Part shown: positions 1 to 64,000 of the stretch, piece by piece
Layout of the letters: every line of letters starts with the position of its first letter
Position numbering within the stretch: the first letter of the stretch is position 1
Assembly (NCBI GenBank): GCA_002245135.1
Contig: NGBS01000897.1
Coordinates: 1 to 64,000 of the forward strand
DNA length: 64,000 nucleotides
Direction of reading: 5' to 3'
Source: Proteromonas lacertae
Taxonomy: Eukaryota
The notes under the pieces: generated by a model
The model's input: only the letters and a program-made list of their open reading frames with translations
What the model was told of the DNA's origin: nothing
Database searches by the model: none
Position numbers and translations under genes: made by a program

Positions 1-260
1 ATAGTTATAATATCTAAAGAAAATGAATATTTTACATTATTAAACCCTGATTGATTATATAGAAAAAGTATTAACTTTCCTTTATAATTAGTTTCTTCTA
101 GAGAATTAATAAACATCTTAATGGAAGATAATGGTAAATCTAAAGCTAATCCAAATATACATATTCTGTAATTAAGAACATATAATAGCTTCATAAATAA
201 TAATATAAAGGATATAATAGAAACATCTAAAATATATTTCATTCTTATCATTATTAGCAT
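1..260 (-). CDS. 5' part of a signal-anchored protein, probably glycosyltransferase-like (runs off window start)
   Basis: Manual translation MLIMIRMKYILDVSIISFILLFMKLLYVLNYRICIFGLALDLPLSSIKMFINSLEETNYKGKLILF..., open to base 1; N-terminal TM segment like its neighbours. Confidence 0.5.
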   Translation of the reverse strand, partial: MLIMIRMKYILDVSIISFILLFMKLLYVLNYRICIFGLALDLPLSSIKMFINSLEETNYKGKLILFLYNQSGFNNVKYSFSLDIIT

Positions 261-391
261 TTCGGTTATAAGCCATAACAATAATTTCTGATTGAAGTGA
301 TGTAGTATTTATTCAAAACCACTATGTTTTTAATAAGCCCTATTAAAATAAGTATTGTATTAATACTATACTGATTTTGCTTTTACTTGAG

Positions 392-882
392 ATAATTTTC
401 AAAATACTTGAGATTTGTTGCTAAATCCTTGAGCTTTTTTCAAGCTCTCTTTTGAAGTAAGATATTTTTCTTCCCAAGTAAATAAATAATCTATCTAAAA
501 ACACAATGTATAATACAAATAATAATTAATTAGATATCTATAAAAATACTTTTAGAATACGAAGATAAAAACTACAATTACTGTTGATATGACTGTATAA
601 ACAATTAAAACGCTTACTAACACTACTTAATTCTATTACGATGATAACTACACCTTATGCAAATTGCTCATTTTTTCATCCTATGAAATACTTGCTTTGT
701 ATAGAAAGTAGCTTTTCCATACACACTATAAGAAGTAATTAGCAACCAATCTAATTTACTACTTTATAATTCTTAGTTAAAATAACAACAATATTGTATA
801 ATTTTTTATCTTTTATAGCTTTATTAAAAATGTCTTACTTCAAATATGATCTTGAAAAAACCTCAACAATTTTGAAAATTAT
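392..882. repeat. Imperfect inverted repeat pair (possible decayed MITE/foldback)
   Basis: Reverse complement of 429-469 matches 826-866 at 35/41 by hand alignment; a further ATTTTGAAAATTAT match (392-405 vs 869-882) follows an indel. Confidence 0.55.
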
Positions 883-912
883 TGTAAAATCACTGCATTA
901 AAAATATATAGT

Positions 913-1752
913 TTAGTTTTTATAATATTCATTTCTGCACAAAAATAATTCATTATAAAGATCAAGATGATGAAGTTTTTGATAATTGTTTAACTTTTCT
1001 TCTTCATACACTTCTATCCCATAATGTTTAGTATAATTAATAAAATCATTATATATATCATATGCCTTTTCTTTTACTGGATTATTTTCTTTTCCAACAT
1101 GAAATTCAGAATATAGTATATCAAATTTTGATAATATATTTGAATTAAGTAAATGTGGAATAATATAATGTTCTTCTCCTTCAATATCGAATTTCATCAC
1201 ATTAAAATCGTTTTTGGGTATATTTTCCATAATAAATTCAATTATATTTATAACTGGCAAAGTTATATTTTTTCTTTTGCGATTATATTTGACATTAGTT
1301 TCATAGTATTTAGATTAAGCAACGTCATTTTTATCAATACTCATAACATCAATCCCACTATATGTGCTAACAATCATAGGGCAATATACATTGAAATTTA
1401 TTAAATCTGAATTTCTTTTTATATTTTCCACAACTTTATATATTCTATTACATAATAAGGGATTTGCTTCAAATATATAAGTAATAAAATTTTTAGAAAT
1501 ATTAACTAATAATTTAGGATAAGGAACTGAATACTTTATGTTATACATAATAATAATGTAAAACCATTCTACAGTATCTCCATTATTAGATCCCAAGTCA
1601 ATGTTATTACCTCTTTTCCATACATCCATGTTATTTCTTTTAACATCATTCTTAACTTTGCACATTTTTAAACTACTTTTATCTATTGTTGTTTTAGCTA
1701 TCAAAAGTAATAAAACAATTATTATTGAAAAAGCTGATGAAAAATTATACAT
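913..1752 (-). pseudogene. FkbM-family SAM methyltransferase with one in-frame stop
   Basis: IDLGSNNGD, FEANP and MKFDIEGEE motifs; ORFs 1315-1752 and 913-1260 are in the same frame, separated only by TAA at 1315-1317 (GCT TAA TCT). Confidence 0.75.
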
Positions 1753-3196
1753 AATCTAAATATTATTTCTATTAAAAACTGCATTAAAAATTCTTTACAT
1801 TCCTTTACTTTCCTAACTGCTAAGTTATTATTTAAACCAAAATTAATTCTATTATTCATATTAAGTGAATTAATTACTAATATTTTATATTTTCCAAACT
1901 TCAATAAATCTAGTTTATATTTAACACTTGTTAAATTTATTATTTTGATTGAATTCAAAGTATATTTTGGTACTTTATGATGTTTAAAAAATGACTATGC
2001 AATATAATAAACATTTATATACATTTTCTCTATATTTTTCTTTCATATATATGTTTAATTCTCTTATACTAAAGCATTTTATATAGGAACAATATTTCAT
2101 TGATAAATAGTAATCATTGCAAATACAGTGAGAGCAATTAAATTTTGGTAATATATATATGCGATTAGTAATGGTTGATAAATATAAACACATCTTAATT
2201 AAGTATTCATCATCATTAATATCATTTAATATTATATCATCTGATTGTATTATTAAATACTTATTTGTAGTTGATGAATAATATCGATTTTTATCGTATT
2301 CATATAGTAACATTTCTTTTTGTCTATATATTTTTGATTCTATTCCAATTATGTAATTATTGTGCCATTGTTATATATGAATAATCTATTCTTTATAACA
2401 ATTTAATACACTAGAATTGTCGTTGTAAAAATGTCTTTTACCATAATAAAAAAATGTAGCACCATTTGCACCAAATACTTTCAGAAATATATTTGCATGT
2501 TACTATTGATGTTCTATGCAAGACTTTATTCCAGTATATTTAATCATTTGAGAAATGTATTGTGTTAGAATATCTTATAATCTCTTTTACAAATATATAG
2601 TTTTATTATTATATCTAGTCAAACTATAATAAATTATTAAAGATAAAATACAATAAACCAGTATTCATTTCATTATTTAAATCTGTTGATGATACAATGT
2701 CAGCATTAAACAGAAGAAAGTAATTTAGAGGATTTCTAAAGAAATATACATCAACATCGCATATAAGTATATTATAATTTTGCTTTATTAAGTATAATAA
2801 TACAAACGTCTTAATCATAGTTATTTTTCCAAAATTTTTTGATCCAAAATCAGTGTTTCCATTTAATGCGTAATTCAAATTATATATAATGATATGATTC
2901 GTATATTGCTTCAGTTCATAATGAGTTTCATAATCAACTACTATAAATATATAATTACTAATATTTAAACTTTTAATTGATGTTAAGAAATAATTAATAA
3001 ATTCATCTAGATAGTGATATGTTACAACTATTGCTATTAATGTTCTATTAAGTGCATATCTATTTAACATAAATTGTATACATTCACTGTGTAATTTGCA
3101 TTTACAGCTATTAAAAGAATGTATAGTAAGAAAAAATAGTAATGAAAAGAATATACAAAAATTGATCATATTATTTTCGTTAATTATATTTAGCAT
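1722..3196 (-). pseudogene. Nucleotide-diphospho-sugar transferase (GT77-like), multi-exon, apparently disrupted
   Basis: TM anchor, ILICDVDVYFFRNP (DxD), NTG, later HNNYIIGIESKIYRQKE; the expected NDQ reads ND-stop and a frameshift is needed near 2590. 3' boundary uncertain. Confidence 0.65.
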
Positions 3197-3299
3197 TTAA
3201 AATATACATTCTAATCAATTAACATGCACAGAATAATTATATTATTTATAATTCAAGTGTTATGTATAGCGTTACTATTTACTGTAAAAAACTACTATT

Positions 3300-4346
3300 A
3301 TGTTTACTAATTATAGATCTATTTTTATTATAATATGTATATGTGTTTTATTGAATTGTTTGTTTTACTTCAATTTTCTTTATACTGTTAAAAGAATTAA
3401 TATTCTTCTAATTTTTCCAATTAAAGGTAGAAATGGTCCTGTTACATTAGCTAAATCCTACATTGACACAATTAGTATATTACAAAGGAATAAGTATATA
3501 ACTAGATTATTTAGAATCATTATAAAAAGAAATATCAGTTTTAAATTATTTCAAAATTATGCTTCTATTTGTAATAACTTGATATGGTTTTTATATCCTG
3601 ATTATTTTGAGTATAGTAGAAATATATCTTTTGCTAAAATGTTCAAGAATACTATTTATGGACCTATTGTTAGTCCTAAAAAATGGTTTAAATTTCCTAT
3701 GAAAAATACATATGAGATGAAATGGTCATATCATATAGAAAATATATTTGCATATGTAGTTCAATCTAATAGAATAAAAGATCATCTTATTAATCATTCA
3801 ACGAAGCTGAATAATATAGAAAGTAAATATTTAGTTTCTCATGGATGTTTATTAACTAAATCTTTATGCTATGTAAATTTATGGGATGAAAGAAAAATAG
3901 ATATTCTAGTTTATGTGAAATTTGCAGATGCAAATAAAGAAGAAGAATTATGTTACTTAATTAATTTATTAAATTCAACATTTACTATAAAAATTATAAG
4001 ATATGGATACCATACTCAAAATTCTTTGGCATATTTCTCCAATAATTGTAAAATACTATTATATTTTTCATTTTATGACTGTTGGCCATCATCTCTGATG
4101 GAAATGCAAAACATGGGAATTTATCCTATAGTGCAGCAGTGTGAGTTGATTGAATACTATGGAAGATGTATTCAACATTTTGATTTACATTTAAATGAGA
4201 TATTTCATATTATTAAAAATGAATTATCTAAGAAATATAACAGCAAAGACATTTCAAGTTACTACTTAAGAAGAAATAATTGTTTAGATATATTAAAATC
4301 AACCTTAATTAAGATATACAAAAGAAAACTTCTAGCTATAAATTAG
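3300..4346 (+). CDS. Putative glycosyltransferase (GT-B/GT4-like C-terminus), type II membrane protein
   Basis: 348 aa single ORF, N-terminal TM, FSFYDCWPSSLMEMQNMGIYPI resembles the GT-B donor-binding motif. Confidence 0.55.
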   Translation: MFTNYRSIFIIICICVLLNCLFYFNFLYTVKRINILLIFPIKGRNGPVTLAKSYIDTISILQRNKYITRLFRIIIKRNISFKLFQNYASICNNLIWFLYPDYFEYSRNISFAKMFKNTIYGPIVSPKKWFKFPMKNTYEMKWSYHIENIFAYVVQSNRIKDHLINHSTKLNNIESKYLVSHGCLLTKSLCYVNLWDERKIDILVYVKFADANKEEELCYLINLLNSTFTIKIIRYGYHTQNSLAYFSNNCKILLYFSFYDCWPSSLMEMQNMGIYPIVQQCELIEYYGRCIQHFDLHLNEIFHIIKNELSKKYNSKDISSYYLRRNNCLDILKSTLIKIYKRKLLAIN

Positions 4347-4348
4347 TT

Positions 4349-5131
4349 TCAATAAAGCCACAAACTACATATCCCTTTTCTTGTACTATTTATACCTATG
4401 TGTTTCATAACAGATTGGCATTTCGTACTATTCTTCCTGCCATATAGTCCTTTATAAGTAAAAGCCAATTTATACTTTTGTTTTCTAAAGAATTGAGATG
4501 TTGAATATTCATCTTTATAGTAATGTAACTTTTTTAAATTTATTGTCCTGTAAATACTTGCACCATTTGTGAAACAATATCTATTCTTGGGCGGATTTAA
4601 TATGTATAATAAATGAGTACCAATTATTGATGTTATTTCGATGCTGTAATCAATATTAACATCTGATGTTTCTCTTAATAATATACCATATACTTCATAT
4701 ACTTGTTGTAATATTAACATTGATTCCATAATAAATGAAGGATGAATTATTCTTTTTTCAACATCATGGAATACTTCCCAATCTTCTTCAAGCAATAATA
4801 CAAATTCTGTATAAATAATAGAAAAAACAATATTAAATGAGATTCCATACCCTTCAGGATTCATATATATAGAATTATAAATTTTATATTTTTTTACAAT
4901 ATCATATCTTTGAATTGTTCCCTGATCAATAAAGATTATGTTATATAATAAAGTGTTTTCATATTTAAGGATATGATGATAAAACGCAAATATTGTTCTG
5001 TTTAAATAGAATAACCTGTTACATGAAAATATGGCAATTAATAATCTACTACTTGAATTAGTATTTTTTAATTTGAAATAACAATAATTGAATATAATTG
5101 CAATAAAAAATATTATTTTTAACTGTAACAT
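4349..5131 (-). CDS. GT2-like (GT-A fold) glycosyltransferase
   Basis: TM anchor; IFSCNRLFYLNRT, FIDQGT, VLLLEEDW motifs; paralogue of 6969-7802. Confidence 0.7.
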   Translation of the reverse strand: MLQLKIIFFIAIIFNYCYFKLKNTNSSSRLLIAIFSCNRLFYLNRTIFAFYHHILKYENTLLYNIIFIDQGTIQRYDIVKKYKIYNSIYMNPEGYGISFNIVFSIIYTEFVLLLEEDWEVFHDVEKRIIHPSFIMESMLILQQVYEVYGILLRETSDVNIDYSIEITSIIGTHLLYILNPPKNRYCFTNGASIYRTINLKKLHYYKDEYSTSQFFRKQKYKLAFTYKGLYGRKNSTKCQSVMKHIGINSTRKGICSLWLY

Positions 5132-5205
5132 AATGAAAAGTAATTGAAATGTATATAATAATAATAATATTTATACATGAAAGAAAAATATGAGATATAA
5201 TTCAT

Positions 5206-6957
5206 TCATATAAAATCCATTCTCATTATTAAAGATATGTTATTATATCGATATTGTTTTTTCTTTTTTAATTTTATTTCTAGGTTTAAATCTTTACGAA
5301 GCGAAAGTGTAAAGCTAATTGTAAGATGATGTGATCCAATAAATATTGAATAATTATTTTTAAAAAGATTACATCTATTATTTGTGCAAATCCATTTTAT
5401 TGTATTAATATATTTAATTCTTTTATTTCTAATTAAAGGAAACAATATCACGCTTGCATTTATTCCTAATATTGAAAAAGTATAATTAATTCCATCTTCT
5501 GGATTAATAAAAACATCTTTATAGTGATAAGGAGTATCTTGTATAATATACAATTCATTTTCTAAATGCTTTAATAAATAATTCATAAAATTATAAAAAG
5601 AAGCTATATTCTTTATATTTGTGCAATTATAACATATTCCCAGAAAGTTTGACATAATTATATATTTTATTTCTATTACTGATATATAATATTTAAGTTT
5701 CTTATGTTCTTTAAAAAGTATATAATCTATCCAATAATGATAATATATTACCCTATAATATACTATGTTTTCATTCATTAATATATCAGGAATCCATTGC
5801 ATTATGTGTGAATCTCCCATTATAAGAACAACATTCTTGTGTCTTTTGTATTTATATTTAATAAATATTCTATTTAATCTTTTCCATTCATTATTAGCAT
5901 CTGTTCTCGTTAAATATCTTCTTAAGGAAGAAATTGAATGAATTCTTATATTTAAGAAAATAATAAAGATAAGTTCAATAAGTATAAAATAGATAATTGT
6001 GTATCTTGGATTTGAATTTAATATTACTCTATTATTTTCAATTGTATAATATAATATATGTGATATTAATATATTTAATAATAAAACAAGGCAATAGTTT
6101 GTTTCTTTATAGGAATTAAGCATATATAATATTGGATAATGAACTAAATATAAGGATAAGGATATTTTACCAATATACTGATATAAATATGATGATAGTA
6201 TATTTTCTGAGTTGCAAATAATAATTATAAATACTATAAACAAAAACAATATATTCAATTGAAAAGAAAGCTTATAAGACTTTGGATTTATATTAATTAT
6301 CAAATAAATATATAGTAATGAAAATAAATTGGATAATTTTGAGTTTATTATTTCTATTTTTAATAATGCTATAACAATACCTATAATAAATTCCCATAAT
6401 CTAGAGCTTAGCAAATAGTATAATCTATTGAAATTGTTAATAAAGTAGATTGTATATAAACATGAATACAAGAAACATATTATTATAAAATAAAAAACAT
6501 AATTATTATCTCTATTCAGAATGAAAATAGAGAAGAATACATAGTATTGTTCCTGTAAAGAATAATACCAATAATGTAAATTAAGCGATAAATTTAAAGA
6601 ATCTCCAAAATAATCTATTGCTTTAACAAAGAAATGAATATTTGAGTAACCTAAAATAGATGAAAGTAAATCACAGTATATTACCTCCAATTTGGATTTT
6701 GGAATAAAGATATATGATAGTATATAACATATAAATATAACAGTATAACCAATTGGAATAATCCTTTTTATTCTTTGTGTAATATATATAAATTTATTTA
6801 TTGAGTGTTTAGTCAGTATAGAAAAATATCCTGATAAAAGAATGAAAACATCAACTGCAAGATATCCACATTTAAATATACTAGGCAAAGAATGATAAAA
6901 ATAAATAAATAAACATGATATTCCCCTTAATCCATTAAGGTCTTTTCTTATTTTCAT
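5206..6957 (-). CDS. O-acyltransferase, acyltransferase-3 (OafA/YrhL-type) membrane domain fused to SGNH domain
   Basis: DLNGLRG, GYLAVDVFILLSGY, RIKRIIP, HYWYYSLQEQYY, RLWEF, IGKISLSLYLVHYP; C-terminal GDSH and HHLT; 583 aa, no introns needed. Confidence 0.9.
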   Translation of the reverse strand: MKIRKDLNGLRGISCLFIYFYHSLPSIFKCGYLAVDVFILLSGYFSILTKHSINKFIYITQRIKRIIPIGYTVIFICYILSYIFIPKSKLEVIYCDLLSSILGYSNIHFFVKAIDYFGDSLNLSLNLHYWYYSLQEQYYVFFSIFILNRDNNYVFYFIIICFLYSCLYTIYFINNFNRLYYLLSSRLWEFIIGIVIALLKIEIINSKLSNLFSLLYIYLIININPKSYKLSFQLNILFLFIVFIIIICNSENILSSYLYQYIGKISLSLYLVHYPILYMLNSYKETNYCLVLLLNILISHILYYTIENNRVILNSNPRYTIIYFILIELIFIIFLNIRIHSISSLRRYLTRTDANNEWKRLNRIFIKYKYKRHKNVVLIMGDSHIMQWIPDILMNENIVYYRVIYYHYWIDYILFKEHKKLKYYISVIEIKYIIMSNFLGICYNCTNIKNIASFYNFMNYLLKHLENELYIIQDTPYHYKDVFINPEDGINYTFSILGINASVILFPLIRNKRIKYINTIKWICTNNRCNLFKNNYSIFIGSHHLTISFTLSLRKDLNLEIKLKKKKQYRYNNISLIMRMDFI

Positions 6958-6968
6958 ATTTTAAACAC

Positions 6969-7802
6969 ATGTTTATAAAAAGACATTCATTTATGAAATT
7001 TTATGTTAATATATATTGTCTATTGTATTTATTTTTATCATTTATTATATTTCTTTTAAATCTAGGGGAATATGTAATAAAAAAAAATGATATATTAATA
7101 TTTCTTTTCTCTTGTAATAGAGATTATTTTTTAAATATAACACTAAAAAGTATGTTCAATCATTTGAATAACTATGATAATAATATTTATTACACATTAA
7201 TATATTCAGATAGCGGTACTATTAGCAGAGATTATTTTATAATATATTATAAACTAAATAATGTTATGTATTTTAATCCAAGTAAAGATAATTATGTTTA
7301 TAATGTCGCATTTTCAATGTTATACAAAAAATATGTTCTATTTATGGAAGATGATAGACCTTTTATAGAAAATATAGAAAAGAAAATTATTTACAAAAAC
7401 TATATTGAAGAAAGCATAGCTATAATGGAAATTAGTAAGTTATTATATGGAATAACATTTAAACCAGATATACCAGCAAAAATTAAAACAGTAACTATAA
7501 AAAGTAATTTAGGATATCATGTTTTATGTATAGTGTTTAAGCCAAAAGGAGATTATTATTTTGTTAATGGACCAACAATATACAAGACACATTATCTTAA
7601 TTTGTTAAAATATTATAAAAATGAACATAATTCAGCTTTATTTTTCAAGAATCAAAGCGTATATTATGGCTATACATACAAAAATTTAAATTGTTCTGAT
7701 GAATTCTATTCAATAAAATGTCAAAGTGTATCTCTCCATTTAGATTATAATAGAAAATTCTCCACTAATCGCAATAATCAATGTAATAATTATTTGTACT
7801 GA
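6969..7802 (+). CDS. GT2-like (GT-A fold) glycosyltransferase
   Basis: TM anchor; FSCNRDYFLNIT, YSDSGT, LFMEDDR; paralogue of 4349-5131. True start may be the second Met (6993). Confidence 0.7.
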   Translation: MFIKRHSFMKFYVNIYCLLYLFLSFIIFLLNLGEYVIKKNDILIFLFSCNRDYFLNITLKSMFNHLNNYDNNIYYTLIYSDSGTISRDYFIIYYKLNNVMYFNPSKDNYVYNVAFSMLYKKYVLFMEDDRPFIENIEKKIIYKNYIEESIAIMEISKLLYGITFKPDIPAKIKTVTIKSNLGYHVLCIVFKPKGDYYFVNGPTIYKTHYLNLLKYYKNEHNSALFFKNQSVYYGYTYKNLNCSDEFYSIKCQSVSLHLDYNRKFSTNRNNQCNNYLY

Positions 7803-7823
7803 TTAATCTAGTACTATATGTCA

Positions 7824-9287
7824 CTAGTGGCAATAACATCCACCGCTTATATTATAGTTTTTACATGAATTTGTTATAGGTATATCATGTAGTAAAGATT
7901 TATATATGTATTTTTTATTCTATTAGATTGGTATATTTAATTATACAGTGATAGGATTAGAAAAATATAATAATGTATTGTATATTTCAAATGCAGTAAC
8001 AAATTTGAATTGATTTTGATATAATGTATTTTTTAATTTATTATGTTTTATGAAAAATGTTTTTGGCATAATCTATTATATAGCTTTGAATAATATACCA
8101 TAACTAAGATAGGTAATGCTCTTTCTGCTCTTCCGAACTATATAATATATATATATATATATATAAATTATACTTCTTTTTGAGAATATTTTCCATAATG
8201 CATACCATGATCTGAAATAATGAAATTTATTGAATTATTCATAAAACCAAAATCTATATCTAGTAGAGTTATTCAATACCTTCTAAATGTTGTAAATGTT
8301 TAGCAAAATCATCATCAACTCTAGTTATTGATAAAAATGATGGTTCATGTGGTTCAATAAATGATGTATAAGAAAATATTTTATTTTCTCTTTTAGAATA
8401 ATATTTCAAAGAATCCTCTAAATATTCTAGTTGCCATTGATGTTGCTGTTTATTTCCGATGCATCTAGGTTTAGAACCATAATTATAAATCTTAATAATA
8501 TCATTGCAGCTAGGTTGAAAATTGTGATTAATATTGGAAAATACATTGTTATGGCAATAAAATGATAAATTCTTATCACATTCTGCAAGATTTGAAATAA
8601 CTATAAAATTGTTCTTTTTAAAAGATTTATATATAAATTCCTTTGGTGTTTCATTATAATAACATCCAAAAAACATTGGTTTTATATTAGGCCTTGAGTT
8701 ATAACCAATTGTATGATATAATTCAAAACTATATACATAATAATTCCTTTTTAACCTATTAATCATCCGGTTGGTTGAAAGCATTTGAGAATAAAATCGA
8801 TATCTCGATAATGCATCAAATAAATAAATGTTTATTGACAAACTATTATCCCTTACATTATTTCCTTTTGGCTTTTGAGGTATAAAATGGAATAAATATT
8901 CTATTTTATTACTACCTTTCATTATCTTATTTGACTCATGTTTTAAATTATATATATCATTTGCCTAATTTAAAATATACAATATACCTTAAAGTATTTT
9001 TTATTGCAAATTAATTTTGTATTATAAAACCAAAATTCTATAAATTTTACATTATCATTGAATTTCACTACACTTCCATTCAAAGAATATAATGTATTTG
9101 TTATGCAATTAAAATTTGTCTTTTTAGGAAATGTATAATTACTTTTTAAATAACAAGGAATTTTACAAATTTTGCTTTTTCTATTTACAGCGTTATATTT
9201 ACATAATGAATAAGATCTTTCATTTTCATTTTTGATAATTATCGCAATTGAGAATATTATTATAAAAAATATAGTAGAATATAACAT
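7824..9287 (-). CDS. DUF229-like protein (alkaline phosphatase/sulfatase superfamily), multi-exon
   Basis: FDALSR, YHTIGYNSRPN, RCIG, EPHE, SDHGMHYG, ERALP, FVTAFEIYNTL and terminal SLLHDIP..C..CYCH-stop spread over exons; integrity of 3' exons not fully resolved. Confidence 0.7.
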
Positions 9288-9326
9288 TAATATATATAAA
9301 TTTTAATTTTATAGGTAGTTAAATAT

Positions 9327-10208
9327 TTATTGTAATTTCAATTTTCTTTTAGCAACAATATTATTTTTAATGGTTTTTTTACAATCAAATTTCCTTATAA
9401 TTTCATATCCTATACTAGTAAGAATTTTAAACATCTTTTCTATTTCATATTTCCCTTCGTCATCTTTTTTTCCGCAATCTACTTCTATATGAATAAATTC
9501 AGCTACGTGTTTTTTGAAAAATTCTTTTCCTCCTTCAATTAGATCATATTCTCCACCTTCCACATCAATTTTTATCATAGATATTTTAGTAGGTATTAGT
9601 TTATCAAAATTATCTAGTTTTTTTACTTGTATTGATTCTATATATTCATTGTGTTGATAATATAAAGATGAATATCCCCAGTTATTTTTTTTTATACTCA
9701 TAATCTTCTCTTCATCATTCTTTCCAATTGCATAAGGATATATTGTAATATATTTAGAAAATTTGGGATTACTAAATGTAGTCAAACTAAAAGGAAATAA
9801 GTTATTAGGAAGTGGCTCAAATGCATATACTTTCACACCAGCATATGCAAAAACAAAAGAGCAAGATCCTATATTTGCTCCAAAATCTAAAAAAATCCCA
9901 TCTTTCTTTCCTGATAAATATATATCATATATATCTTGACACTCATGCCATATACCTTGTTTTCTAATCTTGTTTGATATATAATCATTACTTCTTATAA
10001 CTTGTGAAAATGTCATGTTTGTATAATTTGTTTTAACAAAAAAATATGCTTGTTCATTTAGTATAGTTGGAACAATAACATGTTTTACTGAAATAATTTT
10101 TTGGATTTTATCAGAAGTTATTAATAGCATAGTTCTCCTATTGTTGAATATAAAACACATAAGTACAATAATTAATATAAATATCACTTCATTCATTATC
10201 ATTATCAT
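9327..10208 (-). CDS. FkbM-family SAM-dependent methyltransferase, signal-anchored
   Basis: FLDFGANIGS, VYAFEP, IKIDVEGGE motifs; intact 293 aa ORF. Confidence 0.9.
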   Translation of the reverse strand: MIMIMNEVIFILIIVLMCFIFNNRRTMLLITSDKIQKIISVKHVIVPTILNEQAYFFVKTNYTNMTFSQVIRSNDYISNKIRKQGIWHECQDIYDIYLSGKKDGIFLDFGANIGSCSFVFAYAGVKVYAFEPLPNNLFPFSLTTFSNPKFSKYITIYPYAIGKNDEEKIMSIKKNNWGYSSLYYQHNEYIESIQVKKLDNFDKLIPTKISMIKIDVEGGEYDLIEGGKEFFKKHVAEFIHIEVDCGKKDDEGKYEIEKMFKILTSIGYEIIRKFDCKKTIKNNIVAKRKLKLQ

Positions 10209-10234
10209 AGATTTATAATATGAATAAATATATA

Positions 10235-12528
10235 CAGTCAGAACCCGATAGTTCGGAATGTCAAATCTGATGAAACGGACAAAAATTCTGAATTATAGTT
10301 TTTTTATAACTAACATATCAATTAACTATCTGTAATATTCCACATATATGTATTTTTAATGAATAAACAAAATAGGAAAAGTTGTATATTAAGCTTGTGC
10401 CTAATAGCTTTTAATTAGCATGTAGTTTACTTATGAAGCTCAGATTATTTTTAGCATTAAGAAATACAAAGATGCATAAGAATATTTAATTATAATAAAC
10501 GAAAACCCTCTGAAACCAGGTTCAATCGATTGAGAACGTGCTTAAATGTAATGAATTGATTATCTATAATAGATTCAAAGCCTCCTTCAAATCCACAATT
10601 AAACTTTCACATCCAGATGTTATTCTATTTTTTATAGAAGAATTTAAGATATTAACAGCTGAAGTTGTGTTTTATGAATATTTTATTGCTTTTTTCATTG
10701 ATGCAGCTTGATTATCAACTTGTATTTTATCTTTTAGAGATAGTTTTGCTAGCTGCTCATCGATTACTGTTACTTGGATTATATGTGGAAGATCTTCAGA
10801 TATATAAGGTAGAAGATCTGCAATAATGTTGGCTTTGTATAAAGTAGAACTAGACATAAATATATCTTTACAGTTTCTTTTACGTAAATCTTTAATGTTA
10901 TTAACTATATCATATAATTCTACATTCATATAATTATTTTCATCATCGCTTATTGGTTCAATCATCAAAAGTTGTCTTTTTAATTGTTGGAGTTGATTAT
11001 CAGAAGGAATTGTTGAATCTATCCAACAGTTGATAACTGTTGAACTTTTTAGGTTTTGATGGACAATAGTCATGAAGTAAATAGCGTCAGCAATAGTAGG
11101 GTTGTTGCCAATTTTTAATCCTCCTTGACCGTTGGGTATATCCTTAAAGGTTTTCTTTAGTAAGTCATAATGATCTATTGTAAATACACACTCTTTTAGT
11201 ATTAATGATTTATAATTACATTTCATAGATTGGATAATTCCTTGATCTAATGGTTGATATATGCTTGTCGTATTAGGTGGAAGGTATATTATTTCTATAT
11301 TATTGTAGGTAAATTGGATATTCTTTGGATGTGAAGAACAGTTGTCCATTATTAGCAGAATTTTTCTATTTGGAAGTTTTGAGTTTACTGTCGGTATAAA
11401 TACATTTGTCATCCAATAATTAAACACTTTCCCATCCATCCAGCCGTTGCATTGATGAATATAATATTTCTGAGACGAAATAAAGCAATTAGGTTTGACT
11501 GATTTTCCTATATACAGTAGGGGTATGTTTACTGTATTATTCATATTTACAGTAATAACAATAGACAACCTGGATTTAGAAATCTTACATCCACGTATAT
11601 GTTGTATATCTGATTCTGGAACAACACATGTATTCGGCAAAACCATGTAAAAAAGTCCAGTTTCGTCCATATTAAATACACATTAAATTGGATATTTATT
11701 CAGTTTTTTCCTTAAATCAGTAATATCAACATGAGGTGCAGATGAAGCTTCACCTTGTAATGAGGTTGAAAAGAGTCTCTTTCTATCCATAAAATTTTGA
11801 ATTAAGTGTTTACTGAGTTTTGGAACAGGAATGTAGTCTGCTACTAATTGATGTGCTTTAATTAATAGTATTGATGCATTTATAGGAATATGAGCTATTG
11901 GGTACATATTATATGCATTTATAAACCAGTTATATAGCTGATTTTCTAATTCTGGGTATTTAGACTTTCTTTCTCTTTTTTTGTAGAATTACGGCAGGAA
12001 GGATCCATATATTGTTGATTTACCTACTTCATATTCTGTACTAACGTTTTCAATGGTTGTTTCTTCGTTAAGTATATTATTTACTATTTCTGCTTTAGTA
12101 ACAAGTTTTTAGCGGTTCTTTCAAATTTTAGCTTGAGCCAAATGTTTTTTTCTTCTAATACTCTCAACTTCATCATCAAATTAACACAATTAAAATTCAT
12201 ATATGCATAACGCTAAATAGAGTGTAAAAGAAAAATACATTACAAGTTTTAATTGTCTAGTATTTTTGCCTCATAGTTGTTGTTAGTAATAAATTACGAA
12301 AGATGTATACAAATAGCATATAATAATACTTTGTATATTTATTTTTGTGAAAATAAGAACAGATCTTTCGTAAAGCTAATCTAATCTAAAACCATACTAA
12401 ATTTCTCAAGAATAATGTGTTTTGATGAATTATGAAGGTTAAATGAATTTATTATACACACAAAAAGCAAAAACTAGAAAAAATAAAAATTCTGAATTAA
12501 AAAAGTCCGAACTATCGGGTTCTGACTG
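10235..12528 (-). mobile_element. pogo/Tigger-type (Tc1/mariner superfamily) DNA transposon, 2294 bp
   Basis: Perfect 23-bp TIRs CAGTCAGAACCCGATAGTTCGGA (10235-10257) and its reverse complement (12506-12528), flanked by TA on both sides; internal DDE_1 transposase. Confidence 0.95.
10672..12100 (-). pseudogene. pogo/CENP-B-like transposase (HTH + DDE_1), disrupted
   Basis: KYPELENQLYNWF HTH segment; FNMDETGLFY, LLIMDNCSSH, LPPNTTSIYQPLDQGII; in-frame TAA at 11683-11685; 5' end degenerate and approximate. Confidence 0.85.
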
Positions 12529-12585
12529 TATATAAATATTATAAAATTAGCCAGTATATAATTTAAATATAATTATAGAGTATTA

Positions 12586-13509
12586 ATGTTTATGGTTTTA
12601 ACGTATAATATTATTTTTATCCCTATATTTTTAATCATTTTGTATAAATATGTATTTTTTAATTATAAACAATACAATTATATATTTGTTACATGCTACT
12701 TTGAAGATGTTAGACATGATAATAGAAAATTACATACACCACAAAGATATAGAGAATGGATATATACATTCTTTAGTAATATCAATAAACAAGTAGTAGT
12801 ATTTACAGATAATATTACATTAGTGAAACAATATAATCCTCTAAAAATTTATTATTATAAAGATATTGAAAATGTTCCTATAAATATAAACAAAACAGAT
12901 TTATATGCACAACAAATGAAAATGGAAACATGTAAATTTGAAAGAAATATAAGAACAAAAATGATATGGAATAGTAAGCTGTATTTTATGAATATGACTG
13001 CTAATGACTTTAGTTCATTAGTATATATATGGATTGATATAGGGTGTATGAGACACAACCAAATATATAATAACTTTCCTGATATTAATAAGATTAAAGA
13101 ATTATCTAATAACAATGAAATGAATTTTTTTATAATTCGTGAAAGTCCCTTTATTCCCTATAAATTATATAGCTATAAGTGTTTATATATTATTGCAACA
13201 TCTTTTTTTGGATCAAAAATTGCAATACAAAAATATTCAAAAGTATATTACAAAGTTTTAGATTATAACCTTATGAATTATATATATTTTGGTACAGAAC
13301 AGAACATGTTAGATATTATATCTTTTAAATACTTTCCTAATACATTAATATATCCATTATATCAGTCAAAGTGCAATGAAAAAAGTAATTTTTGGAAGTT
13401 TTTAAAATTCTATGCAAACTATCAATGCTCAAAAAATATTCGTGCTTTTAAATATTCAACCAACATTAGATATTTAAAATATCAAAACACAACTAAATGT
13501 GATTGCTAA
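12586..13509 (+). CDS. HtrL/YibB-like putative glycosyltransferase, signal-anchored
   Basis: FVTCYF, Y..W...F, IWNSKLYFM, YIWIDIGCMR, FFG, GTEQNML pattern recalled from HtrL/YibB-type proteins. Confidence 0.65.
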   Translation: MFMVLTYNIIFIPIFLIILYKYVFFNYKQYNYIFVTCYFEDVRHDNRKLHTPQRYREWIYTFFSNINKQVVVFTDNITLVKQYNPLKIYYYKDIENVPININKTDLYAQQMKMETCKFERNIRTKMIWNSKLYFMNMTANDFSSLVYIWIDIGCMRHNQIYNNFPDINKIKELSNNNEMNFFIIRESPFIPYKLYSYKCLYIIATSFFGSKIAIQKYSKVYYKVLDYNLMNYIYFGTEQNMLDIISFKYFPNTLIYPLYQSKCNEKSNFWKFLKFYANYQCSKNIRAFKYSTNIRYLKYQNTTKCDC

Positions 13510-13549
13510 AAGTATATATTCAATTATATATTCTATTACATATATTACA

Positions 13550-14486
13550 TTATGTGAATGAATAATTAACTGTAAATCTAATCAACCACTCCTTAGAAAT
13601 ATTATAATGCCATTCAACATGTTTTTGAATAAGCGTTTCATTATTTATAATTATTTTAATATAATTAGTTATATCTTTAATTGATTTAAAGTGACTCATG
13701 TTTATAATTGAATTAGGATGAAGTAGAAATAGATTGACAGTCTTTGGTCCAAAATATATAGGTATTGAACCTGCTAATAGACAATCAGTCAATTTTTCAG
13801 TAACATAGTCATTGTTAATAGATGATGCTTGAAATACTTTTCCTATCTTCCATAGAACCACAGAATTTTCTATAGCAATACAAAATTTGTATTGTTTCAA
13901 TAGATCTATTTTATTTGTTATAGAAACATTAATAGGCCATTTTTTATTGTTTAAATCTTTCCCATATGAATCAACTTTTATATATTTCATAAACTCCTTA
14001 ACTATATATTGCCTATTATAATATGATACTTTTTGTAAATATATAACATCTTTTCTATTTATGAAGTCTTAATGAATTTGTGAATATTATAATAAGAGTA
14101 TATAAGATATGAAATATGATATTTATTATTAAACAATCTATAATCTACTGCTATCTGATAGTTTTTATTTTTACCCTCTGTTATTTCAATCATATGCTTT
14201 GTTTGACTTAATTTTTCTGATGCCATTATTATATTTATATTATATTTTTTTTCATTTTTATTTTGTGAATATTTCCATTATATAAAACAGCATCATATTT
14301 AATTATTTTATTGCTTAGTATATTGCACTTATACATTCTTTTAGCTTTGACACAATGAAATGGACTTTTAGGTAATTCATAGAATCTATTGAATGAATTT
14401 CCTATAAGAACATTAAATTCATCACACTTTATATTTATACTAAAAATTAATAGTAAAATTAAGACAAAAAACATTATATATGTCAT
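13550..14486 (-). pseudogene. GT10 alpha-1,3/4-fucosyltransferase-like, disrupted
   Basis: VDSYGK, YKFCIAIENS, DYVTEKL..CLLAGSIPIYFG signature; the middle part (13990-14235) has stops/frameshift without an obvious GT-AG intron. Confidence 0.75.
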
Positions 14487-15460
14487 ATTTCAGCATAAGT
14501 ACATTTACCATTTATTAAAGAATAATATTTATCATAATTGTTTTTAATACCATGAATTGCTATAATTCTTCTGCTAATATTAGTTTTATGTATTTGATTC
14601 AAATTACTTATTTGTATTATTCTATATTTTATACGGCATAAAGGATATATACCTTTAGATACTAATAAACCAACATGAACATCTTCTTTGTAAATAATAG
14701 GATATATGGAAAATGAGATTTTATTTATTTCTAACACTAATTTATAGAAATATATTGAAAAAAATCCAAAGAGATAATTGGGTAATATACTGCTATTATA
14801 TAAAAAATGTGGAATGTAACTTCTTGATTTTCTATTCCTACATACTTTTTCCTTTTTTGATAATCTGCCAAATGAACAATTGTTGTTATTCATATCTTTC
14901 AAATAGCTGTATATAAGCTTAATATTTGGAACAACATCTTCATCATTCTTTATTAGGTACTTGAAAATACAATTTTCAACAATCCATTTAATCATCCATA
15001 TAGTCAATGCTGTTAAATTAAAGTAGCTTTCATGAAATGACAATTGTATAATATCGTTATATAAAACAGCTTCTTTTTGAATTAATTGATTATAGTAACG
15101 ATTATTAGATTTTTCTATAAAGAAAAAAGCTGATGAATTATATAATTGTATATCTTTTATCATTGTCATCCTAAAAATCATCCTTGTTTTAAATGAATCA
15201 CTCCTTGATGTTATTCCATATATTATCAGTGACTTATATTTCCTAATGTGTAAAGGCTTTAATATGAAATTAGACATATTAATATTTGTTATTATTAAGT
15301 CTTTCATATTATTACTATGTTTTACATATTGTTCATGATTAATATATTTTATTTCATTAAAGAATAATCTCTTCGAAGTTGATATGTTACTATAATAGAT
15401 AAAAACCAAAAAAAGGAAAATAACACATATATATACCTCTGTTATTTTATTTGTTGCCAT
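14483..15460 (-). CDS. GT31 beta-1,3-galactosyl/GlcNAc-transferase-like
   Basis: EAVLYNDIIQLSFHESYFNLT, KNDEDVVPN, PNYLFG, KEDVHVG, AIHG. Confidence 0.9.
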   Translation of the reverse strand: MATNKITEVYICVIFLFLVFIYYSNISTSKRLFFNEIKYINHEQYVKHSNNMKDLIITNINMSNFILKPLHIRKYKSLIIYGITSRSDSFKTRMIFRMTMIKDIQLYNSSAFFFIEKSNNRYYNQLIQKEAVLYNDIIQLSFHESYFNLTALTIWMIKWIVENCIFKYLIKNDEDVVPNIKLIYSYLKDMNNNNCSFGRLSKKEKVCRNRKSRSYIPHFLYNSSILPNYLFGFFSIYFYKLVLEINKISFSIYPIIYKEDVHVGLLVSKGIYPLCRIKYRIIQISNLNQIHKTNISRRIIAIHGIKNNYDKYYSLINGKCTYAEI

Positions 15461-15542
15461 TTTTGTATTTGAAAATATATCATACTCGATTTTAAAAAAT
15501 CATTTCACATTCATGTATGTATATAATTATTTTCTGTAGATT

Positions 15543-16364
15543 ATGTTATACTTTTTTTTAATATTTCTTATTCTAGCATATATGCTGCAACGTAATAAAA
15601 ATATCCATCATAAAAAAGAAAATAGCTATAATATATTTGCGTTTATTAGAGTTAAAAACGAAGTTAAAACTTTATTACAATCATTAAATAGTATTACTTC
15701 ATTTGTTTCAGATGGATTAATAGCTTATAACGAATGTGATGATGGAAGTGAAAGAATAATTATTAATTTTTGTATGAAACATAATAATTTTAAATTATTC
15801 TATTATCCATATTGGGTTATAAAAGCAGGATCATCTTATTATAGGTTTAACAAACACAAAATAAACAGATTGGATACATTTTATAATGAAATTTTAAAAA
15901 TAATACCGAAAAACAGATGGATCATGAAAATTGATTGTGATCAAATATATGACAAAGATGCAATTCTTAATTCTTTAAAACTATTATCATCAAAAAATGA
16001 CTTTCTTACATTTCCTAGAATTGAATTGCATATTAATGAAGGTGATATATGGATTAAAAAAACTAATCCAATAGTCAATCCTGGTGATCAGTTTATTTTC
16101 TTTTATGATGGATCACAATATTTTAAAATGCATATATCTAAAAATCATGCTTTTGAGTTGTTAATAATGAAAAATAGAATTATAAAGAAAGCTATTATAT
16201 CTATTTATCATTTTCCGTTATTAAAATCATATAGACATACATTAAATATATCAGAATGGGGAGTTAGATTAATTGAATGGAAAAGGAAAAGCAAAAACTA
16301 CAAATTAGCAATTAGAGTTGAGGAAATAGTTATATCTAACTTTCTTAACAATTTTATTAAATAA
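15543..16364 (+). CDS. CgtA-like beta-1,4-N-acetylgalactosaminyltransferase family protein, signal-anchored
   Basis: FAFIRVKNE..TL..SL.SI, IAYNECDDGS, FYYPY, FYN..L..IPKNRWIMKIDCDQIYD, YHFPLLK match the Campylobacter CgtA-family pattern as recalled. Confidence 0.8.
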   Translation: MLYFFLIFLILAYMLQRNKNIHHKKENSYNIFAFIRVKNEVKTLLQSLNSITSFVSDGLIAYNECDDGSERIIINFCMKHNNFKLFYYPYWVIKAGSSYYRFNKHKINRLDTFYNEILKIIPKNRWIMKIDCDQIYDKDAILNSLKLLSSKNDFLTFPRIELHINEGDIWIKKTNPIVNPGDQFIFFYDGSQYFKMHISKNHAFELLIMKNRIIKKAIISIYHFPLLKSYRHTLNISEWGVRLIEWKRKSKNYKLAIRVEEIVISNFLNNFIK

Positions 16365-16645
16365 TCTATTTATTTCATGATGAAAAAATATGGGATATTA
16401 CTTTCAAGATAACCCTTAAATGAACATTTTTCTAAGATTTTGATAGTAGTATATAATTCCATATGATTATTATATATTCAATTTAATTTCCCTATACTTA
16501 CACAACTATTCTATTTTAATCATACAAAAAAAATAAATTATGTGAATAAGAATTTAGGTCATTTAATAGACAGTGTGAAAAAATACTCGAAGAATTGTTT
16601 TAGGTTATTTGAAAATGAAAATAAGTAAAAGATAATCATTATAGC

Positions 16646-17347
16646 ATGAAATATTATATTTCATTTATTTATTGTTTAATGTTTATTATCATATATAATA
16701 ATAGTATAGCATCAAGAAAAACAATGATATGCCCTTGGAGAAGACAATATATTTCATATGATAAATCAAGAAAAGAATTATGTAATAAATATATTCATTT
16801 AATAAATAATTTGAATTTATTTTATTTTATTGCATTTGGATCTCTTCTTGGTGCAGTGAGAAATGGTGGTTTAATAAAATATGATGCTGATATTGATATT
16901 ATTGTGCCAGTATCAAAGAATCCGCATATTTTTAAATGCAATAAAGTAATTAATATTACTAATGAGAAATTCAAACAGAGAAGCGTTATATTGAATTATG
17001 ATGTTAAATTATGCAAACATAAAAGAGTATACTATAGTAAAATTCTGTATAAGTATGTTTTAAATAAATGTAAAAAATACAATTTCATAAAAGTTAGATT
17101 TACTTCTGAAGTGATAGCTTTTTATTTATCAACAGATTTATATATAGATATTTATCCAACAATTGCAAATGAATGGATTTATAGAGATTATAATATTTGT
17201 AAGTGTAAATTTTGTAATGTTTATACGTATTGCCATGTTAATTCATATTCTTTAAGCAAAACAATGTATGGAAATGACTATCTAGTCCAATTACGAAAAA
17301 AATCTAAATTAAGAACTACTCATATAAATATAACTCAAATAATATAA
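16646..17347 (+). CDS. LicD/fukutin-family phosphotransferase
   Basis: FGSLLGAVRNGGLIKYDADIDI, IDIYP, YGNDY. Confidence 0.9.
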   Translation: MKYYISFIYCLMFIIIYNNSIASRKTMICPWRRQYISYDKSRKELCNKYIHLINNLNLFYFIAFGSLLGAVRNGGLIKYDADIDIIVPVSKNPHIFKCNKVINITNEKFKQRSVILNYDVKLCKHKRVYYSKILYKYVLNKCKKYNFIKVRFTSEVIAFYLSTDLYIDIYPTIANEWIYRDYNICKCKFCNVYTYCHVNSYSLSKTMYGNDYLVQLRKKSKLRTTHINITQII

Positions 17348-17479
17348 CAATTATATAAATATATCAAAAATAATTACGTAAAAATTATGCAATTGTAGAT
17401 TACATATAAAGTAATGATGAAAAACAAGTCACTTTCCTGTTTTTGTGCAATTTTATTTATATTTTAATTTCTATGTAAT

Positions 17480-18394
17480 CTACAGCTGTTTAAACATGCA
17501 ATTATTATTTATATACCGCATAGAATTAACATTAACTCCATGAACTGCTAGATAGATATGAATATCTTTACATCTATGAAAAATATTTCTCCTTAAATAG
17601 TATTTGTTTATTTTATTAATTTCAATTTTATTTTCTTTCAAAAAAATACCTAATTGTATATCTTCTCTGTATATTAAATTAAAATGTTTGTTATTCATTG
17701 TGTTAATCAAGTTATTCCATTTTTTACATTTAGGAAAAATATAGAAATTACCAGCTACAAACTCTGGTAATGTTTCAAATGGGTATAATAAATATGGAAG
17801 ATAGTTGGAATGATTTTTATTTCTATTTGTTTTCATTGGTGGATAATAATAACCATGAATAACTATATCTTTATTATTAAATACTAAAATATACAAGTAT
17901 ATTAGCTGCAAATTCGGATAAACATCACTATCTACTCTTATTATATAATTAAAGAATTTATCATTATCTTTTGCCCAATTATATATCAAAATTGTTGATA
18001 TTGTAAGATTGTAATAACTATCTACAAATGAGAACTGGATCATATCTTCTTCTATACTATTGTATCCTTTTTCATTTTTACCTACATAGAATATTATTTT
18101 TAATTTCATAAAATCAGCAAGTTTTCCCCATGTATTTCTTATTACATCTCTCTTTTGCTTATTTATATAGCATATAGGAACAATAATAATTGCTTTTGTA
18201 AAATCATAAATTATAATGTTTTTTATGATATGGAAAGAGAAAGGTGAATGAACATCTAGTTTGTGTATGTCTAATTTAGTAAATATTTCACAATCTGAAG
18301 ATTTAATAATGTTTTTGTTTATATAGTATAAGATGATATTATAAAATAACAAAAAAATATTAAAATAACAAACAATATTAAACTTATAATTCAA
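17480..18394 (-). CDS. GT31 beta-1,3-galactosyltransferase-like
   Basis: RDVIRNTWG, FVDSYYNLT, RVDSDVYPN, PEFVAG, REDIQLG, AVHG. Start codon uncertain (ORF track uses TTG). Confidence 0.88.
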   Translation of the reverse strand: MNYKFNIVCYFNIFLLFYNIILYYINKNIIKSSDCEIFTKLDIHKLDVHSPFSFHIIKNIIIYDFTKAIIIVPICYINKQKRDVIRNTWGKLADFMKLKIIFYVGKNEKGYNSIEEDMIQFSFVDSYYNLTISTILIYNWAKDNDKFFNYIIRVDSDVYPNLQLIYLYILVFNNKDIVIHGYYYPPMKTNRNKNHSNYLPYLLYPFETLPEFVAGNFYIFPKCKKWNNLINTMNNKHFNLIYREDIQLGIFLKENKIEINKINKYYLRRNIFHRCKDIHIYLAVHGVNVNSMRYINNNCMFKQL

Positions 18395-18426
18395 ATTTTA
18401 TAAAAAGAACAGAAAATGTTCTTAAA

Positions 18427-19400
18427 TTGCAAAAAAGACCACTTATATTTCAAACACCGCCACCTTTGCCTCCACTTAACAATTCAAATAATTATGATGA
18501 AGATAGGCCATATGATAATGATAATGATGATAATATGCCTATTTACCCAAGAAAACATAGAACTATCAAACAAACATCGCACAAAATTTTTGGAGGAATT
18601 GTTGTGTGACGTTTGTCAGAGTATGCCGTTTGTTTGCCAGACATTTTTAGAACAAACTAAATGCATATTCTTACTTATTTAGATGAAAAATATTTACACA
18701 TTTACAAATTGGTGATATGAAAATCAATGATATAGTAATGCTATCAATATTTGAAATTCAATTTATTCCAATACAATAACATTTAGAACCAGTTGAATAA
18801 CCATTAGTAATAAAGAATATAAGCAAAGATCCAATTGGGTTACATTGTATTGCATATGATTTACAATATAATGTTAACAGAACAAGTAGCGTAGTAGAAG
18901 AAAGATCAACTTTACCAATGAATATGTAGATAAGAAGAAAAGTGAAAAATCAATGAAGTAATTTGAAGAACAATAGTAATGGCAATTTAGAAACAAGCTG
19001 ATACTTTGAGATTAGGATATGGTGGAATAATGAGAGATATGAAAAAGAAAAAGGATTAGTGTTTTGAATTATATTGGAAGGATAGATTAAATTATGGTAA
19101 TGCAATGATTCATTGATTATCTCCGATTATCGAGGAATTCCTAATGAAGAAATTTCCATAGATGAAATATATAAATTCAAAATCAAACATATAAATTAAA
19201 TGAAAAGAGAGAATTAGTTACTGAGATAATATTTACAATAAAAGAAGTTACATTAAATGAAACAGAGTTTGTTTGGGATAATTTGTACTGGTACATTTAT
19301 ATATGTTTATGAATATATGGAATTGATTACTATTCAACTGATGAAGTTGATAATGTCATTATGATTTTGTTGAACAGCTTTAAAATTTCTATAAATGATG
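18427..19400 (+). pseudogene. Degenerate coding relic, unknown family
   Basis: Protein-like frame (QTPPPLPP..., RLSEYAVCLPDIFRTN, ISKDPIGLHCIAYDLQY) broken by repeated stops; boundaries approximate. Confidence 0.3.
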
Positions 19401-20438
19401 GCTGGTTAATTAAAAGGTAATGACAATACAAATAAGAAATAAGGGAAAGAATTATTAGTAGAATTATATATGAATTATTATCTTAGATTCGATATTAATA
19501 GAAGGGGTTGATTGTTACGCTTATATCTTAAATCTTAGATTTAATTATTTAAGATTTAAAATATATAAATAAACATTCTTTCTTTTGTTTTTTGGGGGTA
19601 AGAGTATTATAGACAACAGTAATTATCTATATATCTATATTAATTCATTACTTGTCGCGCGCGATAAAGAAATTTGCGCGATAAAGGATTTATAAACTTT
19701 CCTTTGAAACTAATACTATATTTACAATATATACTACTTATACTTTACATACCATATGTTATATATATGATTTATGTTAAATGAGGCGATATCAGACAAT
19801 AGAGCAGCATATATCATATTATAACATATATCAAAACTCCTTATATTAACTATGTATATTATGAAATATTATGATATAAATCAATTTTGATGTTGAGAAA
19901 ATTTAAAAAATAAGATCAAATTCCTTTTATTTTTTACCCCCATATTTTTGTTCAAAAATTAAAATTTCTTTTTATTAAGAAATATTTTAGTACTTCTAAA
20001 TATATGTGTAGATTAATATTGCTGCAACATACTTATTAGGTAAATAAAAAAGATGAGTTATAAATAGTTGTAAGTATCATTTTTACAATTCTGTAATAAT
20101 ATCATTAGAATGGTTCATTTATGAATTTTCTATTGTAATAATATCTTGTTATTCTTATTTTCCTATTCAAATGTTTAATCAAATAATAGAGGAAGTAAAA
20201 AGAAAATTTCAAATTTGCTATTTTCTTATATATTTATTATTTTCTCTATTATTTATATTACAAATAAACTTTTGTTTATGATTATGAATGTTTATAAAGT
20301 CGTTTTTTATTGTTAATTATTGTAATTTAATATATTAATTAGATATTATATGTTATTATTTTATTTTTAAACTGTAATAACAATATTGTAAAACAAAAGT
20401 GATTATGAATGAGGTAATTATTATATCGTTACTGAGAT

Positions 20439-23230
20439 TTAAAAACGATGTAAGGTATTCTTTTGGTAATTCTTGTAAAACTTAGCTTTTTCTTCCACAG
20501 TCAATTTACTCATAGCAGAGAATAAATCTTCTATAAAATAATTAATATTAAAACTCTCTATATTCTGTATTTCATCTATCCTTAGGTTTTTCAGTCTACA
20601 TCCCAAATAAAAGAGGGTGTAATACCCACAATTTACTTTATCACGATTACTTTGTTTCACATTAGTTTCCATAATTTGGTAACTTAATTCCACGTTACTC
20701 TCAAAAAATCTGTATATTCTATAGATAATATTATCTCTTGCATCATTATAATCCCCTCTATAAATGTTTAAGCTGTCATAGATATAATATTTAATATATT
20801 TATTGCTGTTATATTTCACTTCAAATAACGACCAATGTTGATAATCTTTGTCGCATACTGGGAAAAAATATATACCATCGTTCTTTATTTTACTTAATAA
20901 ACGTAATTGTTCATCACTTTTATATATATTACCTGGATCTATTACATTATCATTACACTGATTAATGAAGTGTATATAAAACACTAGATCTTCGGATTTT
21001 AATCTCTCTTTTAATAATAGATGATTAACTATAATATTAAATTGTCTTAAGAAACAGTTCTTTTGCTTACCTTTTAGTGATATTGTATTATAATTGTATG
21101 GATTTATAATTAATCTAACAAAATTTAATGTATTTTCTTCATTGCGTGAATAGAATAGAGAATCACCATCATCATCATCATGTATATTGACGTAAAAACA
21201 GGACAACTTCAGTCTGTATGATTTATATTCTAATAGTTTAGAGATATATTCTCTTAGCAAATCGCTCATTAGAATAACATCTAACTCCAATACTTCAATA
21301 TTGTTGTAATCAGAATTCATAATCATAAATGTCACAGTAGCAGCAATATCTGTGGCTTCTGGAAAATTGCTCCTAACATTTATTATATTTATTTCATATT
21401 TACTTAGATTTGATATATATGAGGATATATATTTAAGATCTGTATTATAGTCATATGTATTAATTGAATCATATATTTTAATCATCCCTTTATCCTTTTC
21501 TATCATAATTAAATAGCATCGATGTGATTTAATTAATATGCTCATACTTTTATTATTATATAATAACATATTGTTACTTAATAGATTAATGTCATTAAAA
21601 TCATATAATTGAAGTATATACCATATCTGATATATATTTAACTCCTTTTTTCCTATTTTATCTCTTACTTTTATCACATTTTCTAATTGTTCTTCAGTTA
21701 AAGTATCTTTACCATCATAGTCAGAAGTAATTTTTCCAAATATGCTATAAACTGCATTTTTAGAAGGATGTCTAATGATATCTGATAGAATTTTTTGGTA
21801 TGTATCAGTTTTTCTTTTCTTTTTCTGAGGATTGACCTATTTAATAAAATAATAATAATACTAATTGCATATCCATTTTTCTTTTGAGTTTTTCTTGAAG
21901 ATCAGTTGATATAGGAATGACTTCCACTGCCGATGAATTAGTCAATCTTATTTCGTTATCTTTGTTACTATGTTAATTATTAATATACATATCTATACAC
22001 TGCATATAATGAATCATTATTTTTGTTCTTTTTGATTATTCTGAACTCATTTTTATCTTTTTGATTTTTTATTTTCTTAGTAAAAACAATTGCATTGCCA
22101 TGCTGGGGGTTTGATACTTTTTCACTCAACTTTTTAATCGAATTCATTACCATCTTACTATTTTTTTTCTCTATTCTAATATTAACAGATTGTTTGATAT
22201 TATCTATTACTGACTTATTCCTATTAATATCTTTATTTATTTTTTCATCATTTATTTCTTCATTGTCTATGTTATAACCATAATCTACATTATTATTACT
22301 TATATTGTAAAATAATTTTGGGTTTTCTTTTTGTAGTTCTTCTACATCCATAAAAAAAAGACTTCTTGGCTTGCAATGTGTTGTTGAAGAAATCGAAGTA
22401 TTCATATCTTCAATTATATTTTCTATAAATTCTGTCCATTCATGACCCTCATTTTCAGATAAGTAACCATCTACTAAGCGTTCTATAACTTGATTATAAC
22501 GTTCAACCTTACCATTCGTTTGAGGATGATAAGGCGAGCTTGTTATCTTTTTGGTATGATAATCTGCCATTAATTCATTCAATATATTGTTGACAAACTC
22601 AGGTCCGTTATCAGATTGAATAATTGATGGGGCGCCAAAAATTCGTATATAACTTTTAATATTTTCTGCTGTTTCTTTGGCACTTTTTGTCTTTTGACAA
22701 TAAATCATAATAAAACTACTATAATGATCAATAATAGATAAAAGAAATTTTTCATTTGAATGATATTTGCTCATATTTATTAAATCAATCAGTATCCTTT
22801 CTCTTGGTGCATGAGATATGATTGGTTGCATTGGATTACTACGACTAATCTTCTTAATTTTGTGACAAACAGCGCATGCATTTAAATAGATTCTAATCAT
22901 GTCTCTTGTTATACCAAAATATTTTGCATCACAATTAATATATTGCATCATGAAACGCTCTCTTCTATGCCCATGAGATCTATGAATATCATCCAATATA
23001 TCAAAACTTTCTTCCAATTTCACTACCAACTTATCTTCGAAGTAGAGTTTATTATTCTCGACTTTATACTTTTTAAGTTTGTAATAATTAATGTTATTCA
23101 AATATTTGTCATACTTTTTCTGATCAAATGTCCATGAGTTTGTACCACTTAAGCATAATTTATCTATTTCTTCGTAATAGTGTTTGACATGATCAGCTCT
23201 AAGCAATGTATCAAGATCTTCATCAGATGA
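20439..23230 (-). CDS. Integrase (HHCC + rve DDE) fused to tandem Ulp1/C48-like peptidase domains via two short introns
   Basis: IHRSHGH..CAVC, IDLINM, QSDNGPEF, PYHPQTNGKVERYN; removing introns 21968-21998 and 21837-21861 joins ORF 21980-23206 in frame to ORF 20439-21677, which has QHWSLF, YDSL, KQSNRDKVNCGYY. 5' exon(s) upstream of 23230 unresolved. Confidence 0.85.
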
Positions 23231-23610
23231 CCTAATTATAAATATAGAATAATAAGTAAATAAAAGATATATAGGCTAATAAAGATTAGAACAATTTTGT
23301 AGATTTCAATCACATTTTCTTGCATAACCTAAATAATGAGTAAATTGTTATTTTACCAATAAAATTACTCAAATTGTCTGATAATATTCTATCTTCACAT
23401 GGTTTTGTTTCTGAATCTCTCATGTTCATATAATAACATAAATCTAGGAATGATAATTGCAACTATCAGTTTGATGGATTATATGGTGTAGTTTTCTTCA
23501 TTTAACGTGAATAGACTAACGCCTTAAACAGCATAACCCCACTAGAGTAATTACAGAATATATTGCCATATTTGATGTAAATTCCTTTCAGTTATACAAA
23601 TATATCAAAT

Positions 23611-23617
<7 letters not shown>

Positions 23618-23646
<29 letters not shown>
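23618..23646. repeat. (TA)n microsatellite inside the transposon
   Basis: Directly visible run of TA units. Confidence 0.9.
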
Positions 23647-23649
<3 letters not shown>

Positions 23650-24402
23650 TTACATTTTAAAAGATATAAATTTGAAAAGTTTGATATATGCTTGACATCA
23701 TATTTATATTTTTCTTTAATGCTTAATTACATAATAGACTAAAATATATTATATCTCTTTATTATAGTATATTCAATTTTTCTATATTTTTTCCCTGGTA
23801 ATATACGCTCATTGCGCTTAGATTTCAAGATACTTGATATTTACGCTTGATATAAGACCTAAACACAAAACAATCACATCTACATTTTAATAATATTCTT
23901 ATATTACAATAATCTAAACATATACTTTTAAAATTACAAAAAAAGAAAAGAGCTTGAGCAAAAATTTGAAAATTGAAAAAATAATTCAAAGAGTATAATT
24001 CTTAATTCCTGTATAACTGATACATTTTTTCTATGCATCATCTAATGAAATTAATATTATATTTAATATATAAGTCAATTTTACTATTTAATAATAGTGT
24101 TTTCTTTTCATATTATGACAGTTTTTATATGTCATAAAAAGTAGTTTATATAGCAAACTAACAATATATAAACGTAAAACAAAGGACATATATTACGATT
24201 ATAATGCAACTTTTTCATAAAAGTTTATAACTCCTTTATCGCGCAGATTTCTTTATCGCGCGCGACATTACTCACATAACATTTATACGATCTATTTTAT
24301 AGGCTAAGAATCAGAAAAACTTTGGACTATAATCATAAAAACGTTTACTTAGAAAGAATTAATGCTATGAACACAGCAATATGAGCTTCTAATACCTTCA
24401 GC

Positions 24403-24456
24403 GGCTCAATGGCGCAGAAATATATTTTCATGTTGGGTACAACTCCCCGTTGAGCG
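24403..24456 (+). pseudogene. tRNA-like relic (internally deleted)
   Basis: GCTCAA/TTGAGC acceptor-type stem, A-box-like TGGCGCAG, T-arm-like GGG-TACAACT-CCC; D-arm 3' half and anticodon arm missing. Confidence 0.45.
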
Positions 24457-25631
24457 ATTAGAGACTTTAGAAACAAACTAACTACATAATCATATTAACA
24501 TAATAAGTTATGAAGGGATATAATGTTACATTGTCATATAAACTGCTTTTGTGAGTAAAGAAATAGTGTCATAATAGTGAGAAAAATTACATAAATGTGT
24601 ATTAGAATATATTTGTATTTCAAATTTTATATTTTTAATTTACTATAATGCGTATATAAAAAGTGACAAAATTTAAGGATTATACCCCTTCTAACGTCAG
24701 TGTTTTCACACAAACTTTCTCAAACTACATTCATTTCATTTTTTTGATTTTAAAACTATTAAAATAGTTTAAATAATTGTAATTTAAATAATAAGTATAA
24801 ATGGATTTTTATCATACACAATTTGCTGTTTTTATATCACCATTATAGATATAGAGAAAAAATGTGTAATTGTGGAAATATATGTATAGAAAAAGTGCTT
24901 TCTTATTTACTATAATATATATAATGAGTGTATAATGAGTATATAAAAATATTTATTTATTTAATATAACAGTAGAAATTCTATATAATCTTACAATGAT
25001 ATACTTATGTCTGATAGAAATGATGAAAGAATATAATATCTGATAATCTTATATTTATGGAAAGTTGCGAATTGAACGGCCTTTCAAATTTTGAGCGCCC
25101 TTTAATTAGGGCTTTTATTTCTTTGTTTTATATTTCTTTCGTTTTTAAACCTCTTAACTACATCATATCATTGCTGCTTATATCAATATTGTATTTATTT
25201 CATCACTTTATTTTAATTCTAGCACCACTGTGTCTTTGTATATTAATCATAAAACCACATAATAATATTTCTAATTTATCTATTGAATAAGGAGCTTAAA
25301 AAATCAAAAATTTAAAATCATACAAACTTGAGGTTTGATTTTGAAAATGTTTTGTTTATTTTTTCATTAAATAAACATATTATTACGAAAATAATTGGAG
25401 TTCCTAAATGCAGATATTTTGCATTTTTGTTTGGATCTCAATTTTAAAACTAATGTTAAAATGAATTAATCATAAGTTGACGAAATTCACAGATAGTTTC
25501 AGAAACTCTTAATTACTTATCTATATCTAGAAGAAATTTAATATAAAGGCTGTAACACCACTAGAAATAGGGTGTTAAACATATATACATTTTAATACAA
25601 TAGTATACTTCCTAAATATAATTTACATAAT

Positions 25632-26452
25632 ATGGTAATTTTGACATGTCACAATATTAAAATGTCAAAACTCCCTAAATATTTCGTTTATATTCCAATA
25701 ATTTCTGGAATTATATGTACTGTTACTATAATAACTTGTTACATAATAAGTAGATCTCTTCATCATTATCCTGAGTGGATGTGGTTACCAGTAATATCTT
25801 TGATGGGTTTTACAATGCCAGAAAGAGTAATTTATGCTATTGGATTTACTAGTGCTGGTTTGGGCTATTTAGTAATAGCTTATCAGTATATTCCTGGAAT
25901 GAGAAGATTATATATGTATAATGTAAATTAGATAATATGTATAGGACTAATGTATTGGGAAGAACCTATGCTGTGTATGTCGCAAGCATATTAACTTACA
26001 TTTGTGTAATTGGTTTGATAATTCAAGCTTGCATACCTTTACAACATGATATATTAGATGATAATTGTAAAATTACCTTCCAAAGCCTTATACATCAATC
26101 TTCAGCAGGAATTTTATTTTTTTGTGCTTTAATTCATGGAATAATTACAATATATTTGTTTTTAACTCAAACATATTATAAATGTAAATTATCTGTGATA
26201 TTGAAAATAATTCCTACCACAGTAATAGGATTTTGTATAATTGGTTCAATGTTATTACATCCAACCGTAACGAATCAGAAAACTGCAAGTATTTTAGGTG
26301 CTGTATTACAATGGTCACTTGTATTTTCAATGATCGTTCTATTTGGATCTTATTCAGTTGATTTTAATTATTTATGTAATGACTATGTGGAAGTGGATGA
26401 ACAGAGGAATATCAACCCTGATGAAGAACATAAATCATTATTATCTAAATAG
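25632..26452 (+). CDS. Frag1/DRAM/Sfk1 (TMEM150-like) multi-pass membrane protein, one short intron near 25917-25944
   Basis: WLPVISLMG...PERVIY, IHQSSAGILF, LQWSLV..IVLFGSY..DF; about six TM segments. Start may be 25662. Confidence 0.8.
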
Positions 26453-26514
26453 AATTATTATTGTATGTTACTTTTTAAAATTTCTGTTAGAAATGTATTA
26501 AAATTAACAGTTAT

Positions 26515-28594
26515 TTAATAATATAATTTATCTTCCAACATCTTCTTCATATTAATCAGTTGAGAAGGGTTTAAATAGAAGTCAATGAATATATTTCTAT
26601 ATTTTCTCAACAATTCATTTTGATTCAAAACCTTCAATAACACATTTCTTCCATTTTCTGGATCATTCATAATTCCATTCAATTCATTGGTCAATATTTC
26701 AGATTTATTCTCCAATTCTTTTAATCTAATTCCAACGTAATGTGGTAAAGGATGATAGTTTTCTTCAATGTAATTGGATAATTGTTCATATAACATTTTA
26801 TTATCATTATTTAATACGTTTATATTATTTACAACTTGATCAAATTTTGAATTTTTCTTTTTTAAATATTCTTCATCTAATTTCAACTTTCTATTTGTCA
26901 TTTGATAGATTTTATCCCAACTGATACATTCATTTATAATCATTAAATTATTGCTGATATTGTCTATGTTTTTATTGATTATATTATATAATGATAAATA
27001 AATAATATCATTATTATCAATTGTATTTCTTTCATCTTCATTATACTATTCAATTAATAAAATATATAATTATTAAAAATATACTCGTTTTATTTCTTTC
27101 AAATTATTATAAACATTTTCTCTCTTTTTACAATCACTTCGTAAGTTGTCTGTATATTTAATTAATCCATTTATTAATTCAATTAAATATTTAATATTAT
27201 TATATTCTAATGTAATTTCACTCAATATAAATAAATGATGTATTCGTTGGTTTTGTAATAATTGAATTATTTTCTTTTGTTCTGAAATTACATTCATTTC
27301 TCTTTTCTCTTTTTCTTCATAATCTCCTAGTAAGATTGAACTACTTTCTATTAGACTGATTTCACTACATAACCTAAATACAGAATAATACAAAAATACA
27401 AAAATACAAAAATACAAAAATACAAAAATACAGAAATACAGAAATACTAAAAAATACAAAAGAATATCTATATATCTATATATACTGTTTAATTGCATTT
27501 ACTTTCAATTCAATATCATCATTCACTTTAAAATTATTAAATTTATCTAATGTATAATAATTCAAATTGCTATTGTAAGTCTGTAATAATTGATATTCTT
27601 TAATTGTTAATTCATTTTCTATTATTACTTTGACATTATTCATTTCACTGTTATATTTGACTTTTTGTAATCTTTCAATCTCATGTCTTACTTCATCATA
27701 TTCATTTTGTGACATTCCTCTAATTAACTCAAATTCTAATAATTAAATAGATAAAAAGCTAAAGATTTTATATAATTATACTTTCATTTAATTCATTCAT
27801 ATTAAATATTGAAGGTGATGGGAAATTTCCATTTCTTTCATTCACTTTGTTGAAATATTTATCTATATAATTACTTAATTCTGTTTTATAATGCTGATCA
27901 GCTTCACGATATAATTCACAACCAATCTAATAATAATTAAAATAGAAATTATTTCTATTTATTATTATACTTGACAGAATAATGGACCATTGTCATTTAT
28001 TATATCATTTATTATTTCATTACCATTTAATTTTATTTTACTCATTGATTTCTTTACTTCTTCTACTTTTCGAATTGAATTTAGGTTTGATTCTGAAGTT
28101 TGATGGTTTAAATTTGGTATTAGTTTTTGAGTAATAGTAAACTCTCTTTTCTTTATATTATCTACATCTTTTTCTAATTGTTGCTTTTGATTTGTACATT
28201 CGTCACATTGTTCTTCTAATAAGGCTATTTCACTTTCTATTTCATCAATCTATTCAATTATAACAAAATTTCAATACTTCTTGTTTTATTTCTTCTGTTC
28301 CATCCTCATTGTGTAGCAAAGATTCTGTCTCCTATCTCAAAATTATATATAAACATATACGAAATCTTCTTGAAGTGTCAATCCTTTTGTTTCTAATGAT
28401 TTATAATATTTTATATCATTTTCTGTAAAATTTATAGGTATTGAATTGTCTTTTGAGATTGAAGAGTTGATCCAGTCAAAAATACTACTGATTCTAGGAT
28501 TTATAGATATTAACCATGATATATCTCCTAATTTCTTTGAAAAACCTAGGTTTTGAAGGACCTGTATGAATTGGGCATTTGCATCCTCATTCAT
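26515..28594 (-). CDS. HAUS augmin-like complex subunit 3-like coiled-coil protein, multi-exon
   Basis: N-terminus FIQVLQNLGF...DISWL....IFDWINSSISKDN..YKSLETKG and later EIERLQ resemble HAUS3; exons joined by short GT-AG introns. Confidence 0.5.
27376..27460. repeat. 8-bp tandem repeat (AAAATACA/GAAATACA) inside an intron
   Basis: About ten visible copies; expands a minus-strand intron (~27374-27486) well beyond the usual ~30 nt. Confidence 0.85.
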
Positions 28595-28668
28595 TTTTAA
28601 ATTTCAAATTTTAAGAGTCAAGCCAAATCTTTTCAATAAATCATTTTTGCAGTTTTACATTGACAGAG

Positions 28669-30088
28669 ATGTCTTTGCTATTAACAAACGATGACATTAC
28701 ATTATTGATGAGTCAATTAAAAGTATAATGATATATTTATATTCTATAATTGAATAGTCTGAGAATACGCTAGAACCAATAGTACAAGAAGTAAGACGAA
28801 TTTTCAATAAAACAGAACTTTTTAAAATAGGATGCTTTCTATGCATATCAATTAGAGATAATCTTCTAAGTCTTAATGAAGTATACAGACAAAATATAAC
28901 ATATAAATAGAAAATGGTAGCAATATATCTAATAATAGAATTATTTGGAAGTGAAAAAATAAATCAAAATCCTTTTTTTGGCTATCTTCTAGAAGAATTA
29001 GGTAAAAATACAGAAAATTCAATAGAATCACAATATATAGCAACTCTATTAACTAACAGTCATATGTCTCAAGCAGTATATATATTTAATAAATAACACT
29101 AAAATAGTTTGGCAAAATGAATATAAAACAAATTCCTCAATATTTACAAAACGAACGTATTACATATGATATAAAGAGTTTAAATGATTTATATAAAGAA
29201 CAAATCTCAACTATTCCTATGTTATATGATATAGGTATCACCCCAGTTATAATTTGTCCAAAATGGCTTGAAAACTCGTCATCTTCTTTACCATCAGCAT
29301 CTCCTACTAACACAAGTGAAATTGAGAAATTAATACATAACCAAAACAACAACAACAATAACAATAATAACAATAATAAAATCTTCAATTTGAAAAGTTT
29401 CAAACCTGAGTTTGTCATAACAAACATTCCATTAATGGAATGTTCTAAAGAAGAATTGAAATGGTTACCGTTAAACGAAAGTCCTGGTTTACAATTATGT
29501 TTTAATCCTGGAAATAATACTGTTACACCTAAAGAAGAAAAAGAGATTTGGGATTTATTAGAATCTGCATATCAACAACCACTTAGTAAAGAAAAACAAG
29601 ATCAATTACTAGATGCTATAAATGAGAATGCCAATATAATTACAATATGTAGTAATAATACAAACAGTAAAAGAATAAGTGAATTAGTAGACAATAACCC
29701 AGAAATTGCGTCATCCATAATGTTACATTTAGTCCAAAGTAATTGTTATACTGAATATTTAAATGCTTTAATTGATATGGAAGTGTCTTTCAAGTCTATG
29801 CAAGTGATGAGTACTTTAGTTGCTAATGTTGAACTTCCTTCAGAGTATATTGATATGTTTACATCACATTGCATTGCATCTTGTACAAGTATTGATGATA
29901 AAGGTAAACAGACTAGATTGGTAAGACTAGTGTCGGTATTTTTGCAGAATTTGATTATAGCAAACCATTTTAAGAATGAACAGATTTTGTTGGAATTACA
30001 GTCCTTTTGTATTAATTTTAGTAAGATAAAAGAAGCTGTAGCTCTGTTTAAAATAGTTAAAGAGAAAATGCCAAAGCCAGAAAAATAA
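28669..30088 (+). CDS. CNOT11: CCR4-NOT complex subunit 11, multi-exon
   Basis: NPFFGYL; C-terminal LVDNNPEIA, SMQVM, QTRLVRLVSVFLQNLI, ELQSFCINFSKIKEAVALFK (DUF2363). Confidence 0.92.
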
Positions 30089-30244
30089 ATCCACTGAATA
30101 TATTATGTTTCTTCTATTATTATTATTATTATTAAAAATACTATGATTTATATCTAAAAGATAGTTTTTTTCTAATTGTGTTTTTAAAAATAATAGTAGG
30201 TGCGAAAATTGTGAATCTGGTGAATCGAAATTTTTATTTGCATT

Positions 30245-31533
30245 ATGAATAAAAAAGTAATAATAGGAATAGCTGTAGCTGGATCTCTTGGCTTAGGATA
30301 TTATTTATATGTATTTTTAATTGTTTAACACCAAAATAGAGTCGTTACAAACCAAAGAAGATTGAAGATATTAAGAAAAAGGAAGAACAGAAAGATGAAA
30401 CGAAAATTATATCGCTTGAATCATTGTGTCAAATGTACAGAGTAGTTGTAATGCAAATGGAACGTATCTTTGTATATTTATATAATGCACTGAGTGTTAT
30501 AATTATAAAATGATAGAAAACATATTTTGAGAGAAAGAAGGAATTATTGAACAACACACCAACAGGTACAACAATAGAAGATATTCATCAAGCTTTATTA
30601 ATGCGTTTCCAGGAGAGTCTTCAAGCTGTAGAAGCTAAAGTATATGAAATGTTCCAAGTAGATCACGAATTAGTACATCGTTCAATCGAATTCTACCAAA
30701 ATAACTCCGATTTTCTGTTACTAATAAAACCATTAACAGTATGGCAAAATATGTTAATTGACCAACCATTACCATTTGAAAAATTAAGTGAAAATGCAAC
30801 AAAAGAGAATGTAGATAAGATATTAACAGAAATGGAAGAAAATGTAGAAAATTTAACTGACAAAGCAATAACTGAGATGTGTAAGTGTCACGCAGTAGAG
30901 CGAAGTAAAATATTTAGTGGTTTAAAAAATGGTGGAAAATATTTAGAGGAATTTCAAAAAAGAAGAGAGAATTTAATGTCCAATTTCAAATTAGATGTTT
31001 TAATAAAATACAATTTAAATGAAGATGAATTCCGTAATGCAATGGAACAATATAGTTATGATGAAGAATTTAGTGTTCGAATTCACCAATTTAGTGACAA
31101 GATGACTGAAAATTTACAAAATTACATTCTATTAGGAAGTGTAGAAGATGTAATAGTACCTGATTGGTTGAATAATGAAAAGATATTAGAAATATATAAA
31201 AAGATCGGAAGTTTAGCAGGAGAATGGTGTGAAAAAGCAGTAATAGAATTATGTGATTATTATAAAATCAGTAAAAGTAATTTGGGAGAATTATTCCAAA
31301 GTGAAAAAGGTCAAGAAGCTTTATCTAAGTTCACTGAAATCTATAAGAAGATTAATGAAGAAGAAAGAAAAAAGATTTACGAAGAATTTAAGGTAGAAAA
31401 TGAAATATTTGAAGCTGCCACATTCCGTGCCAGACTTGGTAAAGATCGAAATGAAGAGTTTATAAAGGAATATGAAAGTATTCAGAGTGGAATTGAGAAG
31501 AGCATAAATGCTGTTTTAACTCCAGAGAATTGA
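30245..31533 (+). CDS. Unknown helical protein with N-terminal signal anchor, two short introns
   Basis: MNKKVIIGIAVAGSLGLGYYLY exon, GT-AG introns, then 328 aa open frame with an internal repeat-like helical organisation. Confidence 0.65.
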
Positions 31534-34500
31534 TAATGTTATTATTAATACTAAAGATATATGTATTATGATATTTGTTTTTGAATAAATGATGTGTTTG
31601 AATAAATACTAAATATATTACGAGTAATTTGGTTAATATACTAACTTATGTTTAAAAAGATATATTATTGTATATTATTACATAATACTCATATAAAGTA
31701 ATGATAATGACATATAATACATTCTTTTAAAGTATATTTTATGTCTTTAAATTTTTTATTTTTATAATTATAAAAATTATAACACATAAGTAAATGTAGA
31801 CAGTTTAAATAATCAATAATGATATTAGAATAAATAGAGGGAATAAGAGTGGGATCTGACAGTATCATTATTCTGACTGTAATTCAAGTCGCATTTCTAA
31901 TCAGTATGTATTTTTGATTATTAAATCAAGCAATATTCATATTTTCATTTTCGTAGTTTAATTTATAAGGATATTAATTGGTTGAAATAGGTTTGGTTGA
32001 TCAAACATATTTTTTCTCAAAACCTATTTTATAGGTATTCTTGCTTTATATAATCAATAGAGAGAAATCCTTGTTATTGGTGTTTTTATTATAATTATGT
32101 AGTGTCTAAAAGAAGTTAGTTGTGTGATTATTAGAAATGAAAAGAGGTCAGAAGAAGTATTTCAGTTTTATGAACTTATTACTGACAATTTTTACTCAAT
32201 TTTGGCTATACTTGTATCAAATAAAACATTATATTATTTGACTGTTGGATTATTTCTAGGATTTCACTGTTTATTATTCATTCTAGTAATTTTTCGAATT
32301 TAATTAAAGTTGGAAAAGTGACATTCAAATGTGGATAATTATAATCATCCACTAATTAGGATTAAAAGCGGCTTTCAACAAAGTATAAAGAAATAGTTTA
32401 AGATAAGTATATAATATCAAGATAAGGATGTCATGTTGATTATAATGGATGAATTTCATTTATATAAGTATAATACTATCCTGGGCGATGGAATATTTGT
32501 ACAGACATCTCCTTCTCTCCTCTCGTTCTTCTAGTCGCATTTGCAATTATGTAATGTAGGAATAAAGAAACTTACAAATTTATATACAATAATTTGAACA
32601 AATATAGTGGAATCTGTAAATAAGGACAATAAGAGATTGATAAATAAAAAGAAATCAAGAAGTAATAAATAGTAAGTTTACTATTATGCAGAAAGAAAAA
32701 AAATGAGCAACTTGAACGATAGAAATACTGAAGAAGCGGTTGGAAGTAAAAATTATGAATGAATTATTGAATAAAATGTTGAAAGTTCAAGTTGATTATA
32801 CAGAATAAAATATATAAATAGTGAGAAAATTACATGACGATAATTGAAGAAAGAATTATTAATATACAATAATAGAGTGCATTAATTAAAAATGACTGTA
32901 TAGGATGACTTTAAAATAGAACTAACTTAAATTTAAATTTATAATCAACTAATAATGGTTTTTATCCAATATGAGTAAATGAAATATGCAATAGTCTCAT
33001 ATTTAATTAATTAGTAAATAGAAGCAGATAACTAAAATAAGCTATATAAAATAAATAGTTATAAATAGTTTAATAAAAATTTCATTTATGAATTATAAAA
33101 TATATAAACATTAGCTATTTAGGTGGATTTAATTGTATTTAGTATCTATGTATATCAAATGGTAAATTGTTCATGATTAATTCTAATATTTATAGTAAAG
33201 TAATTTAAAAACACTATATAATAAGAAAAATCAAGAAAAACATTTCAAAAGTTTGATAGAAAACTCGAGACAGAAATGACGTCAGAAGGGGTAAAATTCT
33301 TAAATCCTGAATAACAGATAATTTTCATTTTGAGTGTATATATAAAAAATATTATTATATTCATAATCTACATGAATTTTGTAGTCTATCTAGAAAGGTT
33401 TCATGTCATATTAAGACATTTCTTTGTTACCTAAAAATGTTATTTATATGGGTCGAAACCTATATATTCTAAAATAACTAAATCCGAACATCATGAATAT
33501 CATATTAGTTTTGATTGAATTTATCTGCAATATAGATTTCCGTCATAAGGGAATTTCCGCCATACGGGGAACTTCTCTACGGCGCAAAAGGCTTAATACA
33601 AGTTATAGTATTTATAATCATAAAATAGAACATGAAACATACACGTAACTCACACAAATAAGTGAAAAGTAAAAAATGTCTCATATGGAGTGCATATATA
33701 TCTTATCGCGACTATTGTCTAAAAGCCATTCTAATATCTTATATTTCTAATATAAGATTATTATAGGATAATATATATAAAAATATTAAAATTGTAAACT
33801 GAAATCAAGTTAAAACAAGATTCGACTCAAATCTTTTTCCAGTTTTTCTCTTATACTCTTCTTCTTCTGTTAAATTTAAATAATCGCAGACTTTTTTGTA
33901 AGTAATTGTTTTTTTTTGTAGTTCATTAGTTCAGTCTTGATATATTTGCAGGTGTTGATGGATTGAATCGTTATACTTCTTTAAAGATTTGTTTTAGGAG
34001 AGGATTTTGATATCTTTTTTATATTTAATTTGTTGAGGATTGAAGTCCTTTCTAATACCTCTTTAATTATATCTGACTTTGGTTTTGGAGGAAGCTAAGG
34101 TGGATGATCTTCAAAATCATCATTTTAAAAGAAATTTTGATGAATTCTCATCTAAATCGATGAAGTATCTAGCGAAATGTGATATATGGGGTTTATACTC
34201 ATCATCTTTCAATATTTCCTCTTCAAATCTAGGAGATGTAGATTTTTTTCACCTTAAATAGGATGATGAATTTTAATATTTAGGATGTTGATTTCCTCTT
34301 GTTGATGTTCCTCCATATCCTCTTTTGCATTTTCTTTCCAAATCTATTAATAATATTATGAAATTCTAAACTTGTGTATAATCCTCTCTTCACAGAATCC
34401 TCCTTGAGCCATTTTTCTCGTGGGTAGAATGGCTTACTTCCCAAAAATTTTTGGGAATTAGTCTATTATAAAGTTCTATAAAATAAAGTTCTATAATGTA

Positions 34501-34603
34501 AATAGTAATTAGTCTATTATAACTGTCTTAATCTAACATTTAATTAATTTGGCTTGATTAAGCTTGATTCCTTATTTTCATTTCTTTGTTTTTGTAGTTA
34601 AGA

Positions 34604-37600
34604 ATGGATAAGTATATTTTAATCATTCACAATATTAATAGAAAAAATATAAAGTTTGATTTATGCAAGAAAAATGCTTTAGAAAAGCTTCAAAAGTGTG
34701 ATAAGTCTCCCAAAGGAAGTCTGGATGAGCCAATTGAAGAATTAGTTTATTTAATAAATAAAGAAAGTGATTATGTAACAACTAGTAGTTGTAGTGGTAG
34801 AATTGCGTTATTTGTTAGTGAAAACAAAGTATGAGAATATAATGTATATTATGAAAATATAGAAAGGAGGTAAATGGCTATTATCAAACCACAGTCACAT
34901 TAGTTATGAAGAAATGAGAAAATGCCTGAATGAAGTAAATTCATTAAAAACAGGTGAAATATTATTATTAAAAGTGGAACCAATGATACTTCATGTATAT
35001 TTATAGTTAATATATAATTATTTATAGATTCAGTGTAGATCTATAGAAACAGCCAAAGAATTATTACAAATAGGTATAGAAAGTGGATTTAGAGAAAGTG
35101 GAATAATTCCATTGAATAAAATAATGTTAGCAATACGAACAACATCAAATTCATTAGAAATTCCTTTACTAACAAAAGAAGAAGACGAAAATAATGTAAA
35201 TGAAATGTTTAGTGATAAATATATAAAATATTTAGTAAATTACTGTAATGAGTTATTTGATAGAAATAGTAAAAGAATTGAAATTTTGTCAAAGAAAATA
35301 ACGCAATATTTTTCTAAAGACAAAATCTTTTATAATAATAAACTAAAGATTGAGCAAATTAAAAATATAAAAATTGATAAAAATAAAAAAGAGATAAAAA
35401 TAGATATAATTCAAAGAGATAATTCTATTATCAAATCAATCACTTGGTCATTCCATAGTGAAATTAAATAACAATAATATTATAATATTTGGAGGATATG
35501 GAAAGAATGAAATAAATGAAAGTGAAAAAAGATTAAATGATTTAATACTCTTTAAAAGAGAAACAAATGAAATAATTAAAATGAATTGTATTAATACAAA
35601 GGAATCAGAATTACCTATTGCTAGAATGTACCATCAATCATTATTATATAATAACAAATATTTCATATCATTTGGAGGAAGAACTAATCCAAATGAATGT
35701 TTAAATGATTTAATAATATATGATATTGAGTTAAATAAATGGTTTATTAATAAAGAAAGTGATGGCAATAAATATCCATCTCCTAGATGGAATTATTCAT
35801 TTGTTTTAACAAATAGTAATAGAATAATATTATATGGAGGTAGAGATTCAAATAAAGTATATAATGATATTTGGGAATTGAAAATAAGTGAAACGAATAA
35901 TGAAACGAACAAATTTTTAATAGAATGGAAATGTTTAAGTGATGAAAATCGTAGGAGTATAATTCCAAGGTTTTTACATTGTGGAATTGATATAGGAAAT
36001 GATAATATATTATTTATTGGAGGATTAAGTGATTTAATATTTCCTATGAAGAAATCACCTCCAATAATGATTTATGACTTGAAAAATAATATCATCAAAA
36101 TGGGAAATATAAGTAATAATTTTTGTTGTTGTGTTTATGGAAGTAAAATGTTGAAAATTAAAAATAATAATTTCTTAATAGTTGGTGGAATGAGTTATAA
36201 TAATAATAATCAATCAAATGGTATTCAATTATTAACATTAAGTAATGAAAATGATGAATTATCAATAAATGTGAAATATTTGAGTGATATAAGTGAATAT
36301 AACCCATCAAATCAATCAGTTTTAGTATATATATATATATATAATATTTATTAAATAGATAGATAATGAATTGATGATAATTGGTGGAGGTGGACCACTT
36401 GCTTGGACTTGTTATTATGCAAAATCACTAAGTTATCAATTGAATATAAACAGTGAAAGTATAAAAGAAGAAAAAATAGAAAATATAAAAGAAGAAATTG
36501 AAATTGAAACAACTGAAGTAATACCAGTAATTGAAGTACCAAGTAATGTAGTAAAGAAATTTAAAAATGAATTGACTGAATTGAAATTGATTAATAATAA
36601 ATACAAGATAATGAAAAGTGATAATAAGATGTGTTTTATTCCATTAAATATCTCTTCAAAAGATGAAACAATTGAAATAAAAGATGATAATGAAAAATAT
36701 AATGAATTGAAAGACTATTTTAAAGAACATTCTATAAGATATAGTGATAAATTGAAATCATCTCATATTTCAGTTTATTCATTGTTAATTAGTAATATTA
36801 GAAATTGGTATGACAGTTATAATAGTGAAACAAAATCAAAAATATCATTTGATGAATTAATCTCAAATTTTCCTACCAAAATTGAAAAAGTTGGTGATAT
36901 AATTGTTATACCAAATAATTACTTGACTTTAGATATATGGAAAGAATGTAAAGAATTATACAAATGGATAAGTGAATTATATAACACTGAAAGAATAGCA
37001 GCTTACTCGTCAATAGATAGTGGAATTAAACGAGAAAGTCACACAAAAATTATTTATCCATTGAAAGATGATGTAAATGGAAATACATGTGTAAAACAAG
37101 TATATAGAAATTTTTAATTAATATTTATTTATAGAATGGTATTTATTATTATTTTGATATAACTAAAACTATGTTTTCCAGTGGAAATGTAACTGAAAGA
37201 GTAAGAATGGGTAAATTGAAATGTGATAGTGAAATAGTATTTGATCTATATTGCGTATAGTTAATATAAATTCTATATTATGAATAGGGAATAGGTTATT
37301 TTACATTGCCAATATTGAAATATGGAAATCCAAATCACTTATATGCCTGTGATATAAATCCAAATTCCATAGAAGCGATAAAATACAATATGGAAATGAA
37401 TCATATTGATGAATCTAAATATACTATCTTGTTAGGAGATAATAAAGATACTACAGCAATGTATGAAGATATAGCTGATAGAATATTACTTGGATTACTT
37501 CCTTCGTCAGAAAATGGATGGGATATAGCAATTAGATTGTTGAAAAGAGAAGGAGGGATGTTGCATATACATGAGAATATAAAAGATAAAGGATATGAAG

Positions 37601-37752
37601 AATGGAAAGAATATTTGGTAAATAAATTGGCTGAAATTAGTAGGATTTATGAAAAATGTTATTCATTTGAAGTAATACATTTGGAAACTGTAAAATCTTA
37701 TGCTCCACACATTTACCATGTCGTTGCTGATGTGTTATGTAAAAGAAATTAA
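34604..37752 (+). CDS. TYW2/3/4: tRNA wybutosine-synthesizing TYW3-kelch-TYW2 fusion (TYW2/3/4-type), multi-exon
   Basis: DKSPKGSLDEPI, TTSSCSGRI, VEPMILH, SGFRESG, MLAIRT (TYW3); kelch GG repeats; FDITKTMFSSGNVTERVRM, DLYC-GIGYFTLP, DRILLGLLPSSENGW, KSYAPHIYHVVAD (TYW2). One unexplained frame change near 35410-35470. Confidence 0.9.
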
Positions 37753-37884
37753 GTATAAAATGTGTTTATGTTGATTATTAACAAAATAGTATAAAATAAA
37801 ATAAAATCATAAATATTAAAATTAATAAAATGAACAATATAATACATACATACATATATACACACACATAATACAAGAAATGAC

Positions 37885-38211
37885 CTACATTGGTGGTGAT
37901 GGTGCATTTGGTATAACTGATGTGTTCATTAAATATATCTCATCTTCTATAGATGTATCAGTTACTTCATCATCCTGAGAATTGTACAGATCATATTTTA
38001 TAACCTCTGTACACTTATCCTCTGTTTCCTCTGATATATTAGTCCCTTCTCTATTAGCTAAAGGGAAGATAATCTCCACATATTCTTTTTTACGGAAATT
38101 ATTATTTCTAAATTGACCAACTTCTACTAAGTTTTCTTCTTCTAAACTTAAATCATTTAAATCATTTGTCAAACCTTCTTCCTCATTAACCTGTCCATTT
38201 ATAGATAACAT
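37885..38211 (-). CDS. Acidic ORF of unknown function, possibly the 3' end of a decayed gene
   Basis: 108 aa with protein-like composition ending PNAPSPPM; upstream frame is interrupted. Confidence 0.35.
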   Translation of the reverse strand: MLSINGQVNEEEGLTNDLNDLSLEEENLVEVGQFRNNNFRKKEYVEIIFPLANREGTNISEETEDKCTEVIKYDLYNSQDDEVTDTSIEDEIYLMNTSVIPNAPSPPM

Positions 38212-38490
38212 AAACAGTATTTAAATTCTTTATTTTGAATAACGAAGATACTCAAGCTAAAGTTTGGAAGAATTTAACAAAACAGCACGATAGTTTTATT
38301 AATGTATCCTATTGCATACAAACGAAATAAAAGATGTAAACAATTATTATATATCATGTTATTACATTGTCACTGTTTCTATAAGACTTTTACATAAAAT
38401 CTATTTCTCATTCTAAACTTCTATAATATAGTTCCCCTTGCTTGATGTCATTAAAAAAGCTTGAAAAAACAGCAGTTTAAATTATTCTTA

Positions 38491-39741
38491 TTAATCATAG
38501 GATCTAAGCATTATTATTTTATTACTAAATGATGGATAAATATTTATATCTGTTTTTACTAATTCTACTTTTCTTTGGATTTCTTTCTCATCTTCATTAA
38601 TTTCACGATCTAACATCAACGAACTACTGCAATATCTTAAATGTTGACCAGATATTCTTCTATAATGTCTAATATAAGCTATTTCTATAGGTACATTGCA
38701 GCTGTTAAATCCAGGATAGTATAAGTTGACATTATGAATCCATAAGTTACTCACTAAATGGCTTTCATAAATTACATATTTTTGAATCATTTTCTGTTTT
38801 AATTCACAATATTCTCGATGAACAAATATGTCTGTATCACTTACATCATTTATATATCCATCGAATCCTTTGAATATTTCACGATGATATAATCTTTGAC
38901 GAAAATAGAACACAGAACATTCTTTATGTTGATTTATATAATGTTGTAAATCATTTGGAGATTGTTTATGTTCTATCCATAAGATTTCATCTAAATCTAT
39001 CGGTATTATATGTTTACTAAGTCTTCGATATCTATAGAAACAATCATTCAACTTCCATAATTGACCATAGAACATATTATATACTATAGTCAGTTCAATT
39101 GTTTTATTCCAAGTTATCACATCAATTATTCCTTTTTTAGAATAGTAATCTAATACAAATTCCATTTCTTTACTACAAGATGTCTTATATATCACTATGT
39201 GATCTACTCCAAAATGAATATTTGATTCAATTACTTGAATGAAATGATTTACAGCAGTATAATTCTTTAATTTACATATACATACTGTGTTGTTGTATAT
39301 TGGTTTTATATTTTCAGAATAATTGATTATAGAAATCTTAGAATCATTGAATCTTACATACTGAGGAATTTTTGATGTGGTATTATCACGTACAATTAAA
39401 TATCCATATAACTTGGTGTATTTCGGATTATAAACCTTCGATATCCAAGCTTCTGTCTCACTATCATTGTATATTAGTGATAGTTTTGGTATAGGTACCT
39501 TTTTGTAATCACCTATTGTAAATACTCTTACTGCTTTTATTCTTTCATCATAAAAAGCATTCAAAAGATAACAGCTTTTAGAGTATTCTATACTGCTGAT
39601 CTGGCTGCTTACTTTGGAATAGAAATTTGTTTCAGAACCTAACTTATGTTTCATATTGTTACTTAGCTGGAAATCGATAATATTAAAGAATAAAAATCCA
39701 ATAGATACAACACAGCAGATGAGTATGACATTTCTTTTCAT
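38491..39741 (-). CDS. GT92/DUF23 glycosyltransferase-like, copy A
   Basis: TM anchor; AFYDER, TVCI, HFGVDHIVIY, VLDYY..KG, YGQLWKLNDCFYRYR, IDLDEI, HYR. Confidence 0.85.
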   Translation of the reverse strand: MKRNVILICCVVSIGFLFFNIIDFQLSNNMKHKLGSETNFYSKVSSQISSIEYSKSCYLLNAFYDERIKAVRVFTIGDYKKVPIPKLSLIYNDSETEAWISKVYNPKYTKLYGYLIVRDNTTSKIPQYVRFNDSKISIINYSENIKPIYNNTVCICKLKNYTAVNHFIQVIESNIHFGVDHIVIYKTSCSKEMEFVLDYYSKKGIIDVITWNKTIELTIVYNMFYGQLWKLNDCFYRYRRLSKHIIPIDLDEILWIEHKQSPNDLQHYINQHKECSVFYFRQRLYHREIFKGFDGYINDVSDTDIFVHREYCELKQKMIQKYVIYESHLVSNLWIHNVNLYYPGFNSCNVPIEIAYIRHYRRISGQHLRYCSSSLMLDREINEDEKEIQRKVELVKTDINIYPSFSNKIIMLRSYD

Positions 39742-39938
39742 TTATGAAACGAATATATTTTTGAGAATTTCATTATAATCTCATTACAAACTATAATATC
39801 TACTCATATATAGTTATAACGATGCAATCATGAATAATATTATATTTTATTTAATAATTTTCATGGATTAAGGATATAAAATAATTAACATTTAAATATG
39901 AAAAGAATAAAAACTATTTATCTTTAATTTAAAACTAC

Positions 39939-41198
39939 CTATTTCACAGTATAATTACCAAGTATAATTATATTATCATTACTAAATGATGGATAAATAT
40001 TTATATCTGTTTTTACTAATTCTACTTTTCTTTGGATTTCTTTCTCATCTTCATTAATTTCACGATCTAACATCAACGAACTACTGCAATATCTTAAATG
40101 TTGACCAGATATTCTTCTATAATGTCTAATATAAGCTATTTCTATAGGTACATTACATTTTTTATATCCTTTAAAATATACTAATACAAAATGTATCTCT
40201 AAATGAGAAATTGTGGATGTGTTATAGATTATATATTTTTGTATTAATTTTGGTTTTAATTCACAATATTCTCGATGAACAAATATGTCTGTATCAGAAA
40301 TATTATTAACGAATCTATCATACATATTCAATATCTCACGATGATATAATCTTTGACGAAAATAGAACACAGAACATTCTTTATGTTGATTTATATAATG
40401 TTGTAAATCATTTGGAGATTGTTTATGTTCTATCCATAAGATTTCATCTAAATCTATCGGTATTATATGTTTACTAAGTCTTCGATATCTATAGAAACAA
40501 TCATTCAACTTCCATAATTGACCAAACGAATATTGATAAATGACATTCAATTCTATAGTTGTATTCCAAGTTATCACATCAATTATTCCTTTTTTAGAAT
40601 AGTAATCTAATACAAATTCCATTTCTTTACTACAAGACGTCTTATATATCACTATGTGATCTACTCCAAAATGAATATTTGCTTCAATTACTTGAATGAA
40701 ATGATTTACAGCAGTATAATTCTTCATCTTATCAACACATACAGTATTATGATAAACTAGTTGTTTATTTTTTGGATAATAAATTATAGGTATTTTATAA
40801 TCGTAATATCTTACATATTGAGGAATTTTTGATGTGGTATTATCACGCAGTAGATAATATCCAAATGATTTGGTATATGGGTTGGGACTAACATTTTCAA
40901 CTTGTGCTTCTATATCTCTGTCACTGTATACAAGTGACAGTTTTGGTATAGGAATTTTATTTATCATTCCAATAGTAAAAATTTTCACAGCTTCTAGTCG
41001 TTCATCGTAAAATGCATCCAAAAAATATGAATTGTTATAAAATTCTATTGTATTAACTTGGTTATTTATTTTCGAAAATGATGTTAATTCTACATCTTGT
41101 GTGAATAATAATTTGTAATTATATTGAAATGTAAATATATTGAATATTAGAAATCCAATAGAAATAATACAACAGATGAGTATTACAGTTCTTTTCAT
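39939..41198 (-). CDS. GT92/DUF23 glycosyltransferase-like, copy B (tandem duplicate)
   Basis: Same motifs; long blocks identical to copy A; ~20 nt upstream of ATG also shared. Confidence 0.85.
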   Translation of the reverse strand: MKRTVILICCIISIGFLIFNIFTFQYNYKLLFTQDVELTSFSKINNQVNTIEFYNNSYFLDAFYDERLEAVKIFTIGMINKIPIPKLSLVYSDRDIEAQVENVSPNPYTKSFGYYLLRDNTTSKIPQYVRYYDYKIPIIYYPKNKQLVYHNTVCVDKMKNYTAVNHFIQVIEANIHFGVDHIVIYKTSCSKEMEFVLDYYSKKGIIDVITWNTTIELNVIYQYSFGQLWKLNDCFYRYRRLSKHIIPIDLDEILWIEHKQSPNDLQHYINQHKECSVFYFRQRLYHREILNMYDRFVNNISDTDIFVHREYCELKPKLIQKYIIYNTSTISHLEIHFVLVYFKGYKKCNVPIEIAYIRHYRRISGQHLRYCSSSLMLDREINEDEKEIQRKVELVKTDINIYPSFSNDNIIILGNYTVK

Positions 41199-41580
41199 TT
41201 ATGAAACGAATATATTTTAGTTAACTTTTTGTTTTATGTTATTTCAACAATGTCATAAAGTGTATTATGTTATTTAAAAACATTGTCATAAAGTTTTTAT
41301 CAAATAAAAGAGTGAATCTTTCTTATAAATTCATTTTCATACATTTTTCTCTATATTGCATTCTATAACAACTAATTAATTGAACTTACTTTATATACAT
41401 AATACAACTGCAGTTTAACAAAACGAGATTTTGATAATCTTTAGAACATTCATATTTAAACAACTCGATATTATATCAATTCAAGTAAAAATCCTCTTCA
41501 CTTGAGAATTTATAATCAAACAGAAGAGAAAAAAGCATAAAATATTATAAATGTATTTTGAAACGACTAAAATTTCAGTA

Positions 41581-43320
41581 ATGGATGTTGAATTAGCTAT
41601 AGACATAATTGATGAGAGTTTTGGATCAATAATTGCAGTATCTAGAAATCAGTTTAGTTTTATTTTTTTAGAGAGTATCTGAAGTATTACTGAAGTGTGG
41701 TAGTATAGATTTAAACCAAATAGTGAATGAACTAAAAAATGTAGAGCCTATTGAGTTAGAAAAAGTATATATTTGAATAAAATAATTTATAAACAGGTAA
41801 AAGAGGCATTGTTTATCTTAATTCAGCAAAATGTCGTAGAAGTAGAGTGTCATTCTCTAAAATCCAAGAGATGTAAATATCACGTATAAATATACAATTA
41901 TAACAATTAGTTAAATATAATTAATGTTTTAACTCGTTTAAGATTTGGTAGAATCCTTCGTTTATGTGAACATTTATTTGGTCGTGAAGGTGAATTGATC
42001 TTAGACTTGGTATTAGAGAATGGTCGTGCAATGTATGGACAAATAGTGGAAAAATTATTAAGTGGAGAATATGGTGGATTAAATAGGGAAAAAGTAATCA
42101 ATACATTGAATAATATGATTAACCGTAAATTTCTAATCTCTGCACTAGAAAAACCGTCGTCTTCCATATCAAGTAGTAAGATTGAGTTGGAATTACCAAA
42201 ATCTAAGACTCAAACCAAAACTTCTACTTCATCATCATCATCATCATTAAAAAGAAAACCAAAACCATTATTACAAATCACTAAAAAAATAAAAACAACT
42301 GAAACATCTTCAATTATCAAATCTGGTTTTAATAGTAAAAACGATAATAATAATAGCACGGAATTATTAAATGAAGATATATTTTACAAAGTAAATTATG
42401 ACCAATTTACAGTGGAGTTTAAAAAAATGACAATTATTCGTTATATTAAAGATAGAATAGATGAAAGAAGTAAAGGAATTATTGAAGGAATATTAAACGT
42501 TATAACGAGTGATGAGAAACCAAAAGATAAATATTCACTCTCATTGACATTAGATGATGTATAATATATATTTTTTATTTTATTTTTTTATAGATTTTAA
42601 GTCGTTATAAAAGTGAAGAATCTATTGATAGAAATCAGTTCGAATTCTATATCAATATTTTAGTAAAGGAATATAAAGTATTAACAGAAAGTAATGAATT
42701 ATATCGAATTAACTATGATTTCATAATCCGTGATATTCAGATTGAATGTTTATGTAGTTATTTAAGTAAAAGATATAATAATTATGTAAGTAGAATATTT
42801 CGATTATTGAGTAATGGTGATAAATTAGAAGATAGTTCAATAGCAAAATTGACACTAATTCCTGCTAAAGAATGTAATGGAGTATATATATATATATAAT
42901 ATTGTTTTTTTCATTTTTTCGTTCATTTTTCATTACCCCATTTTTAAAATTCTATTTATTTTTAATATTTATAAATAGTATTTATATTCATTATATGAAG
43001 ATGGTTTTATAAAGATACAAGAATTACCCAAAAAATCTGATCATTTCTGTTACTCAACAATTTACTTGTATTATTTTGATTTAGAGTATTGTTTCAATGA
43101 AATGTTGAATAAAATATATAAAGGAATAATCAATTTAAGAAAAAGAAGAAAATGTGAATGTGAAATAAATGAGGATTTATTGAATTATGATATTAATAAA
43201 AATCAATTAGATGCAAAGGATGAACAAAGATATACAGTATTCCAAAGAAATACTGAGTTGTTAACCTTTGAAATGTTGAAAATGGATGATATGATTATAT
43301 TGTTGAGAGATTTCTTGTGA
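41581..43320 (+). CDS. POLR3C: RNA polymerase III subunit RPC3/RPC82, multi-exon
   Basis: ELAIDIIDESFG..VSEVLLKCG, VKEALFILIQQN, VLTRLRF, LFGREGELILDLVLENGR, RIFRLL, IQELPK, C-terminal KMDDMIILLRDF. Confidence 0.85.
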
Positions 43321-43434
43321 GTGTGTTGTAACAATAACTATATTATTAGTTTTTATTTCTTGTTGCATTGTTATTTGGGTTTATAAATGGTTGTATGATT
43401 ATTGAATTTTTGATCGTTTCAAATCAAGCAAAAT

Positions 43435-44591
43435 ATGGAATTTGAAAATGTATGATTTTCTTTATTATTTAATAGAATAATGGAAATCGAATGAATATTT
43501 TGGATACTATAAATTATTATGTTGATCCATCAATAGGTAACTATGCTCCTTCTACTTGCAGATATCAAGTCTTGAAGAGTCTTGGACGTGGTGCGTTTGG
43601 AGTTGTATATTTGGGTGAAAATATAGAAACTAAATCACTAGTAGCAATTAAGAGAGTAAAATTATCATTTACCAAACTAAGAAGGGCAAAGGATATTGTA
43701 AGAGAAGTATCATTAATGAGAGTAATGAACCATCCAAATATATTAAAATTATACGAAATACTTGCTCCTCAATCCTATAAAGACTTTGATGATGTATATC
43801 TTGTATGTGAAGTAATGGAAATGGATTTAAAATGGCTACTAAACAGTGGACAAGCTTTACAAGAGCAACACTACCAACATTTTGCTTATCAGATTTGTTG
43901 TGGTCTTAATTACATGCATAGTATAGGATTAATACATAGAGATTTAAAACCATCCAATGTCCTGTTAAAAACAGACTGTGATTTGAAATTATGCGATTTT
44001 GGCTTAGCAAGGGATGGAAACTATGGAAGATACACAGAATATATGGTAACTCGATGGTATAGAGCTCCAGAAATATTATTAGAGTGTGAATATGGTACAG
44101 CGAGTGATATGTGGTCATATGGTTGCTTATTAGGTGAATTGTTGTTAGGAAGACCATTGTTCCCTGGTAATAATGCTGTAGATCAAATACAAACAATTTT
44201 AAAGGTTTTTGGAACTCCAGAAAGTGAAGATAGTGATTGGTTGTTTATTACCAATCCAAAGGGTAGACAATACATGAAAAAACAGAATAGATATCCAGAA
44301 ACTACATTTTTAGAAGTATTTCCTAATGTGTCAATAGGTGCACTTAATTTATTACAAAAATTATTAAATTGGGATCCGAATAAGCGTTTAAGTGCTAAAG
44401 ACACTTTATATCATCCATATTTTAATCAAATACCCAAAAATCCTATTTTGAGTGAAGATCCAAAGTTTAAAGTGAATAGTCTAGTTAGGATTGAAGATTT
44501 ATCAATAGAAGAATTGAAACTAATTACATATAAGGAAATGTGTTTGTATCATCCCGAGATGAAGAATGCAAACGATTTACCTTGTAAATGA
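43435..44591 (+). CDS. Mitogen-activated protein kinase (TEY activation loop)
   Basis: GRGAFG, VAIK, HRDLKPSN, DFGLAR, TEYMVTRWYRAPE; probable 5-codon first exon and 26-nt intron 43450-43475 in frame with ORF 43491. Confidence 0.95.
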
Positions 44592-45030
44592 GTGTAATAA
44601 ATAAATATATATTATTAATTTTTAAAATTTTATTGTTAATATATTCATGAATATTGGCTTTTAACTGTTGTTTTTTCTTTAACAGTGTTTTTAATAATTA
44701 CATTAAAAACAGAATAAAATTTTATATTCTACTCCATTAACTCCACATTGATTGATAAATGATATTTACACTCCATTTAGAGATAGGTTGATATTATCAA
44801 CAAGTATTATACAACTACAATTTGATATGCATGTAATTAGTCTCAACATTAATCACTTTATAAATATTATTCTACCATTACTTCATTAATAACTGCAATA
44901 AAATAAAAAGAAATAAACAATTGCTTGATTGAACAAGCTTTGAGGGGGTATGAATATAAATGCCATTTCAATACTAATTTTCTTATTTAAATTCATTCAT
45001 TAAATACATTTTCATACCCTTAAAAACTAA

Positions 45031-46014
45031 ATGGTATATTTCTTTTTTTATAGCTCTCTGCTTCTTTTTATCTACCAGAATTATCTCACTGATATATTGC
45101 TTTATTATATTTTGTATTTCTGAGTTACTTATTTTTTTATACTTACTAATCTGTTAATCTGCTTTATATATTATATGGATCGTTATATTTATATTTTAAA
45201 ATAGGCACGTGGACCAAAGAAACATTTAAAACGTTTAAATGCTCCATCTCATTGGATGCTTAACAAATTAGGAGGAATCTGGGTATTTATTTAAAGTTTT
45301 ATAATGTAGGCTCCAAGACCAAGCACTGGACCTCATAAATTACGAGAATGCTTACCCTTAAGCATTATGTTAAGAGAACGTCTGAAGTATGCTTTAACAA
45401 GACACGAAGCTCAATTAATCTGTATTGAAAAAGATATTAAAGTCGATGGAAAAGTCAGAACTGATATTAACTACCCAGCTGGTTTTATGGATGTAATTGA
45501 AATTCCAAAATCCAAAGATATTTTCAGATTACTTTATGATGTAAAAGGTAGATTCGTATTACACAAAATCTCACAAAAAGAAGCTGAATATAAATTATGT
45601 AGAGTACAAAAAGTATTTTTAACACCAAAGAAAATTCCAGTTTTAACCACATCCGATGGAAGAACAATCAGATATCCAGATCCAGCTATTAAAGTCAATG
45701 ATACAATTAAAGTAGATATTGCTACAGGCAAAATCACTGGTCATATCTCCTTCGATGTTGGTAAAACTGTAATGGTTACAAAGGGTAGAAATGCTGGTCG
45801 TGTTGGTGTAGTTACACACAGAGATCGTCACTTTGGTTCTTTTGATATTGTCCATATTAAAGATGAAGCTGGTAACGTATTCGCTACAAGATTAAACCAC
45901 ATTTTCGTAATTGGAGATGATAAGCCTTTGATTTCATTACCAAAGGGTAAGGGTATTAAGATCAGTATTATGGATGAATTGAGAAACAGAGAAGCTAAGA
46001 ATAGAAAACATTAA
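45031..46014 (+). CDS. RPS4: 40S ribosomal protein S4 (eS4)
   Basis: ATG | intron 45034-45204 | [26 protein letters not shown] | intron 45283-45309 | [17 protein letters not shown]...; unmistakable sequence. Confidence 0.98.
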
Positions 46015-46162
46015 ATAAAAATATTTGTTTAAAAACTTGCCATTAAATAGAAGGGTTCAATTAAATTTGTGTATTTCTTTTTGAATTGAAAATATATTCA
46101 TAATTCAAAAGATTAATGAAAATAAATAAAGAATTTTGGTTATTTTTTGAATAAACCCAAAA

Positions 46163-46914
46163 ATGAACAAAATTTTAAAAATAATAAAAGAAGGGTTAAA
46201 TCCTTTAGGTTTTGATTTAATATCATGTTTAAATGGTATGATTATGTATATTAAACATAGCTGGACTGTATAATACTCAAATGCCTGTGAAGAATCACAT
46301 TGTGGACTTTAATAATCCAAATAGTTTATGTGTAGTAGTAGGTATTAATAAAATATATCATTTTAACAGGAAATACAAAGAAACTGTGGAAACCATTTCT
46401 TGAAGATCTCTCCAAACAACCAACAATACCTCAAAATCCAATTGATTCATACACAGAAAAATCAATTCAAAGTGTTCTTGATCATATAACTACAGATTAT
46501 CATATTCACTACACCTTTGATTATACACATATAGTATCCTTGCAAAAGCTATCTTACTTGTCAGGAATGTGTTATTTATCGCCAAAGACTCATTTATGTT
46601 ATCATCCAATATATGGAGTGTGGATGGGTTTAAGGGCTGCAATAGTATTTAATTGCATTTATGATCAAAATCCACCAAAACTTATTGAATCAATTGATCC
46701 TGAATGTGAAGAAAAACAAAGTGAAATGTTGAATGAATTAATAAAGAATAAAGAATTTGATATAAGAAATCCAGAAACTGCTAAGAAATGGATTGAGTTT
46801 AGAAGATTGTATAAAGTAGGAAACGAGTATAAATATAGTGATAATCAACTGTTTTATCACTATACTAAAGATAAAATATATATTCAGAATGCTTTGAATG
46901 ATATAAAGAAATAG
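46163..46914 (+). CDS. MMACHC: MMACHC/CblC-like cobalamin-processing protein
   Basis: GFD, YN, CVVVGNTKKLW..F, NPIDSY, LQKLSYLSG, HPIYGVWMGLRA, YSDNQLFYH; introns 46236-46260 and 46342-46369. Confidence 0.75.
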
Positions 46915-47395
46915 TATATAGATAGTTTGTTGTTTTAGTAGGATATAATAATTTTTTAAGAAATATTCACTAATTTGTGTTTTTAAACAATTAACAACAG
47001 TGTAAATGACATTATATTTATTTCAACAACCGATACAACTCACTTGCAATACTAGTAAGTGACTAATTCTCATTATTGGTTAATCGTATTATTAATGTGC
47101 TAATATTAAAATATTGGATTATAATTTAAATTCTAAGATAATCAAATCACTTTAAACATACATGTATGAAATTGAGTGAATATCTTCTTCAAAATACTTA
47201 TCTGATCAATATTATAGTGTCAATTCACCATAATAAGCACATGTCTTCATGGAAATGTATTGTTCTACTTGATATGTTTTAAAGAAGATTTGAATAACAT
47301 CAAAAAAGAAAACTGTTAGTTATATTTGAAAATTTAAATTGACTAATAAAATTCAATTCCATTCATAACGCAAAATTCAAAATTATCACTATTCA

Positions 47396-48810
47396 ATGAG
47401 CTCTGCCACAAATGAAAATATTAGAATAAATAAAAGAAAGTTGAGTGAAGATACTGACAGAGATTTTAAAGAAGTTAAAAGAAGAGTGTTACAAGACATT
47501 ACAAACCAACAAGCTCATGATAAGAATAGTGAATTGGAAGAATCTATGACTGTATACCACCTTGTGCTATAGATTTATAGAGTATAAACCAAATAGCATT
47601 TCAAATGCCAGTCTATGAGAATAATCCAAGTACAGAAGTAAGATACAACACCATAATATATTATATTCAAATAGACCAACACCAGAAAAGAAGATATCTT
47701 TTGTCTCGATGATTTGAGCGTTATATCCAATGATAATAATAAAACAGATGAAGTGGTACTAATGGATAAAGAGTGTGAAAGAATTCACATTTACAACGCA
47801 TTAGTTGAAGAATGTTCACCAGAATACAAGCCTTATTTGAAATGTGTTTATTTTTGTGATATATTAGAAGCAAAATTCGAGAAGGAAGTATATATATATA
47901 TGTATACATAATATAATAAACATAGAATGAAATATACAATGACATTAATTGTAGAGAGTATAAGTTAGATGAGAATAAGAGAAGCAAAATAGTTAAATGG
48001 ATGTTGGAAATATGTTATAAATTAAAATTAAGAAGTACATCTATCTATTTATCTGTATATATTATATATATTTTTTTCATTATTTTTATTTCAATAGATC
48101 AATATAATGGATAATTATTTCTTCATTAAATCGTTATCACCAGTAAACGGAGCTAACGAGTTCATTGGTATTGCAGCAGCATCAATCTTATTAGCATCAA
48201 AATTTGAAGAAGAATCAAATAAATATATTAATAGTAGAATATATGACTATTTATATAATCTATTATATATGAATAATAATAATAATAATTTATGTAAATT
48301 AGAAGAAAAAGTTTTAACAACTTTACATTTTGATATTTATCATCCTTCCAGCAGTGATTTTCTGTATTCATTTTTTATAGTTAATCAATGTAAAAGAGAT
48401 GAAATAAGTCTTGCACAAGTATATATTTTATAAAATTATATATATTATATATATTATAGTATTTATGTGAATTAACATTAACAGATTATAACTTATTAAA
48501 ATATAAAAGTTCATTGATCAGTAGTTCTTCATTATTATTAAGTTTATATATAATAAAAATACATAATAATAATAAAAGAAAAATGAATATAAATGATTTA
48601 TGGAATGAAAAATTATTAACAATGACTCACTATTCTGTTTCTTCTATGAAAGATTGTATTATAATGATAAATAGTTTACATTCAATATCTTTTAATAATA
48701 ATAATAATATTGTATATCAAAAATATAACAATAAGAATTATGGATATGTTTCTAAAATATTTGAACCTGTAGATATTGATTTATTGTTAGATTCATTTAT
48801 TATTATTTAA
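47396..48810 (+). CDS. Mitotic (A/B-type) cyclin, divergent, multi-exon
   Basis: Destruction box RRVLQDITN; cyclin box RSKIVKWMLEI, IGIAAASILLASKFEE, LEEKVLTTLHFDI, YLCELTL, VYQKY. Confidence 0.85.
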
Positions 48811-48899
48811 GTAAATAAGATTTCTTTTTGGTATTTTGTTGTTTTTGGATATAAATCAATGAAAAACAAGAACTAATTAAATTATATTATTATTTAATT

Positions 48900-50216
48900 C
48901 ATTAAGCAGTTTAACGACATCATCATAATGATTAATAAACTTTGTTTCTTTATATTTTAAAGCCATTTTATAACATTTTTTGGCGTTTTCTATATCATTC
49001 TATTCAAAATTTATAGAACAACTTCATACAACCTTCGTATAGTATATTCCAAATATATAATAATGCAGCACTTTATTTTTATCATTTAACATACTTTCTT
49101 CCATTTTGTTTATACAAGATAATGCATTTTCATTATCATCTAAAGATAAGTAACATTATGCTATATCTGTTAATATTAATATTTTGTCATCATCACTTTC
49201 TACATACTCCAATGCCTTTGAATAATACTTCAGAGATTCTTCATATTCATTCTATATATAATATAACTAATATATATCATATACTTTTTCAGAATAATAA
49301 TCTCCACATATTTTATTGATTTCACACTTACGTTTTATGGATTTATTTTCTTTCATTTTATTTATTAATTCATTGACAATTTTATTCCCTTTTTTATCTA
49401 TCAAATCTTTTATTCCTTCAATACCATTATCTAATACTTCTTCATACTATTTCCATATATATATAGAATTTATACTGTTTATTGACTTTATTGATTCATC
49501 AATTGATATTCGCTTTTCCTATTCACCACTAATAATTTCTATATCAATCTGTTATACTTTTCAGGTAATGTATTATTGTATTTATAGATATATATTGTAA
49601 TTATTTTCATCATATAATATAATGAATCAGATTTAAATGGATATTCTTTTGCTAATAATAGATAATAGATTATTCCAATATTCCACATATCACTTTTCAT
49701 ACTTATTTCTTCATCATTCAGTATCTCTGGACATAAATATTTCACTTCTTCTATTGAACTTTTTAAATATTTTTTATTATCTTTTAACAACAAATAATTC
49801 AGATTATCAATTATCAATTCATCTTCTTTTTCATCAATATAGATATTACTCGGTTTAAGGTTGTTATATACTATTCCATTTTCTTGTAATAATTTTATAC
49901 ATCTTACTAACTTCATCATTATTTCATTTATCTCTTTTTCTGATAAGTCTTTATCTTTCAATCACATTTCAAGATTTTTTTCGTATTTTTTCATTATCAC
50001 ATATAAATATTTTTCATTGTTAATGCATCTATCATATACTAAGAACTTCTTTACTTCTAAATCATTCATTCTTTTACTCAATTCAATGAAATCATCTAAA
50101 CTACATAAATTAATATTTTCTTTGTAGTATATCTTCATCAATTTTATTTCATCATTGCGCTTATCCTTCATTTCTAACAAACTGTAGAAATGATTGTTCA
50201 ATATGCTGTTTATCAC
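48900..50216 (-). pseudogene. Degenerate NEK-like protein kinase (pseudokinase or pseudogene)
   Basis: YNNLKPSNI (no HRD), no DFG, YLCPEIL, KSDMWNIG; stop between ORFs 49962-50216 and 49539-49961; C-terminal part fragmented; boundaries approximate. Confidence 0.6.
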
Positions 50217-51042
50217 CTATACATTACTATATACATAATTAGAATACACAATATTCATCACATATGTTTCTTTGCTCTTCCATTCTTCACAATTATTGAT
50301 TTATATTAACAAGCCAAAGTGATTATGTAATTTACATAAATATTTTACATAAATATTTTATATAAAGAATTTTGTCATTAAGAATATTAAAATATTTAAA
50401 TCATTAAAAAATGGTGCAATTCTATGAAATTAATAAGTATTATCTCTTGGTATATAACTAATAATATCAATATCTATGTTCTTTTAGTTACTTGATATAA
50501 CAAAATAATTTATAAATATATAATTCTTTACACATACATATATTGTTATATAATGATTATGACTCTTATTTCTAAAAATAATCCAACTAAATCTTTCTTT
50601 CTCAATTTTATATTTATGTACTTTATGCAATTAACAAGATATTTATATATTTGCAATACATTACATAATATTTTAGTAATTATATCTTCAATCTTTTCTA
50701 TTATATATATTTTACTTAAAAAGCAGAATAATAAGATAACAAAGAGCTGTGCATTTTTTTTCCCTTCTTAATTTTACTTTATAGTGCAATATATTCAAAA
50801 ATAGAAATTTATAACTGTCACTTTTTTAAATATGAATCAATCCCGCTTTTTTAATTTGAATTTCTTTTCTAAAATTCTCAACCCCTGCTTTATTAAAAGC
50901 AATTTAATATTTATCAGTACAATACTTGTAGTAATCTAAATAGTAATAGCTATAAATTTATATAATTCGGAAGACAAATGTCTAAAGCATACTCTAGGAA
51001 TGATTATTCACTAGAAAGGTATTAAATTCGTATCATATTTGG

Positions 51043-52279
51043 ATGAATAGTTTAAATGATAGTGCTAGTAAGATTCGTGCTAAGTGGACTAGTGATGAAG
51101 ATGAAATATTGAAGATGGCTGTAAATGTACACGATGGAAAGAATTGGAAAAAGATTGCATCATACTTTCAAAACAAATCTGAAGTTCAATGTCTTCATCG
51201 CTGGCAGAAAGTATTAAATCCCGATTTATATAAAGGTCCATGGACAAAAGAAGTATAAATTAATCATTTTTATTGATAATTCCAAATAGGAAGATGAGTT
51301 ACTGATTAGATACGTCTCAGAGTATGGAGCTAAGAAATGGTCAAGTATTTCACAACATTTGCCAGGAAGAATAGGAAAACAATGTAGAGAGAGATGGCAT
51401 AATCATTTATCACCAGATGTCAATAAAGATGCGTGGACTGAGAAAGAAGATGAAATTATCATTCGAATGCATGACGAAAATGGTAATAAATGGGCAGAAA
51501 TAGCAAAAGTACTATTAGGACGTACAGATAACGCAATAAAAAATAGATGGAACTCATCTTTGAGGAAAAAAGTTGCAATTTTAAAAAGTCAAGGAATTCA
51601 CGATTATGCTTTAATTGCTAAGAATATCAGAAGGAAAATAGAAAAGAAGAAATATACAAAGAATAATGTCAAGAATAATGTAAAAAAAGAAGAAATACTT
51701 GCAATTGAAGAAGAAGATAATTCAATTAGTGAAACTAACCAAGCCAATTATAGCAAAATATCCATCGCTAATAATAATAGCAATAATAGCAATAGTTCAA
51801 TTATATCTGAAGATTCAAATTCTTCGATTGAATCGTCATTTTCATTTTCAGATTCCATTAATACATCATCAACAACAACTACAGCAACTATCCCTATTCC
51901 TTTTCAATCACCAGCAATTAATAAGTCACTTTCTTCCCCACCTCCAAACACTAATAAAATCAATACAAATCCATCCATTTCAACTCCATTTTACTCAACT
52001 CCTTCAAGACCTCAATTTTCAATAGATATCACTGATTCCCCATGGAATAATTCAAACGCATTAATGACCAACACTCCTGCTATACTAAGAAACCAAGATA
52101 CTCCATTTTTCTCACCAGCTGTTTTTACCCCTATTTTTAATAATATTTTACCTCTAAATAGTATTGCTAATAATACTGCTCCATTATTTTCACCCTCCAC
52201 CACCTCATTACTGTTTTCACCTCCAAGATCAGCAGCTAATAGTACTTATCCTAAAATGAAGTTGGAATTTTCACCTTAA
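51043..52279 (+). CDS. MYB3R: Three-repeat Myb transcription factor (R1R2R3)
   Basis: [19 protein letters not shown] | intron 51253-51289 | [46 protein letters not shown]-rich C-terminus. Confidence 0.93.
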
Positions 52280-52527
52280 TGATATTTATGATTAGAATAT
52301 ATTTTAATCTCAATTTCTTTTAGAACAAAATTCTAAATTATAACTTATAATTGAATTATATGTAATAATTTAATAAAAAGATATGTGAGATGTAATAAAA
52401 ATAAAAATAAAATCATGTAATCTATTTTTAAGAAGTTTTTATTATGTGTTAATTGTGTTCTTTTTCCACATATAATAATACAAATATGATGTAATAGTGT
52501 GTGTGACTATACATAACATTTAAACAA

Positions 52528-55500
52528 TTATTTAAATAGATCATCAAATGCACTGAGATCATTTGCAGGATTAGATTTTTCACCATTTGGTTTAATTAAA
52601 CAACTAAACGGATCATCCTCATTAGATTCACTATTATTCTTATTCTTCTTTGATTCTTTTTCTAATTCACTAAAATCAATTTTCTCTTTTTTATTCATTC
52701 TTTTCGATATTCTTTTTTCTTTATCTGTATTTATTTCGTTAAAAATATTCATTTTATCACCAATTAATATTTCTTGTAGTGCATCTACTAACAAATCATC
52801 ACAACTTTTCTTCGATTTCGTCTTTCTAATTGTTGAAGGACTTGATGGATTTGATGAAAATGATGGGCAAGAATTTGAATTATGTGCTTCTATTGATAAA
52901 GTAGGTGGTTGCCTTAAAGATAGATGTTTTTTATTTATTCTTTCACTGTTTTTGTGACTACCATTTTCTATTTGTATTTCATTGAGTAATTCTTCAAAAC
53001 ATTTTTTACATACAGTTTTCTATTTCATATAAATAAATAATAATAATAATAATAATAATATATATATATATATATATATACAGCAATTGAATCATTTGAA
53101 TATGGAACAGCAGCACTATAATTTGTACAATTTTTACAAAAAATATTTCCACAATTCAAACAATGAATTTTCTTATTAGACCATGAAAATACACTATGAC
53201 ATAATTCACATACACTAACAACCTCTTCCAACTGTAGAATTGGTGCAAAATATATATTTGTAGAATCAATATTATTTTCATTCCTCTGTTGATAAATATA
53301 TTTTCTTATTTCTTCAATCCAACTGATTTTCTCTTCTAAACTATTAGCAGATACATAAAATGAATTATCTTTTGATTTTATTATAAACAAATTCGTTCTG
53401 TCTCTGAATGAATAATTACATGAATCTACATCACAATCTTTTAAATATAATTTCTTTGGTTGAATTACTTTACCTAAATACGGTTTACCATAGATTAAAA
53501 TATCACTAAACAAGTAATACTTATATTCTACTAATTTAGATGGTGTAAACGTAACTAATGTTCCCTATAAAAAAAGAAAATAATAAAAAAACAATTATAT
53601 ATATATATATATACAGCTTTTATAAAGTCTCTATTACCATCATCTAATTTTATTCCACTATTAAACAATTCATTTTTTATTTCATCTATCAATTTATGTG
53701 TTAATCTTCTAGACATTTTTGAATTGTTTACTAAGTCCCCAATTTCTTGTTTTGCTTTTCTCAATTGTTCCTTTTCATCAGATGTATTGGAACTTTCATC
53801 GTCTATAATGATTTTGGAGATGATTTCTTGATAATCAGTTAATCTTTCTAGTGGTTTATTGATTAATAATTCAAAATCTATTTCACAGAGAGGATGGTTC
53901 TTAATAGATTCATAGAAATTGATATTTTCATCACAATTAAGAATGGTTTTTAATCCAGGTAATGTTGACATATACATACTATAAACTCTTAATAATGGAA
54001 TATAGGAGAGAAATACTGGACCAACATTCACCTATATATATATAGGAGGGAAAAAAGAAGATATTAAAGAAGAAGATAATGAATAAAATATAGTGAAAAA
54101 AAATAAGAAATATATATATATATATTAATAAATATACATTATCATATGAATTCTTACACAATTCATTCAAATCATCAATCAATTTATTACTCATTACTAT
54201 TAATTCATCAATACATTCCATAAACACAGCAATATCAGGATTATTTAAACCTTTTACTTTGACATATTTACATTTTGACATGGTTCGAAGCTTGACAAAT
54301 GTTTCATTTACTTCTAAATCTAAATGATGTAATGGTTCAACGAATATAGTGTTTAACAATTCTAATTGATAAAATTTTATAAAAATACTTAAATTCTTTA
54401 CATATTCTATTTCAGTTTTGATTAAATCCCTCAGATTTTTCCCTTTACCAGTTATATTAATTGTATTATCAAATTGTTTCATATTTGTTTTACTATATAA
54501 ATATTCATCTTCTAATCGATGAATTGATTGCATTCGTGGTAAATCAATATTCTTACGATTATAAATGGTTCGAAATATCTCTTTAACTACAATATTGATA
54601 TAACTACATTCTAAATTCAATATATTCATCTACAAATATAATTAAAGAAATATATATAAAAACAGAATTAAAAAGAATAGAAAAAGATATATATTTTTCA
54701 ATTAATTCATATGGTTCAACTGTTTTCTGAAATATAATTGGAACATTCAATCGTGGAAATAATAATACAGTACAACATTGTACTTTGGTTGGATGTCCCT
54801 GATTTACTGTAAAAAGTTCTACAATTTGTTCACTGTAGTATTTACTATTATAATTACCGTTGTTACAATCTTCTAACTTCATTTTACCTATTCCAATTAA
54901 TTTATCACTTCCTATTTTTTGATGATTGTATAATTCTATTATTAAAATATAGTCGTTTAACTCATTCAATTCTATTTCATCTTTTATGCTGATTTTATTC
55001 CATTCATTTTCTTTGTCATTTTCTTTATTTAAAGTTGTTCCTATATCGCACATACCATTGTTAAATGATAAATATAAATTGTTATGTTTTTCTTTCATTT
55101 CATTTGTTATATTTTCGATTTTTGCTGAAGTGATTTCTAATTCAAATGAATTTTCTTTTTCTTCCATTTCAATAGACATACATGGATTACACAATTTGAT
55201 TGGTTCTTTTGAATTGATTGATTTAACTAAGACTTTATCCTTTGATAAACACTTATTACAAACTGCTTTACAACAACGACTATATTTTTAGAAATATAAA
55301 TAACTATACTAACATAAATTCTTCTTGTTAATCAAAGAGAATGATTTTCCACATAATAAACACCTTACATACTTCGATATATCAACATCTTCTGGGTTTG
55401 GATAGTTCAAGCTATCAGTTTTGTTAAATTTCTTTGATGTTTCTTCCATTAGTTTCCTCCAAGTATCTAATTCTTCATTTGATTCGAATATTAGTGTAAA

Positions 55501-56491
55501 TGACTTTTCCAGTGTATTTAAATCAAATGTCAAATCTTTTATGTTTGAAATATACATTCCATCAATTGACAGTTGTCTATGATAATAATAACCAGCTCCA
55601 CTAACTTCTGCATAAATTATACAATCGTTGAATAAGAAAAATTCATATTTTGTTTTATTACCTCTTCTATTGAATTTGTAGATCGAGCCTTGCTTGATCA
55701 AATTTCGATTTTTATGAACAATATCGTTGTAATTAGAGAATCTATAACATTAAATTAATTATTTTATTCATATATACTTTCTCTGCAATTCATTCAACAA
55801 GTTTACATTCTCAGTCTCTCGAATTACCTCATTTATATGATTACAAAGGTTTATAATCATCCCTTTAGCATTTTCAAATGTTCCATAGCATTTTTCATCA
55901 CTTTTTATATACTTTATTAGACTAGTTAGTAGTAATTGATATCTTGGTATTCTTTGAGTTGGTGATATTAAATAGCTTTCCATTGCTTGTGGTGTCTTTG
56001 GATTGGTCGTATAGTTATGTATTTCTTTTATAAATGTTGGATTATTCATATAATTTCGTATAAGATACTGTGAAGATGATTGATTTGCAGCATAGTAGCC
56101 ATATATTTTGAATAGTGGTACATAAGAGAGAAATAATTTTCCTAGTTCTTCTTCTTTTTCTTCTGAAATCTAACAAAACACACTAATTTACTAAAATATA
56201 TACTATTTTGTGTAATTCTTGTAGAAATGAGTTATTAATCACAGCTATTTGTTGAAAATTGCCAAATAACCTAGCTATCATCGGATTATTCATAAATTCT
56301 TCTTTTATAGGCGAATCCATCATTTCAAAACCTTTAATATACACATCAACAAAATTAATCAGTTTTTCAACATATCCTTCCTCTGTAGTTATAATTTCAT
56401 TGATAACCTATATATAGATAATATAAAACAATTTATAGAGAGAGATAGAGAAATAAATATATACTTCTGACTTTTTAGTAAAGCTACTCAT
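52528..56491 (-). CDS. FGD-like RhoGEF: DH-PH-FYVE-like, C2, DH-PH-FYVE-like; multi-exon
   Basis: VINEIITTEEGYVEKL, YLISPTQRIPRYQLLL (DH1); FFLFNDCIIY (PH1); CLLCGKSFSLINKK..C (FYVE1); ELYNHQKIGSDKLIG (C2); LIKTEIEYVKNL, KPLERL (DH2); LFSDILIY (PH2); CELC...HCLNCGNIFCKNC (FYVE2). Confidence 0.85.
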
Positions 56492-56634
56492 GGTGGATCT
56501 AAAATATTCAAAGATAGTAGAAAAAGAGTCGTTTTATTCTGTTTCACTTTAATTTTTAATTTTTTTGATTTATTCTCACCATACAACATAAAATTATATA
56601 AAAATTCAAATATTACTTAACGTATAATAATAAC

Positions 56635-59600
56635 TTACTTTAATAGTTTTTCTACAAGAATGCTACTATTGAGGTTGTTAATAGTGTTAACTACCAACAT
56701 ATACAAGTTGTTATTCTTAGTCTTTGCTTCATTTATAAATTCCCTACAGCACATCTCCAAACTAAGGTTATCTAACACAGGATCAACAACTATATCGTCA
56801 ACCATCTCATAATCAACACTTGTCATTCGAGGAGTAGCATATTGATTAGGAATAGGAGCTATTTATAATATGTTTATATTTATAATATACTTCCATCTTC
56901 ATCTGAATCACTTAAATCACTTTCTACATAAGCTCCTTCTTCTTCATTACCTAAATCATTAATAGCATTCTTCGTAATGTTGGTATAAACAGATGTAAGG
57001 ATTGTTTTTATAGCTTTTGGAACAAAATCAATTTGTTCAAATTTCAACTATTTATATAAAAAATATAATAATATTATAATATACTAAGTTTTTGTGGCTT
57101 CTAGTAACAATTCCTTGATTAAAATCGACAATTGGATTTCCATCTATTTTGGTATTCATAATAAATGGAATATTCAATAATAACAATTTCATAATACATA
57201 AACAAGAAACTTTGATTTTATACTCAGTTGAAAATGTTTCATGGATTTCATTCCATATATTCATAATTGAAATAAATTGACTTTCATTTAATAATTTCAA
57301 ATATTCTTCAGTGTTATCATCATATAAATTTCGTAATATATAATACAATAAACTCTGTTTTATTCCACATAACTTTGATTGTAATAATTTACTTATCACT
57401 TTAGTAAAAATGGCATTTTTCATTTGTTCAGGTAAATTATAATGTATTTCAATTGTATATAAGCATTCTCCAATATATAAACAACTATCTTCATCTCTTT
57501 CACCATCTAATTCTCGACTTAAAATGATTAAAAATGACTGCAAAATATCATCACTAATTATTTTTCCTTCATTTAATTGGATATTTTGAATTAATGATAA
57601 TATACAATTAATACCAACTTGCATTATTGTACTTTCATTACAATTCAATAAGATTCTTCTTAATGGTTCAATTGTTGATAATAATATCTCGGGATATGGT
57701 TTTGGACAGTTTTTATAAGATGATAATAACAAATCGAATGAAGTTCCTAAGAATTCTATTGGAACAGAAGTTGGATTATTAAATAATCGATTAATAATTG
57801 TTATAATTGGAGGAATAATGAGTTGAACACATTTCGGTTCTATTATTTATATATAAATAATAATGATATATATATATAGATATACTAGATATATAGATAT
57901 TATATATTTTTACTATTCTTTCTATTACATCATAATTATTATATTGATTTGACCAAATCTCAATTAATAATGGAACAATTATACTTTCACTACCAATTAT
58001 TAACTCAGAATAAATCTAATTAAAATAGAAAATAATAAATACATTTAATATTATTTTCAAAGTATCTAAAATATCAATTATTCCATCTCCAATTGGTTCT
58101 TTCAATAATAAGGATATTCCATTCATTATATCATTTGTATGAGTATTTAATATTGATGGTAATATTATGGGTAATAGGTGACCTATACATTTACAAGCTG
58201 CAACTCGAAGAATTAGAATATTAGGAGGCTATAGAAATATATTAATTATATATATATAAATATACATTTAAATAGAATAATACTGAATTAACATATAAGT
58301 TAATCATTTCTTGATTTAACTCTTCATAAATATGATATAATGAACAAGTACATCTATTAAATAATAAATAAATAATTATATATATATATATATATATACA
58401 ATAATGATTGCCTTACTAAATAGGGATAATTTGATAAGGAATAACATTTCTGTAAAAATTGATTAGCTTGATTGATGATTGGTTTATAATTTCGAAAATG
58501 AATATATTCCATTAAACTTCCAAATATATAAATAACTGCTTCCAGTGTTTTCCAACCAATATCACTCATAGAATTGTTATTATTTTCTCCAATATAATTC
58601 ATACATTCACTTACACGTTTAGATAGTGAAGTTAATACCAATTCAGTTCCTTTTTTCCTCAAATAATAACAAATTTCACATATAAAATCTTTTACTACTG
58701 TTCTAGTGGAAATATTATTTTCGTCTTCCATCATCATTATATTATTTTCACTTTCTTCAATTAAATGGTTTGTTAATAGTAAATAATTTGGACTTATATA
58801 AACTGTATCATTTAAATAATTCATTATTCCATTTCTTCTCTCATTATTTGTATTGTTAATTAAATTTGATATAAAATCATAACATGATGCTATTACACTT
58901 TCTAAATTGTATTCATCTCCATCAAAATATGATGATAAATTATCTTCTCCTTCAATTTCATACTTTACATATGGTTGAATGGAATTATTGAGAAATTTGT
59001 TTGTTGATTCTAAAATTGTATTTAAAAATGGATGAATAGACTATTATCATATAATAAATAATATATATATACATTAATATAATGTAAAGCTAAAATTCCA
59101 TAAAATTTAAATAATGAAGTATAAAATGATAATGTTTCTGTTATATAAGTTGAATTGATTAAACTGTTATTCAACAAATTAAACCAATCTATTCAATAAT
59201 ATGAATAAATAAATTATATATAAATATACTTGGTAATGCTTCTGTTAAATATGATAATATCTCATTTTTATGTTCATTATGATTATAGATTGATATTAAC
59301 AAGTTTGTTAATACATTTAAACTTTTCGTTCTTATTGATATTGATGAATTATTATTCATTAATAGATTTGATAAATCAGGTAAGATTACACTCAATATTT
59401 CATTACTACCTGGAGATTCTAATAGATTCACTAAATAAGATAATGTATGTAATGCTGGTTGAACTATTGATTCATCATTATTACGAATTAAAGAGTAAAT
59501 TGAAGGGAATAAATTACTCCAATTATTCGGCCAATCACTTTCAGCTATTATTACAATACTACGAACTAACTGAGAACGAATTTCAAACGGAATTATTGTC

Positions 59601-59984
59601 AAATAATTTACTATTGAATCTTTGATTAGCTGTTTCTCGGAATCACAAAGCTAATTGTTAGAATTTATATAATTCTATATATATATACATGAAAATTTTC
59701 ACAACCATTATTCCAAAACTTCGAAATAATACGGTGAAATAACTATTAAAAGTACAAATTTAGAAATATTTGTCATACTACAACTCCAGATTGTTTTATT
59801 TCCATTGATACATCACACTCACTAATGTATTGCAACATACCGTATGTAAAACCTAAATAGAATAAACTTGAAAGAAAATCATACCACTTGTTGTTATTCT
59901 ATTTTCTAATTCATTTTCTGCTTGTTTTCTTATTGAATTATTCGCTGACATTAATCCAGCAAATAATGATTGGTAAGAATCCAT
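56635..59984 (-). CDS. IPO9: Importin-9-like karyopherin beta, multi-exon
   Basis: IRKQAENEL N-terminus, IAESDWPNNWSNL, WKTLEAVIYIFG, IVTRS, acidic loop then DPV; HEAT-like throughout. Confidence 0.8.
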
Positions 59985-61159
59985 TTTAAAGATTAAAAAA
60001 ACAATTTGCAACGACTATATATTTTGAAACAACATATTTTGCTTAAAATCTTTGTTAGATAATGCTTTATACTGATTATTAACTCATCATTACAAAGTAT
60101 TGTAAATAATTTATTTTTTATTATAAAAGAAAGAGTTGAAAGAAGTACATGTGAAAATTATGTGTTAATATATAGTAAAAAAATGAAATTAAAATCTACA
60201 GTATGAATGAAGATTAAAAAGAAAGTGAATAAATTATAGTGTCAATTACTTATTGTTGTAATTACTATATCATTCGTAAATAACATGAATTAATAGTTGT
60301 TATAAAATCTGTTTATTATATGAATGAATGAAAATAATTATCATAAACGATGTTATTAGTTTATTTTAGTCTTCTTTATAGTGAATAAATAAATATTAAG
60401 TTGAAGTTGAGTTTAAATCTGTTTGTTTGTGTGATTTTATAGATTATATATATGTTCATAAGTAAAATAGAAATAAAGCAAAAAGAATAAACACAACAGT
60501 CAATATCACTAAGAAAAAAGTCCCCCATAATACTACTATCAAAATTTTCAAAATTTTAACTTTATAATTCTGATGAGATGTTGTGTTATGTTGTAAATAT
60601 GAAGAATTCAAATTATTTTCATCATTCATTATCCTTATATATCACACTCTTTTAGAAATACTTATAAACATTTCATATTACTCTAATAATGATTATATTC
60701 AAAGAAATAACACAATATATCAATTTATCATTGAAAATATTGTTCTATCTGTTCTTAATGATGATTTAAAGAGAAAAAATGAAAATGAGAAAAGAAACGA
60801 CTAAATATTTATAAATAAAAAGTAATTTTTGTGAAATTGATGTGAAGATGATATTTTATGGTGAATGTAAGAATATAAAGCATAAATATAATGATAGTTT
60901 TATTTATTTAGATGAAATAAATGAAGATAGAAAGAGATTTGAAAATTTGTTTGAGAGTATACTGATGTGATGTTTATAAAATAATTCAGTTCTGCTATGA
61001 AAATATGAATTGTGAATATTGTGATGAAATATGAAAGTATTTTAGTTTAGAAAGAATTGTTGAGTTTATATAAATAAGAGTGTGATTGTAATGATTAATA
61101 GTTTTTATTTATGATAATATAGAAGAGTATAATAACACATGTTATGATATATTTATATA

Positions 61160-61914
61160 GGAAATTATCAGTTTTATGAAAGATTTAATTAGTGGACTAA
61201 AGTATCTTCACAGTCAAGAAATAACATTTCCATCAAAATCCTCGTATATATACACCAGCTAGTGATGTATATTCTCTTGGATGTATATTATATGAGATAT
61301 ATACATTAAGAATGCTATTTAAAGGAAGTGTCAAATCATATATATTAGATCAGATAACATCAGATAAAGCAATAAAATTTGATAGGATAAGTATTGAAAG
61401 AATACCTGAGATTGAAAAATTAATAATACGAATGTTAGAAATAGATACTAGTAAAAGAATCACTTTAGAAGAAATTGAAAAAGAAATGAATAGAATTTCA
61501 CCACCTCAACCTACATATGTTGTCCTAAAGAACGAATACTCTCACTATAATTCATTAATTCTAGATGTTTATTTAGGATCATGTAGAATCAATTATGCAA
61601 ATATTAATGATATTAATTATATTTGGAGAAATGAGTTTACACAGATATTCTTTCCTTCAATTGGACAAAATGATCCTTCTTTTACTAAAGAAGATGCAGA
61701 TGTATTAAAGAATAATAAAGATAAGTTTGTAGTAGATTTACATAGACTAATAGATAGATTTTATCACACACCATATAATTTAAATGCTATGATAGAATTC
61801 TTAGAATCAATAGAAGATGAACCAGAGTATATAGCAAAAATAATATATACATTATCTTCTAACAAATATTTTCTAAGTTCATATTTTGTTTTCTTTTTGT
61901 CTTTTTCTCAATAA
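61160..61914 (+). pseudogene. Internally deleted protein kinase relic
   Basis: MKDLISGLKYLHSQEI runs almost directly into YTPASDVYSLGCILYEI..MLEIDTSKRIT; catalytic loop, DFG and APE regions absent; upstream frames broken. Confidence 0.65.
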
Positions 61915-62261
61915 CCATAAGTAACTAAAAAATGTAAATTTTCACATCTTTCAAATATTTTATATTTATAAATATTCTCTAAATAGACAAAATACAAAAT
62001 TTACTAATGATGATGAGAATAGAGCAAATAAGTATTTCTTTATGGATATATTTAGTAATGATGAAATTAAACAATGGAAAGAAAAATGTTTACCAACTGA
62101 ACTGCAAAAATCAATAGAAAAAAAATGAGTTTAATAGTAGATATGGAAATGTTCCAAGACACATTTATTATGCTTCAATATATGATGTATGTTTTAGAGA
62201 TGATTATTGGGATAAAATTTATTTAAAAGGTATAAAAAGAATAGTAGGTAAACTTGGTTAT

Positions 62262-63164
62262 ATGAAATTTCTAAAAACATATTTATATCCATGTAAGACA
62301 TATGAAGAAAATGAGAATTTAGTAAAAAGAACAACATTTGATAGTACATTATGTCATTATATAGTGAAGTATTCTATTCCATATAAAGACAGAGTGAATG
62401 AAATCAAATATTATGATAGAATTAATGAACATGAGATGGAATTCATATCAGATGAAGTATTCGATTATATTTATGATTGTGTTAAACACAAAGCTGTAGA
62501 AGCTGATGTTAAGAATATGCAGGAACAATTTAGTGACTTATATCAGAATAAAGTGAAAAATGAATTTATGTTATATTGATTCAAAGAGTTAGTATGGTAT
62601 AACTGTTTGTATAATAGAGAGAAGATAACTCTTAATGATAGTGTATTAGTTGAAGAGATTGAAAATAATAAATTAATAGTATTTATGAATCTGTTTTATG
62701 GTGATATCTATTGTAGTAATGATAATAAATACTGTTTAGTTCATTTAGCAACATTGAAGAATAGAGAAATGATTTACTTATTGAATAACTGTTTTATTCA
62801 TGTAATAAATGATCAACGAGAAGTATTGGATTGTGATAATCAAATAAAGGAATGTATATGTGGATTGCAACAAATGGTGAACTTTAAAAGAATGTATTAT
62901 ATTACAGTATCCAATAATAAATCACATAAATCTCTATCTCAATCCTCACCTTTTATATCAAAAGTATTAGTGTCACATTATATTGGTAAAACAACCATCG
63001 AAAATGCAAATATTACCTATTGTAATTCAAAATTTGATGGTTTAGTATATGGAAGTGACTTCAAGATAGAAAAATCAAAAGATGTAACTGTAAAGTTTGA
63101 TATAGATAAGAATAATAAAATGAAAAAGAATTTAAAAAGACTAAAAGCATTTGGATTGGTTTGA
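62262..63164 (+). pseudogene. Unknown protein fragments, same frame separated by a stop; possibly the continuation of the kinase relic
   Basis: ORFs 62262-62579 and 62607-63164 are in frame across a TGA; no recognisable domain. Confidence 0.35.
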
Positions 63165-63743
63165 ATGAGAAATATCATCATCTTATTTTCAAATATAAAT
63201 TGTTTTGTTTAGGAATTGTTTTTCAGAGATAAGTTACATCAAACCATTACAAGATTTAGCAAATTCATTTATACTCTATTTAAGAAAATATATGAAAAAA
63301 TAATTTATAACACAAATAGAAAAAATGAAAGAAATAAAGGAAAACATTTTATTGTTAATACTAAAACACCATTTTGCGCAACAGCTAATAATAAAAAAAT
63401 GGATGAAAAACAAAATGAATTATTGACAAGCAATGAAGTTAATGTAAAGAAACCTAAATTTGGATGAGAAAATGCTGATTAAGAGAAATAGTAATACTAA
63501 AACATCTTTCGATTGATTATATTTCTTCATACTACTCTTTTTATGTTATTTTCAATTGAAAGGGTTTAATTTTAAAGTAATGGTTAGGTTTAGTATATTG
63601 CAAAACAACAACTTCATTTGCAGCAAATGGATCATTAGAAAAAGAAATAAAAGGCTTGAGAGTTGCAAGCCAAACTTCCAAAGCAGAATTAATTGATTTC
63701 AATACAAGAGAAGATAATAAAATCAATAATAATAATAGTATAT

Positions 63744-64000
63744 TTAATCTTCATCATTATAATCTTCATCTTTATCATCATCTTCATCATCTTCATCTTC
63801 ATCTTCATCACCTATAATTTCACCTTCAGGTTGATTAGACTGTTGTTGGTTAATTAGATCTATAGTTTCATTTTCTTTAACATATTTCAGTAGAAATTCG
63901 AATGTTACACGAATTGTCAATATCTCAGAATTTTCAACTTTAATTTTCTTTTCTTCATTAGATAATGCATTTTGAAGTGTTTGGAATGATGATGGGAAAG
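63744..64000 (-). CDS. 3' end of a gene with an acidic tail (enters from beyond the window)
   Basis: Open frame FPSSFQTLQNALSNEEKK...GDEDEDEDDEDDDKDEDYNDED-TAA. Confidence 0.6.
   Translation of the reverse strand, partial: FPSSFQTLQNALSNEEKKIKVENSEILTIRVTFEFLLKYVKENETIDLINQQQSNQPEGEIIGDEDEDEDDEDDDKDEDYNDED

Follow-up and report, generated by a model that had tools for sequence, protein, structure and literature searches.

Among described systems, the nearest known analogue of the locus considered here is, by analogy of content, the small outlier chromosome (SOC) of the Mamiellales, tiny marine green algae, such as chromosome 19 of Ostreococcus tauri. The SOC makes up an entire chromosome, 100–290 kb long, in an otherwise GC-rich genome, its own GC content being clearly lower; over-represented on it are glycosyltransferases, methyltransferases (FkbM among them), GT92, and other sugar-modifying genes (PMC5082852). 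It also carries sugar transporters, epimerases or dehydratases, transposon-related genes, and genes of putative prokaryotic origin, evolves fast, and in Ostreococcus is tied to virus resistance and strain variability (PMC5082852). In fungi (Aspergillus, Metarhizium), the galactosaminogalactan cluster is described as five co-regulated genes for one extracellular polysaccharide (PMC4817252, PMC8224951). Clustered glycan genes are also known in giant viruses (PMC9614988).

The locus lies at the start of a 64,000-nt stretch of the Proteromonas lacertae assembly (contig NGBS01000897.1, positions 1–64,000; “the window”), in very AT-rich eukaryotic DNA. A run of 15 glycan-related genes, four of them (G0, G3, G4, and G6) with a putative role only, occupies positions 1–18,400 at about one gene per kb. 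With a probability of roughly one half, this island is taken to be a real, native set of about 15 genes that likely forms an exchangeable enzyme supply for a glycan on the surface or in secretions; genes are likely gained and lost to decay as it evolves, with transposons taking part.

Extent and composition of the island

Pfam assigns ten of the island genes to eight families (FkbM twice, GT77, AT3, DUF229, GT10, GT31 twice, CgtA-like, and LicD) and has no match for the five ORFs at 3–308, 3300–4346, 4349–5131, 6969–7802, and 12586–13509. An initial annotation had claimed a dense clustering of glycan genes from many unrelated families with no housekeeping gene among them, and both the density and the absence of housekeeping genes inside the run are borne out. 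Its family calls fared more variably: these ten were recovered by Pfam and an HtrL/YibB call indirectly (see below), but the ORFs it named GT-B-like and GT2-like (two) have no Pfam match. About 15 of 16 genes in 1–18.4 kb are glycan-related, vs. about 2 of 26 elsewhere in the window (Fisher p = 2e-8, from approximate gene counts within the window alone). All-against-all BLASTP found just two paralogue pairs inside the island, G4/G6 and G11/G14; with no more than these two, both distant, tandem duplication does not account for the run, as had also been argued initially.

N-terminal anchors had been claimed for almost all products; a hydrophobic segment is in fact present in all 15 (19-residue hydropathy window within the first ~60 residues). 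Uninterrupted ATG-to-stop ORFs account for nine of the 15 genes, while introns break up the nearby housekeeping genes at intervals of a few hundred bases. The earlier description of the genes as mostly single-exon holds to that extent, although DUF229 carries five introns. At least nine genes retain complete ORFs with catalytic motifs. Eukaryote-type Golgi transferases (GT31, GT10, GT77, DUF229) are found alongside families known mainly from the glycan loci of bacteria or viruses (CgtA-like, FkbM/RfbT, LicD, AT3 with a GDSH motif, HtrL-like).

The genes occupy both strands in an order that is not operon-like. Four pairs are head-to-head, with 11–103 nt between start codons; for G8/G9 the distance is ~80 nt when a transposon between them is subtracted. 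No upstream k-mer is common to more island genes than in random windows, and the window contains no gene for nucleotide-sugar transport or sugar-nucleotide synthesis and no flippase, polymerase, exporter, or initiating transferase. Two GT92 genes, intron-less and with N-terminal hydrophobic segments, lie among housekeeping genes at 38.5–41.2 kb, 20 kb from the island, and glycosyltransferases may simply be abundant genome-wide.

Individual genes

The leftmost gene, G0 (3–259, minus strand; ORF 3–308), is a 5′ part with an N-terminal hydrophobic anchor that exits the window start; its probable ATG is near 259. It is followed by the first of two FkbM-type methyltransferases (FkbM1, 913–1752, minus; Pfam range 913–1755), which has an in-frame TAA at 1315–1317 within the domain. 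Read through with X, it scores 22.8 bits in Pfam against a cut-off of 22.7, and the match covers the stop, which aligns with a coding position of FkbM2. Each of nine in-frame GT-AG intron solutions deletes homologous residues, and by its sequence FkbM1 is probably a pseudogene. In the GT77 (Nucleotid_trans) gene (1984–3196, minus), the domain can be read in its N-terminal half alone (2624–3196, profile positions 3–116 of 208). Downstream the frame changes and four stops occur in frame, a read-through of 1987–2574 has no Pfam match, and a single weak intron solution was found; as read here, the gene is truncated or decayed.

G3 (3300–4346, plus) encodes a 348-aa anchored protein with no Pfam, NCBIfam, or PDB sequence match. 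Its language-model look-alikes (Atlas features) are GT4/Glycos_transf_1 clusters with scores of 0.96–0.97, so that it is a possible GT-B/GT4-like transferase. G4 (4349–5131, minus; 260 aa, EED motif, no Pfam match) and G6 (6969–7802, plus; 277 aa, EDD motif) are anchored paralogues with 36% identity (alignment A1). G6 has full-length relatives in other assemblies at 38–66% identity; its structure model is poor (pLDDT 54.7), as is a second model from the island (pLDDT 46.9). Its start codon is 11 nt from that of the divergent AT3 acyltransferase (5206–6957, minus), a putative O-acetyltransferase. The initial AT3-SGNH call stands for AT3 (PF01757, 70 bits) but less clearly for SGNH, which scores 16.7 bits, under its cut-off; a GDSH motif is nonetheless visible in the translated C-terminal extension. 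In NCBIfam the match is partial and SucT-like.

The DUF229 gene (7824–9287, minus; alkaline phosphatase superfamily) is intact, with a model of ~442 aa, a PF02995 match of 49.5 bits on exon 2 (8269–8964), and five introns of 23, 26, 36, 26, and 27 nt, all of the GTAT...TAG type. FkbM2 (G8; 9327–10208, minus) is an intact, anchored FkbM/RfbT-type methyltransferase (PF05050, 61 bits; PF05575, 40 bits; TIGR01444, 72.8 bits). G9 (12586–13509, plus) encodes a 307-aa anchored protein, a distant relative of the HtrL_YibB family and likely a GT-A-like transferase, with full-length relatives in other assemblies at 56–65% identity. It has no direct Pfam match; a profile search found 560 proteins at E ≤ 0.001, and among 30 scanned HMMER matches of this profile, 18 contain PF09612 (HtrL_YibB) and one is fused to GT11. 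In the Atlas it resembles HtrL_YibB clusters, most of which carry a Nucleocytoviricota label; in a fold search (VIA) the best score reached no more than Z 6.1, among GT-A and nucleotidyltransferase folds.

A GT10 fucosyltransferase-like gene (13550–14486, minus) is spread over three reading frames, with PF00852 at 78.7 bits on 13550–14068. Its first break window, 14235–14277, contains an A8 run; the second, 14059–14068, is without a homopolymer. There are 41 two-intron GT-AG solutions, yielding just 196–255 aa, and the gene appears probably frameshifted or broken. The adjacent GT31 galactosyltransferase-family gene (G11, 14483–15460, minus; PF01762, 79.4 bits) is anchored and intact. A second one, GT31b (G14, 17480–18397, minus; 82.5 bits), has 29% identity to it. 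The GT31b ORF lacks an ATG upstream of its anchor, and may need a 5′ mini-exon in 18546–18644, for which four solutions with a 164–193-nt intron were found. Between them, a LicD-family phosphotransferase-like gene (16646–17347, plus) is anchored and intact, with PF04991 at 34.1 bits over profile positions 5–100 of 227 and a partial NCBIfam match to Mf1.

The CgtA-like gene (beta-1,4-GalNAc-transferase family; 15543–16364, plus) is likewise intact, with a short N-terminal anchor, a PF06306 score of 111 bits, and 53 columns invariant among it and its homologues (alignment A2). Its prokaryotic relatives come from 66 loci, almost all in Campylobacterota (mostly Helicobacter and Campylobacter), plus Rickettsiales, Spirochaetaceae, and Fusobacteriaceae. 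The lowest E-value is to a Rickettsiales MAG (35% identity, E 7e-39); identities overall range from 26 to 46% over the best segment. Because the closest bacterial relatives are mostly only ~30–42% identical, any transfer of this gene would not be recent.

Transposons, gene decay, and alternative readings

A pogo/Tc5-like DNA transposon of 2.3 kb with intact ends (10223–12540, minus) lies between the divergent starts of FkbM2 and G9. Its 35-nt terminal inverted repeats (10223–10257 and 12506–12540) are 94% complementary, and its transposase (DDE_1, 109 bits, with HTH_Tnp_Tc5) has one in-frame TAA at 11683–11685. A second DNA transposon (19653–24267, minus), with 80-nt inverted arms that are 80% complementary, borders the island on its right. 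It carries an rve-integrase ORF (21980–23275, PF00665) and an ORF at 20439–21836 whose weak PDB matches (E 0.11–2.1) are every one a CE-clan protease, making a Ulp1/CE-clan protease possible. Neither transposon is mentioned in the initial annotation, nor are the GT77 truncation, the FkbM1 stop, and the GT10 frame breaks. Of the 15 genes one is decayed, as three others at most may be, the calls for FkbM1, GT10, and GT31b resting on predicted gene models, with GT-AG solutions in existence for each. On this account the region is possibly under relaxed selection and not in use; decay and transposons in or beside the island fit rapid turnover as well as function.

The island is native rather than a contaminant join, since its tiny introns and codon usage match those of the housekeeping genes: the DUF229 introns (23–36 nt) are of the same GTAT...TAG type, and relative synonymous codon usage agrees at r = 0.93, with GC3 of 0.162 in the island vs. 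0.175. An assembly chimera joining island and housekeeping part, a danger recognized in the initial annotation, could find some support in dinucleotide relative-abundance distances, which are 81–82 between 1–18.4 kb and two right-hand segments but 20 between those segments, with the join near a transposon. Against identical introns, matching codon usage, similar GC (20–28% vs. 20–29% in 2-kb windows), and the similar anchored, intron-less GT92 genes within the housekeeping part, it is extremely improbable. The same introns and codon usage, five of the former inside the supposed block, leave little room for the remnant of an integrated giant-virus (Nucleocytoviricota) glycan-gene block, as do the lack of any viral hallmark family among the window's Pfam matches and the lack of relatives on viral contigs scanned with G9, the CgtA-like protein, and profiles A1 and A3. 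Clustered glycan genes in such viruses, the mostly Nucleocytoviricota labels of the G9 look-alikes, and the scarcity of introns in the island would fit, but this origin seems very unlikely.

The island could instead be a permissive dumping ground, recombination- or transposon-prone and perhaps subtelomere-like, where dispensable, acquired or retro-copied genes accumulate and decay with no pathway or co-regulated unit. The two transposons, the three damaged genes (GT77, FkbM1, GT10), the use of both strands without operon-like order, the failure to find a common upstream motif, and the lack of transport or sugar-activation genes in the window all agree with this, and intron-poor genes in an intron-rich genome suit acquired or retro-copied DNA. 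Non-glycan genes would then be expected, yet ~15 of 16 coding units encode glycan-related proteins or anchored ones of similar type; at least nine have full ORFs with catalytic motifs, and G6 and G9 have intact relatives elsewhere at 55–66% identity. Such an explanation is possible, if somewhat unlikely. A strict analogue of a bacterial O-antigen, LOS, or capsule locus, i.e., a single co-regulated cassette with allelic forms defining serotypes, is more doubtful. Transferases mixed with enzymes for O-acetyl, O-methyl, and phospho-substituents recall one, the head-to-head pairs could share promoters, and the CgtA family occurs in Campylobacter and Helicobacter LOS loci; however, genes lie on both strands, some members are broken, and flippase, polymerase, ABC exporter, initiating transferase, and sugar-nucleotide genes are missing from the window. 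The terms “serotype locus” and “functional gene cluster,” used initially, are a reading of co-location alone.

The preferred reading, a native and exchangeable enzyme supply, would provide the secretory pathway (Golgi/ER) with interchangeable membrane-anchored enzymes for building and decorating glycans, and the island is likely a changeable toolkit for a surface coat. In the Golgi lumen, sugars would be added by the GT31, GT10, CgtA-like, GT77, and HtrL-like proteins and by the anchored proteins without a family assignment; O-acetyl groups would come from AT3 and O-methyl groups from FkbM, and LicD and DUF229 would attach or process phospho-substituents, presumably all on one common glycan. 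The bacterial-type members may have entered laterally long ago and then gained signal anchors, with gene gain, decay, and transposon activity shaping the island since. Retargeting of laterally acquired genes had been proposed initially, and the bacterial-type families and N-terminal anchors suit it; recent transfer does not fit. Judging from host-like codon usage and the CgtA identities, any lateral transfer into the island is old.

Comparison with known systems

The likeness to bacterial surface-polysaccharide loci that was first noted is partial. Adjacent transferases of unrelated families occur with AT3, FkbM/RfbT, and LicD in both, and the CgtA family is shared; the island differs in having no Wzx/Wzy, ABC exporter, initiating transferase, sugar-nucleotide genes, or one-strand operon, while its products have eukaryotic-style N-terminal anchors and one gene has spliceosomal introns. 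Giant-virus glycan clusters are likewise AT-rich and densely packed with intron-less genes for transferases and sugar-modifying enzymes, but the island has host-type introns and host codon usage, with no viral hallmark family among the window's Pfam matches and no relatives on the viral contigs scanned. The galactosaminogalactan cluster resembles it in being eukaryotic and co-located; that cluster, however, comprises five genes in a defined pathway with co-regulation and phenotype shown, whereas the island has ~15, from many transferase families, known from sequence alone. Unlike the SOC, the island (at least 18 kb) directly adjoins housekeeping genes of near-equal GC3, with neither a transporter nor a sugar-activation gene in the window. 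In functional mix and in transposons the two are alike, and the island has decaying members as well.

Gene content of the island

Ten genes from eight families were matched by Pfam within the first 18.4 kb of the window: two encoding FkbM (913–1755 and 9327–10208), one each for GT77 (2624–3196), AT3 (5206–6957), DUF229 (8269–8964) and GT10 (13550–14068), two for GT31 (14483–15460 and 17480–18397), and one each for a CgtA-like protein (15543–16364) and LicD (16646–17347). NCBIfam was concordant for FkbM and matched AT3 and LicD in part only; five island ORFs had no Pfam match even at E ≤ 5. Glycan-related units make up about 15 of 16 in the island, a density of about 0.8 glycan genes per kb, and about 2 of 26 elsewhere in the window (the GT92 pair considered below; Fisher p = 2e-8), a test which uses our own approximate gene counts and compares parts of this window only. 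The multi-family run of glycan genes described in the initial annotation is confirmed, with corrections for transposons, broken genes and the introns of DUF229. As had been argued, tandem duplication cannot explain the run, since just two paralogue pairs were found inside the island: two anchored proteins without a Pfam family, G4 and G6 (36% identity), and the two GT31 products, G11 and G14 (29% identity). The N-terminal anchors ascribed to almost all of the products are likewise borne out, with a hydrophobic 19-residue window within the first ~60 residues in 15 of 15. The description of the genes as mostly single-exon holds for nine of them, which are uninterrupted ATG-to-stop ORFs, but not for DUF229, which runs from an ATG at 9287 to a stop near 7824 (~442 aa) and has five introns of 23, 26, 36, 26, and 27 nt.

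The GT31 products scored 79.4 (G11) and 82.5 bits (G14) against PF01762 (Galactosyl_T, cut-off 23), and DED and DSD motifs are present in their alignment. The second FkbM ORF (G8) is intact and reached 61.2 bits with PF05050 and 72.8 bits with TIGR01444. The CgtA-like product (G12) scored 111.3 bits against PF06306 (cut-off 21) and has a core in common with bacterial members, with 53 invariant columns in its alignment with homologues, including NEC/NDCDDGSE and IKID.D blocks. For LicD (G13) the score was 34.1 bits against PF04991 (cut-off 22.6), over profile positions 5–100 of 227 only. In G5 the AT3 domain reached 70 bits and SGNH, for which the cut-off is 27, reached 16.7 bits; a GDSH block follows the AT3 part. 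A PDB sequence search with this product gave no match.

Neither G9 (12586–13509) nor any of its five full-length relatives in other assemblies (56–65% identity) has a direct Pfam match. A profile built from these six sequences found 560 proteins at E ≤ 0.001 in a library of 1.84 billion proteins. Among the best 30 non-self matches of the 150 listed, PF09612 is present in 18 at E ≤ 0.001, and in 15 of these it exceeds the cut-off; one protein is a fusion with GT11, and 11 have no match at all. Homology by way of these intermediates thus supports the earlier designation of G9 as HtrL/YibB-like, and its Atlas look-alikes agree with HtrL_YibB. PF09612 was matched in none of four bacterial genomes and 14 controls searched for it. 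The predicted model of G9 has a pLDDT of 46.9, and its best Z in the VIA wide search was 6.1, below the tool's own trust level, as were all of the VIA rows in which GT-A and nucleotidyltransferase folds appeared.

The anchored protein G3 (3300–4346), a putative GT-B/GT4-like transferase, had no sequence match in Pfam, NCBIfam, or PDB; its Atlas feature look-alikes are GT4/Glycos_transf_1 clusters. G4 and G6, putatively GT2-like (GT-A), have relatives at 38–66% identity, no Pfam match, and no PDB match for the profile of their alignment (A1). The predicted G6 model (pLDDT 54.7) gave a best VIA wide Z of 4.2, below the tool's trust level, and nothing at E ≤ 0.001 in a Foldseek comparison with PDB. 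By hhalign, neither A1 (probability 0.2) nor a further alignment, A3, showed a relation to the CgtA alignment, and metagenome scans with the A1 and A3 profiles found no relative. The word-indexed homologue searches returned just 4, 4, and 5 matches.

Broken genes, transposons and spacing

The reading frames show one island gene to be clearly decayed and two others to be probably broken, and leave a fourth ambiguous. The first is GT77 (G2), where positions 3–116 of 208 of PF03407 are matched before the frame changes and four stops follow in frame; read-through 3′ of the matched part gave no residual Pfam signal. The probably broken genes are the first FkbM gene (G1) and GT10 (G10). G1 has an in-frame TAA inside its Pfam match, aligned to coding residues of the second FkbM, and reaches 22.8 bits (cut-off 22.7) only if this TAA is read through; nine in-frame GT-AG introns could remove it, each at the cost of homologous residues. 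GT10 is spread over three frames, with 78.7 bits for its C-terminal domain (PF00852). Here 41 two-intron GT-AG solutions are available, but their products of 196–255 aa are short for a two-domain GT10. The first of its two break windows holds an A8 run, where slippage may have occurred or the homopolymer may have been misread in sequencing; the second has no homopolymer. The ambiguous case is the second GT31 gene (G14), which has no ATG 5′ of its anchor. One would be supplied by any of four solutions that combine a 5′ mini-exon with a 164–193-nt intron, and the gene may therefore be intact.

The interval 10223–12540 is taken up by a pogo/Tc5-like transposon whose 35-nt terminal repeats are 94% complementary. 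It is 15 nt from the start codon of G8 and 46 nt from that of G9, and its transposase has one in-frame TAA. A second DNA transposon-like unit bounds the island (19653–24267, 4.6 kb, with 80-nt inverted arms that are 80% complementary). It encloses an rve-integrase ORF and a 465-aa ORF whose PDB matches are weak but all to CE-clan (Ulp1-like) proteases, making it a possible CE-clan protease. An rve integrase together with such a protease is reminiscent of Ginger-type elements.

Spacers between genes are very short: 11 nt between the divergent starts of AT3 and G6 (6957–6969), 2 nt between the convergent ends of G3 and G4 (4346–4349), about 21 nt between the ends of G6 and DUF229 (7802–7824), and 39–74 nt between tandem genes. 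With compaction this extreme, promoters and terminators must overlap adjoining coding sequence, and the spacer lengths suggest that island genes share or overlap control regions. No shared motif above chance was found in a comparison of 16 upstream regions with random windows; the most frequent 6-, 7-, and 8-mers occurred in 6, 4, and 3 of the 16, and the mean maxima in random windows were 6.0, 4.2, and 3.1. An ORF-free interval of 600 nt, unusually long for the island, separates G0, the leftmost gene in the window, from G1 (309–912).

Introns, composition and origin

The genome is compact and has 22% GC. Values throughout the window are 20–29%, with 2-kb segments at 0.20–0.28 in the island and 0.20–0.29 in the rest. 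The code is the standard one, with TAA, TAG, and TGA each terminating long ORFs; a ciliate genetic code was rejected on these grounds. Spliceosomal introns of 23–40 nt with GTAT(A/T)...(A/T)TAG ends accompany this standard code (e.g., 8965–8987, 25916–25944, and 36325–36358). The clear bridging introns, which include the last two and 28881–28910, are 29–39 nt long. Of 11 housekeeping junctions examined, six have a complete GTAT...TAG intron of about 30–100 nt, three have the acceptor side only, one needs a 148-nt GTAA...AAG intron, and one is ambiguous. An automated ORF-bridging survey was too noisy for intron counts and was used for six clear short introns only. Reports of ultra-short introns in animals are confined to myxobolids and Dicyema (PMC13644364). 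The GC contents given for Henneguya (29%; PMC13644364) and Dicyema (36.7%; PMC6736024) are both above the 22% found here, and neither fits. The assignment to a protist in the initial annotation is therefore plausible.

The junction between the island and the housekeeping genes to its right could in principle be a contaminant join, and the dinucleotide signature of 1–18.4 kb does differ, at a distance of 81–82 from the right-hand segments compared with 20 between those segments. This difference may reflect the I/Y/F-rich proteins of the island. A join is unlikely because the DUF229 introns are of host type, the correlation of RSCU between island and housekeeping ORFs is 0.93, GC3 is nearly equal (0.162 in the island and 0.175 in housekeeping ORFs), and the GT92 pair amid the housekeeping genes is built like the island genes, anchored and intron-less.

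The CgtA-like gene has relatives at 66 prokaryotic loci, nearly all in Helicobacter or Campylobacter, with the lowest E-value (7e-39, at 35% identity) in a Rickettsiales MAG; most are about 30–42% identical, with a range of 26–46% over the best segment. Given these low identities and the host-like codon usage and composition, any lateral origin must be old and fully ameliorated. Scans of viral contigs with G9, G12, and the A1 and A3 profiles found no relative, and there is no viral hallmark gene in the window.

Ordinary genes occupy the 45 kb on the right: Frag1/DRAM, CNOT11, an apparent TYW3-kelch-TYW2 fusion, RPC82, a MAP kinase, RPS4, MMACHC, a cyclin, Myb, two RhoGEF-PH-FYVE genes, an exportin-like gene, and kinases. 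For RPS4 the highest score was with vertebrate chains (330 bits), compared with ~313 for fungi, ~300–305 for plants, and 243 for Tetrahymena. Scanning the window for Rfam families and tRNAs gave no match. The two GT92 genes (38491–41198) are tandem, intron-less and anchored, 20 kb from the island amid housekeeping genes and 72% identical overall, and long identical stretches in their catalytic half suggest recent gene conversion. At about 34600–37752, TYW3, kelch propeller, and TYW2 domains (wybutosine synthesis) appear to be joined in one multi-intron gene. The RhoGEF-PH-FYVE (FGD-like) genes adjoin on the minus strand (52528–56169), have many tiny introns, and are likely a tandem duplicate. 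The ORFs at 62118–62579 and 62580–63164 are in the same frame with one TGA between them (62577–62602), which could be removed by a 23-nt GTTAT...TTAG intron or could be a real stop between two genes.

Possible role and comparison with known systems

As the island products are predicted to be type-II-anchored, with AT3 multi-pass, their site of action would be the secretory pathway. There the transferases would extend a glycan, to which AT3, FkbM, LicD, and DUF229 would add acetyl, methyl, and phospho-substituents. Decayed genes and transposons fit rapid turnover as well as they fit the proposed functional serotype locus. If the island is only a place where genes decay, it would be a commonplace result of gene turnover. 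A bolder proposal, to which we assign a probability of roughly 15%, is that it is a contingency or serotype locus of a eukaryote. Its Golgi glycan enzymes would form a cassette that varies between strains and derives in part from old bacterial genes, and the active set would be reshuffled as transposons insert, genes decay, and homopolymers possibly slip, the last suggested by the A8 run in GT10. Were the contingency locus real, the surface coat would change and with it susceptibility to viruses, predators, or hosts, and the principle of the Mamiellales "immunity chromosome" would have evolved independently in an unrelated AT-rich lineage. Should the island prove strain-variable and co-expressed, clustering of surface-glycan genes would look like a recurrent eukaryotic response to cell-surface arms races, and these compact 18 kb would lend themselves to studying how enzymes of bacterial type (CgtA-like, FkbM, LicD, AT3, HtrL-like) acquire signal anchors.

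The initial annotation likened the island to a bacterial O-antigen, LOS, or capsule locus. That reading is supported in part: the glycan island is native and dense, draws on many families, and includes members of bacterial type that carry anchors. As in such loci, transferases and substituent enzymes lie side by side within 18.4 kb by Pfam, with GT31 (two), GT10, GT77, CgtA-like, AT3, FkbM (two), and LicD adjoining. The hallmarks of a bacterial locus are absent from the visible part of the island, which runs on leftward: no window ORF had a Pfam or NCBIfam match to Wzx/Wzy, an ABC or Kps transporter, or an initiating transferase, and no sugar-nucleotide synthesis families were found among window ORFs. 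Nor is there a one-strand operon, as the genes are on both strands in convergent and divergent pairs.

Golgi glycosyltransferases are normally dispersed in eukaryotic genomes. The best-documented exception is the small outlier chromosome of Mamiellales algae. It is linked to virus resistance, fast-evolving, and enriched for glycosyltransferases and methyltransferases (FkbM among them) as well as GT92, transposons, and genes of prokaryotic descent (PMC5082852). Unlike this chromosome, the island is embedded beside housekeeping genes and has no transporters or sugar-activation genes in its visible part. The Mamiellales compartment is also hypervariable between strains and has a GC content clearly below the rest of its genome, whereas in this window the island is hardly distinct, as the GC3 values indicate. 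What the two have in common is over-representation of glycosyltransferases and methyltransferases together with transposons, and the outlier chromosome is the closest known system. The island would represent a second, independent case of clustered glycan genes, in a compact, 22% GC genome with tiny introns. Fungal galactosaminogalactan clusters provide another eukaryotic precedent for co-located polysaccharide genes (PMC4817252, PMC8224951).

Follow-up and report, generated by a model that had tools for sequence, protein, structure and literature searches.

A Ginger-type DNA transposon from a protist with a predicted spliced integrase–protease gene

Results

Element boundaries and sequence context

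The window, i.e., the whole 64-kb stretch of DNA analysed here, contains a TGT...ACA element of 4,615 bp (19653-24267) that begins with TGTCG and finishes with CGACA by direct reading (Table 1). The terminal features proposed in an earlier sequence-only reading, namely TGT..ACA ends, terminal inverted repeats (TIRs) of 48 bp as well as an exact 5-bp target-site duplication (TSD), TTACT, are all present. The 48-bp inverted ends pair at 46 of 48 positions, and weaker complementarity reaches 80 nt at 80%. The terminal 21 nt match the 64-kb window at two places (0.00 expected), which are the two ends of the element. Each end also carries two copies, 17 nt apart, of the GC-rich 11-bp motif GCGCGATAAAG, which occurs four times in the window against 0.06 expected. 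Formally, the direct repeat is 7 nt long (CATTACT, 19646-52 and 24266-72) because the flank by chance ends in CA; the symmetry of the TIRs sets the TSD at 5 bp. Two long minus-strand frames, 21980-23275 (431 codons) and 20439-21836, are open under the standard code, and ciliate code 6 was rejected for this reason. A trichostome ciliate was considered as the host; for that group, PMC11316547 gives the standard code and a GC content of about 26%, but introns of ~100 bp. No tRNA or Rfam match was found in the 64-kb window. The non-coding 3' part of the element also bears, outside the Pfam scan, a low-complexity plus-strand ORF of 74 aa (20057-20281).

Table 1. Positions of the element's features in the 64-kb window
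Feature	Positions	Strand	Remarks
Left TSD, TTACT	19648..19652	none	Same as 24268-24272
Left TIR	19653..19700	+	TGTCG start; GCGCGATAAAG at 19659-19669 and 19676-19686
Non-coding 3' part of element, downstream of stop codon	19701..20438	-	No minus-strand ORF of at least 50 aa
Predicted exon 3	20439..21836	-	465 codons plus stop (20439-20441); basic motif, CE-like pseudo-protease, probable CE-clan protease
Second domain, probable CE-clan (Ulp1/SENP-like), complete catalytic set	20517..21050	-	Assigned from motifs, Atlas and fold search
First domain, weakly CE-like, probable pseudo-protease	21192..21674	-	Ile/Ala at Cys position (..PEATDIAATV..)
PQKKKRK, nuclear-localisation-like basic motif	21810..21830	-	Start of exon 3, upstream of the frame's first Met
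Predicted intron 2	21837..21861	-	25 nt, GTATTA..AATAG
Predicted exon 2	21862..21967	-	106 nt; 36 residues including the codon across the exon 1-exon 2 junction
Predicted intron 1	21968..21998	-	31 nt, GTATAG..CATAG
Integrase exon	21999..23275	-	HHCC zinc finger, DD35E core, SH3-like tail; candidate 5' acceptor at 23232/23233
5' part of element	23276..24219	-	Presumed promoter and candidate first exon; (TA)n run near 23616-23646
Right TIR	24220..24267	-	CGACA end; GCGCGATAAAG at 24234-24244 and 24251-24261
Right TSD, TTACT	24268..24272	none	Direct reading

A retroviral-type integrase and its relatives

Among cut-and-paste elements, DNA transposons of the integrase type stand nearest to LTR retrotransposons and retroviruses. 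In line with the expected HHCC-DDE integrase, the upstream frame encodes an HHCC zinc finger (22865-22984, minus strand), a catalytic core (22502-22786) in which D164, D222 and E258 are spaced as D(57)D(35)E, and an SH3-like tail (HGNAIV..) that starts at 22102. Pfam rve matches this frame with E=3.4e-12 (47 bits vs a cut-off of 32.6), and the family profile matches the PFV integrase at E=2.8e-17 as well as the integrase region of Ty3 at 2.2e-16. For H2C2, the window copy gives a weak match (E=0.073) and the relative P0004 one above the cut-off (26.7 vs 25.5 bits). This Pfam scan covered the two long minus-strand frames and returned integrase families only; the eight other ORFs of at least 50 aa, outside the scan, are short. 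No reverse transcriptase (RT) or RNase H frame is present among the element's ORFs. TIRs and TSDs bound the element, a DNA transposon whose integrase is of the retroviral HHCC-DD35E type.

Two motifs help to place such integrases. Judged by eye against the published definition of YPYY (Y/F-P-Y/F-Y/F just upstream of the zinc finger; PMC2836005), the window copy lacks the motif: the ~45 residues that lead up to HRSHGH contain no proline, nor does the corresponding part of P0004, P0005 or P0007 in the alignment, and P0006 has a single P two residues ahead of the first His. The G-P-Y/F tripeptide is absent after the DDE core, where the conserved tail HG[ND].[IV]V..K..(K/E)[LF].I[IV] may be a degenerate equivalent of GPY/F. 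In a quick tree, which has long branches and includes no named TDD-4 or Ginger2 references, the family groups with integrases that have neither chromodomain nor RT (13 rows in the clade, SH-aLRT 98), and the 41 Gypsy-type rows with chromodomain/RT fall outside this clade. OTU, H2C2 and rve occur together in P0204, a member of the nearest outgroup cluster. An integrase alignment scan returned 80 metagenome loci, none of which belongs to the family: identity is at most 35% over matches of ~90 or more residues, and higher just on short core segments.

Two mini-introns are predicted to fuse the integrase to the downstream frame

Taking out both predicted introns yields a single frame of 926 codons, close to the roughly 900 aa anticipated, and the description of the introns as host-style also held up, inferred host introns in the same window running GTA..TAG over 23-62 nt. 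For intron 2, alternative acceptors at 21825 and 21819 are likewise in frame. By itself, in-frame joinability is weak evidence because many alternative GT..AG joins exist: with introns of 15-200 nt, seven single-intron and 101 two-intron joins are free of stops, including single introns of 152-164 nt that bypass exon 2. This weakness lends some weight to the alternative of two genes in one transposon, in which the integrase would stop at 21980 and the protease would be made from its own start with no splicing; also in its favour, P0002 (38% identical) is called with an M just nine residues into the homologous frame. That M, however, comes from a prokaryote-style gene call that accepts TTG and GTG as well, and the M of P0003 corresponds to a TTG in the window copy. 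Moreover, the first downstream Met of the window copy is residue 90, and the 80 residues ahead of it equal the remainder in conservation (28 of 80 identical to P0002 for residues 10-89, vs 170 of 451 for the whole frame).

Conservation, at the protein level, of the 106 nt that lie between the two frames also argues against separate genes. Compared with the tail of P0004, the exon-2 peptide scores 61 vs 22.5 ± 4.0, with 0 of 2000 shuffles scoring as high; a BLASTP comparison of the same pair is not significant (E=0.45). In P0004, whose integrase is 41% identical, the exon-2-like peptide shares one ORF with the integrase, and the ORFs of P0005 and P0006 stop no more than a few codons away from the position that corresponds to intron 1. 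The relatives that support the fusion are 41-49% identical, with conserved ORF ends. We infer that the integrase and the downstream frame are spliced into one protein, as favoured by this comparative evidence, and regard two unspliced genes as quite improbable. Exon 3 of the predicted fusion would open with PQKKKRK, which we take to resemble an SV40-type signal.

The C-terminal region contains a probable CE-clan protease domain

Peptidases of family C48 in clan CE have their catalytic residues in the order His, Asp, Gln (oxyanion) and Cys. The second domain has the same order, as the sequence-only reading had stated, with His334 (20835-37), Asp354 (20775-77), Gln395 (20652-54) and Cys403 (20628-30). 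P0002, with an overall identity of 38%, keeps all four residues, and conservation is highest in the blocks around them, where 29 of 43 positions in the ±5 windows are identical. A CE motif pattern was found in 2 of 100,000 shuffles. Atlas features give the second domain a score of 0.95 with 183 shared features, and 10 of the 10 best family-bearing matches fall in one clan, which includes Peptidase_C48. A Foldseek search with the domain-2 model ranks SENP5 at the top (E=6.6e-4), at a TM of about 0.4 and an rmsd of about 10 Å for a model of low confidence; the 41 listed matches are all SENP, Ulp1, NEDP1, XopD, SseL, ChlaDub, OtDUB, poxvirus core protease, PopP2 or RavZ. Both AlphaFold models are of low confidence (pLDDT 39.7 and 48.3, the latter for domain 2), and the C-terminal alignment comprises 3-5 sequences; in these models, the predicted strands of the second domain bear His and Asp, and Cys lies at the start of a helix.

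The Pfam Peptidase_C48 (PF02902) scan, which had been set beforehand as a test, went against the proposal: whether run on the whole frame, on either domain in isolation or on P0002, it gave no match even at E≤10. For the protease domain, PHROGs and NCBIfam searches returned nothing useful, tblastn against phages no match, and a PDB profile search nothing significant; PDB sequence matches to CE proteases reach only E=0.07-0.5, with an unrelated S6 protein ranking higher, and P0002 has no match in the PDB. Scans of contigs from metagenomes, genomes and viruses with the C-terminal alignment brought up no relative.

The first domain accounts for the part of the proposed Ulp1-Ulp1 tandem that did not stand: it is weakly CE-like and has no catalytic Cys, and its counterpart in P0002 is without Cys, His and Asp, making it a probable pseudo-protease. 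An internal duplication of the two domains was considered and rejected, hhalign detecting no similarity between them (probability 0.1).

These observations bear on a further alternative, i.e., that the C-terminal region is not an active protease, being a binding module or pseudo-enzyme derived from the CE fold, or else having an unrelated fold with a look-alike order of motifs. The missing Pfam, NCBIfam and PHROG matches, the non-significant PDB sequence matches, the low-confidence models and the clear loss of the nucleophile from domain 1 would all fit such a region. Nevertheless, retention of His, Asp, Gln and Cys within the best-conserved blocks, and the agreement of Atlas and Foldseek on Ulp1/SENP/CE proteases, speak against it, and we hold it to be unlikely. 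Judged from its motifs, Atlas features and predicted fold, the last domain most probably represents a Ulp1/SENP-like protease of clan CE; a role as an anti-silencing deSUMOylase is speculation.

Integrity of the element

The description of the element as apparently intact stands for its 926 codons without a stop; for the 5' end it is unproven. The integrase frame contains no in-frame ATG ahead of the zinc finger, and the location of the 5' exon is therefore only a candidate one. Candidate start ATGs lie at 23429, 23439 and 23325 and a candidate acceptor at 23232/23233; the candidate 5' exons need introns of 17-181 nt, none of which is clearly host-like. In addition, at an 8-nt homopolymer (22352-22359) the SLFFMDVEEL of the window is replaced by SLFLWM-stop in P0003, which is 98% identical, indicating a frameshift in at least one other copy or assembly. 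Both the 5' end and the frameshifted P0003 would suit an inactive relic that has kept its ends and frames, lost its start codon or promoter, and become immobile by itself. Against such decay stand 926 stop-free codons in DNA of ~25% GC, an exact TSD, and intact TIR cores and 11-mer repeats, and there may be an upstream mini-exon. We therefore think a relic rather unlikely, though a more serious contender than either of the alternatives above. The Logan proteins are 97-98% identical to those of the element; a host MAP kinase, otherwise at most 47% identical to scattered eukaryotes, has a Logan match of 96%. As the Logan proteins are no closer than that of the host kinase, they may derive from a sister strain, and they give no support to the recent activity proposed in the sequence-only reading.

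Taken together, the locus probably represents an autonomous-looking DNA transposon of the Ginger superfamily, with a single gene predicted to be spliced into an integrase–protease fusion.

Discussion

Relation to Ginger1, Ginger2/Tdd and other protease-bearing transposons

Ginger1 and Ginger2 were described by Bao, Kapitonov and Jurka in 2010 (PMC2836005). In the available text of that paper, Ginger1 elements of Hydra (Ginger1-4 to -10_HM) encode a Gypsy-like HHCC-DDE integrase with a C-terminal Ulp1/OTU domain in a single gene; an Ulp1 tail on an integrase transposase is thus not new. The same source gives Ginger1 0-4 GT-AG introns, TGTNR termini, TIRs of ~40-270 bp, a length of 2.6-7 kb, 4-bp CCGG/CCGT duplications, YPYY and GPY/F motifs, and pfam02902 matches. 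Like Ginger1 as described there, the present element has TGTNR ends, TIRs and a total length within the stated ranges, and an integrase gene with a putative C-terminal protease and predicted GT-AG introns. Unlike Ginger1, it has a 5-bp, AT-rich TSD, contains no G-P-Y/F, is free of proline over the 40 residues that precede the zinc finger, has a protease domain below the Pfam C48 threshold, and places a cysteine-less CE-like domain ahead of that protease domain.

The proposed Ginger2/Tdd affinity agrees with the termini, TSD length and motif content given in PMC2836005, where Ginger2/Tdd elements have HHCC and DDE, no YPYY or GPY/F, and TGTNR ends, all of which the element shares. TDD-4 and TDD-5 of Dictyostelium discoideum have a 5-bp TSD (PMC2836005, PMC10045372), and in this, in AT-rich targets and in a protist host the element resembles them by description; it differs in its TIRs of 48 bp, or 80 bp with the weaker extension, against 260-297 bp. 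The available text of PMC2836005 reports no protease domain for Ginger2, in contrast to the one predicted here, and we found no published description of a Ginger2/Tdd element with an Ulp1 domain in the literature. As judged from its sequence, the element represents a new Ginger family, of a kind already known, and shows features of the Ginger2/Tdd type.

Other transposons also carry proteases of ubiquitin-like modifiers, such as the Mutator-like elements with Ulp1 domains and the OTU-carrying Helitrons cited in PMC2836005; those differ in using another transposase or replication enzyme, often with the protease as a separate ORF. The protease domain itself resembles eukaryotic Ulp1/SENP and NEDP1 (MEROPS C48, clan CE) in its His-Asp-Gln-Cys order and top fold-search matches, yet it has no Pfam C48 match, slightly longer spacing (His-Asp 20, Gln-Cys 8) and a predicted fusion to an integrase.

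A working model and its implications

In the model that we propose, the integrase would bind the repeated 11-mers, expose CA-3'OH ends and insert them across a 5-bp stagger. Removal of the 31- and 25-nt introns would join the integrase, via the 36-residue linker exon and PQKKKRK, to a tandem module consisting of the cysteine-less CE-like domain and then the catalytically complete Ulp1/SENP-like (clan CE) protease, which may act where transposition takes place and strip SUMO, or a different ubiquitin-like modifier, from proteins of the host or the transposon.

A broader and distinctly more doubtful reading is that the element belongs to an uncatalogued protist lineage of Ginger2/Tdd type, comprising at least five integrase subfamilies, with an obligatorily spliced tandem of a pseudo-protease that binds SUMO or ubiquitin-like modifiers and, after it, an active CE protease. 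If so, the capture of modifier proteases would be recurrent and functionally required in integrase-type DNA transposons and no peculiarity of Hydra, with OTU acquired N-terminally in the nearest outgroup and Ulp1 C-terminally in Ginger1 and the present element. The question why several unrelated transposon superfamilies carry such proteases has stood open since 2010 or earlier (PMC2836005). The gain made here is incremental, the architecture itself having been described. The present case places the protease association in a non-animal host and in an element that is Tdd-like and not Ginger1-like, which, if confirmed, argues for a functional link of the protease with integrase-mediated transposition. 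The element makes a compact test case: it is 4.6 kb long and clearly bounded, its 11-mer is a candidate binding site for the transposase, and the nucleophile of its predicted protease can be identified.

Structure of the element and its genomic setting

The element is flanked on both sides by an exact TTACT duplication and its two ends align at 46 of 48 positions, with weaker complementarity reaching 80 nt, confirming the terminal inverted repeats and target duplication that the sequence-only reading had described. Formally, the direct repeat spans 7 nt (CATTACT), since CA also precedes TTACT in the left flank; inverted-repeat symmetry sets the duplication at 5 bp and the limits of the element as listed in the table. 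The terminal 21 nt have two matches in the window (0.00 expected), none besides the element ends. The motif GCGCGATAAAG occurs twice in each end at a spacing of 17 nt and has four matches in the window against 0.06 expected; in DNA of 23% GC, these repeats are obvious candidate transposase-binding sites. A (TA)n microsatellite lies in the 5' non-coding part of the element.

Positions of the element and of other features in the window
Feature	Position	Strand	Remark
Left target duplication TTACT	19648-19652		sequence reading; followed by TGTCGCGCGCG...
Right target duplication TTACT	24268-24272		sequence reading; preceded by ...CGCGCGCGACA
Element	19653-24267
Integrase frame	21980-23275	minus	431 codons
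Downstream (C-terminal) frame	20439-21836	minus	465 codons
A8/T8 homopolymer	22352-22359		integrase exon
(TA)n microsatellite	23616-23646
Host intron examples	8987-8965, 2022-1995, 25916-25944, 36325-36358		inferred from adjacent frames
Intron-interrupted host gene (apparent)	52530-56169	minus	six or seven successive frames
GT92 glycosyltransferase frames (two, adjacent)	38491-41198	minus	416 and 419 codons; both about 1e-28
pogo/Tc5-like transposon	10223-12540
Its inverted repeats	10223-10257, 12506-12540		35 nt, 94% complementary
Its frames	11683-11988, 10672-11682	minus	10672-11682: DDE_1 (PF03184), E=1.5e-31

GC is about 23% across the whole window, in which 51 frames of at least 130 codons are open under the standard code and densely packed, indicating that the host is a very AT-rich eukaryote using that code. 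Ciliate code 6 was rejected, since under it the frames just continue through flanking sequence. Pfam assigns the scanned frames to, among others, a protein kinase, Myb, CNOT11 and several glycosyltransferases. A host MAP kinase is matched at 96% in Logan contigs, and its other matches, in scattered eukaryotes, reach at most 47% identity. The apparent intron-interrupted gene offers a local sample of host intron style, with GTAT..ATAG introns about 34-62 nt long, some made up of (TA)n or (TTA)n. The second, pogo/Tc5-like DNA transposon looks intact, and adjoins or lies within the upstream end of frame 9327-10292.

A retroviral-like integrase

In Pfam, the integrase frame scores 47 bits for rve (E=3.4e-12; cut-off 32.6), in agreement with the integrase proposed from the sequence. 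Its zinc-binding domain gives a weak Pfam match (E=0.073) and passes the cut-off in P0004, a database relative. The family profile matches foamy-virus integrase (E=2.8e-17) and the Ty3 integrase region (2.2e-16), and the catalytic D164, D222 and E258 are spaced in the classical D(57)D(35)E manner. Neither a reverse transcriptase nor an RNase H frame was found in the element by ORF listing or by Pfam on its two long minus-strand frames. Among 62 database relatives, P0003 is 98% identical, P0004-P0007, present only in Logan contigs, come next (41-48% by BLASTP, 45-49% in the alignment), and the remainder share about 30% or less. At the homopolymer in the integrase exon, the window encodes SLFFMDVEEL and P0003 reads SLFLWM-stop; the other copy or its assembly would therefore be one base shorter in this 8-nt run, through either a frameshift in P0003 or its misassembly.

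A quick tree was built from 54 rows, leaving out 10 hits among the weakest or shortest (P0052, P0054, P0056, P0057, P0059, P0061-P0064 and the non-integrase rows). In it, the element's integrase family forms six rows (support 100) within a 13-row clade (support 98). This clade comprises integrases without chromodomain, reverse transcriptase or RNase H, and stands apart from 41 mostly chromodomain/RT Gypsy-type rows. The tree is consistent with a Ginger-type lineage; owing to the long branches and the quick method, it is not proof of one. The integrase cluster closest to the element's family is the 90% cluster of P0008. One of its members, the 650-residue P0204 from ENA metagenome contigs, combines OTU protease at the N-terminus with an H2C2 finger and an rve core. 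Protease-integrase fusions thus also occur in the nearest outgroup, P0204 having the opposite domain order.

Predicted mini-introns and the 5' end

Removal of the two proposed introns, GTATAG...CATAG (31 nt) and GTATTA...AATAG (25 nt), yields a single 926-codon frame, in line with the roughly 900 aa of the sequence-only reading. In-frame joinability by itself is weak evidence, because 7 single-intron and 101 two-intron joins (GT..AG, 15-200 nt) are stop-free. Four observations favour the predicted spliced fusion with both mini-introns. First, host genes in the window need introns of the same style, GTA...TAG of 23-62 nt, inferred from adjacent frames. Second, P0004 conserves the 36-residue peptide of exon 2 in its tail, in the same ORF as the integrase (local score 61 against 22.5 +/- 4.0; 0 of 2000 shuffles as high); plain BLASTP missed this match (E=0.45), and the ORFs of P0005 and P0006 end before that segment. 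Third, those two ORFs end no more than a few codons from where the intron-1 donor would lie by homology, as expected if a stop-containing intron follows. Fourth, the first Met of the downstream frame is residue 90, yet residues 10-89 match the whole frame in conservation (28/80 identical to the C-terminal relative P0002; 170/451 overall) and would be translatable only when joined to an upstream exon. The conserved region ahead of this Met includes a basic motif, PQKKKRK, which we take to resemble a nuclear-localisation signal. For intron 2, acceptors at 21825 and 21819 also keep the frame.

No in-frame ATG is present upstream of the zinc finger in the element's integrase frame. Candidate leader exons start with an ATG at 23429, 23439 or 23325 and would have to be joined by introns of 17-181 nt, of which none has a clearly host-like form. 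The M of P0003 coincides with TTG in the window copy and is therefore taken as a gene-caller artefact.

The C-terminal module

Within the near length range, the C-terminal frame has two relatives, P0001 (97% identical) and P0002 (36% by BLASTP, 38% in alignment A1 of the frame with its relatives), and its two-part layout is also present in P0002. The second domain is probably a CE-clan, Ulp1/SENP-like protease, too divergent for Pfam. Its His334, Asp354, Gln395 and Cys403 are all conserved in P0002, and the +/-5 windows around them are 29/43 identical, against 38% overall; a CE motif pattern arises in 2 of 100,000 shuffles. In Atlas, a language-model comparison of protein features, the domain lies beside clusters carrying Peptidase_C48 with 183 shared features and a score of 0.95, reached about once in 100; its best 10 of 10 family-bearing matches fall in one clan, as they do for a third of shuffled proteins.

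AlphaFold models built from 3-5 sequences are poor (pLDDT 39.7 and 48.3), and in them the His sits at a strand start and the Cys at a helix start. Foldseek matches the second-domain model to SENP5 at E=6.6e-4, and all 41 matches listed are to SENP, Ulp1, NEDP1/Den1, XopD, NopD, SseL, ChlaDub, OtDUB, SnCE1, poxvirus core protease, PopP2 or RavZ, the last two presumably in or near clan CE. With the whole-frame model, the same families fill the first 13 rows (E=0.014-0.12) and unrelated folds rank lower. Superposed on the Foldseek matches, the model fits poorly, with a TM of about 0.4 and an rmsd of about 10 A. By sequence, PDB searches return CE-clan proteases below threshold (ChlaDub2, E=0.07-0.15; XopD, 1.4-2; ASFV S273R, 0.52), in one search outranked by an unrelated ribosomal protein, and P0002 has no match among PDB sequences. 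NCBIfam and PHROGs add nothing for the module. The C48 assignment made earlier was too confident; Pfam Peptidase_C48 matches neither the frame, nor either isolated domain, nor P0002, even at E<=10.

The first domain does not bear out the proposed Ulp1-Ulp1 tandem. It reads SHRCYL...IYDS...PEATDIAATV in place of the second domain's QHWSL...IYDS...Q..VNCGYY, with His and Asp present and Cys missing; in P0002 this domain lacks all three residues and conserves the EATDI block. Atlas places it beside the same clusters (0.92, 156 shared features), below the level typical of true family members, and hhalign detects no similarity between the two domains. The module would thus at best be a pseudo-protease followed by a protease.

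Relation to the Ginger groups

In the description by Bao, Kapitonov and Jurka (2010, PMC2836005), Ginger1 elements encode an HHCC-DDE integrase that has a Ulp1 or OTU domain at its C-terminus, and the gene often contains 1-4 introns. They have TGTNR ends, 40-270-bp inverted repeats, 4-bp duplications of CCGG or CCGT, and the motifs YPYY and GPY/F. The integrase-Ulp1 architecture is therefore already described. The same source gives Ginger2/Tdd as lacking YPYY and GPY/F, with 5-bp duplications in TDD-4/5, and its passages on this group mention no protease domain; according to a later account (Kojima and Bao 2023, PMC10045372), Ginger1 duplicates 4 bp and Ginger2 4 or 5 bp. In our element the HHCC-DDE integrase is predicted to continue into a C-terminal tail, probably a protease, and the CCGG/CCGT duplication, YPYY and GPY/F of Ginger1 were not found; with TDD-4/5 it shares the 5-bp duplication and the absence of both motifs. 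Judged against these published descriptions, it fits Ginger2/Tdd by its defining features, with a probable Ginger1-style protease tail, a combination of which we found no description in the literature searched. The structural interpretation of the sequence-only reading is largely right and its observation is confirmed; recent activity and an anti-silencing role, which it also proposed, find no support. We regard the element as a divergent new family and variant inside a known superfamily.

Residence in the host lineage

At 0.22, GC3 of the element's coding sequence resembles the values in the sampled host genes (0.15-0.22), which argues for long residence in the host lineage. The intact frames, exact duplication and intact end motifs are compatible with the recent activity proposed earlier, and do not prove it. 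P0001 and P0003 (97-98%, Logan) are no closer to the element than the host kinase is to its 96% match, and could stem from a sister strain instead of being recent copies.
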